Source: a virus (lineage: Duplodnaviria > Heunggongvirae > Uroviricota > Caudoviricetes). Taken from it: a stretch of 59,401 nt of DNA. Positions 1 to 59,401 of this stretch are shown here, piece after piece (position 1 is the first letter of the stretch; every line of letters starts with the position of its first letter). The notes under the pieces are model-generated. The model did no database searches. It was given only the letters and a program-made list of their open reading frames with translations, and had not been told where the DNA came from. Position numbers and translations under genes: made by a program. The DNA lies in the IMG/VR virus record IMGVR_UViG_3300021256_000055, positions 199,124 through 258,524 of that record; one strand, given 5' to 3'.

Positions 1-1073
1 TGACTGTCATTATTTATAAGTTTAATATCAAAACTATTTTGTGTTACATATTTTTGGTCTACAAATAAATTATTAAATGTAACTTCTGATCCCAAAGATA
101 AAATTTGTTTTCTAAAAAAAGGTGTATGTGCAGGGTCTGCTGCAAAGGATGAAATATTAAATATAACTAAGCCTTTAGAATTACCAAAATTTGTATGTAA
201 GACTTTACTTTTAGTGTCTGTCCAAGAAGTGTTATTTATGTTATTTGAAAATCTTCCAGAGTCTATAATAATATCTCTTTTTGATTCCATACCATAAACT
301 ATAGCATCTATTGGATTTAATAATGAGTGCTTATTAGATGCAATATTGTTGCTTATAGCGTCATTAGTCATAAGTTCATGGTATTCTTTATTTGTGAGAC
401 CATAGCCAGTAAGAAAACTTCCAGTAGCCGCTTGTTCTTTGGTTGCGCCTCTAAGCCTATTATTAAGTAAATCTGCATATTTTGAATTTAATGATGACGT
501 ACCAGTTTTAGGTTTAATTGCCTCTGATTCTTTATATTGCCAATAATTTCTTAAATGTACTTTTCTAAATTTTTCTTTATCCTCATCTGATAATGTATTA
601 CCAGCTTTTAGTGTTCCTTTATTAGATATAAGACCAAGTTCATTTTCTATAGTGCTAGACATGCCCCCACCAAACATATCAACTGCTAATCCAGAGCCTT
701 CTATATTTTGTTGTTCATATTGTCTAATAGCAGATGATGTTTGAGTTAGCAAAGTACCATTAGCACTTAAAGATATACTTGTCATTTTAGGTTCATATTT
801 ACTTACACCTTTCCCACCTATTCTTTCTAAGTAGCTATCCCTTAAAGGATTTTCTATAACTATGTCAAAATTTTTAACAGCTGATTTATTTTTAATCATG
901 CTTATAATGGCTTTAAGGTTCATAGTACCTAAATGAGCATCTGAATTTATATTAATTTCTTGAGGTTCTTCAATATTTATAGAAGAATGAGCATATAAGC
1001 TAAGGTCTTTTGAATCCTTAGATGGTAATTGTGTTCTCTCTTTTTTTTGCTCTAAAAACTCACTTAAAGTCAT
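1..1073 (-). CDS. Hypothetical protein, probably virion-associated; truncated at window start
   Basis: ATG at 1073 (MTLSEFLEQKK...) and frame appears open to the window edge. It is absent from the ORF track because no stop lies in the window. It follows 1089..3509. Confidence 0.75.
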   Translation of the reverse strand, partial: MTLSEFLEQKKERTQLPSKDSKDLSLYAHSSINIEEPQEININSDAHLGTMNLKAIISMIKNKSAVKNFDIVIENPLRDSYLERIGGKGVSKYEPKMTSISLSANGTLLTQTSSAIRQYEQQNIEGSGLAVDMFGGGMSSTIENELGLISNKGTLKAGNTLSDEDKEKFRKVHLRNYWQYKESEAIKPKTGTSSLNSKYADLLNNRLRGATKEQAATGSFLTGYGLTNKEYHELMTNDAISNNIASNKHSLLNPIDAIVYGMESKRDIIIDSGRFSNNINNTSWTDTKSKVLHTNFGNSKGLVIFNISSFAADPAHTPFFRKQILSLGSEVTFNNLFVDQKYVTQNSFDIKLINNDS

Positions 1074-1088
1074 ATTTATTACCTATAA

Positions 1089-3509
1089 TTATTTGTTTAT
1101 TGTATTATACGCTGCTGTGGCATCGGTTTCTAAGTTATCATTCATTACCCAAGATTGTTGTAACGCTGGCATATACCCTATAGCCTCTGTATGTTTAATT
1201 CTATTTGTTTCATCAGCAGATAATAAATTGGTACTATCTGGGAACTCACCAATAGCAAGATTTTTATAAATAAATGTAAATGTAGTAGTAACTAGGTCAC
1301 TATTAGATTGATTAAAAGATACGTCGCCGCCGCCAGTAAATAAAACATCCTCAAAAATAAAATATCTTTTAAGAGTATCATCTTTATTATAAAACATATT
1401 TCCAGGTAAAATTTTTACTAGAATACTGTATTTTTGATTTTCATTATGTACTCTAGATGGCCTATATCCTAAGTCTTTTTCACTATTTTCAGGTTGTGTA
1501 GTATCACCATTACTCGTTATATACCTATTTGCTAAGCCGGCCATACGATTGAATAGTCTCATATATTCCAAGCCATTATCCATTTCAAATGTTAGAGCTG
1601 AATTAAAATCATGCTGTAATTTATATCCAGGAACTATATATCTTTGATTTAAAAAGCTATATTCAATTGTATCCGATTTTAAGTCGGGTATTGATACAGA
1701 TGCTACTCTCGTAGTAAAATCACTATAGAGATCAAGCATAGACTTAGTAGTAGTAGGAAGGCCCTCAGCTATAAGTTTTGCTTCTGGATTACTACTGCCA
1801 TCTGTATAGAATTTTTTATAAACTTTAGGAGCAGTAGACAAAGATAATAATTTTCGAACTTCTCCTGTATTATTGGATTCTATGATATAAATATCATACA
1901 TATTTGTCATAAAATCTGGACCAGATGCTATAATATCTCTAATAGCAGAGTTAACATAAGTATGGTCTGTTGCCTCAGATTTTATAAGTTTATTCATGCT
2001 AGCTATACGACCAATAGCGAATAAACTATGATTAGTATTAGATGGGATAGTTTCATTACTGGAAGAAATTGTGCCAGTAGTTCTCCTACCTTTCTTAGAA
2101 TACATTGTGAAGCCAATAGAAGTTGCAACATGCAATTTTCTATCTACTACAGCTTCTTTAAGATTAAAGGATGTAGTAGTTTGTAAATCCATTTCGGATT
2201 TTATCATAAATCCAGTTTTATGGGAATTATTGATTGACCTACCAAAAGATGTAGAAAAATGATTATTTGTAGATGCGTCTCTATACATTTTATAAATAAC
2301 ATCACCTATAAATCCTTCACCTACTGGAAGTCCTCCAAACCATCTACCATAATCAACATCAAAAGCATGAGTTAAGTATGGTTTACCCTCATCCCAAGCA
2401 ATAAAATCATCTTGCTTATAGGATTTCCAAGTAGTATTTTCAATTGTTAAATTTCCTATAGCTCTATTCGCAGCAGCTATCGCATTTTTAGATAATGCGC
2501 CGCCATGTCTGAGTTTATAGGATGGTTTGTTGTTTACTTCAATTTTTTCTAAATATTTTAAGAATTCCGGAATAACGGATACTATTTCAGAGGTATTATC
2601 ACCTTCACCAAGTACATGTATTACTCCATAACCTGCAGCTGGGTCTTCCTTAAAATTATTTATTAGAGGGTCCTTTTCCTCCATTAGAGTTTTAGATTTT
2701 GATCTAGGCGCTACTTCTGCATCAGCTTTCGCAACTGATGTACCCGTTTGTATAACTCTATTCTTTTTAGTAGCTTTATTAACTCCCCAAAAAACATATT
2801 TTGTATGTTTTAATATTTCCTTATTTTTACTTTTTGTTGTGGCCTCAGTAAATTCTTTTAATGCGTTCGTATCTTGAACTAAGTCAAGCTGTTGTATTAT
2901 TAGTACATTATCAGCATCTGCGGAATATTTTGATAAAGCCTCATTTGTTTTATTCCCAAATGCTTCCGCTAGAGTAAATCCATCTGTAGTAAAATATTCT
3001 GCGTAGTCACTCTTATTCTTATTTGCTAAAGATGACATAGTAACCGGGTCATAAGACGTAAATGCAGCACTATGATTTTCAATAAAGCTAAAATTAGTTG
3101 ACCATTTTTCAAATGGCTTTATAGTAGAAAATTTATCATTGTAATTATAAACTATTGAAGCAGAAGTTAGCTTTGGTAGCTCTCGTGAAAGAAACGAATC
3201 TATTTCTTTTTCATTATATTTTTTAAGAGCATTCTTATTTAATGCCTCTAAATTGGTTTTTCCTTTATTTAATCGTTTTAATAATTCTAATGCAGTAGCT
3301 CTATCTAGTTCATGATTGCTATTTGTAAAAGGCTTTGCTTTTTGGGGTGTTGAAATATATGAGGGTTTAGCATTTAATTTTTTATCTATATAATATGACA
3401 CATCTCCAGAAAGCTCTTTAGAAATTGTAGCTTTATTATTTTCTTTTTGAGAAGAGTTTGTTTGTTTAATAGATTCTTTTATTTTTTTAGAGTCCGGACC
3501 AATAGTCAT
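1089..3509 (-). CDS. 806-aa structural protein with C-terminal tail-tube-like (gp19/gp48/gp54-type) domain
   Basis: C-terminal YFIFEDVLFTGGGDVSFNQSNSDLVTTTFTFIY resembles the tube C-terminal hairpin of neighbour 3592..4206. Confidence 0.55.
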   Translation of the reverse strand: MTIGPDSKKIKESIKQTNSSQKENNKATISKELSGDVSYYIDKKLNAKPSYISTPQKAKPFTNSNHELDRATALELLKRLNKGKTNLEALNKNALKKYNEKEIDSFLSRELPKLTSASIVYNYNDKFSTIKPFEKWSTNFSFIENHSAAFTSYDPVTMSSLANKNKSDYAEYFTTDGFTLAEAFGNKTNEALSKYSADADNVLIIQQLDLVQDTNALKEFTEATTKSKNKEILKHTKYVFWGVNKATKKNRVIQTGTSVAKADAEVAPRSKSKTLMEEKDPLINNFKEDPAAGYGVIHVLGEGDNTSEIVSVIPEFLKYLEKIEVNNKPSYKLRHGGALSKNAIAAANRAIGNLTIENTTWKSYKQDDFIAWDEGKPYLTHAFDVDYGRWFGGLPVGEGFIGDVIYKMYRDASTNNHFSTSFGRSINNSHKTGFMIKSEMDLQTTTSFNLKEAVVDRKLHVATSIGFTMYSKKGRRTTGTISSSNETIPSNTNHSLFAIGRIASMNKLIKSEATDHTYVNSAIRDIIASGPDFMTNMYDIYIIESNNTGEVRKLLSLSTAPKVYKKFYTDGSSNPEAKLIAEGLPTTTKSMLDLYSDFTTRVASVSIPDLKSDTIEYSFLNQRYIVPGYKLQHDFNSALTFEMDNGLEYMRLFNRMAGLANRYITSNGDTTQPENSEKDLGYRPSRVHNENQKYSILVKILPGNMFYNKDDTLKRYFIFEDVLFTGGGDVSFNQSNSDLVTTTFTFIYKNLAIGEFPDSTNLLSADETNRIKHTEAIGYMPALQQSWVMNDNLETDATAAYNTINK

Positions 3510-3547
3510 AAATCAATTAGTAAAAAATTAAGTAGATGCGAAAATAA

Positions 3548-3572
3548 AAGGCTCCTCTTTTGAGGAGCCTCT
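3548..3572. terminator. Intrinsic terminator hairpin
   Basis: AGGCTCCTC-TTTT-GAGGAGCCT with flanking A tract, downstream of the tail tube gene. Confidence 0.75.
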
Positions 3573-3591
3573 ATTGAGCTAAGTAGTTTTA

Positions 3592-4206
3592 TTAAACTGC
3601 ACCACCTGAGCCTGTACCAGTAATACCAGTACCATTGTAGAATGGATAATCACAGTCGCCAAACTTAAATGATACAGGATATGTAATTGCTGCGCCACCG
3701 TCAGTCTTAAACTGTGGCTGACCAACCTTAGATACCCAAACATCATAGAATGTCCAAGTAGGGTTTGCGTCACCAGTAATAGAACCATCGTCAGCTTTAT
3801 AAATATCACCAGTAGATGTACCATTGTATGCGCCAGAAAGTGCTGTAACTTTAACTGTACCAAGAGCTGCTGCCCAGTTAGCAACACCACCATTTACAGG
3901 GTCTGTAACCATCATCTCCCAGTTTACAAACTCACCATAAAGTGCATATGCTGCATCAAGTACGAATGTAAGCTCGAATTCACGGTTAAATGTCTGCTTT
4001 GAAGCAGGACGCTTCATAGTAACACCATGATATGAAATATCATAACCATCATTAGCCGCATCAGGAATGGTAAAGCCATCTACACGAGTAGTAACAACGG
4101 AACCGCCATCAGCCCAAGGGAACTGAATGCTAACATCAAACATGTTGTCCATGGCGTCGGCGCCACGGTTAACTAATGCCTGAATAGCTGTAGAATTTGC
4201 TGCCAT
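3592..4206 (-). CDS. Tail tube protein (T4 gp19-like)
   Basis: 204 aa with tube pattern: N.F.V.I..P, FTIP, YHG...P....F, F.LTF, W...V.D, WTFYDVWVSKVGQPQF...YPVSFKF. Confidence 0.8.
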   Translation of the reverse strand: MAANSTAIQALVNRGADAMDNMFDVSIQFPWADGGSVVTTRVDGFTIPDAANDGYDISYHGVTMKRPASKQTFNREFELTFVLDAAYALYGEFVNWEMMVTDPVNGGVANWAAALGTVKVTALSGAYNGTSTGDIYKADDGSITGDANPTWTFYDVWVSKVGQPQFKTDGGAAITYPVSFKFGDCDYPFYNGTGITGTGSGGAV

Positions 4207-4312
4207 TTTATTTCTCCTATAGAAGTTTAATTAGAATATATTCTAATGTAAATTAGTTATATTTTAATTGTCTAAATTAGGAGATTTATGATAATATATA
4301 ATATTAGGTATT

Positions 4313-4588
4313 TTATATTTGATGTGTCATCAATTTATTATGCAGAGTCTTAAAGCAGGCTCTAGCATATTGTAGAACCTTATCTTTAGTGGTATCTGTC
4401 CAAATAAATACTTGGGATTCTACTATATGTCCCTCTGTATTTAATCGTGCTACCAAAATAGCGTTACTTTCATTCTCCATCGTGCAAAGGCAGACGGACT
4501 CACCATCACTTCTAGATTTGTGCTTAAGGATTCGATAATTTAGAATTTCTAAGTCCTTTATAGATCCAATTGGTGCTTTTTTCCGCAT
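4313..4588 (-). CDS. Hypothetical protein
   Basis: 91-aa ORF; CTAATT 4 nt upstream of ATG. Confidence 0.6.
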   Translation of the reverse strand: MRKKAPIGSIKDLEILNYRILKHKSRSDGESVCLCTMENESNAILVARLNTEGHIVESQVFIWTDTTKDKVLQYARACFKTLHNKLMTHQI

Positions 4589-4625
4589 AAAAAATTAGCT
4601 GCAGATAACACTGCAGCTTTTCCTT

Positions 4626-5093
4626 TTATTTAGATTGTTTATTAAGATGCTCGATATAGGTAAATAGCTGTTGATTATAGATACCAACGCCATTATTTAA
4701 GTCTGACTGTAGAGCTGCAAAGCTTTTTACAATAGCCTTAAAATATGTATCTCGCTGTCTTTCTGATTTTTCTTTGGCGTCCTTACAAGCAGCTAAACGT
4801 TGGTTATCCTTTTTAAGTGCTTCTGTATCATATGTTGCAACTGTTTGCGCCATAACTGCTGGTAAGCCATATGTAGAACTATGCCTATCTGGCTCATTCC
4901 ATCTATTAAAGATATCCGCATATTCAATATTTGCATCAGTATTCTCTTCAACAATAGAACGATATGCAATTAAGGATTGTTCAAGCATTTTAAGATGTTC
5001 AAGCCCACTATTTACGGATGCGATAAGGTTTTCTTTAGTTGCTTGAATTGCGCTAACATCTCCCTTATTTAAGGAGTCTGGTACATATGCCAT
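4626..5093 (-). CDS. Hypothetical coiled-coil protein
   Basis: 155-aa helical ORF coupled to 5097..5564. Confidence 0.7.
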   Translation of the reverse strand: MAYVPDSLNKGDVSAIQATKENLIASVNSGLEHLKMLEQSLIAYRSIVEENTDANIEYADIFNRWNEPDRHSSTYGLPAVMAQTVATYDTEALKKDNQRLAACKDAKEKSERQRDTYFKAIVKSFAALQSDLNNGVGIYNQQLFTYIEHLNKQSK

Positions 5094-5096
5094 AGA

Positions 5097-5564
5097 TTAG
5101 TCCTCCTTAGTAAAGTGGAAGAGAGTATTTTTTGGGAATAGCCCAATAGATTCGCGAATAAGTAAATCAGAAGATGTTTCAGTAGATTCTACTACCATAA
5201 TTCCTCTTACTGGCGAAGGTACTTTACCACCATGAATCAAAACAGCATCTTCAGGAACAGCAGGCGCTTCTGGCTCAACATGTGTTGGATAAATAGCAGG
5301 CTTAGCTGCAATGTCAAAATTTGCTGAACCCATAGCATTTTTATCCGCTACTTCACGCTTTTTATAAGTAATAGTATCTGTAACTCCAGGAATATTTAAT
5401 TCTTTTACCTTCTCAAATCCTGCATCATTAGCATTATTATCTAATGCTGTAGTTGTAGCATTTAATGGAACAATAAAATATTTCAAGTTCATTCCTTCTG
5501 GAGCAACAAACTTAACTGATTTTAAGAAATCTTCTATATTATGTGGTTCTTGTGTTAGAAACAT
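5097..5564 (-). CDS. Hypothetical protein
   Basis: 155-aa ORF with GAGG SD. Confidence 0.7.
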   Translation of the reverse strand: MFLTQEPHNIEDFLKSVKFVAPEGMNLKYFIVPLNATTTALDNNANDAGFEKVKELNIPGVTDTITYKKREVADKNAMGSANFDIAAKPAIYPTHVEPEAPAVPEDAVLIHGGKVPSPVRGIMVVESTETSSDLLIRESIGLFPKNTLFHFTKED

Positions 5565-5688
5565 TATCGAAATCCTCTAATTACTAGCTAATATAATCTA
5601 TAAATTAGTTAGTAATCTAACTACTAATTAGATTAACGCTACTATAGAATATATAGTAGAGCTATTATATTTTATGGAGGAAATAGCC

Positions 5689-5856
5689 ATGGACAATACT
5701 AATGAGAATCTTCCTCAGGGTACCCTTACTCTCAACGGCCAGGTAATTACTGAGTCTCAGCTTCAGGCTGAAAAAGAGAAAGTAGAGGGTACTAATCAGG
5801 TAATTCGCGAAACTAAGCCTGGTGAAAATCACACACTTACAAGAATGCGCGGATAA
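5689..5856 (+). CDS. Small hypothetical protein (start moved to MDNTNE)
   Basis: GGAGG SD lies 8 nt before ATG 5689; the track ATG at 5674 overlaps the SD. Confidence 0.7.
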   Translation: MDNTNENLPQGTLTLNGQVITESQLQAEKEKVEGTNQVIRETKPGENHTLTRMRG

Positions 5857-5867
5857 TAGGAGTTTTA

Positions 5868-6839
5868 ATGTTATTTGATGCTATTTTTGTAGATGTATTT
5901 AACCTAGCTTATAGAAAAAGTAGCAGTGACGATTATAAAAAGATTGCAAATGAATTTATTGATTTCTTAAATAAAGAAATTAAAAGCCATCTTGACGGTG
6001 ATGGCACAATTTATTTACTTTTTGATCCACTACCAAAATCTGATTTAGGTTTATCAAAATCCTTTAGATATTCGCCTAGATTAAGAAATTCTATAGTGGG
6101 TTCATATAAGAAAAATCGTTTTGCTAATCCACATGTAGGTGAAGCAGTTAAATTATTAAGAAAATATTATGCCTTTAGAGGTGATAAAATTAAGATTTGC
6201 ATTTCTGATGAGCTTGAAGCCGACGATTTCGTAGAGCAGCTTCTTAAAAAAGAAACAGGAAATGTTGCCTTAATTACAACAGACTTTGACTGGGCACGTT
6301 ATATCTCGGACAGGGTTGTTATGATAAACAAAGGCTTCGATAAGCCTTATACCAAGGAACAATACTTAAAAGACAATGGATTGATTCCTACTATTGCGAC
6401 TGTAACATTAAAAAAAGCAATTTTTGGAGATCCATCCGATAATATTGATAGTATTTTTGAATCAAAGAAAAATTATTATGAAGGCAATATGAAAGATGTC
6501 GCAAATATGATGCTTTTATATATTGCTAAAGAAAATATGCCTTTTAAGGAAGTTGAAGAACATATCAGAACTGCTTCTTTCCAAACTTTATTCAAAATTA
6601 AAGATAAAAATCCATTAGAAGAATTTGAGTATCAGCTTATATCTGTTGACCCAAATGTGGGCTCGCCTTATAATACTCTAATAGATAATATTCGAGTTAT
6701 TAAGAGTCGTTGTGATAATATTGATAAATATATTCAATTTAAGCCAGAAGATAATAAGTATAATTTGCTAATGGAAAGTATGATGGGAAGAACACCAGCA
6801 ACTAAAAAATCTTTAACTTTTGGAACATTAAAAGCTTAA
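5868..6839 (+). CDS. 5'-3' exonuclease / T4 RNase H-like (PIN/FEN family)
   Basis: VDVFN, LLFD, Y...R, EADD, TTDFD and GDPSDNI acidic motifs. Confidence 0.85.
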   Translation: MLFDAIFVDVFNLAYRKSSSDDYKKIANEFIDFLNKEIKSHLDGDGTIYLLFDPLPKSDLGLSKSFRYSPRLRNSIVGSYKKNRFANPHVGEAVKLLRKYYAFRGDKIKICISDELEADDFVEQLLKKETGNVALITTDFDWARYISDRVVMINKGFDKPYTKEQYLKDNGLIPTIATVTLKKAIFGDPSDNIDSIFESKKNYYEGNMKDVANMMLLYIAKENMPFKEVEEHIRTASFQTLFKIKDKNPLEEFEYQLISVDPNVGSPYNTLIDNIRVIKSRCDNIDKYIQFKPEDNKYNLLMESMMGRTPATKKSLTFGTLKA

Positions 6840-6843
6840 AAAT

Positions 6844-6870
6844 AAAGCTCCTCATTTGAGGAGCTTTTTA
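6844..6870. terminator. Bidirectional intrinsic terminator
   Basis: AAAGCTCCTC-ATTT-GAGGAGCTTT between convergent genes; arms nearly identical to 3548..3572. Confidence 0.8.
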
Positions 6871-7290
6871 TTAGTCAAAATAAATTTCAGCAATATCTAG
6901 TTTATTTTCTTGAGCATTAATATAATTCACTATATAATCAGGATATATGCTTGGATATAACATAGGCATATGTATTCTATATGATATAACTTGTTTAGAT
7001 ATTAAATCTAATATATAATATGTATCACTATATATAGGTTTAGGGTCGCTTAAAAATCTAATATAGCCCTTAGAGTTTTTCACATAGTTAAGTCCTTGTG
7101 TTCGTAGTCTATTATTTACATCATCAATAATATTAAATGTTTCTATTTTAGAATTTTTATTATCTTTATTAAAGATAATCGTTCTATAAATACCCTCATA
7201 TTTATTTATATTATTATTATAATCTGTGGATTTTACATATCTAATATAGGGGAATTCTTTACTGACTGCTAGATTAATAATCTCTTTCAT
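6871..7290 (-). CDS. Hypothetical protein
   Basis: 139-aa ORF. Confidence 0.6.
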   Translation of the reverse strand: MKEIINLAVSKEFPYIRYVKSTDYNNNINKYEGIYRTIIFNKDNKNSKIETFNIIDDVNNRLRTQGLNYVKNSKGYIRFLSDPKPIYSDTYYILDLISKQVISYRIHMPMLYPSIYPDYIVNYINAQENKLDIAEIYFD

Positions 7291-7293
7291 ATT

Positions 7294-7905
7294 TCAATTA
7301 AAATAATCTACCTCCTCATCCTCAAAATTTTGGATTATTCTGCCCATATTATCTCTGTCTATTACGGTATAGCCTGCCATATAACCCGGCATCCAAATAT
7401 ATTTTGTTAAAAAGTCCTCTTCAGGTGCATTTATATTCCTTTTGATATATGTTCTATTTTTTAAGTAGTCCATATAAGTATCAGACCACGATGCTTGCTT
7501 TTTAGTGACCTCCATAGATTCTTTATACAAATCTAAGTTATAAGTATCATACTTAAATGGGCCATCATCATAAATTATATATGCAGTATCTTTAATAGAA
7601 GTTCTATATTCCTTAGGCGTAGTTTGACCTTTTTCTAAATCTGTAAGTTTTATGCAATCTGGAAAAAATAAACTATTACGAAGAATATGGTCACAAATAA
7701 TACTTTTAATTTCAAAAGGTACACAAAGAATAAATATAGTAAAATATGATAAGATAATAATTGTATGTATAGTAGCTGATAAATTAAGACGTTTTCCAAA
7801 AAAGAGATATACTAGCCAGGCTAGATTAAAGGGACACATAATATAAGCTAAAATACCACCTATCTTATTCCACTTTTTATAGTATTTTTCAGTCTTATTC
7901 TTCAT
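7294..7905 (-). CDS. Membrane protein with two TM segments; likely leaderless start
   Basis: Two hydrophobic stretches. ATG 7905 is preceded by CTATAC-N17-CATATT-ATAAAT, the same geometry as array promoters. Confidence 0.65.
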   Translation of the reverse strand: MKNKTEKYYKKWNKIGGILAYIMCPFNLAWLVYLFFGKRLNLSATIHTIIILSYFTIFILCVPFEIKSIICDHILRNSLFFPDCIKLTDLEKGQTTPKEYRTSIKDTAYIIYDDGPFKYDTYNLDLYKESMEVTKKQASWSDTYMDYLKNRTYIKRNINAPEEDFLTKYIWMPGYMAGYTVIDRDNMGRIIQNFEDEEVDYFN

Positions 7906-7972
7906 ATTTATAATATGCCAATTAAAACTTAAAAGTATAGACTTTTTATATTCAAAAAACATATTATATGAA

Positions 7973-8620
7973 ATGATAGTATTTTTAGATATAGATGGCG
8001 TTTTAGATTCATTAAATTGGTTTAAGAGTCCATTAAGAAGACTAAGAAAAAATTATCGTACCGAAATGGCAACTTATATAAGCCCAAGAAATCTTTTTTG
8101 GGTAAGTCTTTTTTGTAAAATTACAAAAGCAAAGGTTGTTCTTTCATCATCTTGGCGCTATGGGTGGAATGAGGATGGTACTATTTGTCAAGATAATAAA
8201 GGTCGTTCAGTAGTTCCAACAGATAAATTATTAAGAAAACATGGCATGCCAATTTATTCAGTTACACCAAGTGTAGCAGAATTAAAGAATGAATATGAAA
8301 TTGACTGGTCTATCGTACCTGATTCATTTATGCAGTTTCATGATGATGAAAAAAATGAATTGGTAATTTCTAAAGAAAAATTTATTAAGTATGCTCGTGG
8401 CGCTCAAATTTTAGCTTGGATAGAACAACATAATTATAATGATTATTTTCAAATTTTTGAAGATGATTATTCTGATGTAATTTGTTTTAAGTGTTTGGAT
8501 AAGCATACTATAAAGTCTCGATTCTATGGTAGAAACGCTGGTTTTGGATATAAACAATTTATAATTGCGATGAAAAGGTATAAAAAATGGATGAAGCAGA
8601 AAAAACAGAACAAAAACTAG
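7973..8620 (+). CDS. HAD-superfamily phosphatase (Swiss-Army-Knife RNA repair-like HAD)
   Basis: VFLDIDGVL motif I, VVLSSSWR, IFEDD motif IV. Confidence 0.8.
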   Translation: MIVFLDIDGVLDSLNWFKSPLRRLRKNYRTEMATYISPRNLFWVSLFCKITKAKVVLSSSWRYGWNEDGTICQDNKGRSVVPTDKLLRKHGMPIYSVTPSVAELKNEYEIDWSIVPDSFMQFHDDEKNELVISKEKFIKYARGAQILAWIEQHNYNDYFQIFEDDYSDVICFKCLDKHTIKSRFYGRNAGFGYKQFIIAMKRYKKWMKQKKQNKN

Positions 8621-8952
8621 CAGATGTAGTAAAATATGTAAAGCCAAAAATATCAATGCCACTTATAAAAATTTCTAAGTATAAAAAAGAATATGATTTA
8701 TGTAAAATTTTTTGTAAAGATAATAATGCAAATTCAACTGAGCATTATATTATAAGACCAGATTTAAATAAATCAAAAACTTATAATTATGATATTTATG
8801 AAAAGAATAAAGAAAAGCCTTTTTTAGGATTTAATGAATTTGCTGCAGTTCCTTCTCCAATGATGAATTATGAAGCGCATGAAAAATGGCATAAAGCAAT
8901 GGATGAAGTTAAGGAAATTGTAGAAGAATCTATAGGATATTTTAATGAATAA
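8587..8952 (+). CDS. Hypothetical protein
   Basis: Overlap-coupled in the + operon. Confidence 0.6.
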   Translation: MDEAEKTEQKLADVVKYVKPKISMPLIKISKYKKEYDLCKIFCKDNNANSTEHYIIRPDLNKSKTYNYDIYEKNKEKPFLGFNEFAAVPSPMMNYEAHEKWHKAMDEVKEIVEESIGYFNE

Positions 8953-9547
8953 TAATGGATTTGGACTTCTAGTAAAACAAGATAAGTCTCATAAAAGATG
9001 GTATAAAAATCTTTTTAAGATTCTTCTTAATAAAGATAGTATAGAATTAAATCATTTTACTGTAACAAAAAGCCAAGTTGATATAGAAAATAATGGTCGT
9101 TTAATAAAAACTATTGTATTCAATATTGTAGAAAAGGCTACAGGTGAACTATATCAGTTATATACTAATGGTCTACACTTTCCTTTTCAGGCTATGGATA
9201 ATATTAATAAAATCTGGCAAAGATTTATGAGTGATATAAATTTGAATATGAAAGAAGAAATAGTAAATATAAAAGCTTATGATAAAACATCTGAATATGA
9301 ACGAGCCAGAGATAATATAGTAAAAATGGCTAAGGTTGGCAGAAAATATATTTTTGAAGATTTTCAAATTGAGCTATACCCAAATTATATAGATGTATGG
9401 CATAATAACACGCCTCTATTTCAATGGACAATGTATTTTGTGGCAGGAAGCAAAGATGTAATAAAAGATACTGATATCAATGCTGTAATAACACGTTTAG
9501 CAAATATAGATACATATGATGATAGTACTGTATACTTTAATGATTAG
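8945..9547 (+). CDS. Hypothetical protein
   Basis: Overlap-coupled, 200 aa. Confidence 0.65.
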   Translation: MNNNGFGLLVKQDKSHKRWYKNLFKILLNKDSIELNHFTVTKSQVDIENNGRLIKTIVFNIVEKATGELYQLYTNGLHFPFQAMDNINKIWQRFMSDINLNMKEEIVNIKAYDKTSEYERARDNIVKMAKVGRKYIFEDFQIELYPNYIDVWHNNTPLFQWTMYFVAGSKDVIKDTDINAVITRLANIDTYDDSTVYFND

Positions 9548-9557
9548 GCGGTAAAAA

Positions 9558-9959
9558 ATGACTATAGAAGAATTCGATAAAATACAGAAAGAATATCGCC
9601 AGTATTATGATATTATGCTTGATTTAAATAAGGCAATTATGGATATTATTGATGTTCTAATTGGTCATTATAAAAAGTACCTTGAAATAATTAAAATTGA
9701 CCCAACTGTTACAGCTGACGGTCCCACTTTAGCAGTAGAGTTTACAGTAAATAAAAATGATTATATGGTATTCCAGATGTATAAAAAAGGTACACAAAAC
9801 ATATATAATGTTCTTGGCTTTGATAATCCACCACAAGACTGTTATCCCGAATATACAATATATAACGGATTCTTAACAGAAGATATGTTTAATGCTTTTA
9901 ATGATTATATGTGCAGAATAACAGGAAAGAAATTAAAACCTATTGAGTTTATTAAGTAA
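9558..9959 (+). CDS. Hypothetical protein
   Basis: 133 aa, followed by a hairpin. Confidence 0.65.
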   Translation: MTIEEFDKIQKEYRQYYDIMLDLNKAIMDIIDVLIGHYKKYLEIIKIDPTVTADGPTLAVEFTVNKNDYMVFQMYKKGTQNIYNVLGFDNPPQDCYPEYTIYNGFLTEDMFNAFNDYMCRITGKKLKPIEFIK

Positions 9960-9961
9960 AT

Positions 9962-9988
9962 AAAAAGCCAGCTTAAATGCTGGCTTTA
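9962..9988. terminator. Bidirectional terminator
   Basis: AAAGCCAGC-TTAAAT-GCTGGCTTT between convergent genes. Confidence 0.75.
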
Positions 9989-10048
9989 TTATTATTTTAA
10001 TTAATATGTACTTTTAAGGTGTATACATATATCTATATAAAAAAGGTA

Positions 10049-10906
10049 CTATTCTGTTCTAATAATTGAAACTTGACCATGTACGATTTTGTCTGGATAT
10101 GTCTTATAATCACTATATATATCATGATTATCGTAAGGTACTACTTTAATTGTAAGTGTATCACTAGTTTGTAAAGTATACGTAAATTCTCCCTCGTCAT
10201 CATCATGTGAGTTTTTAAGTTCACCATTTATATATACATAGAAGTAGGTATCTCCATCTTCTCTAGTGTCCGTTAATCGTACTGTATACTCGCCATTTTT
10301 TGTAATTATATAATTATGAACTCCAGTAATATTCACTTCGCTGATATTATCATTAAGAATATCATCAGCTTCTATCAGATTAAATTTTCTTAAAAGGTCT
10401 ATATTATTAAATAGATCAGGCCTTAGTAAGTCAGGTTTACAGATTATATCCTCAAGTTTACCACAGTTTTTAAACATGCCATCTTCTATATAATCAACGC
10501 TATCAGGAATAGTGACTTTTTTTAAGTTTGGGAAAAATTTAAGACCTAAATATTGACCACCATAGATATTACCATATGTATCATATGTATCAATATAACT
10601 AGTACTTAAACGTTTAATACCATCAGGAAAAACAATTTCTTCTACACAATCTGGCCATATTCCATTAGAATAGTTCATAACAAAAAATGGTTGATTCTCA
10701 GCTACAATACTCTTAAAAACTTCTAGGGTATCAATAACTTTTGTAGTAGACTTTAATCTAATGAGACTTAAATCTTGTGAATCGTCTAATTGGAATCCGG
10801 TATCTTTAACATCGGATACATTATATTCAGTATAAGTTATACCACCGTCTAAGCTTATACTGATTTTTCCGTCGTTTGTTTTTAGTGTATCAAAGATTAT
10901 TTTCAT
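10049..10906 (-). CDS. BspA-type leucine-rich repeat protein
   Basis: VEEIVFPDGIKRL and LKKVTIPDSVDYIEDGMFKNCGKLEDI are LRR_5-type repeats. Confidence 0.7.
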   Translation of the reverse strand: MKIIFDTLKTNDGKISISLDGGITYTEYNVSDVKDTGFQLDDSQDLSLIRLKSTTKVIDTLEVFKSIVAENQPFFVMNYSNGIWPDCVEEIVFPDGIKRLSTSYIDTYDTYGNIYGGQYLGLKFFPNLKKVTIPDSVDYIEDGMFKNCGKLEDIICKPDLLRPDLFNNIDLLRKFNLIEADDILNDNISEVNITGVHNYIITKNGEYTVRLTDTREDGDTYFYVYINGELKNSHDDDEGEFTYTLQTSDTLTIKVVPYDNHDIYSDYKTYPDKIVHGQVSIIRTE

Positions 10907-10946
10907 AACAAATTAGTGAGATAAATAATTAAGGCCTAATTATAAA

Positions 10947-11723
10947 ATGGTAAATCCCACAATTTTTAATTTTTATGACTACCTAAAAAATCCCATGGCG
11001 GATTATTGTGTTTCAAAATATCAGTCAAAAACAATTTATACTTTAGAAGATTTTGAAGAATTAACAAGAACATTAAGATATACCCGCTTTGCAATAAAAA
11101 ATAATAAGAAACAATCTATTGGAGACCAAATACGGCTTTTATTAGCAACTAAAACCAATGACTTTTTATATCTAGACGCAGACTGTTACATTCCTGATTT
11201 TACAGAAATCATAGCTAATAAGAATTGTACTGCGTATATACCATATATTAAAAAAATAAATAATGGCTCATTTTTCTATACAGATAAATCTTGCGAGTTT
11301 AATAATTATTACTTTAATTTATATGAAACAGTAGATGAGGAAGACTTATGGTTATCAAACTTGGACTTCTTTAATAAGCACCCATTTAAGCAAGATTTTG
11401 AACATCATAAGTCGGGAGATATGAACTTATTAGATTCTGTAAAACTAAGACATTTTTATATAAGCCATTTTTATAGATTTAAGAGGCTATTTTCAGATAT
11501 AGATAAAGTATATTATAGCTTTGATAATTTTAACGCAGCTGTACCAGTTCTATGGATGTTTGACCATTGTCCATTACATAATCAAATTATAAAAATATTT
11601 GGAAAAGAAATCTGGTTCTATGAGACTGTATGTGACTTTATTCCACAGGATGATCTAGTAAGGCTATTTAAGGAACAAATGAATTATACATATCAAAAGA
11701 ACCTTAAGTTTATTGAAGTATAA
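10947..11723 (+). CDS. Putative glycosyltransferase (GT-A, DxD)
   Basis: FLYLDADC DxD motif followed by INNGSFF. Confidence 0.5.
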   Translation: MVNPTIFNFYDYLKNPMADYCVSKYQSKTIYTLEDFEELTRTLRYTRFAIKNNKKQSIGDQIRLLLATKTNDFLYLDADCYIPDFTEIIANKNCTAYIPYIKKINNGSFFYTDKSCEFNNYYFNLYETVDEEDLWLSNLDFFNKHPFKQDFEHHKSGDMNLLDSVKLRHFYISHFYRFKRLFSDIDKVYYSFDNFNAAVPVLWMFDHCPLHNQIIKIFGKEIWFYETVCDFIPQDDLVRLFKEQMNYTYQKNLKFIEV

Positions 11724-11819
11724 AAAGATAATATAAACAGGCATGTTTCCATTGTAATATAGCAATAAGATTGAATATAGAATATTCTTATATAGAGATA
11801 TCATTAGATAACTTTAAAA

Positions 11820-11970
11820 GAATATAGATATAATACAATATATAAATGTATATAAGTAATCTATATAGATAGATATACTATATAAGCATAACGTAATATA
11901 TAGATATAATATAGTATATAGATATATGTATAGATGCAATATATAGGTACAATATAGTCTATATATACAA
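11820..11970. repeat. Low-complexity TA-rich tract
   Basis: About 150 bp of mostly alternating TA with recurring TATAGAT/ATATAG units. Confidence 0.8.
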
Positions 11971-12405
11971 AATTTTGTGCAAGGGCTTGCATGTATTTTT
12001 TTCAAAAAAGCCACCCCCGGGGGCCTAGGTATACATTTTTCCAGGAAAGAGAGACAAAAAGGGCCTAGGAGAGTTTGAACTACATAAAAGAAGTAGAAAA
12101 AAGCCCCTCTGGAAAAATCTTGTGCACAGCATCATACTCAAAAACTGAGACAGGCCCACCCCCGAGTCAACTCAATCCACCATAAAAAAGTCACCAAAAT
12201 TTCCAGCCACCAAAAATGTTTGAACCAGATAACTTTTCCAGACGAGAAGTCTGGTAGGATAAAATGCTAGGTACCATTCTTCCTGGTGGCTTTTCCAGGT
12301 GAGGAGCTAGGTATATATGTCTCCTGACTTAACTTTCTAGTCTAGAGGAGGATGGGGAGAGGATAGTAGATGGGAGCTTAGCCCCCTCTATGTGCATATA
12401 CCCTG

Positions 12406-12708
12406 CTAGCCTACCATGTTAGGAACACCAGCGTTGGCACAGGCTATATCCCTCAGGGTAGTTTTCCAAGCCGAGAGCTCCTTAGCACGGCCATAGTCTG
12501 GACCGGACAGCCAGCCATAGCTTGCTTTAGATGCGAGCTGGTCGGCCTCATCCCTGGTTTTCTCCAGCTGTTCTGCTTTGTCATAATCACCAGCTTCCCA
12601 AGCATCGTGGATCATGTTGGAGAGTTTGTCGTGGCAAGATTCCAGGTTGAATCTGATATTTTCTGATACTGGGTAGTGCTTAACTCCATTGATAATTTTA
12701 AGTGCCAT
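12406..12708 (-). CDS. Hypothetical protein; last gene of the array
   Basis: AGGAGG SD; 100 aa. Confidence 0.75.
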   Translation of the reverse strand: MALKIINGVKHYPVSENIRFNLESCHDKLSNMIHDAWEAGDYDKAEQLEKTRDEADQLASKASYGWLSGPDYGRAKELSAWKTTLRDIACANAGVPNMVG

Positions 12709-12774
12709 AGGTGATTCCTCCTAAAGGAATTGAATAGAATTCGTAATACCCGGAGTTTATTCCGGGTGGAAGAC

Positions 12775-12927
12775 TTAGATGAAGTCTTCCCAATCAACGC
12801 CGTAGTCGGCCTTGAACTGCTCAACGAGCTGTTCTACAACCGAGCAGTCCTCATGATTGAGAGTTGCGCGGTAGATTGCGAGAGCACGGTTCTGGCGCTC
12901 CATGTAAGCTGTCTTGGTCATTTTCAT
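12775..12927 (-). CDS. 50-aa hypothetical protein MKMTKTAYMERQ... (not in ORF track)
   Basis: GAGGAG SD 8 nt upstream, array promoter at about 12960-12995, TAA at 12775, then a hairpin at about 12749-12766. Confidence 0.7.
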   Translation of the reverse strand: MKMTKTAYMERQNRALAIYRATLNHEDCSVVEQLVEQFKADYGVDWEDFI

Positions 12928-13057
12928 AGGTCATACTCCTCATTAGTGTTATTCGTTTACATATATAATATGTGGATAACATCTACAGAGTATAAAAATA
13001 TTAGAGAAAATAAAACCCCCACAGACTTGTCTAGTCTGTAGGTTTATGTGTTATATA

Positions 13058-13384
13058 TTATTGATAACATTCTGGGATACGTCTTGCACCGATTACTTTG
13101 ATGTGGTAGCCAGCGTAGTTGTTCAGATATACGCAATGGTCCCAGTACCAGTTGTTTGATACATCTGATTTATACAGGAATGCTTTGGCTTCAACGATCT
13201 GATGCTGTTCTGGATGTTTAAGGTATCTTTCTTCTGTCTTCTTGTATATCTTAGTACCTTTACGATGACCGTTACAGAACCAGAGTGTGCCTGTGTCTAT
13301 CTGAACTTTATACCAGCCGCGCTTTGGATTTGCTGGGATGCCCCTTTCATTTACTTTGCCGAATACCATAGGATTGTCCTCCAT
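13058..13384 (-). CDS. Hypothetical protein (paralog of 13485..13697)
   Basis: Shares NE.GIP.NP..G and ..WYWD motifs; GGAG SD. Confidence 0.75.
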   Translation of the reverse strand: MEDNPMVFGKVNERGIPANPKRGWYKVQIDTGTLWFCNGHRKGTKIYKKTEERYLKHPEQHQIVEAKAFLYKSDVSNNWYWDHCVYLNNYAGYHIKVIGARRIPECYQ

Positions 13385-13484
13385 TATATTTGTTTACATG
13401 TATAATATGTAAACAATATTAGAAGAGTATGAAAACTCTACAGACTTTTCTAATCCGTAGAGTTTATAGAGAGGATTGATTCTT

Positions 13485-13697
13485 TTAGTATCGGAACGTA
13501 GCCTCAACTACTTTGTTACCAGACATGAGTGTATTTTCCATAAGTGGACAGTCCCAATACCAATTGATATAACCTTTTCGGAGAATAGCATATGTTGTGC
13601 TTAAGATTCCTGTATCTCCATGCTTAACTATAACCATGTAGCGTCCTTCATCAACTGGATTTACTGGGATTCCGTTCTCGTTTAATTCTTCAGACAT
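13485..13697 (-). CDS. Hypothetical protein (start moved to MSEELN)
   Basis: GGAGG SD; paralog of 13058..13384. Confidence 0.75.
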   Translation of the reverse strand: MSEELNENGIPVNPVDEGRYMVIVKHGDTGILSTTYAILRKGYINWYWDCPLMENTLMSGNKVVEATFRY

Positions 13698-13883
13698 AGT
13701 GATTGCCTCCATTCAGATATTATTTGTTTACACATATAATATGTGGATAAGTTCTACAGAGCACAAAAACTTTTCTGGCTTTTCTGATCTATTTTAAAAT
13801 AGAGCTACGTCCGAATCAACAGCCTGGAGATAATCTAAATCTCTTGGGCTAGCTGAACTTTTTACATTCAGCTAGCACTTGTT

Positions 13884-14180
13884 CTAACTCACCAGGTACG
13901 GCTTGATTGCTGAGACGTCACCCTGATAATCATTGTCCCAGAGATCATTGATGATTTGCATAATTATATCCTTACCCCGGAATCTGTTCTCGTTTGTACC
14001 AATCTTAACGAGTCCCCTCTCGAAGTGACATTGAACGACGTTCAGGTATAATGTATTGATCAAATTGTCTTTTGTAAGACCCTCAAGATCACTCTCGCAG
14101 CCATCATCGATGGAATTGATGTAAGGTCCAATTGTCTCGTCCCAGGCCAGCATGATTTGTTTTCTAATGCTCATAGCCAT
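13884..14180 (-). CDS. Hypothetical protein
   Basis: Own promoter and SD. Confidence 0.75.
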   Translation of the reverse strand: MAMSIRKQIMLAWDETIGPYINSIDDGCESDLEGLTKDNLINTLYLNVVQCHFERGLVKIGTNENRFRGKDIIMQIINDLWDNDYQGDVSAIKPYLVS

Positions 14181-14306
14181 ATAGCATCCTCCACATTAAC
14201 TATTTGTTTACAAATATAATATGTGTATAGATCTATAGAAGTATAGAAATATAATAAAACTTTCTAATCTTATTTGACTAGAAAGTTTTATTATTTGAAG
14301 TTCTTT

Positions 14307-14585
14307 TTAGCTGAGCTTACTGATGGCCTGGAAAGCTTTAGAGATGTTCTCAGCCTGTTTAGCCTGGTCATCTGGAAGTAAAGAGTTACATTCAGTGATG
14401 ATGAGACTTGTAAGTAAGAACTGACATTTGAGAGCGATTTTGGCCATCTCAGTTATAATCATATTGAACTGAGTTTCATTGAACTTACCAGATTCGAGAT
14501 CAGCCTTAGCCTGAGTCTGGGTAAGGTTGGCTCTGTCCAGCATACCACGGATGTTATGGATTGTGTCTGAAGTTATAACAGTCAT
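14307..14585 (-). CDS. Hypothetical helical protein
   Basis: Own promoter, leader GUAAACAAAUAAC, GGAGG SD. Confidence 0.75.
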   Translation of the reverse strand: MTVITSDTIHNIRGMLDRANLTQTQAKADLESGKFNETQFNMIITEMAKIALKCQFLLTSLIITECNSLLPDDQAKQAENISKAFQAISKLS

Positions 14586-14673
14586 AGTTTTGCCTCCGTA
14601 AAAGTTATTTGTTTACATATATTATATGTTAATAACTTCTACAGAGTATAAAAACTATTCTGACTTTTCTGAT

Positions 14674-14919
14674 TTATTCTTCTTTTAATCTGTACGAATC
14701 CTGATCAAAACAAGACCCTTGAGTTTCGTATACAGATTTTGATAGAGCAGACATCAGTGATTTGATTGTCTTTGGCTGTGTTGGAATCTTGCTGTTCCAA
14801 CTGTGGCCACACTGGAGAGTATAGCTGAAGGCATTTGTGAGTTCTTCCAATGTGCCAGTATGTTCATGGGTACGACCACGATGTTTTTTAATGATGGTAT
14901 AGGTTTTTTTGTTTGCCAT
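14674..14919 (-). CDS. Hypothetical protein
   Basis: GGAG SD. Confidence 0.75.
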   Translation of the reverse strand: MANKKTYTIIKKHRGRTHEHTGTLEELTNAFSYTLQCGHSWNSKIPTQPKTIKSLMSALSKSVYETQGSCFDQDSYRLKEE

Positions 14920-14930
14920 AAGTATCTCCC

Positions 14931-15185
14931 TTAGTTGATTTCGATAGTCTTACTTACTCTGTGAGCGAGAACTTCACAGCGTACTGAGTATGAAGAACCA
15001 TCCTGTGTGCTGGCTTCAAGTGAGTAATCTCCCCAGCCTTCATTGATAAGTTCATTCAAGAAGTCACGAAACTCTGTGACTGTGAGATCAGTCTTTTTGT
15101 TATCCGATGAGATGATGAGAGAACTTACTTTGTTTCCGTCTTTGTCCTGCTGATATGTATTCTTGTCATCTGTTACGTTAAGCAT
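14931..15185 (-). CDS. Hypothetical protein (start moved to MLNVTD)
   Basis: The track start reads through the promoter; GGAGG SD precedes 15185. Confidence 0.7.
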   Translation of the reverse strand: MLNVTDDKNTYQQDKDGNKVSSLIISSDNKKTDLTVTEFRDFLNELINEGWGDYSLEASTQDGSSYSVRCEVLAHRVSKTIEIN

Positions 15186-15293
15186 GATCGCCTCCATTTG
15201 TTTACAAATATAATATGTGAACAAATCTGTAGAAGTATAGAACAAATAAAAAACTTTCTAGTCTTATTGAACTAGAAAGTTTTTATAGAAGAA

Positions 15294-15566
15294 CTATTCT
15301 TCGTCTTCTTCTGAGCCGTCTTCGTAGTCTTCTTCAAAAGCAGCTTTTTTGAGAGCGTGAGCTTTCTTAATTTCGTAAGCAATGAAAGCTGAGCCGTCCA
15401 AAATACCAGAGATCATACCGACGATTCCAATCCATCCCCATGGGTTTACTGGAATGATTCCTTTGTAAGCCAGAGCACTGAGTGTAATACCAGCAGCTGC
15501 AAATACAACATCAGCTACTTTCATAGCTCTCCAGACTCTTGCGTTTCTAATCATAATCTTTTTCAT
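15294..15566 (-). CDS. Two-TM membrane protein with acidic tail (start moved to MKKIMI)
   Basis: GTGAGG SD; two hydrophobic helices. Confidence 0.75.
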   Translation of the reverse strand: MKKIMIRNARVWRAMKVADVVFAAAGITLSALAYKGIIPVNPWGWIGIVGMISGILDGSAFIAYEIKKAHALKKAAFEEDYEDGSEEDEE

Positions 15567-15597
15567 AGTCTTAACCTCACTAAGAATTATTCGTTTA

Positions 15598-15633
15598 CAT
15601 ATATAATATGTAAACAATTCTGTAGAAGTACAA
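15598..15633 (-). promoter_or_regulatory. Representative array promoter
   Basis: -35 TTGTAC (15633-15628), 17-nt spacer with TCTACAGA, -10 CATATT (15610-15605), predicted +1 G at 15598; perfect palindrome GTTTACATAT-ATA-ATATGTAAAC. Confidence 0.85.
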
Positions 15634-15666
15634 AAACTTTCTAGTCTGTCACAACTAGAAAGTTTT
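15634..15666 (-). terminator. Representative conserved-arm terminator
   Basis: AACTTTCTAGT-loop-ACTAGAAAGTT plus U tract; about 12 copies share these arms. Confidence 0.8.
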
Positions 15667-15676
15667 TTAAAGTGAT

Positions 15677-15886
15677 TTAGAGATTGATTGTTCTCTCGTA
15701 GAATTGCCAGCCCCACTCGTGATTTTCTACGTCAATGTCAATTTCGTCTTCTTCGTAATCATCTTTCAAGAAGTCGAGACGTTCCTGTTCTGAGTCGAAA
15801 ACGTCTTCAGACTCACCCATCGGAATTCCATCTTCGTAGTGCGTGATCAAGCGTGCGCAGTAAAGAGTTTTAGTTTTTCCAGCCAT
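15677..15886 (-). CDS. Hypothetical protein (paralog of 21798..21995)
   Basis: Y.DG.P...SE..F...ER..FL.DY..DEI....HE.GW.F.E pattern shared. Confidence 0.75.
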   Translation of the reverse strand: MAGKTKTLYCARLITHYEDGIPMGESEDVFDSEQERLDFLKDDYEEDEIDIDVENHEWGWQFYERTINL

Positions 15887-16025
15887 AATTTAACCTCACT
15901 AAGTTTATTTTGTTTACAATAATAATATGTTAATAGTTCTATAGAAGTATAAAATAATAGAAAAACTCTTCTAATCTGACAGACTAGAAGAGTTTAGTAA
16001 ACAAATATTTATGAGGTGAACATTA

Positions 16026-16412
16026 TTAAAATCTGAATGATCCGTGTCCGAACTTATGAATCTCTTCAAGATGAGCTTTCTCAGCTGCAACATAGTCGTA
16101 GTCAGCAACTTTGATTTCTTCAAGACGCTTGATAAGTGAACGAACAAGAATATCCTGTTTAAGATCGAAGCAAGTGAACGACTGTTGAACTCTTCGAAGT
16201 TCATTTGTAAAAGACTCGATCGCTTTGTCAAATCCTTTATCCCATCCACCGTCCAGTTTCATTACTAAGTGAACGTATCTTGGCTTGTTTTCACAACAAG
16301 TAAGATTCACAGTTACTAAATCAAATCCGTGAGCCCAACTCTGAACTACTGATCCGATTTCTTTTATCGGGTTGAGAACATTTTCTAGTCTTAAGTGGTC
16401 TGCACAAGTCAT
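16026..16412 (-). CDS. Hypothetical protein (start moved to MTCADH)
   Basis: GGAGG SD and own promoter. Confidence 0.75.
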   Translation of the reverse strand: MTCADHLRLENVLNPIKEIGSVVQSWAHGFDLVTVNLTCCENKPRYVHLVMKLDGGWDKGFDKAIESFTNELRRVQQSFTCFDLKQDILVRSLIKRLEEIKVADYDYVAAEKAHLEEIHKFGHGSFRF

Positions 16413-16529
16413 AGTCTTAACCTCCAACCAGGTATTATTCGTTTACAGTTATAATATGTAGACAGTTCTATAGAAGTATAAAGCTAAAGTAAAACTTTCT
16501 AGTCTTATTTAACTAGAAAGTTTTTTAAA

Positions 16530-16760
16530 CTAGGAATTTAATTCATCAAAGCCTTTACGAGCTTCTGCTTTATCAAGAATATCACGGATCTGTATGAGAG
16601 CGCTGGTGATGGCATTGTATTCACCATTAGAAATCTTGTCATCGTAATACATATTGCTTGCTACGACAAGCACGCCATCTTTGAGAGCATCGAGCTCTTC
16701 ACGTGTTCTTCCGTCCTTAAGCTGACTAAGTGTAAGTTTGTTTGCTTTATCCAAATCCAT
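16530..16760 (-). CDS. Hypothetical helical protein
   Basis: AGGAG SD and promoter. Confidence 0.75.
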   Translation of the reverse strand: MDLDKANKLTLSQLKDGRTREELDALKDGVLVVASNMYYDDKISNGEYNAITSALIQIRDILDKAEARKGFDELNS

Positions 16761-16853
16761 ACGATTCTCCTGTACTCTTATAATATGTGAATAATACTAC
16801 AGAAGCATAAAAAATCAGAAAAGCTAATTTCTAACTTTTCTGATTTAACTATT

Positions 16854-17336
16854 CTAGTTTTTAGGCAATTCGCTTTCTTTAATGTAGTGGTCTGTGAATA
16901 ACTGTGAATCGTAAATATTCGGCATGACAATTTCATCCCAGTCGTCGATTTCTGGATCATAGTACTCATATTTGTACTTCTTCAGGAGCGCTGCAAACTC
17001 AGCCTTAAAGTCATTAAACTTTTCAGCAGAGAAGAAGTTTGTAGCTTCAACTTTCAGGTCATCTACTATACTTTCGATATGCTGTTCAATGCTATTTTCA
17101 CCTGATCCAGGACGAACTTCATTCCATAATGCTATTGCCTGAGCTTTTGAGCGATGCTCTGACTTTTCAATATCATGATTCTTGTCAAAGTATACTTCAG
17201 CAAAATCCGCAGACTTTCTTGTGATTCCGCCTTCCAGATTTATATCACAGCTTACATGAATCATGATATGCATGTTTGTCTCATTTGAACCAAATCCACA
17301 GTAAACTGTTTTATCAAAAGTTTTTCTTGTAATCAT
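16854..17336 (-). CDS. Hypothetical protein (start moved to MITRKT)
   Basis: GGAGG SD; coupled to the upstream stop. Confidence 0.75.
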   Translation of the reverse strand: MITRKTFDKTVYCGFGSNETNMHIMIHVSCDINLEGGITRKSADFAEVYFDKNHDIEKSEHRSKAQAIALWNEVRPGSGENSIEQHIESIVDDLKVEATNFFSAEKFNDFKAEFAALLKKYKYEYYDPEIDDWDEIVMPNIYDSQLFTDHYIKESELPKN

Positions 17337-17337
17337 C

Positions 17338-17571
17338 TTAGTCCTCCTGTGAATCAGCATATTCATCCATAAGCTCGAAGATTTCGATAAGCTCAGGATA
17401 TTCAATCATCGCAGCAAGCTTAGCATTTTCTTCGTCCCATTCAGCCTGGTTTTCTTCAGTGATATAACACTCGCCCCAGCTTTCATTTTCATCTGCAAGA
17501 TAGAACTCTGAGCTTGCAAATGCGCTTGTTGCCATAAGAATTGTTACTAAAGTCAAGATAATCTTTTTCAT
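17338..17571 (-). CDS. Signal-peptide-bearing acidic protein; leaderless start
   Basis: MKKIILTLVTILMATSAFA signal-like; ATG is at the predicted +1. Confidence 0.7.
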   Translation of the reverse strand: MKKIILTLVTILMATSAFASSEFYLADENESWGECYITEENQAEWDEENAKLAAMIEYPELIEIFELMDEYADSQED

Positions 17572-17609
17572 ATTTATAATATGTGAATTATTCTGCAGAA
17601 GCATAAATC

Positions 17610-17870
17610 TTATTTAGAAATTCTGTTCCAATATCCTTCTGTACCAGGATGATTTGCCCATTCTTTACAGAAGTTCTGGAATGCGATATGCTCTTCAAGG
17701 GAAAACTCTTTTACCTTTTCACTCTGCCAAATGATCTTGCTGTTCTCAATAATCTGGTAGTACACAACATCATTCTCATGTTCCATACGAAGTACCAGTC
17801 TAGCAATAACTTTGATGAACTCAGCAAAAATAGCTAAAATACCGATTATGGCTAAAATAGTTTTAATCAC
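17610..17870 (-). CDS. N-terminal TM hypothetical protein
   Basis: GTG start, GAGG SD. Confidence 0.65.
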   Translation of the reverse strand: MIKTILAIIGILAIFAEFIKVIARLVLRMEHENDVVYYQIIENSKIIWQSEKVKEFSLEEHIAFQNFCKEWANHPGTEGYWNRISK

Positions 17871-17940
17871 GATTATACCTCACTTATTATAATATGTAAA
17901 TTATTCTACAGAGGCATAAAAACTTTTCTGACTTTTCTGA

Positions 17941-18183
17941 TTAGAGCCAATCTACAGTAAGGATTCTTTTGTCTGATTTATCGATCCCAGCAATGGTATA
18001 ATTGGTATAGCCAGCTTCATCTAAAGCTCTTTTTATACCCGGAACGTCATATTTTGATACTGTAGTAGTTACATAAAACTTGCCGGATTCCGCAGCTTTA
18101 CGTATAGCTTCCTCAAGCTCTTCAACCGTGTCGCTAGTAGCATTAGCTGTTGCAATAGCTTTAGCTTCTTCCATGCTAAGCAT
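17941..18183 (-). CDS. Hypothetical protein (paralog of 32661..32912)
   Basis: EAK..A.A ... IEEAIRKAAESGKF pattern. Confidence 0.7.
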   Translation of the reverse strand: MLSMEEAKAIATANATSDTVEELEEAIRKAAESGKFYVTTTVSKYDVPGIKRALDEAGYTNYTIAGIDKSDKRILTVDWL

Positions 18184-18192
18184 ATAATCCTC

Positions 18193-18495
18193 CTAAGCTT
18201 TCTTCTCCAAGCTTACACTAGCGCCGAAGTACTGTTCATCCGTGAGGTATATTGTATGAACTGCTACACTCACGCCACCTGAAGACCAGGACGATTTATC
18301 AGTTCTAACTAATACTCCAGCTGGGAGCTTTAATACATCTGTATTATCGTCAAGCTTCATTTTTGTACCAACTGGGGAGTTTATAGTAAACTTCTTATCT
18401 ATGGACATATAATCGTCCTCCTCTATAAAATCATTCTCAAAGCTTTTAGCAAAAGCTTCATCGATCTCATCAAAATTATCTGTGCAAATACTCAT
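18193..18495 (-). CDS. Hypothetical protein
   Basis: 100 aa in operon. Confidence 0.6.
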   Translation of the reverse strand: MSICTDNFDEIDEAFAKSFENDFIEEDDYMSIDKKFTINSPVGTKMKLDDNTDVLKLPAGVLVRTDKSSWSSGGVSVAVHTIYLTDEQYFGASVSLEKKA

Positions 18496-18521
18496 ATAAG
18501 TATATTTGCACAGATACTCAA

Positions 18522-18755
18522 TTATTTATTGCAGAGCTCACCAACCTTAAAGAGAAAATCCCTAAAGGATACATCCGTGTACTCTGGAGTATCCTGAAAC
18601 CAGGAGTTATAGCCATCCACCATAACGCCCCATAAGTCTGGAGTTTCTTCAGGAGTAATACCCTTATCTAAGGCTTCTTTAACCTGAGCTTTCGTCATAC
18701 CAAGCTCAAGCGCATTGTTGAGGGAACTCTCAACATATATTTCAAGTTCTTCCAT
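18522..18755 (-). CDS. Hypothetical acidic protein
   Basis: AGGA SD. Confidence 0.7.
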   Translation of the reverse strand: MEELEIYVESSLNNALELGMTKAQVKEALDKGITPEETPDLWGVMVDGYNSWFQDTPEYTDVSFRDFLFKVGELCNK

Positions 18756-18764
18756 AAGCTTTTC

Positions 18765-19031
18765 CTATTTGAATAAATATGGCCTTACCAGTCTTTCAAC
18801 CTGATTGTTCAAGGCATTTGGATCGGACATCTTATAGTCGGCAGTCTTAAACAAAAATGTTACTTTATTTGGTGTTTTGATATACACGAAGTCATCATCT
18901 TTATGTTTATCTTCCAAAAGTTTGATTGAAGTTTCAATCTCTTCTGTACCAAGTCCACATGGGTTATGGAAACTAAGTGTCATATAGTAACCAAGTCTAT
19001 AACCGTTTTTCTTTGTGTAGATCCTTTTCAT
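18765..19031 (-). CDS. Hypothetical protein
   Basis: Promoter at about 19060-19095; GGGG SD before MKRIY. Confidence 0.65.
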   Translation of the reverse strand: MKRIYTKKNGYRLGYYMTLSFHNPCGLGTEEIETSIKLLEDKHKDDDFVYIKTPNKVTFLFKTADYKMSDPNALNNQVERLVRPYLFK

Positions 19032-19093
19032 ATCTATACCCCACAAGTTTATTTGTTTACATTTATAATATGTCTATAGAACTTTAGAAGTAT

Positions 19094-19289
19094 AAAAAAT
19101 GCCCACTCTATTTCTAAAGTGGGCTTATCACTAATAGGCAGTGTAAGAACTACAGGGTGGTCGAATGTCCCGTCCAACTACTTCGTGCTCCCGGTTGCCG
19201 TTCAGTAGCCTCGCTCGCCTTTCAATTACTTGTCTACTTTCACCCGCTAAAGTGATTTCAACTTTCATCTACTTTCGTTTCGCTCTTAC
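19094..19289 (-). ncRNA. Candidate ~195-nt small RNA
   Basis: Array promoter (+1 at 19289), no SD or ORF, ends in the GCCCAC/GTGGGC hairpin plus U tract. Confidence 0.6.
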
Positions 19290-19345
19290 ATATATAATAT
19301 GTTTTTAATATTGTCAAAGTCTAAAAACTCTACAGACCTTTCTAA

Positions 19346-19645
19346 CTATTTAGAAATTTCCTTCCATTCAATTCCAAGTTTGATTCTTAAACCATATTCA
19401 TGTTTGATTATACTAAGGATTTGTTTAATATTTGAGTCGATTACTCCATTAGTAAGAATAAGAGTGGCACTTATTGTATCTTTGATTTCAGTTACAAGTA
19501 CATCTTCCAAAGACTTTAATGGATTTTGTTCAAGAGACCTATTGATACGTTCTCTCAAGGCATCTTTGAAAGCCTTCTTATTTTGTGATTTGATTTTAAG
19601 TGGTAAAATCCATTTGTAGTATAACAATGAAGAAAGTTTTTTCAT
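19346..19645 (-). CDS. Hypothetical protein
   Basis: GGAGG SD and promoter. Confidence 0.7.
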   Translation of the reverse strand: MKKLSSLLYYKWILPLKIKSQNKKAFKDALRERINRSLEQNPLKSLEDVLVTEIKDTISATLILTNGVIDSNIKQILSIIKHEYGLRIKLGIEWKEISK

Positions 19646-19746
19646 ACTCTACCTCCATTCTACATTTATAATATGTAGACGGATCTGTAGAAGTATAAAA
19701 AAATAAAAAGACTAGTCTAACTAGACTAATCTTTTCTAAAGAAAAA

Positions 19747-20073
19747 TTATCTTATAGTAATAATTCCAGGCTGTTCAGTAGCTTGTTTTCGACCAAAATA
19801 AGTAAGATTAAACTTAATTTTCTTCAAGTTATCTTTAATTATATTTTGTCTTCGAGCTTCCAGCTTAGAAATTACTTTGAAGATCTCAGCCTCTAGATCG
19901 GCCGTTTTTCTTTTACCAAACTTTACATCTTCTTTTCCGGCCAGTAACTTTCCATAACTAATCATATTGAACTTAATAGAATTAAGATTCTTATATACGA
20001 TTGCTTGAGCTTCTGGACCAAGTCCACTAACCTGTTGATAGATTTCAAATTCGAGTTCTTCTGATTTAGACAT
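19747..20073 (-). CDS. Hypothetical helical protein
   Basis: GTGAGG SD and promoter. Confidence 0.75.
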   Translation of the reverse strand: MSKSEELEFEIYQQVSGLGPEAQAIVYKNLNSIKFNMISYGKLLAGKEDVKFGKRKTADLEAEIFKVISKLEARRQNIIKDNLKKIKFNLTYFGRKQATEQPGIITIR

Positions 20074-20136
20074 AGATTAACCTCACTTATAGTTTATTTG
20101 TTTACAACTATAATATGTAGATTAATCTATAGAAGT

Positions 20137-20529
20137 CTATTTTACAAAAGTAAGATTTAAATAATTCGCAAATGCCTGACAGTCATAGAACTTGTAAGGT
20201 ACTGAACGTGCATAATGGAGCATCTGCTCGTAGTTATACTTTTTAGTAGCCTGCATGTAAACTGCCTGTGTCAGGTTATTAAAGTGAACTTCAATCTCGT
20301 CTTCGAAGTCCTCAGCTGCGATGTCTCTACCCCAGTTGCCGTGTTCATCTGCAACCTGCAAGTGTGCATAGCGTACACGATTTCCTGATTCGTCCTCACT
20401 ATCTGGGTCTTCCCGGATAGATGCTCGATAAGTTTTTCCTTCGTAACGGAAGTGAACTGCGTTTCCACCCCACCATTTTTCTTTACGTACGCGGGTGATT
20501 TTTATTTTTGAACCGTCAAATGGCTGCAT
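20137..20529 (-). CDS. Hypothetical protein
   Basis: GGAGG SD and promoter. Confidence 0.75.
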   Translation of the reverse strand: MQPFDGSKIKITRVRKEKWWGGNAVHFRYEGKTYRASIREDPDSEDESGNRVRYAHLQVADEHGNWGRDIAAEDFEDEIEVHFNNLTQAVYMQATKKYNYEQMLHYARSVPYKFYDCQAFANYLNLTFVK

Positions 20530-20613
20530 TTTGCGCCTCCCTTTATTTGCTTACATATATAATATGTAAACAGTTCTGTAGAAGCACAAAAACTTTTCTG
20601 ATCAATCTAACTT

Positions 20614-20865
20614 CTACAGTTTTACGATATTGGTGATAGTTACGCCACTTATCATAATATCAAAAGGTCTAGTCTGTTGCTTCTCGAACTCATCACTTAG
20701 TTTTGTTTCCAGGTCCCTTAGCCATTCCTTAACGTCATCTTCTGTCTTAAAGACTGGAACTTCTTTTATAGAATGACTATCATACTGACTAGGGTGGCTT
20801 GAGTATGTTATAATATCTTTTACAAAGTAAGCGACAGAATAATAAATTATTGCAAAATGTTTCAT
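20614..20865 (-). CDS. Hypothetical protein
   Basis: GGAGG SD. Confidence 0.7.
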   Translation of the reverse strand: MKHFAIIYYSVAYFVKDIITYSSHPSQYDSHSIKEVPVFKTEDDVKEWLRDLETKLSDEFEKQQTRPFDIMISGVTITNIVKL

Positions 20866-20873
20866 CGAGCCTC

Positions 20874-21197
20874 CTACGCTGCAAGATTCAAGTTGAACTT
20901 CTTACAAAGTTTCATAAACTTGATACGCTTCAATTCAAGCGTTCTTTTATTCTGTTCTGTCGGCGCGAGCTCATGATTCCAAGATGCCTTAAAATAATCG
21001 CTTGCTGTCTGAGTAATTGCTGCAGCGTTCTTATTAGCCTGCTTAATGCTTTTTCCATCTGTAATCGACTGAAGATAAACTGCTTTTGCAATTCCTTCAG
21101 CAAAATCAATATTTGCCATACTTAACCTCAAATATAATATGTCTGTAGAAGGTTTAAAGTATAAAAAGTGGAATAACATCCGTGTCATTCCACCCAC
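20874..21197 (-). CDS. Hypothetical protein (start uncertain)
   Basis: GAGG SD before an internal MANID suggests a shorter product. Confidence 0.6.
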   Translation of the reverse strand: MGGMTRMLFHFLYFKPSTDILYLRLSMANIDFAEGIAKAVYLQSITDGKSIKQANKNAAAITQTASDYFKASWNHELAPTEQNKRTLELKRIKFMKLCKKFNLNLAA

Positions 21198-21204
21198 TAC
21201 TTGA

Positions 21205-21306
21205 CTAAGCGACTTTCTTGATGTTAGATACTTCTTCTTTGTATCCGATAACCATCATAATTGCACAAGCGCCTGTAATTACACCTGTTACGATAAGTGT
21301 TGCCAT
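21205..21306 (-). CDS. 33-aa membrane peptide MATLIVTGVITG... (not in track)
   Basis: GGGG SD, promoter at about 21335-21370, one TM segment. Confidence 0.6.
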   Translation of the reverse strand: MATLIVTGVITGACAIMMVIGYKEEVSNIKKVA

Positions 21307-21390
21307 AGTAGCCCCCTAATTTTTATTTTGTATTTATAATATGTAAATAAGTCTGTAGAAGTATGAAAACTCTACAGACTTTTCTGACTT

Positions 21391-21699
21391 TTAATCTTTA
21401 TACAAATCTTCGTAATGACAGATTGCTTCTTCAAGGTGTCTGATCATCTCACGACATACTTTAACACCGATCCAGCCTTCAAGTACTTCGCTGTCTACTC
21501 CGTCAAGAGCGCAAGTAATTTCGGCATCTGGAACATCAACGCCAGCCTTTGGAATCCAGTGTGCTTCATCATGAAGAGCATCTCTTACAAGACGAACAGA
21601 TTCGTTTCTTGCGTCATCAGTTTTATTCCAGATTTCTTCCATTTTCAGGTTGACAAATCCGTCAAGCACCTGACTTGGTCGTTCTTTAAGTTCAGCCAT
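21391..21699 (-). CDS. Hypothetical protein
   Basis: GGAGG SD and promoter. Confidence 0.75.
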   Translation of the reverse strand: MAELKERPSQVLDGFVNLKMEEIWNKTDDARNESVRLVRDALHDEAHWIPKAGVDVPDAEITCALDGVDSEVLEGWIGVKVCREMIRHLEEAICHYEDLYKD

Positions 21700-21797
21700 A
21701 CGCTAACCTCCGTTTGTTTACATATATAATATGTCAGCGGATCTACAGAAGTACAAAAACTTTCTAGTCTGTCACAACTAGAAAGTCTTTGATTGAA

Positions 21798-21995
21798 TTA
21801 AAGAGTTTCTTCCCAGAATTCCCAGCCGTACTCGTGCTTATCTGTGTTAATGTTGATCTCGTCTTTGTCGTAGTCTGATAAGAACTCTTTACGTTCTTTT
21901 TTTGTTCTGAAGATATGTTCAGATGAACTGAGTGGCATACCATCAGAATACTCACATACATAACGACAACCATAAACTTTAACTGTTTCGCTCAT
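21798..21995 (-). CDS. Hypothetical protein (paralog of 15677..15886)
   Basis: Sequence similarity; SD and promoter. Confidence 0.75.
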   Translation of the reverse strand: MSETVKVYGCRYVCEYSDGMPLSSSEHIFRTKKERKEFLSDYDKDEININTDKHEYGWEFWEETL

Positions 21996-22110
21996 AAGCT
22001 TAACCTCACATGTTATTTGATTTACAAATATAATATGTGAATAGTTCTATAGAAGTATAGAAAATAAAAACTTTCTAATCTAACTAGACTAGAAAGTTTT
22101 TTATATTACT

Positions 22111-22491
22111 TTATTTCAAATATTCTTGAATTTTACTTCCGAGTGTATATAACATAATATCAGACTTCTTGGCACGATTTATAAAAGTTCTGAATGTACA
22201 ATAACCGATTTTTTCCCATCCCATTTCTTTAATTTTCTTATAATCAAAGTTATCATGGTTGAAGACTACTCGAAGGTTACCACCTCTTGGGTAGATTATA
22301 AGATACTTATTGTGATACTCAGGCATATTCCAACGAATACCTTTTTCGAGAATACCATCTTTAACAGCCACATCTAATTTAGAACAAAGAATCTGATTCA
22401 ACTGGTTCTCAATGTCTTTAACATCTGAGTTTGCCTGTTTTCGAATCAACTTTGCCACTTTCAAAGATTCTTTTAATTCTTTTACATCCAT
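22111..22491 (-). CDS. Coiled-coil family protein
   Basis: AKLIRKQANSDVKDIENQL is identical in 30561..30956. Confidence 0.8.
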   Translation of the reverse strand: MDVKELKESLKVAKLIRKQANSDVKDIENQLNQILCSKLDVAVKDGILEKGIRWNMPEYHNKYLIIYPRGGNLRVVFNHDNFDYKKIKEMGWEKIGYCTFRTFINRAKKSDIMLYTLGSKIQEYLK

Positions 22492-22608
22492 AATTTAACC
22501 TCACTAAGTTTTATTTGTTTACAAATATAATATGTGGTTAGTTCTATAGAAGTATAGAAAAATAAAAAAAACTTTCTAGTCTTATTTGACTAGAAAGTTT
22601 TTTGAATG

Positions 22609-22983
22609 TTAGTCTTCGTCTTCTTCGTCTTCTTCGCTCTCATTAAACTCATTGTTAGCAATAATGTCGTCAAGCCATCTTGCTCCTAGTTGCATTTTGA
22701 GAGGCATGCAGTCTTCAACATCTTCAAGAGCAATGCTGACAATGTTAAGATGCTCTGGATAAGCGTTGTCTCCAGTAAGCTTAGAGAACTCATTCATCTC
22801 TTTTCCTGTTGTAATATAAATGCGACGATTTTTCCAGTGACAAAGCTTTTCAACGCGATACTCAAAGTTATTGAGATTCTTAGCAGACATGTTAAAGCCT
22901 TCCCAAGTAGCTGCAGAGCCTAGATAGCATAAGTAGTCTGAGCCTGAACTAAGTGTTTTAGATTCAATAATTTCTAATGACAT
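22609..22983 (-). CDS. Hypothetical protein (paralog of 38264..38710)
   Basis: LTGDNAYP..L.IVS..L, RW.DDI and an acidic tail are shared. Confidence 0.8.
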   Translation of the reverse strand: MSLEIIESKTLSSGSDYLCYLGSAATWEGFNMSAKNLNNFEYRVEKLCHWKNRRIYITTGKEMNEFSKLTGDNAYPEHLNIVSIALEDVEDCMPLKMQLGARWLDDIIANNEFNESEEDEEDED

Positions 22984-23095
22984 ATAAGTCCTCCAAAAGA
23001 ATTATTTGTTTACATTTATAATATGTCAATAGCTCTACAGAAGTATAAAATAAAAAAACTTTCTAATCTAACTAGACTAGAAAGTTTTTTGTAAA

Positions 23096-23296
23096 CTAAT
23101 CGTAGATGAAGATATTTCCTTTTCCAGCGTCCGGAATAAGATCGACAGGTGTTTCAACAGCTTCCGGGTCTTCAGCTTTTTCCAGCTCTTGAATCAAGCG
23201 CTTGCCATGTGTGCGCCGATTCTTATTGCTCCACTTCTTAGCCTCTCGACCAGGCCAATACCAGCCTTTCTTATGGTCGTTATAGCTACGACTCAT
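23096..23296 (-). CDS. Small basic hypothetical protein
   Basis: MSRSY...AKKWSNKNRR; GGAGG SD. Confidence 0.7.
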   Translation of the reverse strand: MSRSYNDHKKGWYWPGREAKKWSNKNRRTHGKRLIQELEKAEDPEAVETPVDLIPDAGKGNIFIYD

Positions 23297-23305
23297 ATGA
23301 ACCTC

Positions 23306-23596
23306 CTAACAGTCATCTGAACCGTAAGCGTTAGCCATTACGTAAGCGTTCCAGTCATCATCATCTTCTGGCTCATCGTCGTCATCTGAATCTTCTTCAA
23401 GATCGACCATGCTGAAGTCATAAGATTCTGGTTCGCAGTCGTGAATCTGATCAACACTGTGATACTCAGTTCTCACTTCAATAATGTCATTAAGCTTTTC
23501 AATAGAGTACCCGTTGATTTTTGTTACCAGCTGGCACTCTTCTTCGGTTGCAATGTTATTCTGGATGATAAAATCCCAAACCTGTTCTGTAGTCAT
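23306..23596 (-). CDS. Acidic hypothetical protein
   Basis: GGAGG SD 7 nt before MTTEQ. Confidence 0.75.
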   Translation of the reverse strand: MTTEQVWDFIIQNNIATEEECQLVTKINGYSIEKLNDIIEVRTEYHSVDQIHDCEPESYDFSMVDLEEDSDDDDEPEDDDDWNAYVMANAYGSDDC

Positions 23597-23679
23597 TTTC
23601 ATGCCTCCATTATTTGTTTACATATATAATATGTCTACAGAACATAGAAAGCACAAAAATGATTTTCTAATTTATCTAG

Positions 23680-24018
23680 CTAAACTAGAAGAAGTGTTTG
23701 AAGGTGCTGTGATACTTGCGCAGCAAATTTGTTTGCATCTGCAAGAGCTTTGATCATCCGAGTAGACGGAATAGGATTTGAGCTCATCCCCCATGTAACT
23801 GTAGTTGTTCGAGGGAAATAGAGTACTTTGTCTTTATCTTCTTTATCAAAAGAATCAATACGGATTGATACAACGCAATCATCAGCTTCCGAATTTTTCT
23901 TAGTTTTTACTTCAAACTTATGATAAAGCTTATTATAAATGTTTGTGTCCTGGATTTCAATAAGCTCAAAGTTATTATCTTCCAAAACAACTTTTCTAAA
24001 GATTTTCTGTTCAGCCAT
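23680..24018 (-). CDS. Hypothetical protein
   Basis: 112 aa with SD. Confidence 0.7.
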   Translation of the reverse strand: MAEQKIFRKVVLEDNNFELIEIQDTNIYNKLYHKFEVKTKKNSEADDCVVSIRIDSFDKEDKDKVLYFPRTTTVTWGMSSNPIPSTRMIKALADANKFAAQVSQHLQTLLLV

Positions 24019-24073
24019 CTTAGCTTCCTATTGCAAAGTTTTAGCTCCAGCCATACGGCCAGAGCATTTGAGC

Positions 24074-24376
24074 TTAGAGCTTCTGGCAGATTTCCTTCCA
24101 GTTGTCCTTAAGCTTTACAAGCCAGCCAGTACCAAATCCAATTGGAATTTCCTTGCTGAGTACTTCATCAAACAAGTCTCTTTCAAGAATATCCAAAGTT
24201 TCCTGGTTTATCTTGTAGGCTGGGACGAAAATACAATTTTCATCAGTTGGCTTCATTCCATAGCCAGCTAAGCAAACTGAAACGTCACACCAAGGTTCGC
24301 CATCTTCAGTGAGAGCCTGAATATAAGTTGAACCATCTGCAACATAGGTCGAGCGACCATAACTAAGCTTTTCCAT
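24074..24376 (-). CDS. DUF4313-like protein
   Basis: YIQALTEDGEPWCDVSVCL...FV...G.G pattern. Confidence 0.55.
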   Translation of the reverse strand: MEKLSYGRSTYVADGSTYIQALTEDGEPWCDVSVCLAGYGMKPTDENCIFVPAYKINQETLDILERDLFDEVLSKEIPIGFGTGWLVKLKDNWKEICQKL

Positions 24377-24488
24377 TTTAGCTCCTTGCTATTTGATTTA
24401 CATATATAATATGTAATCAATTCTGTAGAAGTATAAAAGCTTAAAAAACTATTCTAACTTTTTTAGCTAGAATAGTTTTCTAAAAAGC

Positions 24489-24782
24489 TTAAACTTCTTT
24501 AACAGTATAACAATCAGCTGGAAGATCTTGTACGCAGATTACCTGCTGACCTTTGCATTCACCAGCGATACCAACTTTGCGAAGCTTTACTTTACCAGTA
24601 TTGATCGCATTCATTGCTTTTTTCAAATCAATTTCAGCATAAGACTTTTGATCGTGGCTATAGCACTTGTGTGTCTTTTGCTTCATTGCCATTTCATAAA
24701 ATTTAAGTACATCCATGCTGGCAAACTGATAAAGTGTACCAACGGCTTCTTTTGAAGCTCCAGTGTTATGTGTTTTATTCAT
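24489..24782 (-). CDS. Hypothetical protein; leaderless start
   Basis: ATG at the predicted +1. Confidence 0.7.
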   Translation of the reverse strand: MNKTHNTGASKEAVGTLYQFASMDVLKFYEMAMKQKTHKCYSHDQKSYAEIDLKKAMNAINTGKVKLRKVGIAGECKGQQVICVQDLPADCYTVKEV

Positions 24783-24823
24783 ATTTATAATATATGAATA
24801 AAACTATAGAAGTATAAAATCTT

Positions 24824-25195
24824 CTAGTATTTTATTTCAAATGATACGGTATTAAAATCCACATCAGTGTCCACACCATCAGTACTTAATCTATTATAGT
24901 CTGGAAGTCCATTTGAACAACGTTCAATATATAAAAATTCAGCGCGGAAGTCTGGATGCTTATTGAGTTCTTTTAACACTTCATTAACACAAAGAGGCTT
25001 AGTTACATTTTCAGCGCGTTCAATATCAAAAACAATTACTTTATCTGAGTAGCCAACATCAGCAACTCCAGTAATGTAATATTCAACTGGAACTGGAAGC
25101 GCGCAAAGTGCAGTGTCCATATGATAAAGTCGGACTTTATTAAAACCGACACCGTGTTTTTTATATTTAAGAAGGTTTTCTGCGAAAGTATTCAT
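24824..25195 (-). CDS. Hypothetical protein
   Basis: GGGG SD and promoter. Confidence 0.7.
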   Translation of the reverse strand: MNTFAENLLKYKKHGVGFNKVRLYHMDTALCALPVPVEYYITGVADVGYSDKVIVFDIERAENVTKPLCVNEVLKELNKHPDFRAEFLYIERCSNGLPDYNRLSTDGVDTDVDFNTVSFEIKY

Positions 25196-25282
25196 AATCT
25201 TACCCCTATTATAATATGTAAATAAATCTATAGAAGTAAAAAATAAGGTTGGACTTTTCTAGCTAGTCCAACCTTCTACAGA

Positions 25283-25888
25283 TTAGTGTTCAATTATTAC
25301 AATCTGGTCACCCTTTTTAGTTGCCCAACATCCTGTGTTTTTCTTTACACAATTCATGCAATGTCCACCACAAGGTTTTGCATTCGAGCTTGCTGTTGTT
25401 GTGCCATCAGCAAAGAACACGTGAGCCTCAGGAAGCTTGTGTGGATTAGGCATTTCAAGTCCTCTCCACTTGCTGAACAGGATATGCAGGTTGCTTGGCA
25501 AGCGGTGTCCTTCGTCCAGATATTCGTTTACCATTTCATATCTTTTTGTAAAGCAAAGTACCTGGCAATGCTTGTTCTTACGAGCTGCTTTAACCATGTT
25601 CTCAAGGTACTTACGGTTAGGAATATCGCCTGACACATGGAAGCGAAACTGCTCAGCTGTTGCCATCGCAGCATTTACTTCGTTCCAGTACTGATCTGGA
25701 TTGTGAAGCAAGATTCTTAAGTTTCTTGCGATTGATTCTTCAACAACTCCAAACTTGAAGCGTCCACGATTTGCATAACAGATTTTTGTGCATTCGCAGT
25801 CTCCGCGACATGTTTTAATTGCAGGCAAAGATACTGAAGGGATTGTACCCATTTTAGAATTGCCTCTTGAAACGCAAATATGTTCCAT
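25283..25888 (-). CDS. GP88-like Cys-rich (probable Fe-S/metal-binding) protein
   Basis: GNSKMG, TC...C...CYA, FRFHVSGDI and C..C..C...CW motifs. Confidence 0.65.
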   Translation of the reverse strand: MEHICVSRGNSKMGTIPSVSLPAIKTCRGDCECTKICYANRGRFKFGVVEESIARNLRILLHNPDQYWNEVNAAMATAEQFRFHVSGDIPNRKYLENMVKAARKNKHCQVLCFTKRYEMVNEYLDEGHRLPSNLHILFSKWRGLEMPNPHKLPEAHVFFADGTTTASSNAKPCGGHCMNCVKKNTGCWATKKGDQIVIIEH

Positions 25889-26032
25889 TTTTATGCTCCT
25901 ATAGCTTATTCGTTTACATATATAATATGTAAATAGCTCTACAGAAGTATAAAAAACAAATAAAAATAGTCGGATCTTCTGATCCGACTTTTCTAACTTC
26001 TAATAGTTTTGAAGCTTATCTACCTTTGTTTT

Positions 26033-26482
26033 TTATTCCTCATCATCATCGAATATATCATCAATATGTTCATAGCTAATACAGCTGTGATAAAGAATGT
26101 CTCCAGTAGTTTCATCTTCAATATGAACTATAATAGAGTCATCATCCTTGTGCATAATAATGTGTGCAACTCCGCCTGGAACATCAATAGTTTTTAATCC
26201 GTCCACAAACATTCGTTCAAAAAAGCTTGCATCTTTTTTTACGGTTAAGTCACAATAATGTGCATCTAAAACCGCAAACTGGCCAGAATCAAAGTCGTAG
26301 GTATGACATTCGTCATCAAGCATTTCGAGATCACCATGGCCTGTAGGCAAACAAATACCAAGCCCTGGAACATTAGCTCCGTCGTTACCTGCACAAATCT
26401 GGTCGTAGGAATGACCCTTAATTACATAACAAGGATCACCTAAATATAATTTATTTGTATGTAAAGTAATTTCCTGCTTCAT
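26033..26482 (-). CDS. Acidic hypothetical protein (GDPCYV motif)
   Basis: LYLGDPCYVI; lacks the array promoter but has CTAATT upstream. Confidence 0.7.
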   Translation of the reverse strand: MKQEITLHTNKLYLGDPCYVIKGHSYDQICAGNDGANVPGLGICLPTGHGDLEMLDDECHTYDFDSGQFAVLDAHYCDLTVKKDASFFERMFVDGLKTIDVPGGVAHIIMHKDDDSIIVHIEDETTGDILYHSCISYEHIDDIFDDDEE

Positions 26483-26545
26483 ATAATAATTCCTTATAAG
26501 ATAATTAGCTAAAATAGTCCCAGTGGACTGGGACTTTTAAGTGAC

Positions 26546-26770
26546 TTAAGCTACAAACTTTTTGTTAAGTTTTGAATCTTTCTTATAGATTTCAAGAGCA
26601 TACTTCATAGCTGACTTGAACTCCTTCTCAATTCTTGAACGTTTTCCAGCTTCTACTTTATATGAGCCGTCCTTCAAGTGAGCGATCATTGGTACATGCT
26701 CGTGTGATGAGCATACTGAGTACCATTTTCCATTGATGTTTTCTTTAGTCCACTGATAAGCTTTAGCCAT
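26546..26770 (-). CDS. Hypothetical protein
   Basis: GTGAGG SD and promoter. Confidence 0.75.
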   Translation of the reverse strand: MAKAYQWTKENINGKWYSVCSSHEHVPMIAHLKDGSYKVEAGKRSRIEKEFKSAMKYALEIYKKDSKLNKKFVA

Positions 26771-27050
26771 AATTTTAACCTCACTAAGTTTTATTCGTTT
26801 ACATATATAATATGTATTTAGTATTAGAAAAGTACAAAAACTCTACAGACTTATCTGATTTAAAAAAAGAAAGGACAAGCCAACGACTTGTCCTTTCAAA
26901 ATGTAAACAAATAACACAGGAGGTCATCTGGGAAAGCGGTCTTAACTCGTCGTAGCCTTGGTGGGCTTTTACCTCACCAACTAGCTGATAAGATGCAGGC
27001 CATTGCGTATCCTTGCACGTTACCGGCTCCCTTGATAATTCTGTGAATAG

Positions 27051-27125
27051 CCAAGATGGTAGGACTTGAACCTACACCTACAGACACCCGAAGTGTCGCG
27101 CTTCTACCAATTAAGCTACATCCTG
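27051..27125 (-). tRNA. tRNA-Arg(UCG), no encoded CCA
   Basis: Acceptor CAGGATG/CATCTTG; D arm GCTT/AAGC; anticodon loop CT-TCG-GG; T arm GTAGG-TTCAAGT-CCTAC. Confidence 0.85.
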
Positions 27126-27156
27126 TAATTTTTAGTGGCCGAAGCCACTTTTGTTA

Positions 27157-27384
27157 TTATAAACCAAGTCTAGGTTTTACTTTACCAAACCACTCACCAT
27201 CAATGGCACCCATACAAGACCAGTAGTTCTTGAACGCTCGTCCATTCCAGTAGTAGTAGTCATCTCGCATCTCAACTGTCCAGATATACACTCGAGCTTT
27301 GTCGCCATTTTTCATTGCCTCAAAAAGAGACTGAGCGCCCGGGTACTCTTTGTCACCTAGTTGAAATCTTACAATATTATTCAT
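27157..27384 (-). CDS. Hypothetical protein
   Basis: GTGAGG SD at the transcript start. Confidence 0.7.
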   Translation of the reverse strand: MNNIVRFQLGDKEYPGAQSLFEAMKNGDKARVYIWTVEMRDDYYYWNGRAFKNYWSCMGAIDGEWFGKVKPRLGL

Positions 27385-27485
27385 ACTTCACCTCACATAT
27401 ATAATATGTTTTCTATAGAAGTAAAGTACAAAAATTAAGGCAAGTCAATAATTTTTTTGTTTTGTCTGACTTGCCTTATACGGCT

Positions 27486-27734
27486 TTACGCGTTGATTGT
27501 AACGTTGTAACCGTATGCTTTGTAACGGTTTTCAACACCGTTGTCGTTTGAGCCAGTGCTCTGTGTACCAGCAGCTGCAGCCTTGATGTTTACAGTAGCT
27601 GATGCCATAGTCTTAGCCTGTTTTGTATTGCCGTGGAAATATCCAGCAGCCTGTTTGATTGATACGAAAGAAAGCTTTTCAGCAGACTTTCCCTTGCCTT
27701 TAGTCATTACGACTTTAGCCTTTGTTCTTGCCAT
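27486..27734 (-). CDS. Small basic protein with NUMOD1/IENR1-like F.S.K.AA.Y motif (putative DNA-binding)
   Basis: FVSIKQAAGYF...I..A; similar to 28911, 54447 and 55141. Confidence 0.6.
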   Translation of the reverse strand: MARTKAKVVMTKGKGKSAEKLSFVSIKQAAGYFHGNTKQAKTMASATVNIKAAAAGTQSTGSNDNGVENRYKAYGYNVTINA

Positions 27735-27825
27735 ATAATTGGCCTCCGAAATGTTATTTTGTTTAGCTTTTCAGCTTACATATATAATATGTAATTATCT
27801 ATGTAGAAGTCCAAAAAGTTTCCAT

Positions 27826-28007
27826 AAAATTCACAACTTCATTTCGCCAATTTAGTTTAATAGCCGGCATCTAAATCAGTTACTTTACTTGGTGAGTCCA
27901 GGCGGCTGAGCGAAGTCCGCATCCCCATCGGTGGTAAGCCGAGTGTGCTACAAACTCTTACACTATGGTCTCTAAGTTGTGAACTTTATGCAAGCTTTTC
28001 AGCTTAC
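27826..28007 (-). ncRNA. Candidate ~180-nt structured RNA
   Basis: Promoter +1 at 28007; 14-bp closing helix 27974-27987 with 27826-27839; no SD-led ORF. Confidence 0.6.
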
Positions 28008-28059
28008 ATATATAATATGTTTTTAACTATGTAGAAGTACAAAAACATATCATATATTT

Positions 28060-28251
28060 TTAATTGTATGCTTCAGAACGACAATTGTAGAAGCATTCCC
28101 AGTAATAATTCCAGTCAGCTTTGTCTACCTCAAACCCATCGTCCTTACAAATGTGTTTGAATTCATCAAAGTCATCTGAATCCATTGGATGGCCAGATTC
28201 CCAACCTTCACGGGCAAAATTTTTAAGATATTTTCTTTTTTTATCGTCCAT
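28060..28251 (-). CDS. Small acidic hypothetical protein
   Basis: GAGG SD at +1. Confidence 0.7.
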   Translation of the reverse strand: MDDKKRKYLKNFAREGWESGHPMDSDDFDEFKHICKDDGFEVDKADWNYYWECFYNCRSEAYN

Positions 28252-28312
28252 ATTTACCTCAGTTATAATATGTTATTTATTCTGTAGAGTTCTAAAAACT
28301 CTACAGACTGAT

Positions 28313-28858
28313 CTAACACATTTTTCTGAAGATGGAATCATCAGCGGGTTTGTATTCATCGAGAGACTGCCAAGCGCGATTATAGATTGCAAAACTTGGA
28401 AGTTCAACACCAGTAGGCATTAAATTGTCAAATACATATAAGCGGTTATGTTTAAGTCCTTCAAACTCATAGTCGCGTGCCATTGATTCCATACACTCTT
28501 TATCTTTTTTGGACTTAATTGAAAGTGATAAACCATCAATATAATGGAAGGTTCCACCCTTCATTATATAACGTTCACAGTCATAAGCGTTTCCGTAAAC
28601 AATAACTTGTTTAATATTTGGATAACGTTTTTTATAGTACTCCGCAAGATCATCCACCGCAGCATACCTGAATGGTTCACCACCAGTAAGGAATAAGCGC
28701 TCACATTGCTTGAGCTCGTCTTCGGTTGCGTAAGGAATTTCATTAAGTGTATAAAGATTATTACAGCAATTTGGACATTTTCTGTCACAAAGTGGAGTAA
28801 CCATTAAATGAATATTTTTAACAGTTTTATCCGTTTTTTCATTTAAGATTGTTGTCAT
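28313..28858 (-). CDS. Radical SAM-superfamily protein (short, NrdG/QueE-like size)
   Basis: CDRKCPNC CxxxCxxC motif; LTGGEPF. Confidence 0.8.
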   Translation of the reverse strand: MTTILNEKTDKTVKNIHLMVTPLCDRKCPNCCNNLYTLNEIPYATEDELKQCERLFLTGGEPFRYAAVDDLAEYYKKRYPNIKQVIVYGNAYDCERYIMKGGTFHYIDGLSLSIKSKKDKECMESMARDYEFEGLKHNRLYVFDNLMPTGVELPSFAIYNRAWQSLDEYKPADDSIFRKMC

Positions 28859-28910
28859 AATTAAATCCTATAAAAGCGGCCCAGCCACTAATGTGGCCAG
28901 GCCTTTTGGA

Positions 28911-29144
28911 TTACTTCAATTTTTCAATTGAGTAACCGTAAGCGGTGTTACGATTGAACATCTTTGAGCCACCCTGGTGATCTCCACCAGAACCTATACC
29001 AGCAAGAGTGTCTGAAATGTTCTTCTTTGCAGAATTAACACTTGCAGCCTTCTTAAAGTGTGCCATGTAAGCAGCAGCCTGGTCTACTGAAGTGAACCTC
29101 AAAGTTCCATCGTCATTTGTAAAAGCAAGTTTCATAAGAACCAT
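28911..29144 (-). CDS. F.S.K.AA.Y family putative DNA-binding protein
   Basis: FTSVDQAAAYM...AYGY shared with 27486. Confidence 0.65.
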   Translation of the reverse strand: MVLMKLAFTNDDGTLRFTSVDQAAAYMAHFKKAASVNSAKKNISDTLAGIGSGGDHQGGSKMFNRNTAYGYSIEKLK

Positions 29145-29250
29145 CCTTTATTATTTGATTTACATATATAATATGTGATTTATTCTATAGAAGTACAAAA
29201 AATATAAAAACTCTTCTAACCTTTCTGATTAGAAGAGTTTTATAAAAGAT

Positions 29251-29409
29251 TTATTTTTTCAATTTAGCCAGCCAATCGGCACATGCATCAACTGATTCAT
29301 TTTTGTAGAGCACTTTTACAGTACCACAGCAAGTAGATAATTCTTCCTGCGTCCAAATATGGTACTTGTCTGGGCTGGGATCAAGCGGTAACATTACAAC
29401 ATAATGCAT
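29251..29409 (-). CDS. 52-aa hypothetical protein (not in track)
   Basis: GGAG SD upstream; follows 29419 gene. Confidence 0.55.
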   Translation of the reverse strand: MHYVVMLPLDPSPDKYHIWTQEELSTCCGTVKVLYKNESVDACADWLAKLKK

Positions 29410-29418
29410 TTGATTCTC

Positions 29419-29922
29419 CTATTCAATCTGAAAAGTGTCTACGTCGTCTTCAAGATCAGCTTCCAGCATATCAAACTTTTCACCGGTCTTTTTATCTTCA
29501 AGTACAACCTGAGAGTTAGCCCATGCTTCTCCCCAGCCGCCACCATCCTGTTCCAACTTCAAAGTAAGTTCGTGCTTCTTTAAGAGCGCTTTAAGATCAT
29601 CGAGGAAAGCGTCTTTGCGTTCATTGAAAATAGCTTTTTTGTACTTTGCAATAGCACTGTCAATATACTGCTTATCAACGCTTGCGCAATCAAACTGCTT
29701 GCCGAACTTCTTGAAAAGTGCATTTACTTGGCTTGGAGTACCAAAAGAGCAGTCTCCAGGTTTTGCAGTTCTTGTAGAATTACCCTTTTCAAAAACGTAA
29801 TAGCGTTCCTTAATACGGGCTTTATATTCGTTGTTTTTTTCAGTAACATCTACTGTATAACGATAGTGGTACTTACAACCATCACCATACTGTGAATAGC
29901 TAAAAGGAAATTCAACTTCCAT
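29419..29922 (-). CDS. Hypothetical protein
   Basis: GGAGG SD before MEVEFP. Confidence 0.75.
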   Translation of the reverse strand: MEVEFPFSYSQYGDGCKYHYRYTVDVTEKNNEYKARIKERYYVFEKGNSTRTAKPGDCSFGTPSQVNALFKKFGKQFDCASVDKQYIDSAIAKYKKAIFNERKDAFLDDLKALLKKHELTLKLEQDGGGWGEAWANSQVVLEDKKTGEKFDMLEADLEDDVDTFQIE

Positions 29923-30027
29923 ATCAACCTCCATTTGTTTACATTTATAATATGTGGATAGTTCTATAGAAGTATAAAAAAATAAAAAAAACTTTCTAGT
30001 CTGTTACAACTAGAAAGTCTTTAAGGA

Positions 30028-30441
30028 TTATGCTGACCTAATGCGATTTAAGAACTCTGGATTAAGTTCACCTTTATTATACAAGTCAATCAGCTGTCTT
30101 TTGATTTCGTCTTTGATAGGACGGGTCGAGTATACACAACCAGTGAATGCATTGCCTTTCTTTTCTTTTGGCATACTTGAAAGAATGTTTGTACCAATTT
30201 CAATTGTTTGGCCATACCAAGAATCAGGCTTCTTTAATGAAATTTTTACTTTTTCGCCTTTAATTTCCACATCATCGCATCCAGCACCCCAGCTCATAAC
30301 GTGTCCATCTCTGGGAGCTCTAAGTAGGAAAGTAACCCAATGCTTATTTATTATAGCGCTTACTTTAATTGGGTTTTTATAGGTATCAAAGATTTCACTC
30401 TGGTAGATACCAATATGTGAAATAGCAAAGCCTCTAGGCAT
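30028..30441 (-). CDS. Hypothetical protein (paralog of 50463..50891)
   Basis: FTG..YST.P.K and EFL C-terminal motifs shared. Confidence 0.75.
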   Translation of the reverse strand: MPRGFAISHIGIYQSEIFDTYKNPIKVSAIINKHWVTFLLRAPRDGHVMSWGAGCDDVEIKGEKVKISLKKPDSWYGQTIEIGTNILSSMPKEKKGNAFTGCVYSTRPIKDEIKRQLIDLYNKGELNPEFLNRIRSA

Positions 30442-30560
30442 AATCTAACCTCCGTTATTGTTTACATATATAATATGTAATTTAATCTACAGAAGTATAA
30501 AAAATAAAAAACTTTCTAGTCTATCACAACTAGAAAGTTTTTATTGAAGTTAGTTTTGAA

Positions 30561-30956
30561 CTATTTTACATAATTCATAATCTGAGTACCAAGAGCATAC
30601 AAAGCCGGGTCACTTTTTTTAGAACGCTGAACAAAAGTTTTCAAAGAAACCCATGCCAAGTTACTCCAACCCATTTCATTAATCTTACTCCAGTCAAAGT
30701 TATCACGATTGAAGCCTACTCGTATCTGGCCGGCTCGTACGTAAATACGAAGATACTTATTTACAAACTCATCTGGTTGTCCTGACCATTGGCTTGGAAC
30801 TCTGGTAAGAACACCAGCTTTTACAGCCTGATCGAGCTTGCTCATAGCAATGTCGGTAAGCTGATTTTCAATGTCTTTAACATCCGAGTTAGCCTGCTTA
30901 CGAATGAGTTTTGCATTCTTGAGTGCGAGCTTGAGATCGTTTTCTTTCTGTGTCAT
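30561..30956 (-). CDS. Coiled-coil family protein
   Basis: Paralog of 22111. Confidence 0.8.
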   Translation of the reverse strand: MTQKENDLKLALKNAKLIRKQANSDVKDIENQLTDIAMSKLDQAVKAGVLTRVPSQWSGQPDEFVNKYLRIYVRAGQIRVGFNRDNFDWSKINEMGWSNLAWVSLKTFVQRSKKSDPALYALGTQIMNYVK

Positions 30957-31051
30957 AAGTTTAACCTCACTTAATTTATTTGATTTACATATATAATATG
31001 TCTGTAGAACTTTAGAAGTATAAAAAATCCGGCTAAAAAGCCGGATTTATT

Positions 31052-31261
31052 TTATTCGTCTTCTTCAGAACCGAACATATTGTCCCAGCATTCTGGACAA
31101 ATACCAGAGACAAGAACTTCTCTCTGAGAAGCTGGAAGGTATGGAAAAGCCTCCTGAGCCTTGGCTCCGTTTTCGTAAGCAATCAAGTCAGCTGGCTTTA
31201 CATTCAAAGTTACAAACTTGTGACAACAAACACATGTTTTTTTAAGTTCAATTGTTCCCAT
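31052..31261 (-). CDS. Small zinc-binding protein
   Basis: CVCC ... SGICPECWD, two CxxC pairs. Confidence 0.75.
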   Translation of the reverse strand: MGTIELKKTCVCCHKFVTLNVKPADLIAYENGAKAQEAFPYLPASQREVLVSGICPECWDNMFGSEEDE

Positions 31262-31343
31262 ATAATCACCTCATATATTATATGTCAATAGTTCTATAGA
31301 AGTACAAACTTTCTAATCTTGTCTGACTAGAAAGTTTTTAGAA

Positions 31344-31694
31344 TTATTTGAGGTATTTAAGAACTTTTGTTGCTTCTGCAAAATAGGTAGTATCTTCTAA
31401 TTTTTTTGCGTGATTTATAAAGTTCTTAAGACAACAATAACCGATAACACTATTTCTTGTATTTGCCTGGATTCCACTATAACTAACATAAAAGGTAACA
31501 TTATCAGATGCATAATGTTCCCAGCCATATCCTGAAGATACTTTAGTGATAACTCCATCAGCAACTGCTTTATCAAGGCATTCAGTATAGTATTTTCTAA
31601 GTTCAGCCTTAATATTATTCAGGTCTCTACTCAGTGCTTTTCTTGCAAGGGATTTTTCTTTAAGTTGAGTTTTAAGTTCCTGCTCCTTTGTCAT
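31344..31694 (-). CDS. Coiled-coil family protein
   Basis: LDKAVADGV motif. Confidence 0.75.
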   Translation of the reverse strand: MTKEQELKTQLKEKSLARKALSRDLNNIKAELRKYYTECLDKAVADGVITKVSSGYGWEHYASDNVTFYVSYSGIQANTRNSVIGYCCLKNFINHAKKLEDTTYFAEATKVLKYLK

Positions 31695-31695
31695 A

Positions 31696-32103
31696 CTAGT
31701 CCTCCAGGTAGTGTCTTAATTTATCCGCATTATCATAAAATCCGGGATCTTCATAATTTTTTGTACGTTTAAGGAAAGTACTTATCGCAACGTATCTATG
31801 GAATAATCGAAATAATTCTGCGTCATAGTTTCTATAGACTTTATTGTGTATGTTTGCAATAATTGAAACACCATCTTTATTTACATAAACACGAATAAAG
31901 TCATTAGCGTACCAGCTGGTGTATTTAACATTTGAATCTTCTTTAACTAAGAAGCCATCTTTAACAGCTCTTTCAAGACGCCTTTCATAGAATTCAAATA
32001 AACTAATTTTTTCTTTATCGATCAGTCGTGCAACTCTTCTGGCTTCAGCTCTTCTTTTTTCTATAGCATCTTTATAAAGTTTTTCAATATCTTTTCCCGT
32101 CAT
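31696..32103 (-). CDS. Coiled-coil family protein
   Basis: LERAVKDGF motif. Confidence 0.75.
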   Translation of the reverse strand: MTGKDIEKLYKDAIEKRRAEARRVARLIDKEKISLFEFYERRLERAVKDGFLVKEDSNVKYTSWYANDFIRVYVNKDGVSIIANIHNKVYRNYDAELFRLFHRYVAISTFLKRTKNYEDPGFYDNADKLRHYLED

Positions 32104-32145
32104 ATTTTACCTCAAAAATAAAACCCGCCAAAGCGGGCTTATATT

Positions 32146-32394
32146 TTAATTTGAGTAAACCACATCAGCCATGATTGCTGCGCCATCAACATTTTTGTCA
32201 CTCATTGCAACCTTATCAGGTGTTACATAAGGACGAAGTCCAGTCTCATCCAGGAACTCATCATAAGTCTTACCTGGTTTTGGATTTGCTCTTTTGAAGT
32301 CGCCAACCAGTCTGTAAAGTGCTTCATGATTATTGAGCCAGAGCGCTACATTCCAAGTCTCTCTGTTTTTCCATCCGCTGTAATCGTTTGCCAT
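32146..32394 (-). CDS. Conserved phage hypothetical protein
   Basis: YSGWKNRETWNVALWLNN and TPDKV motifs familiar from phage proteins. Confidence 0.75.
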   Translation of the reverse strand: MANDYSGWKNRETWNVALWLNNHEALYRLVGDFKRANPKPGKTYDEFLDETGLRPYVTPDKVAMSDKNVDGAAIMADVVYSN

Positions 32395-32660
32395 GATTAA
32401 ACCTCCATATTATTTCGTTTACATATATAATATGTGAACTATTCTATAGAAGTACAAAAACTCTTCTGACTTTTCTAATTTTTATTTTCCAATGATCCAG
32501 GATACATTTTCCCCAATTTTTTCAGCAGTTGATTCACCATTAGAATCAGGAACACATAAGCAAATAACAATAACACAAGCCACAACAATAGTCAAAAGAA
32601 TATCCAAAATAAGCCTCTAAAAAAATATCAAGATTATAACTTTTTTAACTTTTTATATTT

Positions 32661-32912
32661 TTAATTACGTGCCCAACTAATGGTCATACCAGAGCGACCA
32701 CCTGGTCCCATCGAATAGGAAGGCGAAAATCCATTGTTTCCAAGCTCTTTGACATACGCATCACGGTTATTGTCGCAGATACCAGTTACATATACTTCAA
32801 ACTCACCACGGTCAGCAGCAGACTTAATTGCAGCTTCAATAGTATCCATGTCGCGCTTAAATGTTGGCGATGCAGCAAGCGCTCTTTGTTTTGCTTCTGA
32901 TGCACTTATCAT
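32661..32912 (-). CDS. Hypothetical protein (paralog of 17941)
   Basis: GGAG SD before MISASE. Confidence 0.7.
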   Translation of the reverse strand: MISASEAKQRALAASPTFKRDMDTIEAAIKSAADRGEFEVYVTGICDNNRDAYVKELGNNGFSPSYSMGPGGRSGMTISWARN

Positions 32913-33139
32913 AATTGATTCTCCTTTACCTTTATAATATGTCAATAACTTTATAAAGGTCTACAGAATTTTTAATTTTGTTAGAATTATCCAAATAGTT
33001 CCAACAACAATTGTTGCAATCAACATCGCAACTTCAAGGCGTCTTTTGTTTTTAGCATCAGCAACCGAGCCAATACCAATACAAATTCCGCCGAGAGTAG
33101 CTAAAATAATTCTTGCCATAGACCCCCCCAGCTTTCCTG

Positions 33140-33415
33140 CTAAAGCAGATTGTATGAAATCATATAATCCAGTAAGTACTGAACATGAGTAAACTGACGG
33201 CGTATCTGACCATTCCAGTCAAGAAGATCAAAACCACCAAGTGTCTTTTTAACTGTGTAGTTGTTGATTCTTACTGTGTCGCCTTCCTGTCTGAGTTGCA
33301 TAATCTGGAACTCAGCATCGCGTCTTTTAGACTGCTCACGGCGCTGTCTATCATATTCCATAGCGCCAGCGGCCGGACCCATAGCGCTTGCAACTGCAAT
33401 TCTATTCCAATCCAT
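33140..33415 (-). CDS. Hypothetical protein
   Basis: GAGG SD at +1. Confidence 0.7.
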   Translation of the reverse strand: MDWNRIAVASAMGPAAGAMEYDRQRREQSKRRDAEFQIMQLRQEGDTVRINNYTVKKTLGGFDLLDWNGQIRRQFTHVQYLLDYMISYNLL

Positions 33416-33503
33416 AATCTTACCTCTTATATAATATGTAAATAATTCTATAGAAGTATAAATAAAAAGTCCGAACTAGTCGGACTTTTCTAACATCAGA
33501 GAA

Positions 33504-33743
33504 TTATTTGTTGTAATCTTCTTTAAGTTTTTCCAAAGAAGGAACCAGAGCAGCCCAGTCAAGTTTCCCCATTCGGAATGCTAAGTCTTGAGCGGCCCGA
33601 TTGACATCTTTTGTTGGTCTTGAAAGGTTGTTAAAAGATTTTACAGGACCATAAGTAATCTTACCTTCGTCTGTAAAATAGAACATAGTTCTACCCAAAT
33701 CAGGATTGCAACATTGTACTTCAACTACTTTGATTTCGCTCAT
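33504..33743 (-). CDS. Hypothetical protein (start moved to MSEIKV)
   Basis: GGAGG SD; TAATG coupling to the upstream gene. Confidence 0.7.
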   Translation of the reverse strand: MSEIKVVEVQCCNPDLGRTMFYFTDEGKITYGPVKSFNNLSRPTKDVNRAAQDLAFRMGKLDWAALVPSLEKLKEDYNK

Positions 33744-33940
33744 TACAGGTGCTCCTCCAATGCGTTTGCGATACGCCAACATTCACTCATTTCATAAGCT
33801 TCAAGATGGCTAAGCTCGCATTCACGCTCAAGCTCTTTTGCGCGGCTTGCAAGTTCGTCTACCTTCTCAGCAATTTCGCTTTCAGGAATCTTTTTACCAT
33901 TTTTAAGTGCATTAAGCATTTCAAGTGCTTCATCAAGCAT
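33743..33940 (-). CDS. Small helical protein (start moved to MLDEAL)
   Basis: GGAGG SD. Confidence 0.7.
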   Translation of the reverse strand: MLDEALEMLNALKNGKKIPESEIAEKVDELASRAKELERECELSHLEAYEMSECWRIANALEEHL

Positions 33941-34014
33941 AATGACCTCCAGTTTACAAATATAATATGTAAGCAAATCTGCAGAAGTATAAAACCTCTA
34001 CAGACTTTTCTAAC

Positions 34015-34311
34015 TTACTTCTTTTCTGGAAGTACTATATCAGCCATTTTCATATCATATTCGCGGTTGCATTCATAACAATAGAATACATTACGATATT
34101 GACGATGCTGATAGTCTCCTGCAAGAGCTGGTCTATACTCCAGGCGGTATCTGCGAATATTATCTGATCCACAAACTGAGCAGGTAATCTTCGCGCCCTT
34201 GAACTTGTCTGCGCCCTCTTTAATTCCATTTGCTGCAGCTGTTCCAATTAAGACAACAGCCACAGCAATAATCATTGCAAATAGCATTGATTTTACTGTG
34301 TCTTTATTCAT
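34015..34311 (-). CDS. Membrane-anchored zinc-ribbon protein
   Basis: N-terminal TM, CSVC...CYEC. Confidence 0.7.
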   Translation of the reverse strand: MNKDTVKSMLFAMIIAVAVVLIGTAAANGIKEGADKFKGAKITCSVCGSDNIRRYRLEYRPALAGDYQHRQYRNVFYCYECNREYDMKMADIVLPEKK

Positions 34312-34319
34312 AAGAGCTC

Positions 34320-34646
34320 CTAGTCGAGGTAACACTCAACATACTTTGTATTTGGATCGTATTTTCGATCGAGATGAATCAAAGAAGACCAGTCTCCGTC
34401 ACTCATTACATAGTCACGTTTTCCTGGACGTCTTACGATTGGCTTTCCATTGTAAGATTTAAGAACAGGTTTTGTCTGTGTTGCAGCCTGAGTACCACCT
34501 GGTACATAAGATTTATTCAGTTCCTGTAATTTAACTGTTGTTGCAGTTTTACCAACGACTTCATAGAATGAGTAGAATGTTGCTGAATAGCTCAAACATC
34601 CAACTACTACATCACCAATATTCACCTGGTCAAGAACGTTTGCCAT
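34320..34646 (-). CDS. Conserved phage hypothetical protein
   Basis: GDVV...SY.ATFY.FYEVV.KT.TTV.L pattern. Confidence 0.75.
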   Translation of the reverse strand: MANVLDQVNIGDVVVGCLSYSATFYSFYEVVGKTATTVKLQELNKSYVPGGTQAATQTKPVLKSYNGKPIVRRPGKRDYVMSDGDWSSLIHLDRKYDPNTKYVECYLD

Positions 34647-34799
34647 AAGGATTTCCTCCGTTTTATTTGTTACATATATAATATGTAAATAGACCTATAG
34701 AAGTATAAAAACTCTACAGACTTATCTGATTTAAATAAAAAAGACCTGAGACTATTAACAATAATCTCAGGTCAATGTAAACAAATAACTAGAGGTCGT

Positions 34800-35462
34800 C
34801 TAGAGTTTTACAATGTCATATCCGAGTGAGTTTGCAAGAGCACGAAGATTTTTGATTACTTCAGACTCGTCAGCTGAGCTTTCTGAAGAGCCACTTGAAG
34901 TTCCACCTACCACTATACCAAGGAATCCGCGGTCTGGATCAATTCCTTTTTTGTATGCAACACTCATTGCAGAATAGGCAGTACGGCTTACACTTGCGCT
35001 GCTACTTGAGCGTGACAAAATTCCAAGAATTTGAGCTGGAATAATTGCCATAGCTTCTGGATCAGTGTAATCTGTTTCAGATACTGTATCAGCAAGTTTG
35101 TCCTGTTCGTCTTCAGTCAATCCTTTCAAAAACTTAATAGTTTTTTCAAGGTCATCTCCGACAATTTTTTTAGGATCGAGCTGTCCGAGCCAGCAATAAA
35201 CATTACTTGTATTAAACATCTTCCAGCAGTCATTAAACTCTGGTAAACCTTCACCACGTTTTGGCATATGGTCAAGAGGCTCATAACTTCTCAACTGATA
35301 AAGTACATCGTCAATAGAATGATTTGAATTGAATAAGACCTTTCCAAGTGAGATACCACCAAAGCGGATTCTCTTGTTGCCTTCAAAAGTCTGCCCAGTA
35401 ACAGCTACGATTTTGATGGATTTTTTGCCCATCTGATTTTTGTATGCAAAAAGTTCAATCAT
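34800..35462 (-). CDS. Hypothetical protein, 220 aa
   Basis: GGAG SD and promoter; 3' UTR carries an anti-leader element. Confidence 0.8.
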   Translation of the reverse strand: MIELFAYKNQMGKKSIKIVAVTGQTFEGNKRIRFGGISLGKVLFNSNHSIDDVLYQLRSYEPLDHMPKRGEGLPEFNDCWKMFNTSNVYCWLGQLDPKKIVGDDLEKTIKFLKGLTEDEQDKLADTVSETDYTDPEAMAIIPAQILGILSRSSSSASVSRTAYSAMSVAYKKGIDPDRGFLGIVVGGTSSGSSESSADESEVIKNLRALANSLGYDIVKL

Positions 35463-35545
35463 ACTTTAATCTCCTGTTGTTTTCGTTTACATATATAATA
35501 TGTAAACTAATCTGTAGAAGTATAAAAATTCTAATTTATATTAAA

Positions 35546-35785
35546 TTAGTCTTCTCTTGGTCCACCACATGCAATCTTACCACAGTCGATACAGAATCTT
35601 GTGCGGATAACCTTAGTCGAGAAGTCCATATACTTCGATCCAGCTTTAAGAGTTTTACCACAGTCTGCGCAGTGGTAATCTTTTTTTGCGGTTCTTATTT
35701 TATGCTCAACAAAATCGAGCTTCCAATGTCTGTTATCGCGCCACTGTTCAACAGTGTCGTCTTCATATTCCCATGCTTCATCCAT
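35546..35785 (-). CDS. Zinc-binding protein; leaderless start
   Basis: HCADC...FCIDC; ATG at the predicted +1. Confidence 0.75.
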   Translation of the reverse strand: MDEAWEYEDDTVEQWRDNRHWKLDFVEHKIRTAKKDYHCADCGKTLKAGSKYMDFSTKVIRTRFCIDCGKIACGGPRED

Positions 35786-35871
35786 ATTTATAATATGTAA
35801 ACAATTCTGTAGAAGTACAGAAAATAAAAAAACTTTCTAGTCTAATTTAACTAGAAAGTTTTTATAAAGCG

Positions 35872-36477
35872 TTATTTATTATTTTGTTTTACTATCGATT
35901 TCATAAGTTTTTTTGCAACCACAAGTTCTAACGAGAGTACTAGAACATCAACGACAGTTAAAGCAAGCATACTATGAAATGGATTATCAAATCTTAACAT
36001 TGAAATAAGACCAAGACCAGAACCTAAAATTACAGAAACATAACCCATCAACATGTGAGTACGATCATATTCTGCGCGAAAAGCTTGGAATGCTTGCGCT
36101 TTGATGTCAATAAATAAATTATTAAGATTTGTTTGAAGAATACAATTTGTAAGAATAGATAGCATAGCATAGAAATAAAATCCGCGTGTTCCACCGATAA
36201 TATAGCCACCAAATCCACAAATTATATTTGACGTTATCAACAGAATATAGATTCCAACAAAGTGTCTTTTTACAAACTCGGCTGTTGCTTTTCGTGTCCA
36301 GAGCCAGGTAATAAGAGCGCCACCAATACAGTATGCGCCAGATTCAATATAAAAGTACCATTGAGCCAAATTTTCATAAAGGGCTTTAGTAATAACTGGA
36401 CACCATAAAGAGTATAGCATACTTCCAATCATGCTATTGAATATAAGGATTTTGCCTTCTCTTGAAAGATTATTCAT
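35872..36477 (-). CDS. Polytopic membrane protein
   Basis: About six hydrophobic segments. Confidence 0.75.
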   Translation of the reverse strand: MNNLSREGKILIFNSMIGSMLYSLWCPVITKALYENLAQWYFYIESGAYCIGGALITWLWTRKATAEFVKRHFVGIYILLITSNIICGFGGYIIGGTRGFYFYAMLSILTNCILQTNLNNLFIDIKAQAFQAFRAEYDRTHMLMGYVSVILGSGLGLISMLRFDNPFHSMLALTVVDVLVLSLELVVAKKLMKSIVKQNNK

Positions 36478-36600
36478 TCTTTAGACCTTCACGATTTATA
36501 ATTTGTTTACATATATAATATGTAAACAATTCTGTAGAAGTACAAAATAAATAAAAAAGACAAGCCATTTCTGACTTGTCTTATTTGTCTTTAGAAGTTA

Positions 36601-37464
36601 TTAAAGGCTTACAACCATTTCGTTTTTGTCAAAAGCAATCTTGTAAAGTCCCTTGCCAGTATACTTACGAGCAAGTGCTTCAAGTTCTGGCTTAGTAGCT
36701 CCAAGATCCAGTGCCTTGCGGCGGAATGCATCGAAGTTATGTCCAGCTTTAAGACCGAGTATGTAACGAGCTACTGCTTTATCAACAGTTCCAATCTTTT
36801 CAGCCTGCTCATAAGATTTGTCTTTATTTTTATCGAGCCAGCTCATAAGAACATCAACACGTTCCTGATCTTTTGCGGTGAACTTGTATTTGTTCACGTC
36901 TGCTTTGGCTACTTCAGCTTCGAAGTCTTTAACAGTCTGGCCTACTCGCTTTTTGTAGTCGTCTGTCCAGTATCTGTTTTCTTTTGACATTGCAGCTTTG
37001 AGCATCTCATTCTTAGACATATCCTGGTGGTAACCTGGACCATAGTAAAGAAGTGCTCTGATGTCCTGGTACATGGCATGATGTGTTTCAGTCATCCAGC
37101 CGAAATATTCAATAAGACGGTTGTAAACTTCTTTAATTGTAAAGCTGTCTTTGAACTCACTTGTGATTGCGTTCTTAAGTGGATCCCAGCGTCCAGAAGT
37201 ATTGTCTGGTGATTCAGTTTCACCTGTAAGAAGCTTACCAAGACAGTATCTCTCAGCTGCTCTCAAGCCAACACGCTGGTTATGTTCCCAGTCGTAGTGG
37301 TCTGGAGCTTTAGTCAGCTTTGAGACCATTTTCTCAATGTCTTCTGGTTTCATGCCATTTTCGATTACCTGGGTAACCTGCTTCCAAGCTGTCTCCATTC
37401 CCTGGTCATTTCGACAGTCTGTTCTAAGAATGTCTGGACAACCTTTACGTCTTGAAATTGTCAT
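36601..37464 (-). CDS. Hypothetical helical protein (start moved to MTISRR)
   Basis: GGAGG SD; the track start reads through the promoter. Confidence 0.8.
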   Translation of the reverse strand: MTISRRKGCPDILRTDCRNDQGMETAWKQVTQVIENGMKPEDIEKMVSKLTKAPDHYDWEHNQRVGLRAAERYCLGKLLTGETESPDNTSGRWDPLKNAITSEFKDSFTIKEVYNRLIEYFGWMTETHHAMYQDIRALLYYGPGYHQDMSKNEMLKAAMSKENRYWTDDYKKRVGQTVKDFEAEVAKADVNKYKFTAKDQERVDVLMSWLDKNKDKSYEQAEKIGTVDKAVARYILGLKAGHNFDAFRRKALDLGATKPELEALARKYTGKGLYKIAFDKNEMVVSL

Positions 37465-37536
37465 AATAACCTCCAAGTTATTCGTTTTACATATATAATA
37501 TGTAAACAAGTTCTACAGAGTATAAAAACTAGAAAA

Positions 37537-37731
37537 TTATTTTTGCCAATTCCACTGATCGTCAACAATGGTTTTGCCGGCTTCAAGACCACCTACTATT
37601 GAACAATAGCGATCAGCTTCTGAGCTATATGGATCACAACCATTGATAGCTTCCCAATAGAAAGCTATTGCGTCTTTACGCTTGCGAGTTTCTGTTTTAT
37701 TATAGCAAGTAATAGTTACTAAATCGTCCAT
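37537..37731 (-). CDS. Hypothetical protein (start moved to MDDLVT)
   Basis: GGAGG SD. Confidence 0.75.
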   Translation of the reverse strand: MDDLVTITCYNKTETRKRKDAIAFYWEAINGCDPYSSEADRYCSIVGGLEAGKTIVDDQWNWQK

Positions 37732-37790
37732 TTGAGCCTCCACGATTTGTTTACATTTATAATATGTAAACAAATCTACAGAAGTACAAA

Positions 37791-38111
37791 CTAACTTTTC
37801 TGGTTTAACTTTTCTTCTTTCTTAATCTGCTTTTTTAAGTCATTTGAAAGCTGGTCAGCTGACTTTCCGAAATCTTTAGCTTTCTTGTCAAGCTCATTCT
37901 TTTTAATGAACTTGTCAATATTGTCTGTGATTTCGTAATCGTTATTGACTTCTTTTGCTTTTTTGCTGATTGCTTTTGCAGCTTTTTCGCCCATAACGTA
38001 AGCCTTTGCAGTAGCTTCAATAAAGATGTCATAAGCCGACTTCTTTTCTTCAGCATAGCAAACCATTGACAAACAAATTGTTGCCAGTACTACAAACCAA
38101 ATCTTTTTCAT
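37791..38111 (-). CDS. Signal-peptide-bearing Lys-rich protein
   Basis: MKKIWFVVLATICLSMVCYA; GGAGG SD. Confidence 0.7.
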   Translation of the reverse strand: MKKIWFVVLATICLSMVCYAEEKKSAYDIFIEATAKAYVMGEKAAKAISKKAKEVNNDYEITDNIDKFIKKNELDKKAKDFGKSADQLSNDLKKQIKKEEKLNQKS

Positions 38112-38263
38112 ATCTCCTCCAGATACTATTTATTTACCGGTTTTTTCCACTTATTCTCATAGACTAGGCAGTGATCTTTAACTGTAAAGACAAGCCCGTC
38201 GTATGATTGATATTTGTATGTAAGTTTTCCAGTTTTCTTGTCTTTACAGATTATTACTTTCAT

Positions 38264-38710
38264 CTAGTCCTCTTCAAAAATGTCATCAGGGATGTCGCTG
38301 AAAATATCATCATCGTCGTCTTCGTCCTCTTCTTCCTCAAGCTGCTCAGGATGTTCACGCAAGTCGTTATTCCAGACAATATCATCAAACCAGCGCACTC
38401 CGTGACTTCTGATTTTAATATATGGAGCCGCTTCAGTAGTATTACTAAAAGCAGAAAAGTCATCAAGGTCAAAAGATACAATATGCAAGTTATCTGGATA
38501 AGCGTTATCACCAGTCAACCCATAAGCTGCGTTCATATCTTTCCCAAGCAACAAATAATATTTTGATTTGTTGAAACCAAACTCTTTTGCAAAAATATCA
38601 GCGAGCTTATCGATGTCTTTAATGTCAAATCCTTCGATAGTAGGCGCGCTAATGCTTTCAAGCATCTCACAGTCGGCTTTTGTTACTACTTTAATCTGCT
38701 GCATACACAA
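38264..38710 (-). CDS. Hypothetical protein (paralog of 22609)
   Basis: Similarity and long acidic tail. Confidence 0.8.
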   Translation of the reverse strand: MCMQQIKVVTKADCEMLESISAPTIEGFDIKDIDKLADIFAKEFGFNKSKYYLLLGKDMNAAYGLTGDNAYPDNLHIVSFDLDDFSAFSNTTEAAPYIKIRSHGVRWFDDIVWNNDLREHPEQLEEEEDEDDDDDIFSDIPDDIFEED

Positions 38711-38807
38711 CTCCTTATGTTTAGTTTGTTTACATATATTATATGTCAGCAGTTCTATAGAAGCATAAAAAGCCAGAATATTTCTATTCTAGCTTTTCTG
38801 GTTCAGT

Positions 38808-39305
38808 TTATCTTTTTAAGTGACTTCTGAATAAGTCAGGATTACCAATTTCTTTTGCTTTTTTACCAAGACAATAAGCATCCTCTACATAGTCATACTC
38901 ATAGCCAAAATCTGGGTAGTCTTTATCATCCCATCCAGCTTCAAAAGCTTCCTGAAGTTCGCTTAATCCAAGCTCACAATCAAGCCAATTTTCAAAGACT
39001 TCTTCATTGGCTATATTAAAGCACTCATCTACATCACCTCCACAAGGCGCAGTAGATTCTACCCAGCTTACAGGAAAGCTTCTATATCCTCTTTGTTCAA
39101 GAGGAATGCCAACTTCAATTGTGCTTGACTTAGTAAGTGGCGCAGTACTCAACAGAAGACGCAGCATATCGTCTCTATTCACACGGCTTGCATTGGTAGA
39201 TTTAATTTTTACCGTAATAACATTTCCCCTCACGAAGATTTCTTTTACTTTAGGATTATTCGTGAGCAGACTTTCACAGGCTTCTTTTAGTTCATTAAAA
39301 GCCAT
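38808..39305 (-). CDS. Hypothetical protein (N-terminus similar to 57350..57616)
   Basis: F.EL..AC.SLL...I..F....V.VK pattern. Confidence 0.75.
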   Translation of the reverse strand: MAFNELKEACESLLTNNPKVKEIFVRGNVITVKIKSTNASRVNRDDMLRLLLSTAPLTKSSTIEVGIPLEQRGYRSFPVSWVESTAPCGGDVDECFNIANEEVFENWLDCELGLSELQEAFEAGWDDKDYPDFGYEYDYVEDAYCLGKKAKEIGNPDLFRSHLKR

Positions 39306-39468
39306 AATAACCTCCAGGATTTAGTATTTAACCTTTATACTTATAATATGTAAATAAGTCTGCAGAAGTACAATTTAAAATAAAAAATCAGAAAATCTTT
39401 CGACTTTCTGATCTGACTTTTCCCTAGAAAAACGTAGCTTGCGGTAAAAGTTTAACGTCTTAGCTCGA

Positions 39469-39541
39469 TAGCAGAGGAGGGACTCGAACCCCCGACCTTG
39501 TGGTTATGAGCCACACGAGCTGCCAGCTGCTCTACCCTGCG
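39469..39541 (-). tRNA. tRNA-Met(CAU), initiator-like, no encoded CCA
   Basis: C1.U72 mismatch, GAGC/GCTC D stem, loop CT-CAT-AA, GGGGG-TTCGAGT-CCCTC, A73. Confidence 0.9.
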
Positions 39542-39557
39542 TCGTATATTTAATTAG

Positions 39558-39629
39558 GCCCTATGAGAAGATTTGAACTTCTGACCTCTGGACTTCACGC
39601 CCAGTGTTCCGCCACAGAACTTCATAGGA
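39558..39629 (-). tRNA. Atypical tRNA-like element (anticodon reads UGA with G33)
   Basis: All four stems pair (TCCTATG/CATAGGG, GTTC/GAAC, CTGGG/TCCAG, AGAAG/CTTCT); TTCAAAT T loop; AGGTC variable loop. Confidence 0.65.
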
Positions 39630-39771
39630 AGATTTGATTACTCTGTCCGTTACCCACATGTCGCGATCAAGTTGGGGTCGTAAGTTTCATCTTATCCAGC
39701 CTTAAGGCTAACTTATATAATATGTAAATATCCTTTTGAAAGTATAAAATCTTTTCTGACTTTTCTAACTT

Positions 39772-40296
39772 CTAAAGATAATAAACAACTACATCAAGAT
39801 CCATATCAGCAAATGTGTCCTGGACAATTTTGGAAACTTTACCCCATTCCAGCTTATCAAGACCCGCGCCAATCTTAGGCATATTGATTCGCTTTATATG
39901 GTATGGCTCGGGGCTATTCAAGTTAAATCCCTTAATATAAGTTTTAAGGTCCTCAAGCGATTCCTGAACTGTTGTATAAGTTGGCTTTTCACAGGTCAAG
40001 CATTTTGTTATAAGGTTAGCATCAAATACAAACTTTGTATTATTATAGTTGTAATACTGGCCTATAATAGCTTTTCCATGTCCATTCCATGGACGATTCT
40101 GAAGCGCTGGTGTTAACCAATAGCGTGACTGGAAAACTTTATCAATAAAGATTGGTGCGATTCCAGCTCCCCATTTTCCATCATTCGCAATACAGTGACA
40201 GTAGACTTCTTTTGTATCACGAATAGATTCAATAAAGCCTTCTTTGTCTTTATGCAGTCCAGAGAATAAATCTCCCTGAATTTCTTTATAGTTCAT
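39772..40296 (-). CDS. Macrodomain protein, TARG1/Poa1/DarG-type ADP-ribose hydrolase
   Basis: GDLF, HCIA.DG.WGAGIA, NLITK, KPTY and MPKIGAGLDKLEW motifs. Confidence 0.85.
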   Translation of the reverse strand: MNYKEIQGDLFSGLHKDKEGFIESIRDTKEVYCHCIANDGKWGAGIAPIFIDKVFQSRYWLTPALQNRPWNGHGKAIIGQYYNYNNTKFVFDANLITKCLTCEKPTYTTVQESLEDLKTYIKGFNLNSPEPYHIKRINMPKIGAGLDKLEWGKVSKIVQDTFADMDLDVVVYYL

Positions 40297-40299
40297 AGG

Positions 40300-40725
40300 T
40301 TACTCCGTTTCTTTAAGAAGTTTAATAATCTTTGTAAGCTTTTCTGCGTCATCCTGATTAGCTTTGTTTGAAGTCAAAGCAAACTTCTTAAGGTTATTAA
40401 GATAAGTCAGAATTACACGTTTGCATTCTTTTCTTGTTTTGTCATGATAAGGGTTTTCAAAGTCGCCGCAAGTAGGCCATGTGCTGCTAAGCTTCTTTGA
40501 AGTATCAATGGATATTTCATTGTTTGATCCATAAATACCATAGAATGAAGCCATCTTGCTTTTGGTGCCTTTGTCAAAGAAGTCAGCTCTTACTGGAAAT
40601 GTCTCAGTAAAACCACGGCTTGAAAATACATTTTCGCTTAAGACAAACTTTTCTGATGTATATTTTTCATGTGAAGCTTGGTTAAGGCCATACTCCCACT
40701 GTGCATCTGTTCCAAAGCATTCCAT
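40300..40725 (-). CDS. Hypothetical protein (start moved to MECFGT)
   Basis: GGAGG SD at +1. Confidence 0.7.
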   Translation of the reverse strand: MECFGTDAQWEYGLNQASHEKYTSEKFVLSENVFSSRGFTETFPVRADFFDKGTKSKMASFYGIYGSNNEISIDTSKKLSSTWPTCGDFENPYHDKTRKECKRVILTYLNNLKKFALTSNKANQDDAEKLTKIIKLLKETE

Positions 40726-40800
40726 AATTGCCTCCAGATATAATATGTGAATAAAGTCCATAGAGCCTAAAAACTCTACAGACTTTTCTAGCTTATTTGA

Positions 40801-41331
40801 TTAAGCAACAAGAATAGCTTTTTCAAATTTGAAATCGGGATACCAAGCAGAAGCAAAATAATAGATTGTTTCATCATAAGAATCTTCAATCCATTCTCCA
40901 GTTTCTTCATCTTCGTATGAGCAGTCTTGAGTTTCATAATCAGTGCTAATAGCGCGCTGTTCGAAACCTTCGCCCCAGCCATCTGAATACTGTCCAGAAA
41001 GCCAATCAATAATTGCCACACCAAGAGTTGTCTCATTTGGTTTAAGACTAACAGACCGAGTATACTGTGTAACTTTGTCTGAAAGACTTACACCATCAGC
41101 AATCTGAATATTAGCTACTAAGAACTCACCTTCAACCGATAGTTTAATAGAGGGAATCATGCTCTTATCAAAGCCGTCATACGATTTTGAAGTATACTGA
41201 CTAAGATCTTCAGTATCATCCAAGTGCTCAGCAACATTTTCCATATCGCTTTTTGAAGCTGTATAACCGTAGCTCATTCCAGTCTGATCATTCCAGATTT
41301 TCATGCGTGAATAAAGCTTCCAAGTTTTCAT
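40801..41331 (-). CDS. Conserved acidic phage protein
   Basis: WLSGQYSDGWGEGFEQR motif. Confidence 0.75.
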   Translation of the reverse strand: MKTWKLYSRMKIWNDQTGMSYGYTASKSDMENVAEHLDDTEDLSQYTSKSYDGFDKSMIPSIKLSVEGEFLVANIQIADGVSLSDKVTQYTRSVSLKPNETTLGVAIIDWLSGQYSDGWGEGFEQRAISTDYETQDCSYEDEETGEWIEDSYDETIYYFASAWYPDFKFEKAILVA

Positions 41332-41399
41332 AGTAGCCTCCAAATATTTACTTGCTTACATATATAATATGTAAGCAAGTTCTACAGAGTATAAAACTT

Positions 41400-41576
41400 C
41401 TAAGAAATATCAGAAACTTTTCTGGCCTCACGAACTTTAACAAGAACTTCAGCTTTATATCCATCATCATGAACATGAATAACTTCTGGGTCATCCTGCT
41501 TATTGAGCCATTCGGCCATCTGTTGCAAAATAGTTTTACTGGTACTCGTATCAAAGAATGTTTTTGTTATATACAT
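41400..41576 (-). CDS. 58-aa hypothetical protein MYITKTFF... (not in track)
   Basis: Open frame coupled to the stop of 41578..41910; GGGG SD upstream. Confidence 0.55.
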   Translation of the reverse strand: MYITKTFFDTSTSKTILQQMAEWLNKQDDPEVIHVHDDGYKAEVLVKVREARKVSDIS

Positions 41577-41577
41577 A

Positions 41578-41910
41578 TTAAAGCCCCCAGCGTCTTACGA
41601 AATAGTTGTCAACTTTTTCCCATTCAGTTTCAATGAGATGCTCTTCAAGTTCTTCATCAGACATCTGATCCATACCCGGAATAGTATAGTTGTCACGGAT
41701 TTCTTCAAGAGTTTTGATTTCACCATTTACAGCAATGTTGTCAACAATATAAGATGGAGTATTTTTATTCTCATCAAGCCAGCCAGTTTCACGAAGTCTT
41801 TCAAGAGCTGCTTTCCAGAATGACTCAGGATAAGCTTCAGCTGGTGGAAAGTCATCAACACGAGTCATGCACATATCAATAAAAAGATCATCATCAATCA
41901 TTACTGCCAT
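41578..41910 (-). CDS. Acidic hypothetical protein
   Basis: GGAG SD and promoter. Confidence 0.75.
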   Translation of the reverse strand: MAVMIDDDLFIDMCMTRVDDFPPAEAYPESFWKAALERLRETGWLDENKNTPSYIVDNIAVNGEIKTLEEIRDNYTIPGMDQMSDEELEEHLIETEWEKVDNYFVRRWGL

Positions 41911-41994
41911 AAGGTATCTCCTTAGTTATTTGGTTTACATATATAATATGTAAATAAGGTCTGCAGAGTACAAAAACTCTACAGACCTTTCTAA

Positions 41995-42402
41995 CTAATC
42001 AGTTGGCAATACAAAATCCTCTGGAATGTCAAATATGTCGCTATGATTTCGACAATACTTTAATCCATAACGAGTGAGTCTCCAAAGTCTACGAGACTGA
42101 GAGTACTCAGTGAAACCTTCTTCGTGAACAGCCGCATAGAAAGCGCACATATTACCAGGGCTCTTTTTGTAATCTTCCGGCATTGGGTTTACTTTAATAT
42201 CATGATAAGTATACCAAGCCAATTCGGCAGGAGTCATCACTGGTTTATAAAGAAGATTCTGGAGCAGTGTAACATATCGGTTACCCTTTTTTGGCATGGT
42301 AAAAGCATAACCAGTTCTACTCATTCCAGTTGTTCGATTGTGTGAATATACCGATCCACGATGCTGTTCATGGATTGTATCATAATCCAAGTAGTCACTC
42401 AT
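41995..42402 (-). CDS. Hypothetical protein (start moved to MSDYLD)
   Basis: GGAGG SD. Confidence 0.7.
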   Translation of the reverse strand: MSDYLDYDTIHEQHRGSVYSHNRTTGMSRTGYAFTMPKKGNRYVTLLQNLLYKPVMTPAELAWYTYHDIKVNPMPEDYKKSPGNMCAFYAAVHEEGFTEYSQSRRLWRLTRYGLKYCRNHSDIFDIPEDFVLPTD

Positions 42403-42484
42403 AATTACCTCCAAGTAATTTATTTTGTAACTATAATATGTAAACAAATCTGTAGAAGTACAAAACCTCTACAGACTTATCTAA

Positions 42485-42763
42485 CTATTTTTCTTCAATG
42501 AACTTAAAAGCAGCTTCGCGGTGTGCTGGATGATTCCTGAATGAAGTATCTCCGAAACTGCGAGAATAACGAAGTTGGTCATCGAAAACTTTTTTACGAG
42601 TTGTACCATCTTCATCAGTTACTTTGATTTCCCAATAAGGAAAAGTCATATTTTCTAAGCCCAAGTCTCCTTCTGTAAAAACTACATCAATCTTTTTAGA
42701 AGGATACTTCTCACGAAGAGTATCAAGAAAGCTCTGTTCTTCTGGCCACAAATCTCCTGCCAT
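42485..42763 (-). CDS. Hypothetical protein
   Basis: GGAG SD and promoter. Confidence 0.75.
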   Translation of the reverse strand: MAGDLWPEEQSFLDTLREKYPSKKIDVVFTEGDLGLENMTFPYWEIKVTDEDGTTRKKVFDDQLRYSRSFGDTSFRNHPAHREAAFKFIEEK

Positions 42764-42850
42764 ATTAAACTCCTTTAGTTATTTATTTTTACAAATATAA
42801 TATGTAAACTAAAGCTGTAGAGCCTAAAAACTCTACAGACTTTTCTGACT

Positions 42851-43525
42851 TTAAGCAACACTATGGTATGGTGCTCTATTATTTTCACGCATCCATTTGC
42901 GTCCAGTACAAGTATTTATTACAAATGCTGCTTGAGCATAGGTAATATCATCTTCTAATTTATTACATACCTGAAGTGGAATATAAACACCATCATAAGT
43001 ATATTCTTTTCCCGGCACATAAAAGCCAGATGTATCTTTATAAAGGATATTGTAACAATTTAAGTAGTCAATGACATCTTGCATTTCATAAGCAAAAAAT
43101 ATTACAGTTTGAATTTCCTCTTCCTTTCTTTCATCAAAATACCGACGTGACATTGAACACTTAAAAGCTTTAAGAAATAAAGGAATTTCATCTATTTTAT
43201 AGCATATAGTCATATTGCCTACGATATAATCATGAACATTTTGAAAGTGCATTTTAAGTGCATAAATCTCAGCAATCTCACGACAAGCTTGCTTCATTTT
43301 GCGAACTTTTTCGTCCCAGTCGGACTGTTCTTTTTTCTCTTCTTTTTTTATTTTTTTAGCTTCACTAAGAGAGACATTTTCTTTATTAGCTTTTCTTATA
43401 CAATCAATTGTATCAATAGTACCACCAACAATGCAAGCGATTACAAAGAAAAGCATTGGCATACCAACTGTTATTAAAACAAAATCCAAAGCTATATTCG
43501 AAGTAATCAAGCGATATTCTTCCAT
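42851..43525 (-). CDS. N-terminal TM hypothetical protein
   Basis: One TM, then a coiled segment; GGAGG SD. Confidence 0.75.
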   Translation of the reverse strand: MEEYRLITSNIALDFVLITVGMPMLFFVIACIVGGTIDTIDCIRKANKENVSLSEAKKIKKEEKKEQSDWDEKVRKMKQACREIAEIYALKMHFQNVHDYIVGNMTICYKIDEIPLFLKAFKCSMSRRYFDERKEEEIQTVIFFAYEMQDVIDYLNCYNILYKDTSGFYVPGKEYTYDGVYIPLQVCNKLEDDITYAQAAFVINTCTGRKWMRENNRAPYHSVA

Positions 43526-43622
43526 AAAAATACCTCCTGTTATTTATAATATGTAAATTGTTCTGTAGAAGTATAAATATAGGACCAAGTTATTTCTAAC
43601 TGGTCCTACTTAACTTCAATTG

Positions 43623-44072
43623 TTAAAAAGCCCTTGATTCAAAGTAAATAACAGCTTTTTCTAGGATTGAGTAGACTTTTGAGTTAACCTCAGCATACTG
43701 GTCTCTAAAGGTTGCAAGCTTCTGGTCAACATAGTCTTTTTTCCAGTTAATACCAGCTTCTACTTTATCATAGTCTGTTTGATCCATAAAGCAACCAAGT
43801 GACTGAAGCGCACCATCATAGTCCATCCCTTTAGATTTCATATCACTACGGGCTATTCTATAGGCTTCTCTCCAATCCATATCATCTTCTGATTGCTCTA
43901 CAATTTGATCAAGAATTGCAGTGCGAATTGTATTTGCGTCATCTGAAAGCTTTTTGTCTTCAGTTGAAGCAGAAAGTACTCTCAAGCCATGAATAATAAT
44001 TTCCCAATCACGACGACAGAACTCTAAATCCAAGTCCATATCATCATATTCAGGACCAAGGTTTAATATCAT
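43623..44072 (-). CDS. Hypothetical helical protein
   Basis: GGAGG SD and promoter. Confidence 0.75.
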   Translation of the reverse strand: MILNLGPEYDDMDLDLEFCRRDWEIIIHGLRVLSASTEDKKLSDDANTIRTAILDQIVEQSEDDMDWREAYRIARSDMKSKGMDYDGALQSLGCFMDQTDYDKVEAGINWKKDYVDQKLATFRDQYAEVNSKVYSILEKAVIYFESRAF

Positions 44073-44168
44073 TTAATACCTCCAAGTTATTTGTTTTACA
44101 TATATAATATGTACCCAAATCTGTAGAAGTATAAAAGCCAGACAAAATATCTGGCTTAACTTATAGAA

Positions 44169-44534
44169 CTATGAATTATTTTCTAATAAGCGTGGAAGAT
44201 TTTCTTTAAGCCAAGGCGTGAAGTCTCTCATTGCGTAATTTGCAATTCTATAAATACCCGCATAGGTTCTCTCAATTGGCTTGAGGTTAGGATGCTCATC
44301 CCTTGCTTTCTTCTCGAAAACCTCATATTGTTTTTGCAGCTTCTGGTAGAAATTGTCGTCCTCAAAAGGACTCCAGTTCTTTTCACCAAATCTGTGAAGA
44401 CAAACATTATCCAGGTTTGCTGCTCTTGGATTACCAGAAAGGCCCATTTTGAATGTTTCGTGAGCTCCTGTCCAAGACATAAAGAACTCATTTATGAGTT
44501 CAAAATTATTTAATGACTTAAATGATCTAGGCAT
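44169..44534 (-). CDS. Hypothetical protein
   Basis: GGAGG SD. Confidence 0.75.
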   Translation of the reverse strand: MPRSFKSLNNFELINEFFMSWTGAHETFKMGLSGNPRAANLDNVCLHRFGEKNWSPFEDDNFYQKLQKQYEVFEKKARDEHPNLKPIERTYAGIYRIANYAMRDFTPWLKENLPRLLENNS

Positions 44535-44542
44535 ATAACCTC

Positions 44543-44929
44543 CTACAGCATACTATAATTATACTTAAATCTATCAGCAAAATCCTTCTTATAAGGCTCA
44601 GCTAACTTTATCGCCATTTTTACAGCCTTAATATAGATTTCTCTATTTGAAAGAGTTACCATTCCAGCATTATAAAATTTTTTATTATCTGGATCAGGCT
44701 CATTAAAACCGGCTTCAATAAATTTAATAATGTCTTTGTATTCTTTTCCAGTTTTTGTATCAGTAATCTTATAGTCTTCATACCAAGCTGGAGTAGACTC
44801 CTGTGTAAGTCGGCCAATAAAATCAGATACAACTCCTTCATAGTAATAAGACCTTTCCCTTACTGGATCACCAGATCCATCTGTGTATCTTGCAGTATAT
44901 TCAAAAACAAATCTTCCTTCTGGTTTCAT
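44543..44929 (-). CDS. Hypothetical protein
   Basis: GTGAGG SD at +1. Confidence 0.75.
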   Translation of the reverse strand: MKPEGRFVFEYTARYTDGSGDPVRERSYYYEGVVSDFIGRLTQESTPAWYEDYKITDTKTGKEYKDIIKFIEAGFNEPDPDNKKFYNAGMVTLSNREIYIKAVKMAIKLAEPYKKDFADRFKYNYSML

Positions 44930-45028
44930 AATTTACCTCACATATATAATATGTGATTTGTTCTGTAGAAGTATAAATTTAAAAATAAAAAGCTTAGATT
45001 TTACTCTAAGCTTTTCTAACCTTTCTAG

Positions 45029-45328
45029 CTAGAAGCCATACCTATCTTTAAGGTCCATTAGAGTCTCATCAATATCACGCGAGAGCTCATCAATTGAGCC
45101 AGCTTGAAGACGTCCATCAACTAGCTCGTCTTTTAAGCTAAAGCAAATTACCAAGTCGCCCGTGTAATCTACAATCATTTTGAAATTGCCATCTTCAATT
45201 GAGCATTCCAAAGAGGCATCAAAACTACAATCGAAGTCCTTTACCGCCAGGTCTTCACCTGTTCTTCCAGCCTCTTCCAATGTGGATTTGATTTCTTTTA
45301 AGTATTCTTTTGCAGCGTTTATATACAT
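45029..45328 (-). CDS. Acidic hypothetical protein
   Basis: GTGAGG SD and promoter. Confidence 0.75.
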   Translation of the reverse strand: MYINAAKEYLKEIKSTLEEAGRTGEDLAVKDFDCSFDASLECSIEDGNFKMIVDYTGDLVICFSLKDELVDGRLQAGSIDELSRDIDETLMDLKDRYGF

Positions 45329-45420
45329 ATATTCACCTCACATATAATATGTGACTTGTTCTGTAGAAGTACAAGAAAATAAAAAGAGTTAGTCCAAAAC
45401 TGAACTAACTCTTCTGATTT

Positions 45421-47028
45421 CTAGTCATTTTTACCTAAGGTTACACCCTTGACTTTCTGAAACAAAGTTTCTTTATCATAGATTCCATCATCAATCTGGA
45501 ACTCATAAGCTTTCTGAAGCATCTTCTTAAAGATTGGTCCAGGTTTTTTTCCAAACTTGATCAAGTCATCTCCCGTCAAAACCGGCTTTGGCATATCCAG
45601 CTCTCTGAGCTCATCAATTTTTACTGTTCTTCTACGAACACCAAATGTAAGCTCATTTGTATGAATAGTTACTTCACGCTGGAGGGAACCTAAGATTCCA
45701 TCCCAAGCATCATCAACAGTCTTAAGACAACCTGTTTCATCTGCTTGTGCAAGCACAATCAAATCATCAAATGGCGTCTTTTTAATAAACTGCCAAATTT
45801 TAGTTGGTGACTTCATCTTCATCAACTGGTGCATTCTCATATGATTTTCTGTCATGGCTCTAACGAACTCACAATCATCATTTGGTAAACCAAGTGATTT
45901 ACAGAAGTCATAAGCAATTGGTGCTCCAACAACATCATGGTCTGAAACCTTTGGAATTGATTCAAAGAACTCTTTTCCATTGATTTCAAAAGTATTTTCT
46001 TTTGTACCTAAGTCTGAATGAGCTTTACCAATATCATGCAAGTAAGCTGACAAAATCATTAAGAATCGTTTATGTTCATCATCCTCATTTGAGATGCACT
46101 TAAACATATTCTTAACTACTTTCATAGTATGGTCATAAACTGTACCATTACCCAGGATTTCAAAATCTTTAGCTATGTGAAGCAAGTCCAGAGTATACTG
46201 ATTATTGATTGTAGCAACTCTTGTTAATCCACCATCCATATGGAACTTTACTAAAGCACCTTCTGAATGCCATTTAAATGACTGCTTTACTCTAAGCATT
46301 TCACCAAAGACTTTGCTCATACCAATAAGCTTCCAAATTGGAGCCATTAAATTCTGAACTTTTTCATCTATAAAGAACTTACCACCAAGAATCTTAGTGA
46401 GCTCTTTAAGCTGACGCTCTTTTGATACTTCGGAGAAGTCTAAGCCGTCAACAAAAGCTGCAAATTTAATCTGCTCTTTATTTGACATGGTAACTGGTAC
46501 AAATCCACGGCTTGATGCAAAGCGTACATATCTGAAGTATCTCAATGGGTCCTCAGACAATCTGTCTTTATAGTCCCCAATGAAGCGGAGTACTTTCTGC
46601 TTAATGTCCATTTCACCAAGCTCAGTAGGATCAATGATATTTCCATCAATATCTTCGTACAAAGCATTTACGGTGAAGTCACGACGCATAGCATCTTCTT
46701 TCAAGCTTGTAGTAAAGCCAACTTCAGGATGACGACCTTTTGTTTTATCAACACGTAATGTTGCAATTTCAACTTCTTCAATAGTTCCATCTGAGAACTT
46801 AATCAAAGGCATTGTAACACCAAACTCTTCTGAATTATCAGAAACATTAGAAAAGTCAGAAAAGATTTTATGCAAATCAGCCGGTGTTGCATCAGTACAA
46901 ACATCAAAGTCGTGAGGTTCCTTCCCTAATAATGCATCGCGTACACAACCGCCAACAAACCAAGCGCCAAATCCAGCATCAATAATAGGCTTGAGAACGA
47001 GTGTTTTTAATTCTGATTTAATATCCAT
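45421..47028 (-). CDS. cca: tRNA nucleotidyltransferase (class II CCA-adding enzyme) with HD domain
   Basis: VGGCVRD..LG..P.DFD, RRDFTVNAL, EDPLRYFR, H.EG..Y.HT, LHDIGK, H...GA and C-terminal LTGDDL..G.KPGP motifs. Confidence 0.9.
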   Translation of the reverse strand: MDIKSELKTLVLKPIIDAGFGAWFVGGCVRDALLGKEPHDFDVCTDATPADLHKIFSDFSNVSDNSEEFGVTMPLIKFSDGTIEEVEIATLRVDKTKGRHPEVGFTTSLKEDAMRRDFTVNALYEDIDGNIIDPTELGEMDIKQKVLRFIGDYKDRLSEDPLRYFRYVRFASSRGFVPVTMSNKEQIKFAAFVDGLDFSEVSKERQLKELTKILGGKFFIDEKVQNLMAPIWKLIGMSKVFGEMLRVKQSFKWHSEGALVKFHMDGGLTRVATINNQYTLDLLHIAKDFEILGNGTVYDHTMKVVKNMFKCISNEDDEHKRFLMILSAYLHDIGKAHSDLGTKENTFEINGKEFFESIPKVSDHDVVGAPIAYDFCKSLGLPNDDCEFVRAMTENHMRMHQLMKMKSPTKIWQFIKKTPFDDLIVLAQADETGCLKTVDDAWDGILGSLQREVTIHTNELTFGVRRRTVKIDELRELDMPKPVLTGDDLIKFGKKPGPIFKKMLQKAYEFQIDDGIYDKETLFQKVKGVTLGKND

Positions 47029-47114
47029 AATATTACCTCAACATATATAATATGTCAATAAATATAAAGAAGCATAAATCTTCTATAGAGGAGAGAAAAC
47101 TTTTCTGATTTAAC

Positions 47115-47291
47115 TTACTCTTGTTTTTCTAAATCGATGCTTTTAGGATTAGCATTTAGGAGTTTATCTTCATGCTCAAGCTCTTTTGTTTTACGCCAGT
47201 CATGCACTACACTTGTAATACATTCACAAATAAGTGCAACAATAACTATTGTTAGAAAAGGGTGTTCACCCATAAAATTTAAAATTGCCAT
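47115..47291 (-). CDS. 58-aa membrane peptide (not in track)
   Basis: MAILNFMGEHPFLTIVIVALIC; directly follows 47296 gene. Confidence 0.55.
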   Translation of the reverse strand: MAILNFMGEHPFLTIVIVALICECITSVVHDWRKTKELEHEDKLLNANPKSIDLEKQE

Positions 47292-47295
47292 AATA

Positions 47296-47487
47296 TCATA
47301 TTAGCCCAAGAGCTATATGCCAGTACATAACAAGACAATAAACGGTATAAAGAAACATTACCATAATTAAGATTTCAATTAGGCATAGAATAAATTTGCT
47401 AAATACGTATTTTGAGGTCTCCCGTAAATACTTTGCAAGGAGAGCCGTTATAAGCTCCATAGCGAAACAAATAAAAAAGTAAGACAT
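47296..47487 (-). CDS. Two-TM membrane peptide
   Basis: Hydrophobic; CTAATT upstream. Confidence 0.55.
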   Translation of the reverse strand: MSYFFICFAMELITALLAKYLRETSKYVFSKFILCLIEILIMVMFLYTVYCLVMYWHIALGLI

Positions 47488-47614
47488 AGTAAGATAATTA
47501 GCTTAATAAAAAAGAAAGATCCACACAACGCATGGATCTTTCAGTGAGGTAACTATGCTTTGATTAAAACAAAACTAAAATCTTCAATAGAAGATTAAAG
47601 ATTTTAATTATGCC

Positions 47615-47806
47615 TCAATCCTGGGCATTTTCATCCTGGGCCTTAAACTCCTGGGATGTAAGAGCGACTGACACAATTCTGATATACTTTGATCTAGGAG
47701 CAATCTTCCAGAAGATATACTTTGCTTCTTCTTCAGACTCTGCTTCTATTCGCTGCATGTGATATTTGCCATCGGCATCTTCCGCTGTAATTAAGTAATT
47801 GCTCAT
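47615..47806 (-). CDS. Hypothetical protein
   Basis: CTAATT 4 nt before ATG. Confidence 0.65.
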   Translation of the reverse strand: MSNYLITAEDADGKYHMQRIEAESEEEAKYIFWKIAPRSKYIRIVSVALTSQEFKAQDENAQD

Positions 47807-47939
47807 GCTTAATTAGCGAAAAATTAAAAACTTCCTAGGTGCTGCGCCGCAAGGGAAAGTTTTTACAGAGGCCCTCGAACCACCTAGCCTCTATCAAGTT
47901 ACGCTTCAAACCGGTTCAACTTGCAAGCTACCGGCCCCT

Positions 47940-48025
47940 CGGACCTAATCGGATTCGAACCGATATTCTACGCCTTTCCACTGTGGGCTTTAAGCGTAGG
48001 CCTAAGCCAATTAGCGGATAGGCCC
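47940..48025 (-). tRNA. tRNA-like element with expanded (18-nt) anticodon loop and G3.U70 pair
   Basis: GGGCCTA/TAGGTCC acceptor; AATTGG D loop; ACGCT/GGCGT stem; ATCGG-TTCGAAT-CCGAT T arm. Confidence 0.6.
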
Positions 48026-48431
48026 GGAACAATAGCTATTTATGCTTATCATCTGTACCACCCTGAAAAGTTGTGGCCTCGGGATGATTACCGTGGGTTG
48101 CTACCCCGCCAATCTAAAGCCTGGCGACTTTGAGAAAAGAGCCTCAACTAGTATAAGCTCTACATGCCCGAGTTTGTTTAGGTCAACTCTGTTTAACATG
48201 CTTGCAATTACAACCTTTAAGACAAGAAGCCTTAGTAAGACGCACTAGTCCCCTCACTTATCAGGAAATGCAGTTCCCGGAGCTTTCGCCTGCATACTAC
48301 TCGCAATGGTATTGGTTATAGTAAGTCTTACTAAAACTTCTTTTGAAGTTCTAGTGCAAGAGGATTCATTTAACGTAGCATAGCCTCTCACATCTTAATA
48401 TCCGTTCGCTACGGTAAGTGTTTTAACTTAC
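48026..48431 (-). ncRNA. Candidate ~400-nt highly structured RNA co-transcribed with the tRNA-like element
   Basis: Promoter +1 at 48431, no SD-led ORF, many helices. Confidence 0.55.
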
Positions 48432-48488
48432 ATATATAATATGTAAACTAAACTTGTAGAGTACAAAAACTCTACAGGCTTATCTTAC

Positions 48489-48887
48489 TTACCACATATG
48501 ATCCCAGGTTACAACTAATGTATTGTAATTAATACCAGTATCATTTGCGTGATTTGTCATATATTGCAGTTCTGGAAGTGGTTCGCGTTCATATGTTGTG
48601 ATGGTATATCCACACTTTTCCAAGCGTTCTTTAATTACTTTAAGAATGCAACGATTTGGACAACACCAAAAACCATCTGGAGCGCGCACCACGCTGAGTG
48701 TTATACCATAGAATCCCATTTCAGCAGTAAACTTGATTTTATCAAATGCGTAATCCACATAGTACTCAGCATTATAATATCTAAAATCAGTATCAGGATT
48801 ATTTTTTCTGAACTTATCAAGATTTTCCGAAAGCCGCTCATAGGCTTCTCTTCGGATTCCCCGTGCTTTTTCAGCGTGTAATTCCAT
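48489..48887 (-). CDS. Hypothetical protein
   Basis: GGGG SD. Confidence 0.7.
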   Translation of the reverse strand: MELHAEKARGIRREAYERLSENLDKFRKNNPDTDFRYYNAEYYVDYAFDKIKFTAEMGFYGITLSVVRAPDGFWCCPNRCILKVIKERLEKCGYTITTYEREPLPELQYMTNHANDTGINYNTLVVTWDHMW

Positions 48888-48896
48888 AATTCCCCC

Positions 48897-49250
48897 TTAT
48901 TTTTTATTTTCCCAGACATACTCACCATTTATCTTGCGAACTGTACCCTTTTCGATACACTGGTTTACAAGCTGGTTTGCATAATGCGGCATCTTGCGTT
49001 TTACCCTTTCCATTACCTCAGGAAAGAGAGGCTTACCAGCTTTTGCGAGTCTTCCATAATAGGAAAATCTCTTTGCATCTGGTTTGCTGAAGCCAACCTC
49101 ATTCTGGTTCACTGTATGATCAGTGGCCTTTTCCAATGAAGTCTGATTGTCATAAACTACAATCAATGCGCGGCGTGCCCAACCATCATCTGTTGCGATT
49201 TTGTTTTTGAAGTATTCCAAAACAGCTGCCTTAGATGTAAGTTTTTCCAT
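48897..49250 (-). CDS. Conserved phage hypothetical protein
   Basis: RALIVVYDNQT..E....T...N.VGFS..DA motif. Confidence 0.75.
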   Translation of the reverse strand: MEKLTSKAAVLEYFKNKIATDDGWARRALIVVYDNQTSLEKATDHTVNQNEVGFSKPDAKRFSYYGRLAKAGKPLFPEVMERVKRKMPHYANQLVNQCIEKGTVRKINGEYVWENKK

Positions 49251-49322
49251 ATCATCCTCCATACATTTATAATATGTTTTTAATGTCTGCAGAGTACAAA
49301 AACTCTACAGACTTTTCTAACA

Positions 49323-49508
49323 TTAACCGATTTTTTCAACCGTGATTTTGAACACGCCATCATGACGAGTTACTTCAAAAACTCCCGGCTCAATTGGTTC
49401 CATCTTTTCGATACGAGTACCAACAACTTCATCATCATCACAGTCAATCATGTTGCAATCAAGTACTGTGCGAATGTCCTGTGCCAAGTCTTCTGCTAAA
49501 TCGTTCAT
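49323..49508 (-). CDS. Small acidic protein (start moved to MNDLAE)
   Basis: GGAGG SD. Confidence 0.7.
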   Translation of the reverse strand: MNDLAEDLAQDIRTVLDCNMIDCDDDEVVGTRIEKMEPIEPGVFEVTRHDGVFKITVEKIG

Positions 49509-49518
49509 ATTTACCTCC

Positions 49519-49920
49519 TTAGTAATCTGAAACAATATCCCAAATTTTTTTGAGTTTTAGTTCAGTATCATGTGATACTTTGAAGTAGAGCTGCAAGCTG
49601 CTTGATACAACATCTGTCAGTGTGTACCAGATACCATCGCTTTTCTTATCAGCATTAGTTGCAACCATAATTGTTGGCTTCATAAAAAGCCCAAGAGACT
49701 GATTTGGTCCGTGAGATGTAACTTTGAGTGCTACATCATCACAACGATACATTTTTGATTTTGCATCATATTTAACCAATCCAACAACACGAGCTCTGTC
49801 AAGAGCCTCATCATAAAGACGTTTTGTTATATCGAACTTTCTTGCAAGGTTATCGCTTGCAGTTCTCAAATCGTCTTTGGCATGTTTGATTTCAATGATG
49901 GAATCACTAATTCTTCCCAT
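49519..49920 (-). CDS. Coiled-coil family protein (divergent)
   Basis: YDEALDRARVVGLV resembles the LD.AV.DG motif. Confidence 0.7.
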   Translation of the reverse strand: MGRISDSIIEIKHAKDDLRTASDNLARKFDITKRLYDEALDRARVVGLVKYDAKSKMYRCDDVALKVTSHGPNQSLGLFMKPTIMVATNADKKSDGIWYTLTDVVSSSLQLYFKVSHDTELKLKKIWDIVSDY

Positions 49921-50004
49921 AATTTACCTCAATTATAATATGTAATCTGTAGAAGAATAGTCTAAAAATTAAGGACAAATTATTTCTAACTTGTCCTTCT
50001 GATC

Positions 50005-50418
50005 TTATCCGCGTTTTATGTCCTCAAACTTCACGTTTGTATAAACTGTTATAGTATCACTTTCAATTGGAACAACATCTTCTGCTTCCATAATTTTTAA
50101 AATATCAGATAGGTTAGAATGGTCCCAATGTCTTGTATCTTTAATAAGCTTACCAAGAACTTCCCAGGCTTTATCCACCGATTCATATTTCATAAAAATT
50201 GAAATTGGCTTCTGCCCAGAATCAAAATAAACAAACACAGTCGGCCCAAGCATGTCAAGCTCGATGTTGTCATTGTCATACAACCGCAAATTAAATGGGT
50301 CTACACGCTCTTTGGTATCCAAAACTTTTTCAATTCTGTTTTCATAGTCATCCGCAGTTACTGCAAAGACGCTATTCAATATCAAAAGCGCTACAATCAT
50401 TATAAAAAGCTTTTTCAT
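50005..50418 (-). CDS. Signal-peptide-bearing protein
   Basis: MKKLFIMIVALLILNSVFA. Confidence 0.7.
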   Translation of the reverse strand: MKKLFIMIVALLILNSVFAVTADDYENRIEKVLDTKERVDPFNLRLYDNDNIELDMLGPTVFVYFDSGQKPISIFMKYESVDKAWEVLGKLIKDTRHWDHSNLSDILKIMEAEDVVPIESDTITVYTNVKFEDIKRG

Positions 50419-50462
50419 AGGCTACTCCTCATACATAATATGTAAGTAGCCTACGTAGAAGC

Positions 50463-50891
50463 CTAAGCAACTTTATCCAGGAATTCCTGAGTAAATTCAT
50501 TATTCTCAAACATGCTAAGCATTCTTGATTTGAATGCAGCTTTAAGTGGCTGTGTTGAATAATAATGTCCAGTGAAACGGAAATCCTTCTGGTTTTCTTT
50601 TGGCTGTGCTTTTAGTGTGCTTGAATAAATCTGAAGCGCATAATGTGTCTGGCCACCACCATGGGAAATTGTAACGCGTTCAAAGCGGTCCCAGAATGAA
50701 GCGCTCTCATCTTTTACAAATCGAGCTTCGTTACAGTCAATTCCAGCAGCCATAGGGCGATCCCAGCGAGCTGGACTAAAAGGAAACTCTACAAGATGAC
50801 CATTTATTTTAGCTGAAATTGTAATATAACCGTCCCAAGTATCATAAATCCACTTAGTATTAAGTTTAACTTCTGTTACCTTGAACTTCAT
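50463..50891 (-). CDS. Hypothetical protein (paralog of 30028)
   Basis: GGAGG SD before MKFKVT. Confidence 0.75.
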   Translation of the reverse strand: MKFKVTEVKLNTKWIYDTWDGYITISAKINGHLVEFPFSPARWDRPMAAGIDCNEARFVKDESASFWDRFERVTISHGGGQTHYALQIYSSTLKAQPKENQKDFRFTGHYYSTQPLKAAFKSRMLSMFENNEFTQEFLDKVA

Positions 50892-50973
50892 AATTGCCTC
50901 CAATTAAGCTTGTTTACAATTATAATATGTTCACAGTTCTACAGAAGTATAAAAACTTTTCTAACTTTTCTGA

Positions 50974-51663
50974 TTAGAGCCAATCCATCTTTGTGTAGCC
51001 CTTAAAGCCTTTACGCCAGATATACCAAGCATAAGCAATCTGTCCACCTGAATCTGATTCTGGTTCGTCAAGCTCATCGAGCTCTTCCTGAGTCCAATCT
51101 TTTGTGGCTTCTTCAAAGATTTCATTGTCTTTTTTGAAGTTACCTTGCTTTGCACAATTGATTCTGTCTGGAAAATCAAAAATCCATTCTGGATTAAGCC
51201 CATTCTTGAAAAGAAGCTTAGCTCTTTCGTTACCTTCCTGAAATTGAATCTTAAGAAGCATACAACAATACTGGTCGTCTTTCAAAAGGTTCATTGCTTG
51301 AATTACAAACTGAGCTCCATACTTATATGGTGGATTAGTAATAATCGCATCACCACGACATTCAGTTACATCAAAAAAATTCTCAACACGAGTTCCTGGA
51401 TAGTTCCTATCAAGAACATCTGAAGATTCAACCTGGAATCCATGCTTTTTCAATGTTGCCGCAATATGGCCCATACCAACAGCAGGTTCCCAAACATGAG
51501 TTGGTAAGTTAATATTGTGCTTTTTACACATATCCAGCAATCTTTCAACTGCTTTAGGTGGTGTTGCATAAAAATCGAGTTCGTCTCTATCCCTTTTTGA
51601 ACGGTTTGAAGCTCCAAGTCCATACATTCCAGAGCGAGCTCCACCCTTATAATCTTTTGGCAT
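50974..51663 (-). CDS. DNA N6-adenine methyltransferase
   Basis: DFYATP, WEPAVGMGHI (motif I), SDV, IITNPPY (motif IV). Confidence 0.85.
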   Translation of the reverse strand: MPKDYKGGARSGMYGLGASNRSKRDRDELDFYATPPKAVERLLDMCKKHNINLPTHVWEPAVGMGHIAATLKKHGFQVESSDVLDRNYPGTRVENFFDVTECRGDAIITNPPYKYGAQFVIQAMNLLKDDQYCCMLLKIQFQEGNERAKLLFKNGLNPEWIFDFPDRINCAKQGNFKKDNEIFEEATKDWTQEELDELDEPESDSGGQIAYAWYIWRKGFKGYTKMDWL

Positions 51664-51732
51664 ATAATACCTCTATATAGAATATGTAAATTAAACCAGA
51701 AAAGTATAAAAACTTTTCTGGCTTTTCTGACA

Positions 51733-52626
51733 TTAGAAGTTTGGACAGCCTTCCATAATAGTCATTCCCTTAAAGATTCCCTCACCATTATGGGCATCAT
51801 TTAAAAGCTTTTCAACTTCCTCTGATGTTTTATTAGCTAAGCCTGGAACATTGAAAGCTTCAACGCCCTCATAGCCAGCTATTTCTAAATCCTCAAGAGT
51901 TGCTAAAATCTTAATAGCATCAGTACATTTCAGGTTATAAAACTTATCAAGTACTGTTCTCACATTAAGTACTTTACCATGTCCATCCTGGTTCTGAATT
52001 GGCAAGAAGTCATTAAACTCTGGACAATCATAAAGCTCAGTCTTTGCAAAGCCATTTGAGCCATTGTAAGTATTCTCTACCATTTTTTTAAAAGCTGGAC
52101 TCTGAAACTTTCTCCAGCCCTGAGCAAAGTCAATATCTTTATCAGCAATATTATAGCCAGAGTCTTTCATTTTCTGAAGTACATCTAGCGCAAGTGTTGA
52201 ATCACTGATATGGTTTTCATAGCACTTGTGAAGTAATGTTCTAAGATTCATTGACTTGCCAGTTGATGCTGTTGGTTCAACCTTTACTTTAACTTTGCGT
52301 GTTGGCTTTTCTGCTGTTTTAGTTCCAGTAAATAAGCTTGTAATTTCAATTGGTACTTCAACATAGCCTCCAGCCCATCCTTGTGAGCGTTCAATCATAG
52401 TTTGCATAGCCTTAATATTGAAGCTCTTCCATGCGTGTATTTTCTCCATCCAATCAGCAGAAATAACGCCTTTAGTCCAGCCTTTAGATTCTGCAAGATC
52501 AAAAGCTTTTATAATGGTTTTAGCATCATAACAGCCTGCATCTCCAGCAGCTCTAAGCACTGATTTCATATTAATTTTAATGGATTGATTCTTTTTCAAG
52601 ATACAACCTTCCTTAAGAAGGCGCAA
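51733..52626 (-). CDS. Protein with three ~100-aa internal repeats (start may be 52569)
   Basis: M/L-N/K-.R.VL...........D....L......GW/GY repeated three times. Confidence 0.7.
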   Translation of the reverse strand: MRLLKEGCILKKNQSIKINMKSVLRAAGDAGCYDAKTIIKAFDLAESKGWTKGVISADWMEKIHAWKSFNIKAMQTMIERSQGWAGGYVEVPIEITSLFTGTKTAEKPTRKVKVKVEPTASTGKSMNLRTLLHKCYENHISDSTLALDVLQKMKDSGYNIADKDIDFAQGWRKFQSPAFKKMVENTYNGSNGFAKTELYDCPEFNDFLPIQNQDGHGKVLNVRTVLDKFYNLKCTDAIKILATLEDLEIAGYEGVEAFNVPGLANKTSEEVEKLLNDAHNGEGIFKGMTIMEGCPNF

Positions 52627-52735
52627 TTAAATAGATAGTTCTCTTTGCATTACGCCATAGATTCGTGGGTCCTATACAGAATCCTATATATCTATAATAA
52701 CAATCTTCTAAAAAATTAATGCTAATTAAAATACT

Positions 52736-53332
52736 ATGTCTCAAGAATTGGAGTCTCAGAGGGTTGAAACCGAAAAATATATTCGGGCTCATATTCAACG
52801 CGTGCAAAAATGGCTTTCTCACTTTTCTCGTCAGCTATACATCAGAGGTAGCAATCATGATGCATCTAAGCTCCAATCTCCAGAAATTGAAGGCTGGTCT
52901 CAAATGGACCTTGAGCCTCGCTACCCGTATGGCTCTCCTGAATATGAAGATAAAAAACGTCGCTATGAATGGCTATTCCACGCGCATTATTCTAGAAATA
53001 GGCATCACCCAGAATATTTTGATATACACGACAATAAAACCTTTGAAATGGACTTACTTGACCTTATCGAGCTTTTATGTGATTGGAATGGCTATAGAGA
53101 TTCTATTAGATATACCGAAGCTTCAGCTCTTGTAGACCAGCAATGTAAACGATATGGATTCTCAGACGAGCTTCATGATTTATTATTAAATACTTTAAGA
53201 AACTACTTTGTAGACTTTGGTGATTTCGGAGAACTTCCTGGAGAAGAAAAGAAAGTTGTAGGGTACTCTCCAAGTGGGCCTAAATATGATATTAAGGCTG
53301 AAGATAAGCCTCACGTTGATATTTTAGCTTAA
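52736..53332 (+). CDS. HD-like metal-binding protein (DUF5662-like)
   Basis: HI..V, HDASKL, HY..NRHHPEYF and D.IE.LCDW motifs. Confidence 0.7.
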   Translation: MSQELESQRVETEKYIRAHIQRVQKWLSHFSRQLYIRGSNHDASKLQSPEIEGWSQMDLEPRYPYGSPEYEDKKRRYEWLFHAHYSRNRHHPEYFDIHDNKTFEMDLLDLIELLCDWNGYRDSIRYTEASALVDQQCKRYGFSDELHDLLLNTLRNYFVDFGDFGELPGEEKKVVGYSPSGPKYDIKAEDKPHVDILA

Positions 53333-53334
53333 AA

Positions 53335-53603
53335 AAATTGAGGCCGCGAACCCTTTTTCGCGTGCCTCTAAGAACCACCTTTTGTTGAAGCGGAGATCGT
53401 GGACGCAAAACCGCTATAAATCGAGATTTTTAACAATGCACATACTCGTAATTGTGCCGCCTCATATTTATTAACGTGGCCCGTGGCTTCTGGTCACTCC
53501 CACAGTGAAGAGGTTACGAACCTCGGTTGTCTCCTACCCGTAAACTTCAAAGCCGATCGTACTTTTACTAGGAACGGATTATGCTTCACATACACCACAC
53601 TGT
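53335..53603 (-). ncRNA. Candidate ~265-nt RNA
   Basis: Promoter +1 at 53603, no credible ORF, ends in the GAGGC-CGCGAA hairpin plus U tract. Confidence 0.5.
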
Positions 53604-53661
53604 AATTATAATATGTATTTAGCTTAGGGAAAGTATAAAACTTTCCACTAAACTAACTTTT

Positions 53662-54303
53662 CTAATTTAGCCATTCTGTAATAACCTTAATAGCTTCTTC
53701 AGCATTTGGTTCTTTTGTCTTTAAGAGTTGTGTTGGCGTATAAGGATAAACATGCCAGCCAGTATCTATACCAGAGATCTTACCATTAACTATGGTAACT
53801 GTTAAATCCTTTGTAAATCGGTATACAGTAGAATACTCTCCCTTCATACATTTACAGTGGTCAGTTTGTGGGAACTTTTTTAAGAAATTATCCTCAAACC
53901 ACTTTTCATTTTGTACCTGTAAATCATGGTATTCTTTTCTAGCCTCTGATCTTTCTTTAAGTACAGCTTTCTTTTCTTCATAAATAGCCTGAAGCTCTGG
54001 GTCTTTACGAAGTTGTTCTACCGTAGTTTGAATAGCCACTGGACATTTACCCATATGCTTAAAGTAATATGTCAACTTATGCCCATTACATTCAGCTTCT
54101 CCACCAAAAGTAAGACTAATTTGGTCAGGCTTCGAGTAAATACGGCTATTATAATCTGGCCTTCCACCTAAAACTTTTTCATAATATAAAGCAAGTTTTC
54201 TATTTACCAGAACTCTGCTATTTTCTGCTGTATATGCACGCTTACTAGCTGCCTTCATTTTGTCTTGAAGTTCCTTAAGCTCCTGACACATTTTAAATTC
54301 CAT
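53662..54303 (-). CDS. Coiled-coil-containing hypothetical protein (start moved to MEFKMC)
   Basis: GGAGG SD at +1. Confidence 0.75.
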   Translation of the reverse strand: MEFKMCQELKELQDKMKAASKRAYTAENSRVLVNRKLALYYEKVLGGRPDYNSRIYSKPDQISLTFGGEAECNGHKLTYYFKHMGKCPVAIQTTVEQLRKDPELQAIYEEKKAVLKERSEARKEYHDLQVQNEKWFEDNFLKKFPQTDHCKCMKGEYSTVYRFTKDLTVTIVNGKISGIDTGWHVYPYTPTQLLKTKEPNAEEAIKVITEWLN

Positions 54304-54446
54304 AATTACCTCCATATATAATATGTGAATATTCTATAGAAATCCCAAAACTATCTTAACTCTTCTGATTTAAAATAAAAAAGGCCACAGATATATGTGG
54401 CCCTAACTCTCAACTTTGTCCAAGCTATGCGTATATAGAAATTGTC

Positions 54447-54677
54447 TTACTGTTCGTCTTTAATAATCCGAGACAAGGTAATCTGCTTATCCGCAGCGCG
54501 CTGAACAACATAACCATGTGTTGAATGTGTTTTGTTTGATTCACGCAGTGCTTTGTAAATGCAGTCTGATGCATTAAACTGGTCAATTCCAGTTTCCTGT
54601 GAAAGATATGCGCCCGCCTGGCGAACATTCTTAAAATACTGTGGCTGTGCCACTTTCAGCTGTTTAAGTGCATCCAT
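54447..54677 (-). CDS. F.N..AA.YL family putative DNA-binding protein
   Basis: FKNVRQAGAYL...CIYKAL......HGY.V.R, similar to the 55141 C-terminus. Confidence 0.7.
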   Translation of the reverse strand: MDALKQLKVAQPQYFKNVRQAGAYLSQETGIDQFNASDCIYKALRESNKTHSTHGYVVQRAADKQITLSRIIKDEQ

Positions 54678-54706
54678 TATTATACCCCTTTGGATTACTA
54701 AAAATT

Positions 54707-54961
54707 TTACATGTTCTTTATTACCACATGCTTATCATGATGATTGTAAGAATCCATGATTCCCGCTTTCATCGCATCATCAATCATCTGGGCCCACTGA
54801 TCAGAAGTATTTGCCCAAACAATAATCAACTCATCATGCCCAAAAACTGAATCCACATTATCCATAGAAACGCTTAGATTCTCCAGGAACTTAAGTGCTT
54901 TATCTTTAATCTGAATCGATTTGGACTGTCCGTTTTCGGTAAAGGTAATCTCTTTGACCAT
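54707..54961 (-). CDS. Hypothetical protein
   Basis: GGAGG SD. Confidence 0.75.
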   Translation of the reverse strand: MVKEITFTENGQSKSIQIKDKALKFLENLSVSMDNVDSVFGHDELIIVWANTSDQWAQMIDDAMKAGIMDSYNHHDKHVVIKNM

Positions 54962-55140
54962 CCTTTAACCTCCGTAAGGTTTTATTCCCTACATATATAA
55001 TATGTAGATTGTTCTAAAGAAGTATAAAATTCTATAAAACATTTTAATTTATATTATTATACTAACGGAACGGACTTGCCTAGAAATAAAAAAAGACCAA
55101 GATTTTTACATCTTGGTCTTCTTATTATGCCAGCTGCTTA

Positions 55141-55590
55141 TTAAGCAAGTGGTGTGAGTACTACTGTGTTGTCTTCGCGGCGTTCAACAGCGTACTTGTG
55201 TGTTTTATGGTTCTTAGCCTTAAGACACTTGTACAAGCAGTCAAGAGTGTTGGTAACCTTAAGGTTGAGAGTTGTTGCAAGATATTCAGCGGCTGCTTTC
55301 ATATTCTTAAACTCCATGCCAGCAACTGATGTTGCAGTTGTAACAGCTGGTACGATTGCTTCAGCTACTGTTTCAGCAGGTTCTTCAGCTACTTCAGTTT
55401 CAGCAACTGTTGCTGCGTCCATCTGAGCTTCTGTGTCAACGTCGATAGTTGCTTCGTTTGCAAACTCTGGTACTTCAACTGCAGCTTCCTGAGCTACTGT
55501 TTCCTGTGGAAGATCTTCGATTGGTTCATCGAAAAACTGATTGTACTGTTCAAGTGTCAAACCCATTGCTTCAACGTCTGCCATTTTCAT
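55141..55590 (-). CDS. Acidic E/A/T-rich linker plus F.N.K.AA.YL domain (start moved to MKMADV)
   Basis: GGAGG SD; C-terminus similar to 54447. Confidence 0.75.
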   Translation of the reverse strand: MKMADVEAMGLTLEQYNQFFDEPIEDLPQETVAQEAAVEVPEFANEATIDVDTEAQMDAATVAETEVAEEPAETVAEAIVPAVTTATSVAGMEFKNMKAAAEYLATTLNLKVTNTLDCLYKCLKAKNHKTHKYAVERREDNTVVLTPLA

Positions 55591-55741
55591 AATAATTACC
55601 TCCAAGTAATTCATTTAATTTGTTTTGTTGTTGCTGATTCATTCAGCTTACATATATAATATGTAATCTAATCTACAGAAGTATAAAACTTCTAAAAATT
55701 TTTTAGAAAAATCTGTAGAAAACTCTACAGACTTTTCTGAC

Positions 55742-56134
55742 TTAAATGTCCCTACCGTCCCACTGCAGGTAGTAAGTACCCCTGTATGGCGCGCCATAAT
55801 CGCTTGTATCTCTTTCATCAAGACCAAGATGTTCTACAGCAATCTGTCGGACCAGATCAGCTAGAAAGTCTTTATCGTCCATAAGAGTACGACGAAGATG
55901 TTCCTTGAATGATCCGCTTGGAGTTGAAAGCTCTTCAATACGTGCTTCCAACTTTGTTACTTCTTCTTTATGTCGCGCAGTCATATTATCACGGTTGCGG
56001 CCATACTCTTCATCAAGTCCCTTTTCAATTTTATTCCAAATTTCATGAGACAACTTGTTAGCATTTTCTATGCTGATTTTCATGTTTTCGCGCATAAAAT
56101 CACGAAGGTCACAAGAGTTTGTAAACTTATCCAT
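55742..56134 (-). CDS. Coiled-coil hypothetical protein
   Basis: GGAGG SD. Confidence 0.75.
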   Translation of the reverse strand: MDKFTNSCDLRDFMRENMKISIENANKLSHEIWNKIEKGLDEEYGRNRDNMTARHKEEVTKLEARIEELSTPSGSFKEHLRRTLMDDKDFLADLVRQIAVEHLGLDERDTSDYGAPYRGTYYLQWDGRDI

Positions 56135-56148
56135 TCTTAAGCCTCCCT

Positions 56149-56559
56149 TTAGATTGACATAAACTCTTTTAGTTTCTGGATTGCAGCTTTTTCAGCTTCT
56201 GTAAGAGTATCGATAATTGTATTATCGTGTACAGTTTTTCCAGTGTCTATATCAGCAAGATCAATAGCAAAGTAATCTGAGCGGTTATAGCAATAGATGC
56301 TGATTCCGCTATCCCCAGGATTGATGCAAACGCCAATACTAGTACCCGGAATAATATAATGATTTGGTGTAGGATACGGTTCAGTAGCCAAAAGTCCTTC
56401 TTTTTCGCTGTCTTTAAGAAGCTTACGACAATAACGACCGAACTTAGCTAAGCACGCATTTGATTCTTTTTTAGCTTCCAGGAACTGATCTTCAAGAGCG
56501 TTTGTTTTACTTTGAAGTGCAACATATTCCTGTTGCTTTTGCAAATAGTCTTTTAACAT
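56149..56559 (-). CDS. Coiled-coil family protein (divergent)
   Basis: N-terminal heptads, LLKDSEKEGLL. Confidence 0.7.
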   Translation of the reverse strand: MLKDYLQKQQEYVALQSKTNALEDQFLEAKKESNACLAKFGRYCRKLLKDSEKEGLLATEPYPTPNHYIIPGTSIGVCINPGDSGISIYCYNRSDYFAIDLADIDTGKTVHDNTIIDTLTEAEKAAIQKLKEFMSI

Positions 56560-56568
56560 AGAATCCCC

Positions 56569-56763
56569 CTAGAATAATGATTCATATAAGAACTTAAAAT
56601 AGCTCTTTTTACCAAGCCACTTTGATTTGTCAATAAAGGGAAGCCAAATAAGCAATGCTTCAAGACAGATTCCCATAAAGCCAAAACAAATTACATTTAC
56701 TGAATCCATATTGGCCAGCTTCCCTGTTACCGCTAAAATTAAAATTGTAATAACTGAAATCAT
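56569..56763 (-). CDS. Two-TM membrane peptide
   Basis: Hydrophobic; GAGG SD. Confidence 0.7.
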   Translation of the reverse strand: MISVITILILAVTGKLANMDSVNVICFGFMGICLEALLIWLPFIDKSKWLGKKSYFKFLYESLF

Positions 56764-56849
56764 AATTTACCTCTATTATGATATGTTGACAATTCTGTAG
56801 AAGTATAAAAAAGACCAGACATTTTTTTGTCTGGTCTTTCTGAACTGAC

Positions 56850-57350
56850 TTAAATAAATTCTATAGAATCCGCAACTGGCATACAGTCATATATGTTATT
56901 GTTTTCATAAGTAGAAAAGAATCCGGTTATTCTAACTTTTCTTCCTACATTTTCTTTAGAAAACCTCGCAAGCTTTATACCGAGCCTATCAGCAAAGATT
57001 CGGGTACCAAAACCCATACTATCTTCTATACACAAGCTAGTATTACTAGTTACTTTACGGATTTTGCCTTCAAATGTAAACGAAGATCTTTCTTTACATT
57101 TTTTATCATACTCCGCATTTAGCTCTGCACCAGTTTTAACAAGCATATCAATGATGTCTCTAAGCTGGCTTGAAGTATACCTTGTTGGATCACATAAGTC
57201 GTTCCAATCAAACGATTGCTTTTTTAAGTACCTATTGCCATAATTGACATTACGCAAAAGATTCAAATATTTTGTATCATATTGCGCATCAACATTATCT
57301 AGATTCCTATAAAGGAAATCCACATTTGATTTTGCTACCTGAACAAACAT
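56850..57350 (-). CDS. Hypothetical protein with possible C-terminal OB-fold
   Basis: FEGKIRKV ... GRKVRITG pattern. Confidence 0.55.
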   Translation of the reverse strand: MFVQVAKSNVDFLYRNLDNVDAQYDTKYLNLLRNVNYGNRYLKKQSFDWNDLCDPTRYTSSQLRDIIDMLVKTGAELNAEYDKKCKERSSFTFEGKIRKVTSNTSLCIEDSMGFGTRIFADRLGIKLARFSKENVGRKVRITGFFSTYENNNIYDCMPVADSIEFI

Positions 57351-57616
57351 TAAGCCTCCTTAAGGCTTACATTCCAGAATCTATAGCCCTTACGTGTAGT
57401 AACATGCTCAACATCGAGCTGTGTAGCTTTAGTCAGATAAAGCGTTTCTTTCAGTTCTTTTTCAAGCTGCTTAGAATTGTAAACTCTTTCTCCATCATTT
57501 TCATGATGAGCTAAAGCTTTTACTTCAACATAGCCATCATTTATGAAAACGTCATCAATACGGTTGCGATTCAAAAGTGACATACAAGCATCAGTCAAGT
57601 CCTTAAACTTTGGCAT
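57350..57616 (-). CDS. Hypothetical protein (paralog of the 38808 N-terminus)
   Basis: GGAG SD and promoter. Confidence 0.75.
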   Translation of the reverse strand: MPKFKDLTDACMSLLNRNRIDDVFINDGYVEVKALAHHENDGERVYNSKQLEKELKETLYLTKATQLDVEHVTTRKGYRFWNVSLKEA

Positions 57617-57688
57617 AATTTCCTCCTTACAAATATAATATGTCTATAGAGCTTTTAAATCCTAAAAACTCTACAGACTTATCTAACA

Positions 57689-58171
57689 TTATTCTGGATA
57701 AGAATCACAGAAAACACCACTAAGAGCATTGCGCAACATGAAAGCTTTAAGGCTGTCATATCGCCAGCTATTGCGAGCATAGCGGTCATACTCTTCTTTT
57801 GCTTTTTCAGCATAATGCTTAACATCACGATCTGTGAAATCAAATGGGTATTTCACATATATTCGGATGCTTTTCTTATTGAGCTTCACCAATGCAATTG
57901 TGTCAGGTTTACGCCAATTTGACAGTTCCAGCGCACTAAGTATTTCATATGGCAAAAGCTGATGTTCTTCGTCAAATGAAATAATATGTCGAGACGATCT
58001 CAGTCCGGGAAAATCAAGCTCTTTAGCATAATGTTCCATTTCTTCAACTGAATCGCAGAATCGTACACGTTCATTATCACCCCAGCGGAACTGAGCTGCA
58101 ATACCAGATTCTTTTTTTAAGAATTCGTTGTAAACTGTTGTTACAACATTTTTTAAGTCAATACCTTCCAT
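57689..58171 (-). CDS. Hypothetical protein
   Basis: GAGG SD at +1. Confidence 0.75.
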   Translation of the reverse strand: MEGIDLKNVVTTVYNEFLKKESGIAAQFRWGDNERVRFCDSVEEMEHYAKELDFPGLRSSRHIISFDEEHQLLPYEILSALELSNWRKPDTIALVKLNKKSIRIYVKYPFDFTDRDVKHYAEKAKEEYDRYARNSWRYDSLKAFMLRNALSGVFCDSYPE

Positions 58172-58257
58172 ATTTTACCTCATATATAATATGTCTGCAG
58201 AACTATAGAAGTATAAAAAAATCCGTTAAACTTTTCTAGCTTAACGGATTTAATTTG

Positions 58258-58605
58258 TTATGCACTTAAAATAGCTTCAAGTTCATCACATTGCTTTTGA
58301 TGTTCCACAATTTGTTTTTTATGGTATTCTATAAGGCCTGTGAGAGACCCAATATACTCTATACTACCCATATCATCGTAGTCTTTAAGCAAAGCGATAT
58401 AAATATTCTTGCTTTCATTTTTAATAAAGTCTTCTTCATTAAAATCTGAATCACAGTCAGGCTCATTTTCCAGATATTGCTTCCAGAGCTTAAAAGCTTT
58501 CTTAGCTTCCGTTTTTGGAAACTTAAAAATTCGATATTTTAGACCAGTGTCTATTTCGTATGTTTTAAGCTTATCCCAAGCTGCTTTACCTAATGCCATA
58601 TTCAT
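58258..58605 (-). CDS. Hypothetical protein (start moved to MNMALG)
   Basis: GGGAG SD upstream of 58605. Confidence 0.7.
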   Translation of the reverse strand: MNMALGKAAWDKLKTYEIDTGLKYRIFKFPKTEAKKAFKLWKQYLENEPDCDSDFNEEDFIKNESKNIYIALLKDYDDMGSIEYIGSLTGLIEYHKKQIVEHQKQCDELEAILSA

Positions 58606-58609
58606 CGTA

Positions 58610-58858
58610 CTAATCTCCCATAATGTTTGCTTTGTAATAGTCAAGTGTTTTATTAGCAAAGTCCCAAAGCCAGCCACCATCAAGTGGATACTTATCAGGA
58701 TCAACAAGTACTGGAAAGATGTCCGGATATTGCAGGTAATAGCTATCCAGTTCGCCCCAGTTTACGCTGTTTTCTGTCTTTTCTTCTGGGTACTCAGTAT
58801 AATAGTCATCCAGGTAGTCCAGCAAGATTTTTGCAAGCTGTGTTTTTGTTCTTTTCAT
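58610..58858 (-). CDS. Acidic, aromatic-rich hypothetical protein
   Basis: GGAG SD. Confidence 0.7.
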   Translation of the reverse strand: MKRTKTQLAKILLDYLDDYYTEYPEEKTENSVNWGELDSYYLQYPDIFPVLVDPDKYPLDGGWLWDFANKTLDYYKANIMGD

Positions 58859-58861
58859 AAG

Positions 58862-59269
58862 TTACTCCTTCTTAACAAGTGTCTTCATTAACAGTGCTAC
58901 CTGAGCTTCCAGGTCAGCTATACGCTTTTCAAGAGCTGCAGTTTTATCGGGCCTGATAACGTTCTTTTCTGGATCCCACTTGATTGTAGCATTTGTGTCC
59001 ATATTACCCGTATTATACAAGGTAACTTTACACAAGCCCTGAGTAGCATAAAAGCTTTTAATATCGACCTTAGCTACTTCTCTTGACCCATGACCCCAGC
59101 CCTTTTGCCAGACTGTAAGACCAAGCAAAGCTTCTTTAATTCCATCTTCAGAAACTGGCTTACCCTGGATACGCTCTGAGAATTCTTCCTGGGCTGAACG
59201 CAAGCGGCCATTATTCGTCCAAGCATCGATGCTACCTGTTCCAAGCGAAGCATAATCAAACTTTTCCAT
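58862..59269 (-). CDS. Hypothetical protein with C-terminal coiled coil
   Basis: GGAGG SD at +1; LEKRIADLEAQVALL. Confidence 0.75.
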   Translation of the reverse strand: MEKFDYASLGTGSIDAWTNNGRLRSAQEEFSERIQGKPVSEDGIKEALLGLTVWQKGWGHGSREVAKVDIKSFYATQGLCKVTLYNTGNMDTNATIKWDPEKNVIRPDKTAALEKRIADLEAQVALLMKTLVKKE

Positions 59270-59401
59270 AATTGCCTCCGAATATAATATGTAAATAAGC
59301 CTGCAGAAGTACAGAAACTCTACAGACTTATCTAACTTCTAAAATGCTGCTGTACCAATACGGCCATGAACTGGAATCCCTTTATGAATAATATTTGTAA
59401 G

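Follow-up and report, generated by a model that had tools for sequence, protein, structure and literature searches.

A one-way array of putative terminator-promoter-leader cassettes at the end of a rumen giant-phage genome resembles the stem-loop repeat regions of T4-type phages

Introduction

The last 46 kb of a rumen giant-phage genome is divided into at least 74 tiny transcription units headed by copies of one short motif, which raises the question of whether this motif serves as a promoter, as an operator for a phage regulator or as a recombination site. The window analysed here is a stretch of 59,401 nucleotides (positions 199,124 to 258,524 of the IMG/VR record IMGVR_UViG_3300021256_000055, Caudoviricetes), to which all coordinates refer. 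A preliminary description had proposed some 70 self-contained cassettes sharing one promoter with two embedded palindromes, either of which might bind a dimeric regulator, and had drawn an analogy with the PeSLs (promoter-early stem-loops) defined in T4-type phages (PMC4122927). We consider it likely that the array is a hyperplastic accessory-gene region of PeSL-type composite regulatory cassettes. The region is probably an early or host-takeover one and the host is probably a Gram-positive rumen bacterium.

Results

The motif, of ~44 bp, was located by scanning the entire 258,524-bp contig with a weight matrix (cut-off, score >15). The 74 copies returned span 12988 to 59307 and lie without exception on the minus strand, with scores of 20-57 bits against a maximum of 12 bits in composition-matched shuffles; this count bears out the array of about 70 cassettes sharing one promoter. 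The pattern TCTAYAGA-N7-ACATATT, with up to two mismatches, gave 58 matches where 0.65 were expected. Together with gene calls, the scan delimits a one-way array of 74 terminator-promoter-leader cassettes and ~100 small genes (12950..59401, minus strand), with a median spacing of 558 bp between promoter copies. One gene lies behind 44 of the 74 promoters, two behind 20, three behind 4 and four behind 1, and the remaining five sit ahead of leaderless genes, tRNAs or non-coding RNA. The array extends past the contig end, since locus L173 carries at least 2 kb more with three further copies.

The ~100 small genes of the array are for the most part unrelated to one another, and the cargo further includes three tRNAs and non-coding RNA; nine weak paralogue pairs were found among 100 array genes, which are mostly ORFans with almost no family matches. 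One promoter (TCT at 39740; 39469..39750, minus strand) drives tRNA-Ser and tRNA-Met and no protein gene. Another (TCT at 48459; 47830..48469, minus strand) is followed by ~600 nt that are rich in G+C, contain no ORF and are structured, with a tRNA-like T-arm; this stretch may encode a large non-coding RNA, judged by its predicted folding (z of -2.4) and by the 95-97% identity of 48031-48347 in relatives against 73-79% in its flanks; it has no Rfam match.

The consensus of the motif is tttTTRTACT-TCTRYAGA-N7-ACATATTATA-wwTG, with ACATATTATA exact in 67 of the 74 window copies and the -10 box CATATTAT exact in 68. Pooling the window with 45 metagenome loci gave 333 unique copies, in which conservation is 97-100% for ACATATTATA, 80-96% for TTTTTRTACTT and 72-90% for TCTRYAGA, and the C and A of CATATTAT are invariant at 99-100%. 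The top-scoring copy (57 bits; 15583..15636, minus strand) shows the blocks TTTTTGTACT (15636-15627), TCTACAGA (15626-15619) and ACATATTATA (15611-15602), a predicted start near 15598-15596 and then the leader GTAAACGAATAA. The geometry first proposed, a -35-like TTRTAC, a 17-bp spacer and a start ~6 nt past CATATT, fits these data, and the palindromic element in the spacer is real, although its sequence is TCTRYAGA and not TCTAYAGA as originally given. Outside the array, about 20 weaker copies are dispersed over the genome, likewise confined to the minus strand; they retain TTTTTGTACTTT and ACATATTATA but not TCTRYAGA. RNA-library contigs span parts of the array and carry no information on transcript ends; judged from its sequence, the motif would have promoter activity, and expression of the array would be early.

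The position of the start is indicated by genes that lack a Shine-Dalgarno (SD) sequence. Twelve promoter copies precede such genes, and the ATG is always at motif position 28. One example is a promoter with a leaderless 79-aa ORF (35546..35823, minus strand; ACATATTATAAATATG; ATG at 35785), and the arrangement recurs at promoters 24810 and 17599 and at nine copies in relatives. As the ATG is fixed at one position in all twelve, transcription would begin where the preliminary description had placed +1. Strong GGAGG ribosome sites precede virtually all genes.

Which polymerase or sigma factor reads the motif we infer from its likeness to known promoters and from domain searches. The motif matches 6-7 of the 12 sigma-70 consensus positions and a canonical sigma-70 promoter scan showed no enrichment (69 vs 63.8 expected); because of this poor match, a host sigma-A early promoter is not established. 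CATATTAT has been described as the 'canonical -10 box for mother cell sigma factors' in Clostridioides difficile (PMC3789822). In C. difficile the -35 elements are 'AC' in σK and 'ATA' in σE promoters, and the tabulated σK promoters have AC-17 nt-CATA with a start 6-7 nt past the box (PMC3789822); here AC lies exactly 17 nt ahead of CATA in 61 of the 74 copies, and ATA precedes AC in 73% of copies. These matches, the poor fit to sigma-A and the GGAGG sites, which suit a Gram-positive host, would be expected if a mother-cell sporulation-type sigma (σE/σK), either the host's, should the host sporulate, or an unrecognised phage-encoded one, read the promoters with no involvement of host sigma-A. 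We nevertheless think this unlikely: no sigma-70-family domain (PF04542, PF04545, TIGR02937, TIGR02846) was detected in the 258-kb contig, in a 240-kb relative or among the large ORFs of metagenome relatives; a phage relying on a sporulation sigma for ~100 genes and tRNAs would be unprecedented; chance may produce such resemblance among AT-rich motifs; and the leaderless ATGs suggest a start 5 nt past the box, towards the shortest spacings in the C. difficile table.

A phage-specific machine, either a virion-delivered polymerase of the AR9/phiKZ type or a MotA-like appropriation of sigma, might also be considered, given the length of the motif, its AT-richness and near-invariance, and a start fixed a few bases downstream. 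The motif has ATATTAT in common with the early promoters of the AR9 virion RNAP (AAATATATATTAT-N6-G; PMC5312081), and its TACTT near -30 is similar to the TGCTT Mot box; PmSLs of phage nt-1 combine a Mot box with a TATTAT -10 (PMC4122927). However, profile searches of the phage gave no match to single-subunit RNAP, beta or beta' domains (PF00940, PF00562, PF00623) or to MotA, the DxDGD catalytic motif occurs in no plausible ORF, the sole giant gene (5671 aa) has no polymerase signature, and the clear bipartite -35/-10 geometry is typical of sigma-dependent promoters. Such a machine appears very improbable.

The spacer between -35 and -10 and the overlap of -10 and +1 are classical operator positions, in keeping with the earlier suggestion that a dimeric phage-encoded activator or repressor might bind at either dyad and control the whole regulon; such a protein, acting at one dyad or at both, could for example shut off early genes. 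TCTRYAGA is indeed limited to array promoters (77 occurrences vs 3.8 expected in the array, 19 vs 17.9 in the rest of the genome) and its two halves are about equally conserved. The -10/+1 dyad, on the other hand, is perfect over 6+6 in only 30 of the 74 copies, over 8+8 in 14 and over 10+10 in no more than 3, its arms are very unequally conserved (left 99-100%, right 56-89%), and it shows no covariation, the observed pairing equalling the column-frequency prediction. It would be an invariant -10 block beside a moderately conserved start and leader, with no selected dyad. TCTRYAGA is itself weaker than -35 and -10, being exact at its standard place in 40 of the 74 copies and anywhere in the spacer in 56; inside the array it occupies cassette positions 0, -1, +5, +8 or -19, and such shifts by -1, +5 or +8 bp do not favour an operator. 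Its central RY is mostly non-palindromic (AC 109, GT 40 vs AT 75, GC 21), and it is absent from the promoters of one distant relative, which keep -35 and -10. Some cassettes replace it by unrelated but pairing arms, and no candidate regulator was identified. Operator function is thus doubtful for these dyads, although conservation of TCTRYAGA in cassettes without an RNA partner speaks for it.

In 71% of the 333 copies the promoter adjoins a stem-loop or is wrapped by one, and a scan found 33 terminator-like sites where 10.4 were expected, most of them next to promoters. In class A (56% of the 333 copies) the hairpin is separate, as in the predicted intrinsic terminator at 15627..15665 (minus strand; stem AAAAACTTTCTAG.../...CTAGAAAGTTTTT), whose U-run is continuous with the T-run at the following promoter's -35. 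TCTRYAGA is kept without any pairing partner in 85% of class A cassettes, and the small local hairpin shows no covariation. In class B (15% of the 333 copies, about 15-18% of cassettes) the hairpin encloses the -35. The 14-bp RNA hairpin at 41951..41996 (minus strand; AAGGTCTGTAGAGT / ACTCTGCAGACCTT) has the -35 region as its loop and the spacer 'palindrome' as its 3' arm, a putative terminator wrapped round the next promoter. At 51687..51732 (minus strand) other arms, AAGCCAGAAAAGT / ACTTTTCTGGTTT, flank the same -35 loop, so that TCTRYAGA is swapped out yet pairing is retained in a compensatory manner, and alternative arm sequences likewise retain pairing.

The class B hairpin is a sense-strand RNA structure with pairing and covariation. 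Helices of at least 12 bp number 34 with G·U allowed, 8 with A·C allowed and 3 with Watson-Crick pairs only; tolerance of G·U but not of A·C points to RNA and not to single-stranded DNA of either strand. Long helices are 2-3 times commoner in cis than between upstream arms and other promoters' spacers, and double-sided changes in the arms exceed shuffled controls. Paired cells amount to 92%, vs 30-48% with the partner slid, partly by construction because sequences were picked for a helix of at least 10 bp. TCTRYAGA, where explicable, would be an RNA feature: it would form the descending side of a terminator stem, with the ascending side (..AGAWAAGTCTGTAGAG) upstream of the -35. The -35 would then occupy the terminator loop, and the U-rich tail would fall within the promoter spacer. 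The R-Y centre of TCTRYAGA would pair, Watson-Crick or wobble, with a G-U centre in the partner, and termination would occur at these hairpins. This explanation accounts for a minority of TCTRYAGA copies only. In cassettes with a separate upstream terminator the element would stay as a conserved spacer element with a putative role, possibly selected through a DNA-binding protein, RNA polymerase contacts or recombination homology; none of our tests favours a protein site in cassettes that lack a pairing partner.

Rumen metagenome contigs contain 285 more motif copies, and explicit maps of relatives show shared genes in permuted order and unchanged orientation. Homology ends within -70..+60 of a promoter in 60% of 221 breakpoints vs 21% in the null (2000 randomisations, maximum 32%), these being alignment ends between diverged metagenome contigs and recombination itself not being observed. 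As far as alignments go, clustering of breakpoints at the cassettes is shown. One mobile unit is the single-gene cassette at 43518..44135 (minus strand; gene 43623-44072), which has 97% identity in relative L156 in another neighbourhood, homology stopping at -8 of its own promoter and +51 of the next. The gene-order comparison and the stem-loops and ORFan genes described above uphold the PeSL analogy of the preliminary description.

One-way small ORFan cassettes parted by a repeated imperfect inverted repeat, permuted among relatives with junctions within the repeat, would also suit a site-specific cassette system (integron attC-like) in which the repeats are primarily recombination sites and the promoter features secondary. 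Several observations make this extremely improbable: the part that varies least is a -10-like decamer, which keeps a fixed distance to start codons, the leaderless ATGs among them; pairing accepts G·U and not A·C; no integrase was seen adjoining the array; and junctions fall throughout the homologous module, the pattern that homologous exchange would produce.

Discussion

The repeat structure and the fixed position of the leaderless ATG are direct observations, around which we propose a PeSL-type composite cassette. Each would open with a terminator hairpin, followed by a bipartite promoter with TTRTAC near -35 and (A)CATATTAT(A) spanning about -13 to -4. Transcription would start at motif position 28-30 and enter a short leader with a strong GGAGG SD, which some units replace by a leaderless ATG. 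The module, of ~45-100 bp, recurs in direct orientation at intervals of ~560 bp, separating unrelated genes, and would thereby double as a crossover point.

Integron attC arrays share with this array the one-way small cassettes, the repeated imperfect inverted repeats and the variable order among relatives, but here each cassette has its own promoter and terminator, the pairing is RNA-like, no integrase was seen and junctions are dispersed through the repeat. The SPO1 host-takeover module and the T4/T5 early regions likewise cluster many small early genes near a genome end, each with a strong phage-specific promoter and a strong SD; unlike the motif described here, their promoters match the host sigma-A/sigma-70 consensus and lack a shared embedded hairpin arm, and their clusters are several times smaller.

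The σE/σK promoters of Clostridia and Bacilli (Saujet 2013, PMC3789822) have the identical -10 box CATATTAT, the 'AC' 17 nt upstream (σK type), here mostly after ATA (σE type), and a start a few nt past the box. The present motif belongs to a jumbo phage of lytic type, where at least 74 copies stand ahead of tRNAs and ORFans; no sigma gene was detected, and any dependence on such a sigma would be hypothetical. The AR9/phiKZ-type virion-RNAP early promoters (Lavysh 2017, PMC5312081) are also dozens of near-identical AT-rich copies in a jumbo phage, with ATATTAT and a fixed downstream start; multisubunit RNAP genes were not detected here, and AR9 lacks the conserved -35-like block found 17 bp upstream in our motif.

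The closest known systems are the PeSLs of RB49/phi1, T4/PST and KVP40/nt-1 (Arbiol 2010, PMC2839356; Comeau 2014, PMC4122927). Judged by a single marker, the Gp23 capsid domain, which was not found, our phage is not T4-like, and no MotA domain was found either; its array is far denser and longer, with at least 74 contiguous units on one strand; the sequence of its promoter does not resemble sigma-70 promoters; some of its terminators, instead of preceding the promoter, hold the -35 in their loop; and exchange is deduced from metagenome contigs and not from mini-circle assays. As in PeSLs, a composite of stem-loop, -35/-10 with a 17-bp spacer, SD and start codon is repeated between the small ORFan genes of a hyperplastic region, promoter and stem sequences are lineage-specific, and insertions, deletions, replacements and displacements between relatives fall at the motifs. 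Because related phages have their genes reshuffled exactly at these modules, the array looks like a known phage route for swapping accessory genes, in this case in a phage lineage that is new and has an unusual promoter.

A repeated putative promoter motif in the array and its relatives

Inspection of the array (12950–59401, minus strand) confirmed that its small genes share one promoter motif, as the preliminary description had claimed, with 58 matches against 0.65 expected. Copies were counted with an iterated weight matrix, which returned 74 sites from 12988 to 59307. Each of them is on the minus strand and scores 20–57 bits, against at most 12 bits in shuffled sequence. The minus-strand consensus reads tttTTRTACT-TCTRYAGA-aYtRttt-ACATATTATA-wwTG-taaac, and motif positions are counted here from the start of TCT as 0. 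The motif is crowded into the array, with 74 copies in 46 kb versus about 20 weaker ones in the remaining 212 kb of the contig, every one of these also on the minus strand; the dispersed copies retain TTTTTGTACTTT and ACATATTATA but have lost the 8-bp palindrome.

The window is the final 59.4 kb of an IMG/VR virus contig of 258,524 bp (CheckV completeness 88%, without terminal repeats). Near-identical or related DNA is present in gut and rumen metagenomes, several carrying a bovine, goat or sheep label, from 15 studies. A megablast search of cultured phages found no match to the phage DNA, exact-pattern scans of IMG/VR for relatives gave none either, and one further scan returned single chance hits only. 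The large ORFs of the contig match few phage families and almost no PHROG families. A motif scan of JGI metagenome contigs yielded 45 loci with 285 more copies, at 1–3 per kb and in one orientation within each contig for all but one copy; pooling these with the window copies and removing duplicates gave the 333 promoters used below. Conservation in this set is highest in ACATATTATA (97–100%), followed by T27 (89%) and G28 (71%); TTTTTRTACTT is conserved at 80–96% and TCTRYAGA at only 72–90%. A distant jumbo phage of 240 kb (G001; helicase 55% identical) carries a few motif copies, located at its truncated contig end, and its promoters keep TTATACTTCT and ACATATTATA with TCTRYAGA absent. Locus L170 was rejected as a relative, being a Bacteroidetes-like bacterial contig with one motif match where we estimate about 3–4 chance matches in the collection. 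The phage GroEL was likewise discarded as a host clue: its matches, at 31–41% identity, are mostly Bacteroidales MAGs, the word patterns used biased the result, and such matches are at odds with the near-universal use of strong Shine-Dalgarno (SD) sites.

Metagenome locus L173 (1–2035) matches the final 227 bp of the window with 98.7% identity, then goes on for another 2 kb in which there are three more cassettes. Both array and genome run past the contig end; repeats of this type probably break assemblies, and the distant relative G001 likewise ends in its own array.

Promoter geometry and probable transcription start

The geometry first proposed for the motif, TTRTAC at −35, a 17-bp spacer, CATATT and 6 nt to +1, is supported by a group of leaderless genes. 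A GGAGG-type SD and ATG follow motif position 28 at a median of 26 nt, whereas 12 copies, serving about 8 distinct genes and including those at 35813, 24810 and 17599 of the window, read ACATATTATAAATATG and have an ATG exactly at position 28, without an SD, opening ORFs of 51–126 codons, one with a signal-peptide-like N-terminus. Such a constant place for a leaderless ATG would be hard to account for unless transcription starts at position 28 or at most 1–2 bases from it. An alternative −10 element, TATTAT with the invariant CA before it, is compatible with the leaderless ATG data too. A TTTACA-17-AATAAT promoter inside the dyad was rejected for its poorly conserved downstream hexamer, and geometry is against archaeal TATA-box and Bacteroidetes −7/−33 readings. 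Bovine metatranscriptome runs hold parts of the array as contigs without readable starts or ends, some of which span promoters.

Outside the array, CTAATT(A/T) is enriched at 20–110 nt before the starts of large and structural genes, with 15 upstream regions versus 0.9 expected, for example upstream of 178841–195856, 39306–41864 and 6213–8540 in whole-contig coordinates (G000:C1). This element differs from the array promoter and is a candidate for another, perhaps late, class of promoter.

Probable terminator hairpins overlapping the promoter

The array has 77 copies of the spacer palindrome TCTRYAGA where 3.8 would be expected, whereas the rest of the genome has 19 for an expectation of 17.9. 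Within the array cassettes it is found at position 0 (40 copies), −1 (7), +5 (2), +8 (6) and −19 (15). The −19 copies form an upstream arm, ..AGAWAAGTCTGTAGAG, that is complementary to the copy in the spacer together with its flanks, giving a helix of 10–18 bp, and the loop of the resulting hairpin is the −35 element (TTTTTRTAC). With Watson-Crick pairs alone there are 3 helices of at least 12 bp, a count that rises to 34 once G·U is permitted but only to 8 with A·C; as G·U is tolerated far more than A·C, the pairing is a property of the sense-strand RNA. Long helices in cis are 2–3 times commoner than between upstream arms and the spacers of other promoters. The arms covary (AAGG../..CCTT versus AAAG../..CTTT), wholly different arms still pair (CCAGAAAAG with CTTTTCTGG, and TAGAGTAAGAAAAGC with GCTTTTCTTATTCTA), and the RY centre of TCTRYAGA is exactly the set of bases able to pair with the GU centre of TCTGTAGA. 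In two register-specific alignments 92% of cells are paired, compared with 30–48% after sliding, a percentage that is partly circular because the sets were selected for pairing; double-sided changes exceed those in shuffles, and the compensatory and wobble pattern is free of this circularity. A local hairpin formed by the −35 and the palindrome, TTYTRTA-CTTC-TRYAGAA, is nearly always pairable but has zero covariation, and was discarded.

The −35-enclosing hairpin is present in about 15–18% of cassettes. Because a U-rich spacer (tTATTTac) follows it, the most plausible reading is that it terminates the preceding unit while overlapping the promoter of the next. A separate conventional terminator, with its hairpin ending 5–22 nt before the motif, is found in 56% of the 333 copies, and its U-run is continuous with the T-run of the −35. 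The remaining 29% lack a strong hairpin; a terminator scan gave 33 sites against 10.4 expected. In cassettes outside the −35-enclosing class TCTRYAGA is kept in 75–85% of copies without a pairing partner, for which recent spread of the whole module, a spacer requirement or a protein site are possible explanations. The use of the next promoter's −35 as a terminator loop is a striking example of signal compaction.

The −10/+1 dyad and the proposed operators

Either palindrome had been proposed as a possible operator for a dimeric phage regulator, and this proposal is not supported for either of them: the spacer palindrome is an RNA terminator arm wherever it can be explained, and the second dyad, (GTTT)ACATAT-TAT-ATATGT(AAAC) across −10/+1, does not appear to be selected as a dyad. 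Complementarity at all of its pairs equals the expectation from column frequencies, its arms are unequal (left 99–100% conserved, right 56–89%), and among the 74 window copies it is exact over 6+6 bases in 30 and over 10+10 in 3. With no excess pairing and unequal arms, we read it as an invariant −10 block beside a preferred start and leader. An operator would have both half-sites equally constrained at a fixed place, a combination seen neither in this dyad nor in TCTRYAGA, which has balanced halves yet varies in its place within the spacer, is missing from other copies of the promoter and is mostly asymmetric at its centre.

Which polymerase reads the array

The contig, at 88% completeness, was searched for a polymerase or sigma factor of its own. 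Neither region 2 nor region 4 of sigma-70 was detected as a domain, and the NCBIfam models, general and σK, had no match either. No single-subunit RNA polymerase domain and no beta/beta' domains (PF00562, PF00623) were matched, and the DxDGD catalytic motif is absent from every plausible ORF. The 240-kb relative (76% complete) has no sigma region 2 domain, and the large ORFs of the relatives match no sigma family. The 5671-aa protein of the phage was considered as an N4- or crAss-type virion polymerase and rejected, having no family matches and no catalytic motif. Two T4-type markers, the Gp23 capsid domain and the MotA domain, were also absent from the 258 kb. As no phage sigma, RNA polymerase or MotA was found, the host polymerase is the default reader of the array. 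Canonical sigma-70 promoters are not enriched in a 20-kb array stretch (69 versus 63.8 in shuffles), strong sigma-70 consensus matches do not cluster anywhere on the contig, and the motif itself is a poor sigma-A match, the invariant CA before TATTAT not being a sigma-A feature.

σE/σK-type promoters have a −10 box CATAnnnT(A), canonically CATATTAT or CATATAAT, with −35 elements AC (σK) and ATA (σE) (PMC3789822). CATATTAT is exact in 68 of the 74 window copies, and C16 and A17 are 99–100% conserved in the 333. In 61 of the 74, AC stands 17 nt before CATA, a spacing compared with listed C. difficile promoters, and an A at −5 (giving ATAC) in 73% of copies sets a σE-type ATA directly before the σK-type AC. 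On these sequence signatures we treat the resemblance as a lead rather than a finding, and a true σE/σK-type promoter as unlikely. If it were true, host σE/σK would read the array, which would then be a set of genes that is kept for the sporulating cell or triggers it, or alternatively a sigma-like factor too divergent to detect would do so; a real match would tie the accessory programme of a giant phage to host sporulation. Equally doubtful is the fuller picture of a rumen jumbo-phage lineage with a shufflable array of at least 100 genes on promoters of σE/σK signature (AC/ATA, 17 nt, CATATTATA), whose modules, with terminators folded around the −35, would combine stop, start and crossover. 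The AR9 virion RNA polymerase promoter consensus (PMC5312081) has ATATTAT in common with the array motif, but the polymerase genes are absent here.

Genes and RNAs carried by the array

Gene calling gave about 100 genes with a median of 101 aa and strong GGAGG sites. One gene follows 44 promoters, two follow 20, three follow 4 and four follow 1, and the remaining promoters lead into tRNA-Ser/Met, a structured non-coding stretch of about 600 nt, or leaderless genes. Among the 96 array proteins scanned (about 100 called), 7 Pfam and 20 PHROG families were matched, leaving most genes without a known family. Only 9 weak paralogous pairs were detected, and as the rest are almost all mutually unrelated, the repeated part is the regulatory module only and not the whole cassette.

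The non-coding stretch (47830–48430, minus strand) is ORF-free and G+C-rich, stands behind a promoter copy and has within it a T-arm like that of a tRNA (GGTTCGAATCC). The predicted folding energy is −193 kcal/mol (z −2.4), its core (48031–48347) is 95–97% identical in relatives against 73–79% for the flanks, and Rfam gave no match to it, making it a candidate new large phage non-coding RNA. One cassette (45421–47028, minus strand) encodes a tRNA nucleotidyltransferase (CCA-adding enzyme, HD domain), and three tRNA genes lie elsewhere in the array.

Further RNA-related observations were made. At 27780–28045 (minus strand) two promoter copies, with TCT at 28035 and 27807, are adjacent and share the variant spacer TCTACATA and leader GTAAGCTGAAAAGC; the copy at 28035 has no ORF behind it, RNA-library contigs are deep there (54x in X18), and a gene for a small RNA may lie here. 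In four runs, contigs whose flanks seem to resemble bacterial 16S rRNA match a stretch of about 36 nt within 26946–26990, about 60 nt past tRNA-Arg on its downstream side, so that we presume a 16S-like fragment inside the phage transcript. Large ORFs of the related array loci (L132–L176) include a Ribonuclease III domain in one and DUF5662 in two; an RNase III gene in an array rich in long RNA hairpins may merit attention.

Permuted gene order and comparison with known regulatory cassettes

When the 45 loci were aligned to the window with BLASTN, gene order was seen to be a permuted mosaic, with orientation kept. The maps of L156, L157, L162, L168 and L171 are permuted, and block order differs in L168, L162 and L171. 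Of 221 internal homology ends, 60% fall within −70 to +60 of a promoter, compared with 21% in the null and a maximum of 32% in 2000 randomisations, and they peak at −35 and at −10/+1. In L156, the gene at 45029–45328 is joined to that at 38808–39305 with the junction at −35, and a single-gene unit (43518–44135) is 97% identical but set in a different neighbourhood, its homology stopping at −8 of its own promoter and +51 of the next. Read-level joints were rejected as evidence of rearrangement: nearly all link two promoter positions, but their short side is 22–44 nt inside the repeat, and the metagenome contigs were used in their place.

This comparative evidence, permuted order and homology ends at promoters, backs the analogy drawn earlier with the promoter-early stem-loop (PeSL) cassettes of T4-type phages, and, as judged from these alignments, the shuffling of the array is their defining behaviour. 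To our knowledge, descriptions of mobile regulatory cassettes of the PeSL type have until now been limited to T4-type phages that infect Gram-negative hosts. The present modules belong to an uncultivated lineage of jumbo phages unrelated to these and occur on a much larger scale, which supports the idea that repeated promoter-terminator modules drive the turnover of accessory genes in large phages generally. The 44-bp weight matrix also offers a way to mark out transcription units in such genomes, along with leaderless genes, non-coding RNAs and tRNAs.

Like PeSLs, the array has −35 and −10 boxes at a spacing of about 17 bp, with an SD and start codon after them. Its boxes depart from the sigma-70 consensus, but PeSL boxes also vary in sequence by lineage (PMC4122927). 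The PeSL stem-loop upstream of the promoter is matched by the separate hairpin (56% of the 333) or the −35-enclosing hairpin (15%), and the concentration of PeSLs in hyperplastic ORFan regions is shared by the array. Indels, replacements and displacements coincide with PeSL motifs, and the same is seen in the array relatives. Recombination between tandem motifs through excision and integration of mini-circles also belongs to the PeSL description, and circular products were looked for by PCR in the case of RB49. PeSLs were described in T4-type myoviruses whereas the array phage, lacking Gp23 and MotA domains, is by these markers not of that type, although lineage is not a mechanistic requirement; the array is an unusually large and compact form of this known phage regulatory cassette.

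Follow-up and report, generated by a model that had tools for sequence, protein, structure and literature searches.

The locus and its gene array

The window (the whole stretch of DNA analysed, 59,401 nt, to which all positions refer unless a related locus is named) comprises the final 59 kb of a 258.5-kb contig, approximately 88% complete, from a giant uncultured phage. From 12.9 kb onward, small minus-strand genes form an array in which each gene has its own copy of one promoter, and a promoter scan identified 73 near-identical copies. Approximately 35 of the 73 array messages open with an identical stretch of 11 nt (the core) followed by a Shine-Dalgarno (SD) sequence. The array is rich in palindromic promoter and terminator repeats, and the promoter palindrome contains the core as one of its halves. 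As no match to RNA polymerase beta or sigma-70 region 2 was found in a search of the 88%-complete contig, the array is probably read by the host polymerase, and its architecture suggests that its genes are early genes. The phage HisRS, which is closest to Bacillota clusters, is the sole pointer to the host.

One array member, a 128-aa ORF (16026-16412, minus strand) with 62 homologues and no Pfam, PHROG or Atlas assignment, is preceded by an array promoter at 16447-16484 (-35-like box, invariant ACATAT-ATA core, PWM score 42.6), with a predicted start at 16446 and a 5′ leader at 16413-16446. On the minus strand, 7 nt past its stop codon, begins an inverted copy of such a leader: a 22-mer located on the plus strand at 15997-16018, exactly where the preliminary description had placed it, and unique at up to three mismatches. 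The minus strand carries an anti-SD arm (16013-16018) and an 11-nt anti-core arm (15997-16007), which is complementary to nt +1 to +11 of the core leaders and identical in 11 related contigs. One U separates this anti-leader from a 15-bp hairpin (15995-15963) with a 3-nt loop and a U-rich tail, predicted to form an intrinsic terminator of the usual array type (15955-15995, minus strand). The seed thus lies within the predicted transcribed 3′ end and adjoins the terminator, in agreement with the earlier proposal that the transcript ends in an anti-leader followed by a terminator. In structure predictions, the isolated 76-nt 3′ end has a fold with z = -4.4 in which the anti-leader stays single-stranded. 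The next cassette (15887-15955, minus strand), consisting of a promoter and a core leader with a predicted start at 15917, is a possible read-through partner.

At gathering scores, the Rfam covariance models yielded no family for the module region and three tRNA matches only in the window. A plus-strand gene beginning at 15997 was considered and rejected, as the SD-like motif is followed by no start codon and the scan showed no plus-strand array promoter.

Predicted transcription start sites

The position called +1 is a purine in 73/73 array promoters, and -1 is a pyrimidine in 67 of the 73. Six promoters in the genome have an ATG exactly at +1, each opening an ORF of 77-203 aa with no SD-led alternative; ATGs at the adjoining offsets nearly all close at once. 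Eleven leaders start with the SD itself. Given that a register two bases downstream is also compatible with the -10 box, the start-site call is probable rather than certain. The preliminary description had held that complementarity begins at the G called +1 and that this independently supports the start site. In the 15997 copy the complementarity does stop at that G, but a mismatch at -1 is what chance alone would probably give and in the four other module types the match runs on for 1-4 nt into the promoter, so that the 15997 copy offers weak support of this kind; the purine/pyrimidine bias and the six leaderless genes in register support the start site better than does the module boundary. 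Leaderless genes whose ATG coincides with the promoter +1 lie at 7905, 17571, 24782 and 35785 (minus strand) in the window and would be expected to escape the modules.

Recurrence and conservation of inverted leaders

When the leader pattern was defined as the 11-nt core with at most one mismatch followed by GAGG or GGAG within 12 nt, exactly three inverted copies were found in the 258.5-kb contig (15997, 26903 and 34777), all on the transcribed strand, with a terminator following after 1-5 nt. In Markov shuffles of the array, the mean was 0.04-0.07 inverted copies and three were never reached. Plus-strand matches to the core inside promoters (e.g., 15610 and 36522) were left uncounted, as they originate from the promoter palindrome and have no SD arm.

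Relatives, gathered by homologue look-ups and a pattern scan of related loci, brought the strict matches, counted over the window together with these loci, to 25, on unrelated carriers (protein genes and tRNA-like clusters). All 25 have a common layout, wherein an anti-SD arm, a 3-6-nt spacer and an 11-nt anti-core arm are followed within 1-5 nt by a terminator hairpin of -16 to -24 kcal/mol. They fall into five types: the 15997 copy, a module in the 3′ UTR of a 220-aa gene (type 2), one at the end of a tRNA-like trailer (type 3), one found in L014 and L015 (type 4), and one that terminates a tRNA-like cluster in L020. Four modules occur in a single 27-kb contig. A pattern match in L013 was judged to be due to chance. 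Scans of IMG/VR by protein and by pattern returned no close relative, and GenBank phages gave no match.

The type 2 module together with its terminator (34737-34795, minus strand) forms the whole 3′ UTR of the gene at 34800-35462. The module's 19 positions are all invariant at 54-80% coding identity (approximately 1e-5 at the rate of the gene body, relatedness ignored), and the seed is more conserved than its flanks; the carrier's own leader, the downstream gene and the terminator (down to 42% identity, with six compensatory pairs) all vary while the module stays fixed. The last 30 coding bases of the gene (ten codons; 34796-34830, minus strand) are 93-97% conserved at the DNA level and are predicted to be able to fold with the module, exposing the anti-SD in a loop, so the invariance may be partly structural; the module's U-rich centre is fixed although that fold leaves it unpaired.

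Type 3, with its terminator at 26860-26923 (minus strand), and type 4 both reside on carriers whose leaders have no core. An additional element at 47543-47557 (minus strand) consists of an anti-SD and anti-start-codon arm before a terminator, with no core arm; L020 has, at 1224-1252, an element with the same beginning that then continues into a full core arm.

History of the 15997 copy

Besides the window, the 15997 module is carried by L016 and L045-L054, whose carrier genes show 15-21 differences from that of the window over 387 nt. L008 and L043, at 30-39 differences over the same length (approximately 90% identity), and all more distant homologues lack the module, for which reason a recent gain appears to be its simplest history. 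A quick scan of phages that have this gene with other promoter types (L001, L003 and L009) likewise found no comparable module; L009 has, at 2279-12749, its own small-gene array with a different repeated promoter and without the shared leader core or module. Within its clade, the 15997 copy is conserved no better than its flanks. An A-to-G variant of the anti-SD arm occurs in 9-10 of ten relatives, where wobble preserves pairing. The complementarity to a GAGGUG SD that had been pointed out is therefore present in the window and not conserved, and leaders with GAGGUG near their start are the short, coreless ones.

The most informative feature of this clade is a leader swap. The carrier has a core leader in the window and in L016, and in the ten others (L045-L054) it has a short leader that begins at the SD and contains no core; the core arm of the module is nevertheless unchanged in these ten contigs, which are closely related and represent roughly one event. 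A core arm without a partner on its own message favours pairing in trans, and the contribution of the 15997 copy is that this swap tells trans from cis action. Own and downstream leaders show no covariation with the module, and a wobble-bias test on leader substitutions (42/81 tolerated) was confounded by transition bias and shared descent.

Predicted pairing

All pairing values given here are equilibrium predictions in which ribosomes are not included. In simple duplex predictions, the 15997 copy pairs with the 73 array leaders at a median of -11.0, as against -8.8 for SD-preserving shuffles and -7.4 for other start regions of the phage, and the predicted pairing thus exceeds background, as the antisense proposal demanded. 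Sister copies reach -14.2 and -18.8, the 15997 copy being the weakest of the three. When structure is taken into account, median binding is -13.0 kcal/mol for the 35 core leaders, -8.0 for the other array leaders and -6.9 for 73 non-array SD start regions; the contrast in dimer energy between core leaders and non-array start regions (p 1e-11) is partly circular, given that the motif was defined through complementarity to the core. Assuming the predicted start site, nt 1-6 of the core leaders are paired at 0.94, and the SD is paired in 23 of 35. Pairing of the SD is 0.63 for the 15997 copy and reaches 0.5 in non-array start regions, so SD pairing alone is not specific. The genome-wide target ranking that had been suggested placed array leaders at seven of the top 30 predicted sites (rough expectation, approximately 0.4). 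For the 15997 copy, the carrier's own leader comes 9th among the 73 and the leader downstream comes 23rd; taken overall, own leaders rank 9-66 and downstream leaders 15-39.

Folding of full-length messages depends on the carrier. In the window, the core arm is predicted to be closed by the message's own 5′ end (P 0.99), as it is in L016, with the anti-SD arm mostly free, which weakens predicted trans binding to -11.7. The 5′ end is likewise closed in type 2 carriers (0.79-0.89), and read-through folds pair the module with the downstream leader. For L047, in which the core arm is predicted to be open, core leaders are bound approximately 6 kcal/mol better than with the window carrier, and for the coreless form (L045-L054) pairing with the own 5′ end is 0.0 and predicted core-leader binding is -17.7.

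Proposed function and rival explanations

Position, recurrence, conservation of the type 2 sister copy and pairing energies support the antisense model of the preliminary description, although the 15997 copy is the weakest binder and is not ancient. We consider it probable that the modules act as antisense elements in trans, whether to repress or to protect, and we lean towards the narrower reading that they form a trans-acting brake on a gene class defined by its leader. According to this proposal, the module, acting either as the end of the carrier mRNA or as a processed fragment, would bind core-leader messages in trans across nt +1 to +11 and the SD, blocking loading of the 30S subunit and thereby damping or timing expression of the class. 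Messages that are leaderless or have a short leader would largely escape. If the module is expressed as predicted and pairs in vivo, repression would be a likelier outcome than protection, since no type has lost the anti-SD arm and the element at 47543-47557 retains nothing but the arms against the SD and start codon. The main difficulty is one of dose: as approximately three module promoters face 35 targets with the same promoter class, the modules must be far more stable than their targets, act catalytically or trigger decay.

Pairing in trans might instead shield the covered 5′ end from 5′-end-dependent decay of the RNase J1 type, so that messages are stabilised or stored. In line with such protection, nt 1-6 are the best-paired positions (0.94, with the SD at 0.63 for the 15997 copy), Bacillota furnish precedents in the hly 3′ UTR with prsA2 (PMC8722363) and RoxS with yflS (PMC5419742), and the phage HisRS is closest to Bacillota clusters; protection alone would nevertheless need no anti-SD arm, which all five types retain at leader-like spacing and which remains at 47543-47557 without a core arm, and Bacillota are no more than a putative host group; we regard this outcome as rather improbable. 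It is unlikely that the modules limit only a single gene in cis, by folding onto their own leader in the manner of icaR (PMC3868564) or onto the downstream leader after read-through. The closed 5′ ends of the window, L016 and type 2 carriers and the read-through folds fit such an action; against it, carriers in L045-L054 and those of types 3 and 4 keep the module even though their own leaders have no core, L054 has a downstream gene without a leader, the one in L020 lies 301 nt off, and neither own nor downstream leaders stand out in rank or covary with the module. Where a carrier has a core leader, folding in cis may bring additional self-limitation, but it could not be the general function.

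Two further explanations dispense with pairing as the function of the 15997 copy. This copy could have arisen recently by a nearly neutral inverted duplication of a leader, even were its sisters functional, and its confinement to gene copies within approximately 5% of one another, its conservation equal to that of the flanks and the palindromic repeats of the array, which could seed inversions, are all compatible with this history. We nevertheless judge it quite improbable, since the copy has the exact layout of the family, no promoter remnant and a terminator 1 nt away, its sole substitution preserves pairing, and none of the 11 related contigs of the clade lacks it. Very improbable is a role in DNA, in which the copy would be a second, inverted operator bound by a protein that recognises the start-site motif of array promoters; that the match runs 1-4 nt into the untranscribed promoter in four of five types, and that the core doubles as half of the promoter palindrome, would suit an operator, but the anti-SD arm and the constant terminator position on the transcribed side would be left unexplained, and the spacing between the module and the next start site is variable (79-104 and 301 nt).

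A broader extension of the trans brake, which we offer tentatively and hold to be doubtful as yet, is that the common 11-nt start acts as an RNA barcode marking a gene class, and that portable anti-barcode modules silence or time the class in trans. Unrelated mRNAs and tRNA-like transcripts would then have acquired such modules at their 3′ ends on repeated occasions, and a gene could enter or quit the regulon by a leader swap, as the carrier gene did between strains.

Relation to known systems

The individual parts of the proposed brake have precedents; the combination in a phage is unreported in the literature found, and our literature searches returned no description of such modules. Phage antisense RNAs that pair with phage messages include c4 of P1 and CI of P4. 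The OOP antisense RNA of lambda also pairs with a phage message (PMC12197685). Unlike the module, c4, CI and OOP are each encoded by a single gene and act on one or two targets in the control of lysis and lysogeny. A close likeness is seen in Listeria, in which the hly 3′ UTR pairs in trans with the 5′ end of prsA2, stabilising it (PMC8722363); here, too, the 3′ UTR of one mRNA is predicted to pair in trans with the 5′ end of another, but in a phage, with one seed on several unrelated carriers, approximately 35 targets sharing one leader rather than a single target, and the SD covered as well. In Staphylococcus aureus, an anti-SD motif in the icaR 3′ UTR blocks translation initiation of its own message and the ectopic 3′ UTR is ineffective (PMC3868564). 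The 15997 motif is comparable in lying in a 3′ UTR and, for this genome, in being predicted to pair with the 5′ UTR of its own message, and differs in that the module persists where the own leader loses the core (L045-L054, types 3 and 4). RoxS of Bacillus subtilis, a stand-alone host sRNA, binds the 5′ end of yflS and activates it (PMC5419742); as in RoxS-yflS and hly-prsA2, the predicted pairing extends to the very 5′ end of the target (P 0.94 for nt 1-6, predicted start), but the phage module has no promoter of its own.

The turning-down of messages from dozens of strong promoters in large lytic phages is understood mainly through proteins, such as the T4 endoribonuclease RegB, which cuts GGAG and inactivates early phage mRNAs class-wide at the SD (PMC9409239). 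RegB is a functional analogue, with a protein nuclease in place of the RNA agent proposed here, whose specificity would come from the 11-nt leader. Placed on ordinary 3′ ends, an RNA brake on a whole class of messages would, if true, be a new way to achieve this, and a barcode regulon would be the RNA counterpart of RegB; a compact seed-and-leader pair would also be on offer for multi-gene control.

Other features of the array

Between a tRNA-like element and the 26903 module lies a 47-nt stretch (26946-26992, minus strand), conserved in L015, that matches a 16S rRNA helix (Rfam SSU model, E 5e-6) and includes a 35-mer identical to the 16S of Flexilinea and other bacteria. Two tRNA-like genes have irregular anticodon arms (minus strand): that at 27051-27125 has a bulged stem, and that at 39558-39629 has a Ser anticodon and a short variable arm. 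Full promoters without an SD in the first 40 nt occur at 19289, 28007, 39712, 48431, 53603 and 55651 (minus strand) and may give rise to non-coding transcripts. Lastly, a tRNA nucleotidyltransferase with an HD domain is encoded inside the array (45421-47028, minus strand), near a non-coding RNA region.

What the first reader, a model, noticed from the sequence alone, without database searches (positions are those of the whole stretch)
26860..27050. Candidate anti-leader antisense RNA system: transcript 3' ends complementary to the shared mRNA leader (best copy, in the tRNA-Arg trailer)
Seen: many array mRNAs are predicted to begin GUAAACAAAUAA(C)...GGAGG-N-AUG. At 26898-26925 the + strand reads AAAATGTAAACAAATAACACAGGAGGTC, the same leader in the opposite orientation, with no -10 box upstream and no ATG after the SD. 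The minus-strand transcript running off tRNA-Arg therefore ends ...GACCUCCUGUGUUAUUUGUUUACAUUUU, then the hairpin GAAAGGACAAG/CUUGUCCUUUC and U7. It is complementary to both the SD and the extreme 5' end of the leader; for example GUUAUUUGUUUAC is a perfect 13-nt match to +1..+13 of the 14307..14585 mRNA. The same layout (anti-leader directly against a terminator) recurs at about 16.0, 34.8 and 47.5 kb. Inference: tRNA processing releases a ~190-nt RNA that could silence many early mRNAs in trans through their common leader, giving a self-limiting regulon. Established: 3'-derived sRNAs with a seed next to the terminator and SD-occluding antisense RNAs are known, but I know no case aimed at a leader shared by dozens of genes.
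Basis: partly seen in the sequence, partly recalled or inferred. Interest (0 to 1): 0.92.

Follow-up and report, generated by a model that had tools for sequence, protein, structure and literature searches.

The report
Conserved anti-leader RNA module in phage
A rumen jumbo phage ends at least three of its transcripts, one of them a roughly 182-base RNA cut off behind its tRNA-Arg that also copies a piece of 16S ribosomal RNA, with a strictly conserved sequence complementary to the start and ribosome-binding site shared by dozens of its early messages, which points to a built-in RNA brake or tag on the whole early gene set.

Summary
At 26903-26923 the + strand carries an exact inverted copy of the shared early leader plus its SD. 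On the transcribed (-) strand this reads CCUCC-UGUG-UUAUUUGUUUAC. It lies between tRNA-Arg and a strong terminator.

The same module (CCUC, 3-6 nt, UUAUUUGUUUAC, 1-5 nt, terminator) recurs at 16.0 and 34.8 kb. It is not at 47.5 kb. A relative has a further copy in a cassette that our phage lacks.

The 19-nt core of the 34.8-kb copy is 100% identical in five relatives. In those relatives the adjacent gene has fallen to 56-79% nucleotide identity (48% protein identity in L108), and in the two most distant relatives the terminator has been rewritten. This excludes a passive remnant.

A rumen metatranscriptome holds a closed 182/183-nt contig. It runs from 2-3 nt behind the tRNA to the terminator U-tract, so a discrete, possibly circular, trailer RNA exists.

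New here: the body of the trailer is 79-87% identical to 16S rRNA helix 11, in sense. Isolated copies of this helix recur in unrelated phages, as earlier follow-ups of this scan also noted on other genomes.

Pairing with the leaders is strongly predicted, and the seed is predicted to be single-stranded. No functional effect has been shown. Repression in trans remains an inference.

The parts
27396..27445 (-). Array-type early promoter with a short leader (GUGAGGUGAAGUAUG). It drives the unit made of gene 27157-27384, tRNA-Arg and the trailer.
   Evidence: No promoter lies between it and the tRNA.
27157..27384 (-). 75-aa ORF of unknown function, first gene of the unit.
   Evidence: The RNA contig X17 record 12 spans the gene, the tRNA and the trailer.
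27134..27149 (-). GUGGC-UUCG-GCCAC hairpin just upstream of the tRNA 5' end. It is 100% conserved in relative L176.
27051..27125 (-). tRNA-Arg (anticodon UCG), with no encoded CCA.
26867..27048 (-). Trailer RNA of 181-182 nt, a discrete and possibly circular species.
   Evidence: X16 record 6 joins 27048 to 26867, and its ends overlap by 30 nt. X15 has a contig over 26874-27029 at 100% identity. The fold z-score is -2.9.
26945..27012 (-). Copy of 16S rRNA helix 11 in sense (16S nt ~234-301). Thirteen of the 15 h11 pairs are kept.
26919..26923 (-). Anti-SD CCUCC, within GAUGACCUCCU. This matches the 16S 3' end GAUCACCUCCU at 10 of 11 positions.
   Evidence: Mean predicted unpaired probability 0.74.
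26903..26914 (-). Anti-leader core UUAUUUGUUUAC, an exact complement of +1..+12 of the consensus early leader.
   Evidence: Predicted unpaired probability 0.97. Invariant in 7 strain-level variants.
26862..26897 (-). Intrinsic terminator: 13-bp stem and U7.
   Evidence: Variants have arms rewritten by multiple changes that still appear to pair.
15963..16018 (-). Second anti-leader module. It forms the whole 3' UTR of gene 16026-16412: CACCUC, AUAAA, UAUUUGUUUAC, then the terminator.
34737..34799 (-). Third anti-leader module, the 3' UTR of gene 34800-35462. It holds a mini-hairpin CUAGA/UCUAG, then CCUCUAGUUAUUUGUUUAC, then the terminator.

Best explanation
The interval is the 3' trailer of the phage tRNA-Arg.

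How it is made. The trailer is transcribed from an ordinary early promoter together with a 75-aa gene and the tRNA. It is cut off 2-3 nt behind the tRNA discriminator, probably by RNase Z-type processing, because the tRNA has no encoded CCA and the phage carries a CCA-adding enzyme. It persists as an RNA of about 182 nt.

What it consists of:
1. A folded domain that copies helix 11 of 16S rRNA.
2. A single-stranded anti-leader. This is the 16S-like anti-SD (ACCUCC) followed by the exact complement of the first 12-13 nt of the leader shared by most early mRNAs.
3. An intrinsic terminator.

The module. The anti-leader is one copy of a conserved 3'-end module of this phage group. Two ordinary mRNAs, and one more in a relative, end with the same module.

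How it most likely works. The module pairs RNA to RNA with the shared leaders. It matches the consensus leader rather than its own or its neighbour's leader, which points to action in trans. Pairing would cover the SD and the 5' end, so it would compete with the 30S subunit and change translation and/or decay of the early messages.

Shown: the anatomy, non-randomness, conservation, predicted accessibility, predicted pairing, and presence of a discrete RNA in RNA libraries.

Inferred: the processing enzyme, action in trans, the direction of the effect (repression or 5'-end protection), and any role of the helix-11 domain (stabilisation, or binding of ribosomal protein uS17).
For: Anatomy.

Non-random: 2 exact copies and 1 near copy, against 0 exact and 0.36 near expected. 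Every copy on the transcribed strand sits directly before a terminator and after CCUC.

Conservation of the 34.8-kb copy: orthologues at 78, 63, 57 and 48% protein identity, plus L176, all keep CCUCUAGUUAUUUGUUUAC at 100%. The coding sequence is 56-79% identical at the nucleotide level. The terminator falls to 57-71% identity in the two most distant relatives, L107 and L108, where its stem sequence is rewritten.

Further comparative points:
- A further copy lies in a cassette found only in relative L176.
- An orthologue of the 16.0-kb gene in a lineage whose leaders lack GUAAAC has no anti-leader.
- In L176 the anti-leader is 100% and the trailer body 98.4% identical. The flanking genes are 68, 80 and 93% identical.

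Pairing: the 26.9-kb anti-leader pairs at -15 kcal/mol or better with 38 of 61 leaders. Its mean energy is -16.9 kcal/mol against -8.7 for shuffled versions.

Accessibility: the core is predicted unpaired with probability 0.97.

RNA evidence:
- X15, from the same sample as the source, has a contig over 26874-27029.
- X16 has a closed 183-nt path that joins 27048 to 26867, at depth 13. The tRNA-side contig has depth 2.5.
- X17 has one contig spanning the trailer, the tRNA and the upstream gene.
- Four metatranscriptomes from three studies were laid, and each gave RNA contigs on or beside the stretch.

Enzymes in the phage: a CCA-adding enzyme and Rnl1-like and Rnl2-like RNA ligases.

The anti-leader does not co-vary with the leader of the next cassette in the relatives. 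This favours many targets over one cis partner.
Against: - No functional test exists.
- All RNA evidence comes from assembled contigs. These cannot show strand, true ends or levels, and DNA carry-over in RNA libraries is not excluded. In X17 the contig that spans gene, tRNA and trailer also runs about 40 nt upstream of the predicted start site, which fits read-through or DNA as well as co-transcription.
- Contig depths put the trailer below neighbouring mRNAs: 13 against 26-54 in X16, 5 against 13 in X15. One-to-one silencing of about 35 strongly promoted messages therefore looks unlikely.
- The tRNA-trailer copy was found only in close relatives (96-99% identity). The whole block 26771-27156 is 98% conserved in L176, which could reflect recent recombination rather than selection.
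- One close variant of the 34.8-kb copy has CCUC changed to CAUC.
- A double-stranded DNA site read by a protein would also be conserved.
- Rfam's SSU model does not score our helix-11 copy.
Confidence: 0.5

Rival explanations
1. Cis insulator. In transcripts that read through the terminator, the anti-leader folds back on the leader of the next cassette, about 100 nt downstream. This hides that gene's SD or creates a double-strand-specific RNase site, so that the downstream gene is expressed only from its own promoter.
For: Every copy is followed by a terminator, then a promoter, then a GUAAA(C) leader, so the two form an inverted repeat about 100 nt apart. The predicted pairing energy with the next leader at 26802 is -24 kcal/mol.
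Against: The anti-leader stays invariant while the downstream leaders differ among relatives. Examples are GUAACAAAUAAAACGGAGG, GUAAACAAAUGGAGGUG and GUAAACAAAAUCAUAUGGAGG. It fits the consensus better than its neighbour. Only 3 or 4 of the array's many terminator-promoter junctions carry it (about 27 minus-strand terminator-like sites in 14.0-33.9 kb alone). No phage RNase III was found, although the host enzyme could serve.
Confidence: 0.17
2. DNA operator. GTAAACAAATAA is the binding site of a phage or host DNA-binding regulator at +1..+12 of the early promoters. The inverted copies before terminators are extra sites, acting as a roadblock or a decoy.
For: The promoter carries a dyad, GTTTAC(A)-N-GTAAAC, around the -10/+1 region, which is typical of operators. 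A double-stranded site is conserved whichever way it points. In 3 of 5 copies the match runs on into -1/-2 (GTTTACAT).
Against: The conserved CCUC at a fixed distance is an RNA-level signal. In the leaders the distance from the 12-mer to the SD varies from 0 to 15 nt. All non-promoter copies are inverted and all lie within 1-5 nt of a terminator. No non-promoter copy in the direct orientation was found.
Confidence: 0.1
3. The trailer works mainly through its helix-11 copy, for example by binding ribosomal protein uS17 or another factor that reads this part of 16S rRNA. The anti-leader only tethers or stabilises that RNA.
For: About 70 nt are 79-87% identical to 16S h11. Isolated h11 copies occur in 74 IMG/VR contigs and in E. 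coli, Klebsiella, Yersinia, Shewanella and Streptomyces phages. One of them has a compensatory U-A to A-U change.
Against: Two of the three anti-leader modules have no helix-11 domain, so the anti-leader has a role of its own. Binding of uS17 was not tested. The phage has no S17 gene.
Confidence: 0.12
4. Passive remnant of inversions or recombination between cassettes, or an invertible promoter flanked by inverted repeats.
For: The array is highly repetitive. The anti-leader and the next leader form an inverted repeat around a promoter.
Against: The 19-nt core is perfectly conserved at 48% protein identity while the neighbouring terminator is replaced. About a dozen contigs from relatives all show the same orientation. 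No strand-changing joint appeared.
Confidence: 0.04

Closest known systems
3'ETS-leuZ of E. coli, the 3' external transcribed spacer of the glyW-cysT-leuZ tRNA operon (as described in bioRxiv 10.1101/2021.04.25.441314)
   Same: It is an RNA released from the 3' trailer of a tRNA precursor. It ends in a Rho-independent terminator and has a single-stranded region that pairs with other RNAs in trans.
   Different: 3'ETS-leuZ sponges two sRNAs (RyhB and RybB), is made by RNase E and works with Hfq. Here the predicted partners are the 5' leaders and SDs of dozens of mRNAs. The RNA is phage-encoded and carries a 16S helix-11 copy. The same seed also ends ordinary mRNAs.
Antisense C4 RNA of phages P1/P7 (an RNase P substrate; PMC11143913)
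   Same: It is a phage antisense RNA cut from a longer transcript by a tRNA-processing enzyme, and it blocks translation by covering a ribosome-binding region.
   Different: From my own knowledge, C4 acts on sites within its own operon (icd/ant). Here the target sequence is shared by many separate transcription units, and the RNA lies behind a real tRNA.
3'-UTR-derived sRNAs with a seed next to the terminator (such as CpxQ, SroC, DapZ; from my own knowledge)
   Same: The 16.0-kb and 34.8-kb copies are 3' UTRs made of a seed plus a terminator.
   Different: In known cases each sRNA has a seed for a few unrelated targets. Here several transcripts carry one common seed aimed at one common leader.
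T4 stable RNAs rnaC and rnaD (species 1 and 2), encoded with the T4 tRNA cluster (from my own knowledge)
   Same: They are small stable phage RNAs of unknown function that are co-transcribed with tRNAs and processed from the same precursor.
   Different: No sequence similarity was tested. They are not known to mimic rRNA or to carry an anti-leader.
Phage copies of 16S helix 11
   Same: The hairpin core is the same, UAGUUGGUGAGGUAA..GC.CACCAAGGC, with closing stems, in non-coding phage DNA.
   Different: Ours sits behind a tRNA and is fused to an anti-leader and a terminator. Its extra hairpin lies 5' of h11, whereas in the enterobacterial and Shewanella copies it lies 3'. Rfam's SSU model scores the enterobacterial copy at 32 bits but does not score ours.

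Membership tests
tRNA 3'-trailer (3'ETS) derived regulatory RNA | Lies directly 3' of a tRNA in the same transcription unit. | tested here: met
   The tRNA-Arg ends at 27051 and the trailer follows on the same strand. There is no promoter between them. One RNA contig spans the gene, the tRNA and the trailer (X17 record 12).
tRNA 3'-trailer (3'ETS) derived regulatory RNA | Released as a discrete RNA by cleavage at the tRNA 3' end. | tested here: inconclusive
   One metatranscriptome contig (X16 record 6) joins 27048/9 to 26867/8, which implies these ends. Contig data only, from one run.
tRNA 3'-trailer (3'ETS) derived regulatory RNA | Ends in an intrinsic terminator. | tested here: met
   A 13-bp stem followed by U7.
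tRNA 3'-trailer (3'ETS) derived regulatory RNA | Pairs with other RNAs in trans and changes their fate. | not testable with these tools
   Only complementarity and predicted accessibility are shown.
SD-occluding antisense RNA (P1 C4 type) | Complementary to the SD region of its target. | tested here: met
   ACCUCC lies 4 nt from the 12-mer. Predicted duplexes cover the SD in most leaders.
SD-occluding antisense RNA (P1 C4 type) | The target lies in the RNA's own operon. | tested here: not met
   The unit's own leader is GUGAGGUGAAGUAUG and lacks the 12-mer. The best matches are leaders of other units.
Phage 16S helix-11 copy | Significant sequence likeness to 16S nt ~234-301, in sense. | tested here: met
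   468 plasmid or chromid records match at 79-87% identity. The matched regions of three of these records were confirmed as 16S by Rfam. Against those three 16S sequences E = 8e-13.
Phage 16S helix-11 copy | The h11 base-pairing scheme is kept. | tested here: met
   13 of the 15 pairs of the Rfam SSU h11 consensus form in our copy. This was read from the sequence and agrees with the folds. The A-C mismatch is shared with real Oscillospiraceae 16S (L004).
Phage 16S helix-11 copy | Scored by Rfam's SSU model as a local h11 match. | tested here: not met
   No SSU match at E up to 10. The enterobacterial copy scores 32 bits.
Phage 16S helix-11 copy | Binds ribosomal protein uS17. | not testable with these tools
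   That uS17 binds h11 is textbook knowledge. It was not tested for any phage copy.
Invertible promoter (inverton) | Inverted repeats flank a promoter. | tested here: met
   The anti-leader and the next leader are inverted repeats about 100 bp apart.
Invertible promoter (inverton) | Both orientations occur in populations. | tested here: not met
   About 12 contigs from relatives all have the same orientation. No strand-change joint was seen.

The most novel reading that the evidence does not exclude
The tRNA-Arg trailer is a stable, perhaps ligase-circularised, 'pseudo-16S' RNA. Its helix-11 domain recruits a ribosomal or assembly protein. Its anti-SD plus 12-nt anchor outcompetes real 30S subunits for the common leader of the early mRNAs. 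Together with the anti-leader 3' UTRs it would form a regulon-wide post-transcriptional switch: one seed against one leader shared by dozens of genes, shutting off or re-routing early expression.
Probability: 0.15. Interest if true: 0.92.

Novelty: new variant of a known kind. Interest (0 to 1): 0.76.

Why it matters
Phage early-to-middle switches are usually explained by proteins acting on transcription. Here a phage group with one shared early promoter and leader also keeps, under strict selection, the exact complement of that leader at the 3' ends of a few of its own transcripts.

If these RNAs pair with the leaders, one short seed could tune dozens of genes at once. I know of no such arrangement in bacteria or phages.

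The tRNA-linked copy adds two open points that can now be tested. The first is what the recurrent phage copies of 16S helix 11 are for. The second is whether a bacterial virus makes a circular RNA from a tRNA trailer.

The system is compact, so it suits reporter tests with compensatory mutations. It is also present in many public rumen metatranscriptomes, where raw reads could settle ends, strand and circularity.

Tried and rejected
Searches for relatives that found nothing useful:
- Rfam found only the three tRNAs at gathering scores. A permissive search of 26700-27200 gave nothing in the trailer. The SSU model found nothing in the whole phage.
- No nucleotide or protein match in GenBank phages.
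- IMG/VR scans for the CCA-enzyme gene, the promoter pattern, the tRNA 3' half and the exact h11 29-mer gave no relatives.
- The anti-leader pattern in IMG/VR gave 67 hits, all chance matches without the array promoter.
- The 75-aa gene next to the tRNA has only close homologues at 95% identity or more. Conservation of the tRNA-linked copy could therefore not be tested at depth.
- The one metagenome scan found one moderately diverged relative, L176.

Loci that turned out not to be relevant:
- The 70% homologue of the 16.0-kb gene (L177-L179) lies in a phage without this promoter system.
- DNA for the 77% homologue P0017 was not available.
- The Moraxella phage Mcat16 hit is a real 16S-like stretch, not an isolated h11 copy.

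Other negative results:
- The 47.5-kb 'copy' is rejected.
- The phage has no RtcB, RNase III or S17 gene.
- Pfam and PHROGs gave nothing for the genes next to the modules.
- Two literature searches for phage rRNA mimics found no description.

RNA-run data not used as evidence:
- A depth of 1788 at 26938-27004 in X16 comes from real 16S rRNA contigs that cross-match the h11 copy. It does not show expression.
- Parts of the stretch without RNA contig cover, and contig breaks at hairpins, were not used.

Origin of the h11 copy: it cannot be told whether ours derives from a host 16S or from other phage copies. Identity is 37-40 of 45 positions to both.
Full report
WHERE WE ARE. The window is the last 59.4 kb of a 258.5-kb IMG/VR virus record. 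It is a jumbo phage found in many bovine, goat and sheep gut metagenomes and metatranscriptomes.

From about 12.9 kb to the end of the window, the minus strand is an array of small genes. Each gene has its own near-identical promoter, (AAGTCTGTAGAG)TTTTTaTACTTCTaTAGAa-N7-ACATATTATAtat. In about 35 of the 61 or more units the leader starts GUAAAC(A/G)AAUAA and runs to a GGAGG-type SD. The genome has three tRNAs, all in this window.

THE OBSERVATION. It is correct to the base.
- The + strand at 26898-26925 reads AAAATGTAAACAAATAACACAGGAGGTC.
- On the transcribed strand this is GACCUCCUGUGUUAUUUGUUUACAUUUU.
- It is followed by a 13-bp terminator hairpin and U7.
- It is preceded, 125 nt upstream, by tRNA-Arg(UCG).
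- On the + strand there is neither an array-type -10 nor a start codon.

IS IT CHANCE? No.
- On the transcribed strand of the 46.5-kb array, UUAUUUGUUUAC occurs twice exactly and once with one mismatch. First-order Markov simulations gave no exact copies in 300 runs and a mean of 0.36 at up to one mismatch. Three or more occurred in 0.3% of runs.
- All three copies lie 1-5 nt before a terminator hairpin and 3-5 nt after CCUC.
- The other + strand hits (37766, 42440) are the left arm of the promoter's own dyad.
- The claimed 47.5-kb copy fails. It has only ACCUCAC before a terminator, and the leader-like 12-mer lies behind the terminator.
- A possible degenerate copy, CGAUUAGUUUAC directly before a terminator, lies at 23091-23102.

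IS IT A REMNANT OR UNDER SELECTION?
- Orthologues of gene 34800-35462 at 78, 63, 57 and 48% protein identity were fetched with their flanks, together with a 27-kb metagenome contig, L176.
- In all five relatives the 3' UTR keeps CCUCUAGUUAUUUGUUUAC without a single change. The coding sequence is only 56-79% identical at the nucleotide level. The terminator that follows is still 87-98% identical in the three nearer relatives but drops to 57-71% in L107 and L108, where its stem sequence is rewritten.
- Only the loop of a small hairpin (CUAGA-loop-UCUAG, overlapping the stop codon) varies. That loop almost always ends in ACC, which completes ACCUC.
- L176 has one more module, CCUC-AUAUAA-UUAUUUGUUUAC-AUUU-terminator, in a cassette that our phage lacks.
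- A 77% orthologue of the 16.0-kb gene lies in a lineage with related promoters whose leaders do not start GUAAAC. It has no anti-leader in its 3' UTR. This is a single case, but it goes in the direction expected if leader and anti-leader belong together.
- For the tRNA-linked copy only close relatives were found. Across seven variants the anti-leader is invariant and the trailer body has four variable positions, while the terminator arms carry multiple changes that still appear to pair. In L176 the anti-leader is 100% and the trailer body 98.4% identical, against 68, 80 and 93% for the flanking genes.
- The whole 390-nt non-coding block is similarly conserved, so recent recombination cannot be excluded for this copy.
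- In one variant (L090) the tRNA-trailer-terminator cassette sits before a different gene.

IS THERE AN RNA? Four metatranscriptomes were laid on 26000-28000. These are contigs only, so strand and levels are not shown.
- The run from the same sample as the source (X15) has a 156-nt contig covering 26874-27029 at 100% identity.
- X17 has one contig covering the trailer, the tRNA and the upstream gene, which would fit co-transcription. It also extends about 40 nt upstream of the predicted start site, so it could equally come from read-through RNA or from DNA in the library.
- X16 has a 213-nt contig whose first 112 letters are 26937-27048 and whose last 101 are 26867-26966. Position 27048 is thus joined to 26867, and the two ends of the contig overlap by 30 nt. 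That overlap is what I would expect a k=31 assembler to print for a closed path (k=31 is my recollection of how these contigs were built, not a tool result).
- The closed unit is 182 nt, plus one inserted A. It runs from 2-3 nt behind the tRNA discriminator to 1-2 U behind the terminator stem.
- Its depth is 13. The contig that continues into the tRNA starts at 27050 and has depth 2.5.

So molecules exist in which the two predicted ends of the trailer are joined. They could be a circular RNA, head-to-tail multimers, or a linear 5'-P/3'-OH RNA circularised during library preparation. Each of these implies a discrete trailer RNA with these ends. A tandem duplication in DNA is not seen in any of the DNA contigs.

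The phage encodes Rnl1-like and Rnl2-like RNA ligases and a CCA-adding enzyme with an HD domain. The tRNA has no encoded CCA. Cleavage just behind the discriminator is what RNase Z does to CCA-less precursors; this is established knowledge, and the enzyme is inferred here.

WHAT ELSE IS IN THE TRAILER?
- Nucleotides 38-105 of the trailer (window 26945-27012) match 468 plasmid or chromid records from many phyla at 79-87% identity.
- The matched regions of three of these records (L004-L006) lie inside Rfam-confirmed 16S rRNA genes, at positions ~234-301, which is helix 11 with its flanks. The match is in sense to the trailer RNA (E = 8e-13 against those three 16S sequences).
- Thirteen of the 15 h11 pairs form. 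The one A-C mismatch in the upper stem is also present in real Oscillospiraceae 16S.
- This is the only rRNA-like stretch in the phage.
- A pattern for the h11 core finds 74 IMG/VR contigs. Every one of them has only about 41 nt of 16S likeness, so these are isolated copies and not rRNA genes.
- blastn finds further isolated copies in Yersinia, E. coli, Klebsiella, Shewanella and Streptomyces phages. The E. coli phage copy carries a compensatory U-A to A-U change.
- In each of these phages the hairpin sits inside a multi-branch fold closed by a stem.
- Rfam has no family for it beyond a local SSU hit on the enterobacterial copy, and it does not score ours.
- Earlier follow-ups of this scan reported such helix-11 copies on other genomes and linked them to the uS17 binding site. 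I confirmed the likeness and the recurrence myself. I could not test the protein binding.
- Right after this domain the trailer reads GAUGACCUCCU, which matches the 16S 3' end GAUCACCUCCU at 10 of 11 positions. This alone is not significant and is expected of any complement of an extended SD. Three relatives have GAUCACCUC in the 34.8-kb copy.

ANATOMY OF THE RNA.
- A closing helix, CACAG/CUGUG, brackets the h11 domain.
- The anti-SD lies in an internal loop, with mean unpaired probability 0.74.
- The 12-mer and its flanks form a 17-nt single-stranded linker to the terminator hairpin, with unpaired probability 0.97. The value is the same for the linear and the circular form.
- This is the layout of a seed next to a terminator.

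PAIRING. The 26.9-kb anti-leader is predicted to pair at -15 kcal/mol or better with 38 of 61 leaders. Its mean energy is -16.9 kcal/mol against -8.7 for shuffled versions. The other two copies behave alike. The duplexes cover +1 to about +12 and the SD, with a bulge that depends on the leader's spacer.

HOW IT MOST LIKELY WORKS. The conserved unit is the complement of two RNA-level signals, the mRNA 5' end and the SD, at a fixed distance. It is always on the transcribed strand and always at a 3' end. It fits the consensus leader better than the leader of its own unit or of the next unit, and it stays fixed while those leaders vary.

This pattern is what a multi-target RNA seed would show. My best reading, at 0.5, is therefore RNA-RNA pairing with the shared leaders. 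For terminated transcripts and for the released trailer this would act in trans.

The direction of the effect is open. Covering the SD should block initiation. A long duplex could also be cut by host RNase III. On the other hand, a paired 5' end protects mRNAs from 5'-exonucleolytic decay in Firmicutes-type hosts (established for RNase J).

The modest contig depth of the trailer relative to neighbouring mRNAs (a poor measure) speaks against simple one-to-one silencing of the whole array.

RIVALS.
- A fold-back on the next leader in read-through transcripts: 0.17.
- A DNA operator shared with the promoter dyad: 0.10.
- A function centred on the helix-11 domain: 0.12.
- A passive remnant or invertible promoter: 0.04. 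This is largely excluded by the conservation and by the uniform orientation in about a dozen contigs.

COMPARISON WITH KNOWN SYSTEMS.
- It works most like E. coli 3'ETS-leuZ, a tRNA-trailer RNA with a terminator that pairs in trans (bioRxiv 10.1101/2021.04.25.441314).
- It also resembles P1 C4 RNA, a phage antisense RNA released by a tRNA-processing enzyme (PMC11143913).
- The two mRNA copies resemble 3'-UTR-derived sRNAs.

It differs from all of these in three ways. Its target is a leader shared by dozens of units. The same seed is carried by several transcripts. One carrier is fused to a 16S helix-11 copy. I therefore rate it a new variant of a known kind. The function is untested.

Noticed in passing
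window 26945-27012 (- strand): About 70 nt of the tRNA-Arg trailer are 79-87% identical to 16S rRNA helix 11, in sense. Isolated copies of the same helix occur in 74 IMG/VR contigs and in several cultured phages of unrelated hosts.
   Followed up: yes
window 26867-27048; run X16 record 6: A rumen metatranscriptome contig is a closed 183-nt path that joins the trailer's 3' end to its 5' end. This could be a circular RNA made from a tRNA trailer. The phage has Rnl1-like (G000 116761-117438) and Rnl2-like (G000 133965-134606) ligases.
   Followed up: partly
window 27134-27149 (- strand): A UUCG-tetraloop hairpin (GUGGC-UUCG-GCCAC) lies between the stop of gene 27157-27384 and the tRNA 5' end. It is 100% conserved in relatives. 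It may cap the upstream mRNA after RNase P cleavage.
   Followed up: no
window 45421-47028 (- strand): A phage CCA-adding enzyme (PolyA_pol head plus HD domain). It matches the lack of an encoded CCA on tRNA-Arg.
   Followed up: partly
window about 28007, 27779, 55651 and 19289 (predicted start sites, - strand): Several array promoters give leaders that begin GUAAGCUGAA(A/U)... or GUAAGAGCGAAAC. Two of these, at 28007 and 19289, have no SD or ATG within 45 nt. They may be further small RNAs made from the same promoter type.
   Followed up: no
window 14251-30542 (- strand), many sites: Many array terminators are copies of one hairpin family, AAAAACTTTCTAGTC-loop-GACTAGAAAGTTTTT. Many promoters are preceded by AAGTCTGTAGAG, which is complementary to the CTTCTACAGA of the promoter spacer.
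   Followed up: no
L176 (reverse complement) about 8055-8140: A relative has an extra anti-leader module, CCUC-AUAUAA-UUAUUUGUUUAC-AUUU-terminator, in a cassette with no counterpart in this window.
   Followed up: partly
window 23091-23102 (- strand): CGAUUAGUUUAC lies directly before a terminator hairpin. It is one mismatch from the complement of the leader at 37754 and has no CCUC upstream. It may be a degenerate anti-leader.
   Followed up: no
L090 186-520: In one strain variant the tRNA-Arg, trailer and terminator cassette is followed by a different gene without the usual promoter. The cassette therefore moves, or its neighbours turn over.
   Followed up: partly
L084 (Moraxella phage Mcat16, KR093640.1 about 1157-6206): This GenBank phage record holds a long stretch that reads like a genuine 16S rRNA gene of another organism, not an isolated helix-11 copy. 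It may be contamination or a chimera in the record.
   Followed up: no
window 34789-34815 (- strand) and relatives L105-L108: A mini-hairpin, CUAGA-loop-UCUAG, overlaps the stop codon of gene 34800-35462 and presents ACC of the anti-SD in its loop. The stem is conserved and the loop varies among relatives.
   Followed up: partly

Follow-up and report, generated by a model that had tools for sequence, protein, structure and literature searches.

A conserved anti-leader sequence in the 3' UTR of a rumen jumbo phage early gene, a candidate RNA brake on early-gene translation

An uncultured rumen jumbo phage carries, in the 3' UTR of one of its early genes, a sequence complementary to the leader that most early genes of the same phage share. 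Its conservation among distant relatives strongly supports selection on the complementary sequence, and its most likely role, as judged from sequence comparison, is that of a built-in RNA brake on early-gene translation. Our main reading, to which we give a probability of roughly 0.45, is that the UTR carries an RNA seed whose partners in trans would be early mRNAs, bound at their 5' end and SD. The window analyzed here, a stretch of 59,401 nt, forms the end of a virus record of 258,524 bp with a CheckV completeness of 88. The early gene is called gene B, and the locus contains the following features.

35463..35504, minus strand: promoter core of gene B (35487-35504) and its own leader, which departs from the family consensus
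34800..35462, minus strand: early gene B, 220 aa, from the ORF list; its 3' UTR bears the anti-leader
34800..34814, minus strand: last five codons of gene B including TAG (ATT GTA AAA CTC TAG), the 5' arm of hairpin HP1
34802-34800, minus strand: stop codon TAG of gene B, followed by ACGACCTCTA, ten bases containing ACCTC
34776..34795, minus strand: invariant 20-nt anti-leader, made up of an anti-SD portion (CCTC), a TAG spacer, and a stretch complementary to the 5' end of the leader
34789-34774, minus strand: 16-mer GTTATTTGTTTACATT, identical to the copy at 26.9 kb
34737..34773, minus strand: intrinsic terminator, a 14-bp hairpin with a GUU loop (34743-34773) and U6 (34737-34742)
34707..34733, minus strand: 27-mer, the same as at 26836-26862, that forms the upstream module of the next promoter
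34647..34687, minus strand: start region of the next gene (34320..34646), with its promoter core (34670-34687) and leader

The gene B UTR is about 65 nt long and consists of the seed and the terminator alone, since the module of the next promoter starts directly after U6. The earlier note had described an anti-leader copy as the whole 3' UTR of 34800..35462, and the UTR indeed holds only ACCTC, the 16-mer, the hairpin, and T6. The hairpin quoted there is also present, with a stem of 14 bp and a 3-nt loop in place of the 9 bp first read. The 14-bp stem, the short loop, the T6, and the maintenance of pairing across orthologues are those of an intrinsic terminator. Among nine orthologues 94% of cells are paired and seven of the 14 pairs have compensatory changes, compared to 24-48% for slid controls. 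G-U pairs within this hairpin show it to be read as minus-sense RNA.

The seed is located within an array of early cassettes that share one promoter family. About 55 small gene cassettes lie on the minus strand from approximately 12.9 kb to the end of the window. The promoter core of each is a near-identical ACATATTATATATGTAA, with TTTTTATACTTCTAYAGA before the core. Terminators precede the repeated early promoters, so that a composite of stem-loop and promoter recurs between the small genes, as in PeSL cassettes. The leaders fall into two classes. The long class, TGTAAAC(A/G)AATAA...GGAGG...ATG, is found in about two thirds of the cassettes (~35-40) and comprises the predicted targets of the seed, while in the short class, found in the remaining cassettes (~10-12), the SD comes directly after TGT and pairing with the seed is poor. 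The commonest variant of the long leader is a change from A to G after TGTAAAC, which retains a G-U wobble with the seed. The distance of the SD from the leader core differs among promoters. Conservation of the seed ends opposite the T of TGTAAAC, suggesting that the 5' end of the mRNA is located there; the short leaders, in which the SD begins at this position, fit such an end. The early promoter also contains a dyad, TTTACAT ... ATGTAAA, and the promoter at 37740-37775 (minus strand) has an extended perfect dyad, GATTTGTTTACAT ... ATGTAAACAAATC, the left arm of which is the anti-leader core.

The promoters of gene B and of the next gene were not called by a sigma-70 scan, and their hexamers deviate from the T4-type sigma-70 early consensus. 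A Pfam search of the whole genome found no match to the beta-prime subunit of RNA polymerase. No close relatives were detected in a phage collection by megablast or tblastn, and a viral contig collection, which may lack close records, had no match to the gene B protein, the promoter 19-mer, or the seed 20-mer. The strong GGAGG SDs and the GC content of 36% suggest that the host is probably not an enterobacterium. Among the early cassettes there is a gene for a 535-aa CCA-adding enzyme or tRNA nucleotidyltransferase with an HD domain (45421-47028, minus strand), and the phage also has tRNA-Arg, tRNA-Met, and tRNA-Ser genes. A region of about 560 nt without an ORF (47850-48430, minus strand) is found directly 3' of a standard early promoter (core 48428-48445). 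It has a higher GC content, appears structured, and includes a tRNA-like T-arm, GGTTCGAATCC; there was no ARAGORN call and no credible Rfam match within it.

The anti-leader is present in further copies in the genome. The 16-mer occurs exactly, in transcript sense, twice in the 258,524 bp, in the UTR of gene B (copy B) and at 26900-26915. A third copy is less similar.

26900..26924, minus strand: copy A, the exact paralogue, with ACCTC, 4 nt, and the 16-mer, in a tRNA-Arg trailer and followed by a terminator
15997..16017, minus strand: copy C, a looser copy in the 3' UTR of ORF 16026..16427, with CACCTC, 4 nt, ATATTTGTTTAC, and a terminator

With up to three mismatches allowed, 21 matches to the 16-mer were found where 2.9 were expected, and 19 of these are leaders on the other strand. 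The agreement with the 26.9-kb copy that had been noted earlier is confirmed, as the 16-mer is exact and ACCTC lies 2-4 nt upstream in both. The same note held that the hairpin and flanks of the two copies are unrelated. This is correct for the upstream flanks, which are coding sequence in one case and a tRNA-Arg trailer in the other, and incorrect downstream, where an identical 27-mer follows both terminators and both hairpins have stems of 13-14 bp and a GUU triloop. The next-best copies of the 27-mer in the window differ by three mismatches. The two exact copies may thus reflect shared cassette ancestry, homogenization, or gene conversion, and with the shared 27-mer and GUU triloop hairpins the identity of copies A and B by itself is no proof of selection. 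Copy C and its terminator are absent in relatives L134-L136, which have 77% protein identity and possess the promoter family; in these the next promoter follows directly after the stop codon. Selection thus does not act on every copy, and copies can be gained and lost. Two other sequences were seen. The 3' UTR of a small ORF at 47520-47570 (minus strand) has an anti-SD-like GTTACCTCAC directly before its terminator and scores high in the duplex scan described below, and it has no leader-complement core and a layout different from that of copies A to C. The tRNA-Arg trailer upstream of copy A (26930-27050, minus strand) contains a stretch that, judged by eye, we take to resemble a 16S rRNA helix (TAGTTGGTGAGGTAA...CACCAAGGC).

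The seed is predicted to pair with many of the early leaders. The reverse complement of the 16-mer is the leader consensus. A 26-nt seed region was scored for duplex energy against all 57 leaders, and the median was -18.3 kcal/mol, with 37 of the 57 leaders at -15 kcal/mol or better and 21 at -20 kcal/mol or better. The best duplexes are nearly continuous, running from the first bases of the leader through the SD. Pairing to the leader at 44072, which the earlier note had proposed as a check, is among the predictions.

44073..44100, minus strand: predicted target leader of gene 43623..44072, with a predicted duplex of -24.2 kcal/mol, near-continuous from the 5' end to the SD

For background, every third 26-nt window on the transcribed strand of 46.5 kb (n = 15,501) was scored against a subset of 15 leaders drawn from the 57. 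Copy A comes first and copy B second among the 15,501 windows, with values of -18.3 and -17.2 compared to a background median of -7.3 (sd 1.7), and copy C is in the top dozen. The leader of gene B itself is predicted to form a duplex of -15.5 kcal/mol with the anti-leader, and the range including orthologues is -13 to -18. It is among the weakest of the long leaders for the seed in this genome and at all seven orthologous loci examined. The downstream leader (34647..34687) has a duplex energy of -16.1 kcal/mol here and -20 to -22 in the deeper orthologues.

Comparison with orthologous loci strongly supports maintenance of the anti-leader by selection. Eleven metagenome loci encoding homologues of gene B were compared, and the ten that bear the element represent about nine distinct sequences. 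The 20-nt CCTCTAGTTATTTGTTTACA (34776-34795) is identical to the window in all ten, over a range of protein identity from 92 to 48%, so that the outcome named beforehand as fatal, an element absent or randomly diverged in related genomes, was not observed. Four-fold sites of gene B have identities of 0.52, 0.50, 0.45, and 0.36 in the deeper lineages. The seed is more conserved than the variable hairpin and spacer, as is seen for the seeds of 3' UTR-derived sRNAs, and it is unchanged where its own or the downstream leader changes. The shared leader and the seed are both invariant in all of the relatives found, and thus there is no covariation between them to score. The eleventh locus (43% identity) lacks the element and has a plain terminator only, and its contig lacks the promoter family. 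The earlier argument for selection on the complementary sequence is therefore strongly supported through the orthologues; its premise that the two exact copies have no block relation is weakened by the 27-mer and the triloops.

Several other explanations and matches were rejected. In L005 an indel of 2 nt lies between stop codon and seed, which rules out a read-through peptide. For an antisense ORF on the plus strand (34813..34977) that would use the inverted leader and SD, the spacing to the ATG is 16 nt, and neither L004 nor L010 retains that ATG. An extra match in L001/L002, TTATTTGTTTAT, lies within the coding region and is due to chance. A metagenome pattern scan for the seed with a variable spacer gave chance matches; among the matches listed, one of 120 loci (L019) was a relative, and that match was a leader.

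Gene B encodes a protein that falls in no recognized family. It has 11 homologues with 92-43% identity in rumen and gut metagenomes, and no match was found in Pfam, PHROG, or Atlas families. The AF2 model is confident (mean pLDDT 82) and shows an N-terminal beta domain with a helical domain, a Ser-rich linker that is disordered, and a C-terminal helix that is conserved; a search for PDB folds gave no match. Copies of the early promoter were not found inside the gene. In a codon alignment the synonymous positions of the last five codons are invariant in nearly all element-bearing orthologues, the sole change being Leu-to-Arg in L002/L003, while identical amino acids a few codons upstream have codons that vary among orthologues. 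Folds of every orthologue form a hairpin, HP1, between this tail and the seed. Its stem consists of UGUAAA/UUUACA and CUAGA/UCUAG pairings, and its loop contains the anti-SD. HP1 is weak (-5.9 kcal/mol, z = -1.3) and has no counterpart at copies A and C, and its status as a structural element is tentative.

The arrangement of the UTR suggests how such a seed might act. It sits just 5' of the terminator hairpin. Its anti-SD is ACCUC; several relatives have CACCUC here, which resembles the 3' tail of 16S rRNA. Together the anti-SD and an adjacent U-rich stretch are complementary to the SD and to about the first 13 bases of the leader found in most of the approximately 55 early cassettes. The seed could act within the full mRNA or as a stable 3' fragment protected by the terminator. 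By pairing with early leaders in trans it would block binding of the 30S subunit, and the duplex might also be a substrate for a double-stranded RNase. The identical seed in the tRNA-Arg trailer would act jointly with that of gene B, and the net effect would be that translation of early genes is damped or timed out. The sequence itself, its invariance, the terminator, and the complementarity are observed; that the RNAs pair in the cell, which way the effect goes, and whether processing takes place we infer. The seed shares the early promoter of its targets, and two to three seeds face about 55 leaders, so an effect in trans would need a 3' fragment that lives longer. Gene B has no internal early promoter, copy C is not conserved, and the seed also matches the left arm of the promoter dyad in some cassettes, all of which speaks against this reading. 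A broader version is tentative and somewhat less probable. In it, a few 3' ends (the gene B UTR and the tRNA-Arg trailer) with one seed that pairs with some 20-40 early mRNAs form a phage-wide riboregulator, the stable fragments of which silence the whole early program.

Action in trans is favored over action in cis alone because the gene's own leader is a weak partner, the seed remains constant as leaders vary, and copy A is in a trailer that encodes no protein. The complete invariance of the seed is best explained if many partners constrain it. The absence of the element from the 43% homologue also counts for the main reading, since the contig of that homologue is without the promoter family. 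The main competitor, which we regard as rather unlikely, is closure of the 5' and 3' UTRs in cis as in icaR, where the seed would fold onto its own leader and SD once the 3' end has been made. This would limit the translation time of each gene B message and perhaps protect it from RNases or expose it to them. When the complete message of 755 nt is folded, the seed is predicted to pair with the first 21 nt of that message, the SD included, with a core probability of about 1.0, and closure over the SD is predicted at a probability of 0.4-1.0. Intramolecular pairing requires no accumulation of RNA, only some genes carry the element, and there is a precedent in Staphylococcus aureus icaR (PMC3868564). 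However, in every lineage the own leader (-13 to -18 kcal/mol) is a poorer partner than most other leaders, the seed is invariant although that leader varies, and the identical 26.9-kb seed is in a non-coding tRNA trailer and not in the 3' UTR of a coding gene.

The remaining explanations assign no pairing to the seed, or place its function in the DNA. It is unlikely that HP1 and the terminator form a structured 3' end for protein binding, processing, or stability. The seed would then owe its resemblance to the leader to descent from an inverted promoter/leader piece of the cassette system, and the resemblance would play no part in pairing. The last 15 coding nucleotides, synonymously invariant apart from the Leu-to-Arg change, and the occurrence of the same HP1 in every orthologue agree with a structured end, and the array behaves like shuffling promoter-stem-loop cassettes of the PeSL type (PMC2839356). 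However, the weakness of HP1 and its absence at copies A and C speak against it, and it leaves unexplained that three copies with different spacers have an anti-SD and that the seed equals the leader consensus. An anti-SD kept in three paralogous copies with different spacers is meaningful only at the RNA level. It is improbable that the element is a DNA site, an inverted initiator region or half-dyad of the early promoter that binds the same polymerase or factor and serves as a roadblock, an insulator, an aid to termination, or a site of recombination between cassettes. The promoter dyad TTTACAT ... ATGTAAA, the left arm of which extends in some cassettes to ATTTGTTTACAT, the seed core, and the location of the element between a gene end and the next promoter would fit such a site. 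Its conservation, however, runs 8 nt past the dyad arm into the anti-SD; the distance from SD to core varies among promoters; there is no accompanying -10 or core element on the plus strand; and the G-U pairs in the adjoining hairpin indicate minus-sense RNA. Finally, promoter and leader repeats are abundant and copy C is not conserved, as would be expected if the element were a neutral scar of inversion or recombination between repeated cassettes, but 20 nt are invariant where four-fold sites are saturated, and the orthologue data make a neutral scar very unlikely indeed.

Sequences of relatives are present in RNA libraries from the bovine gut. Contigs of these libraries include both coding sequence and anti-leader, which supports the main reading weakly. 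Logan contigs of relatives with 88-95% identity were found in four of the libraries, and these contigs carry no end, strand, or abundance information. Two contigs stop at 34812, and one from a small-RNA library spans 34770-34871; as assemblies, they are not readable as transcript ends.

The proposed seed resembles several known regulators and differs from each of them. In S. aureus icaR, an anti-SD in the 3' UTR pairs with the SD region, blocks the initiation complex, and creates a substrate for RNase III (PMC3868564). The phage UTR likewise has an anti-SD complementary to the SD, and the full-length fold of gene B predicts the same closure. In contrast, the icaR motif serves its own mRNA only, while the phage seed fits dozens of other leaders better than its own. 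The phage seed is complementary to the mRNA 5' end as well, has a second copy in a non-coding RNA, lies in a UTR of only about 65 nt, and is phage-encoded. CpxQ, DapZ, and SroC are trans-acting sRNAs of enterobacteria that derive from 3' UTRs, and NarS is another (PMC7038943). Like these, the phage UTR has a conserved single-stranded seed just upstream of the parent terminator, with ribosome-binding regions as targets. The difference is that the phage seed, on a putative fragment with no known chaperone, would be aimed at the phage's own co-expressed messages through their shared leader.

Among phage RNAs the seed is most like c4. The c4 antisense RNA of P1/P7 (Rfam RF01695) and the CI RNA of satellite P4 are cut from the transcription unit of their targets, and they are phage-encoded antisense RNAs that pair in trans with a ribosome-binding site. 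The phage seed would also be a phage-encoded antisense directed at ribosome-binding sites. However, c4 is structured, processed by RNase P, and acts on one target operon in immunity, whereas the seed is unstructured and has many potential targets in the lytic early program. In an Rfam scan of the window only tRNAs passed the gathering score, and c4 (RF01695) gave no match. At the locus itself the best local Rfam matches are at chance level (SdsR, 18 bits versus 38, E = 0.75). The RegB endoribonuclease and the RegA repressor of T4 inactivate many early mRNAs at the SD or leader region (PMC3014915). Both systems would be early-encoded, global, and post-transcriptional, and the comparison is a functional analogy only. 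The T4 effectors are proteins, while the proposed phage effector is RNA.

The cassettes themselves are similar to the promoter-early stem-loop (PeSL) cassettes of T4-type phages (PMC2839356, PMC4122927). Each of the approximately 55 cassettes has a stem-loop terminator and a near-identical early promoter at its borders. Their promoter differs in sequence from that of the PeSLs, and the phage is unrelated to the T4 type. To our knowledge, PeSLs have not been described with an anti-leader placed between the stop codon and the stem-loop. In Pseudomonas phages, candidate ncRNAs of undefined function derived from UTRs have been reported (PMC10914365). We found no published account of a seed directed at the leader that a phage's own messages share.

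An RNA seed in gene tails would add a new type of global control to the early program of a phage. The known cases in which phage early genes are shut off post-transcriptionally mainly involve proteins, T4 RegB and RegA among them, and the 3' UTR regulators known from bacteria act on single genes or small regulons. If the trans reading is correct, a single invariant seed in ordinary gene tails addresses dozens of the phage's own messages via the leader they share. If the phage-wide riboregulator exists as well, it would be an RNA counterpart of RegB and RegA, and early genes with very short leaders would escape it. The uniform promoter-leader cassettes of large phages would then also be a handle for global control at the RNA level, and a leader mirror before a terminator would be a rule for finding regulators in uncultured phages.
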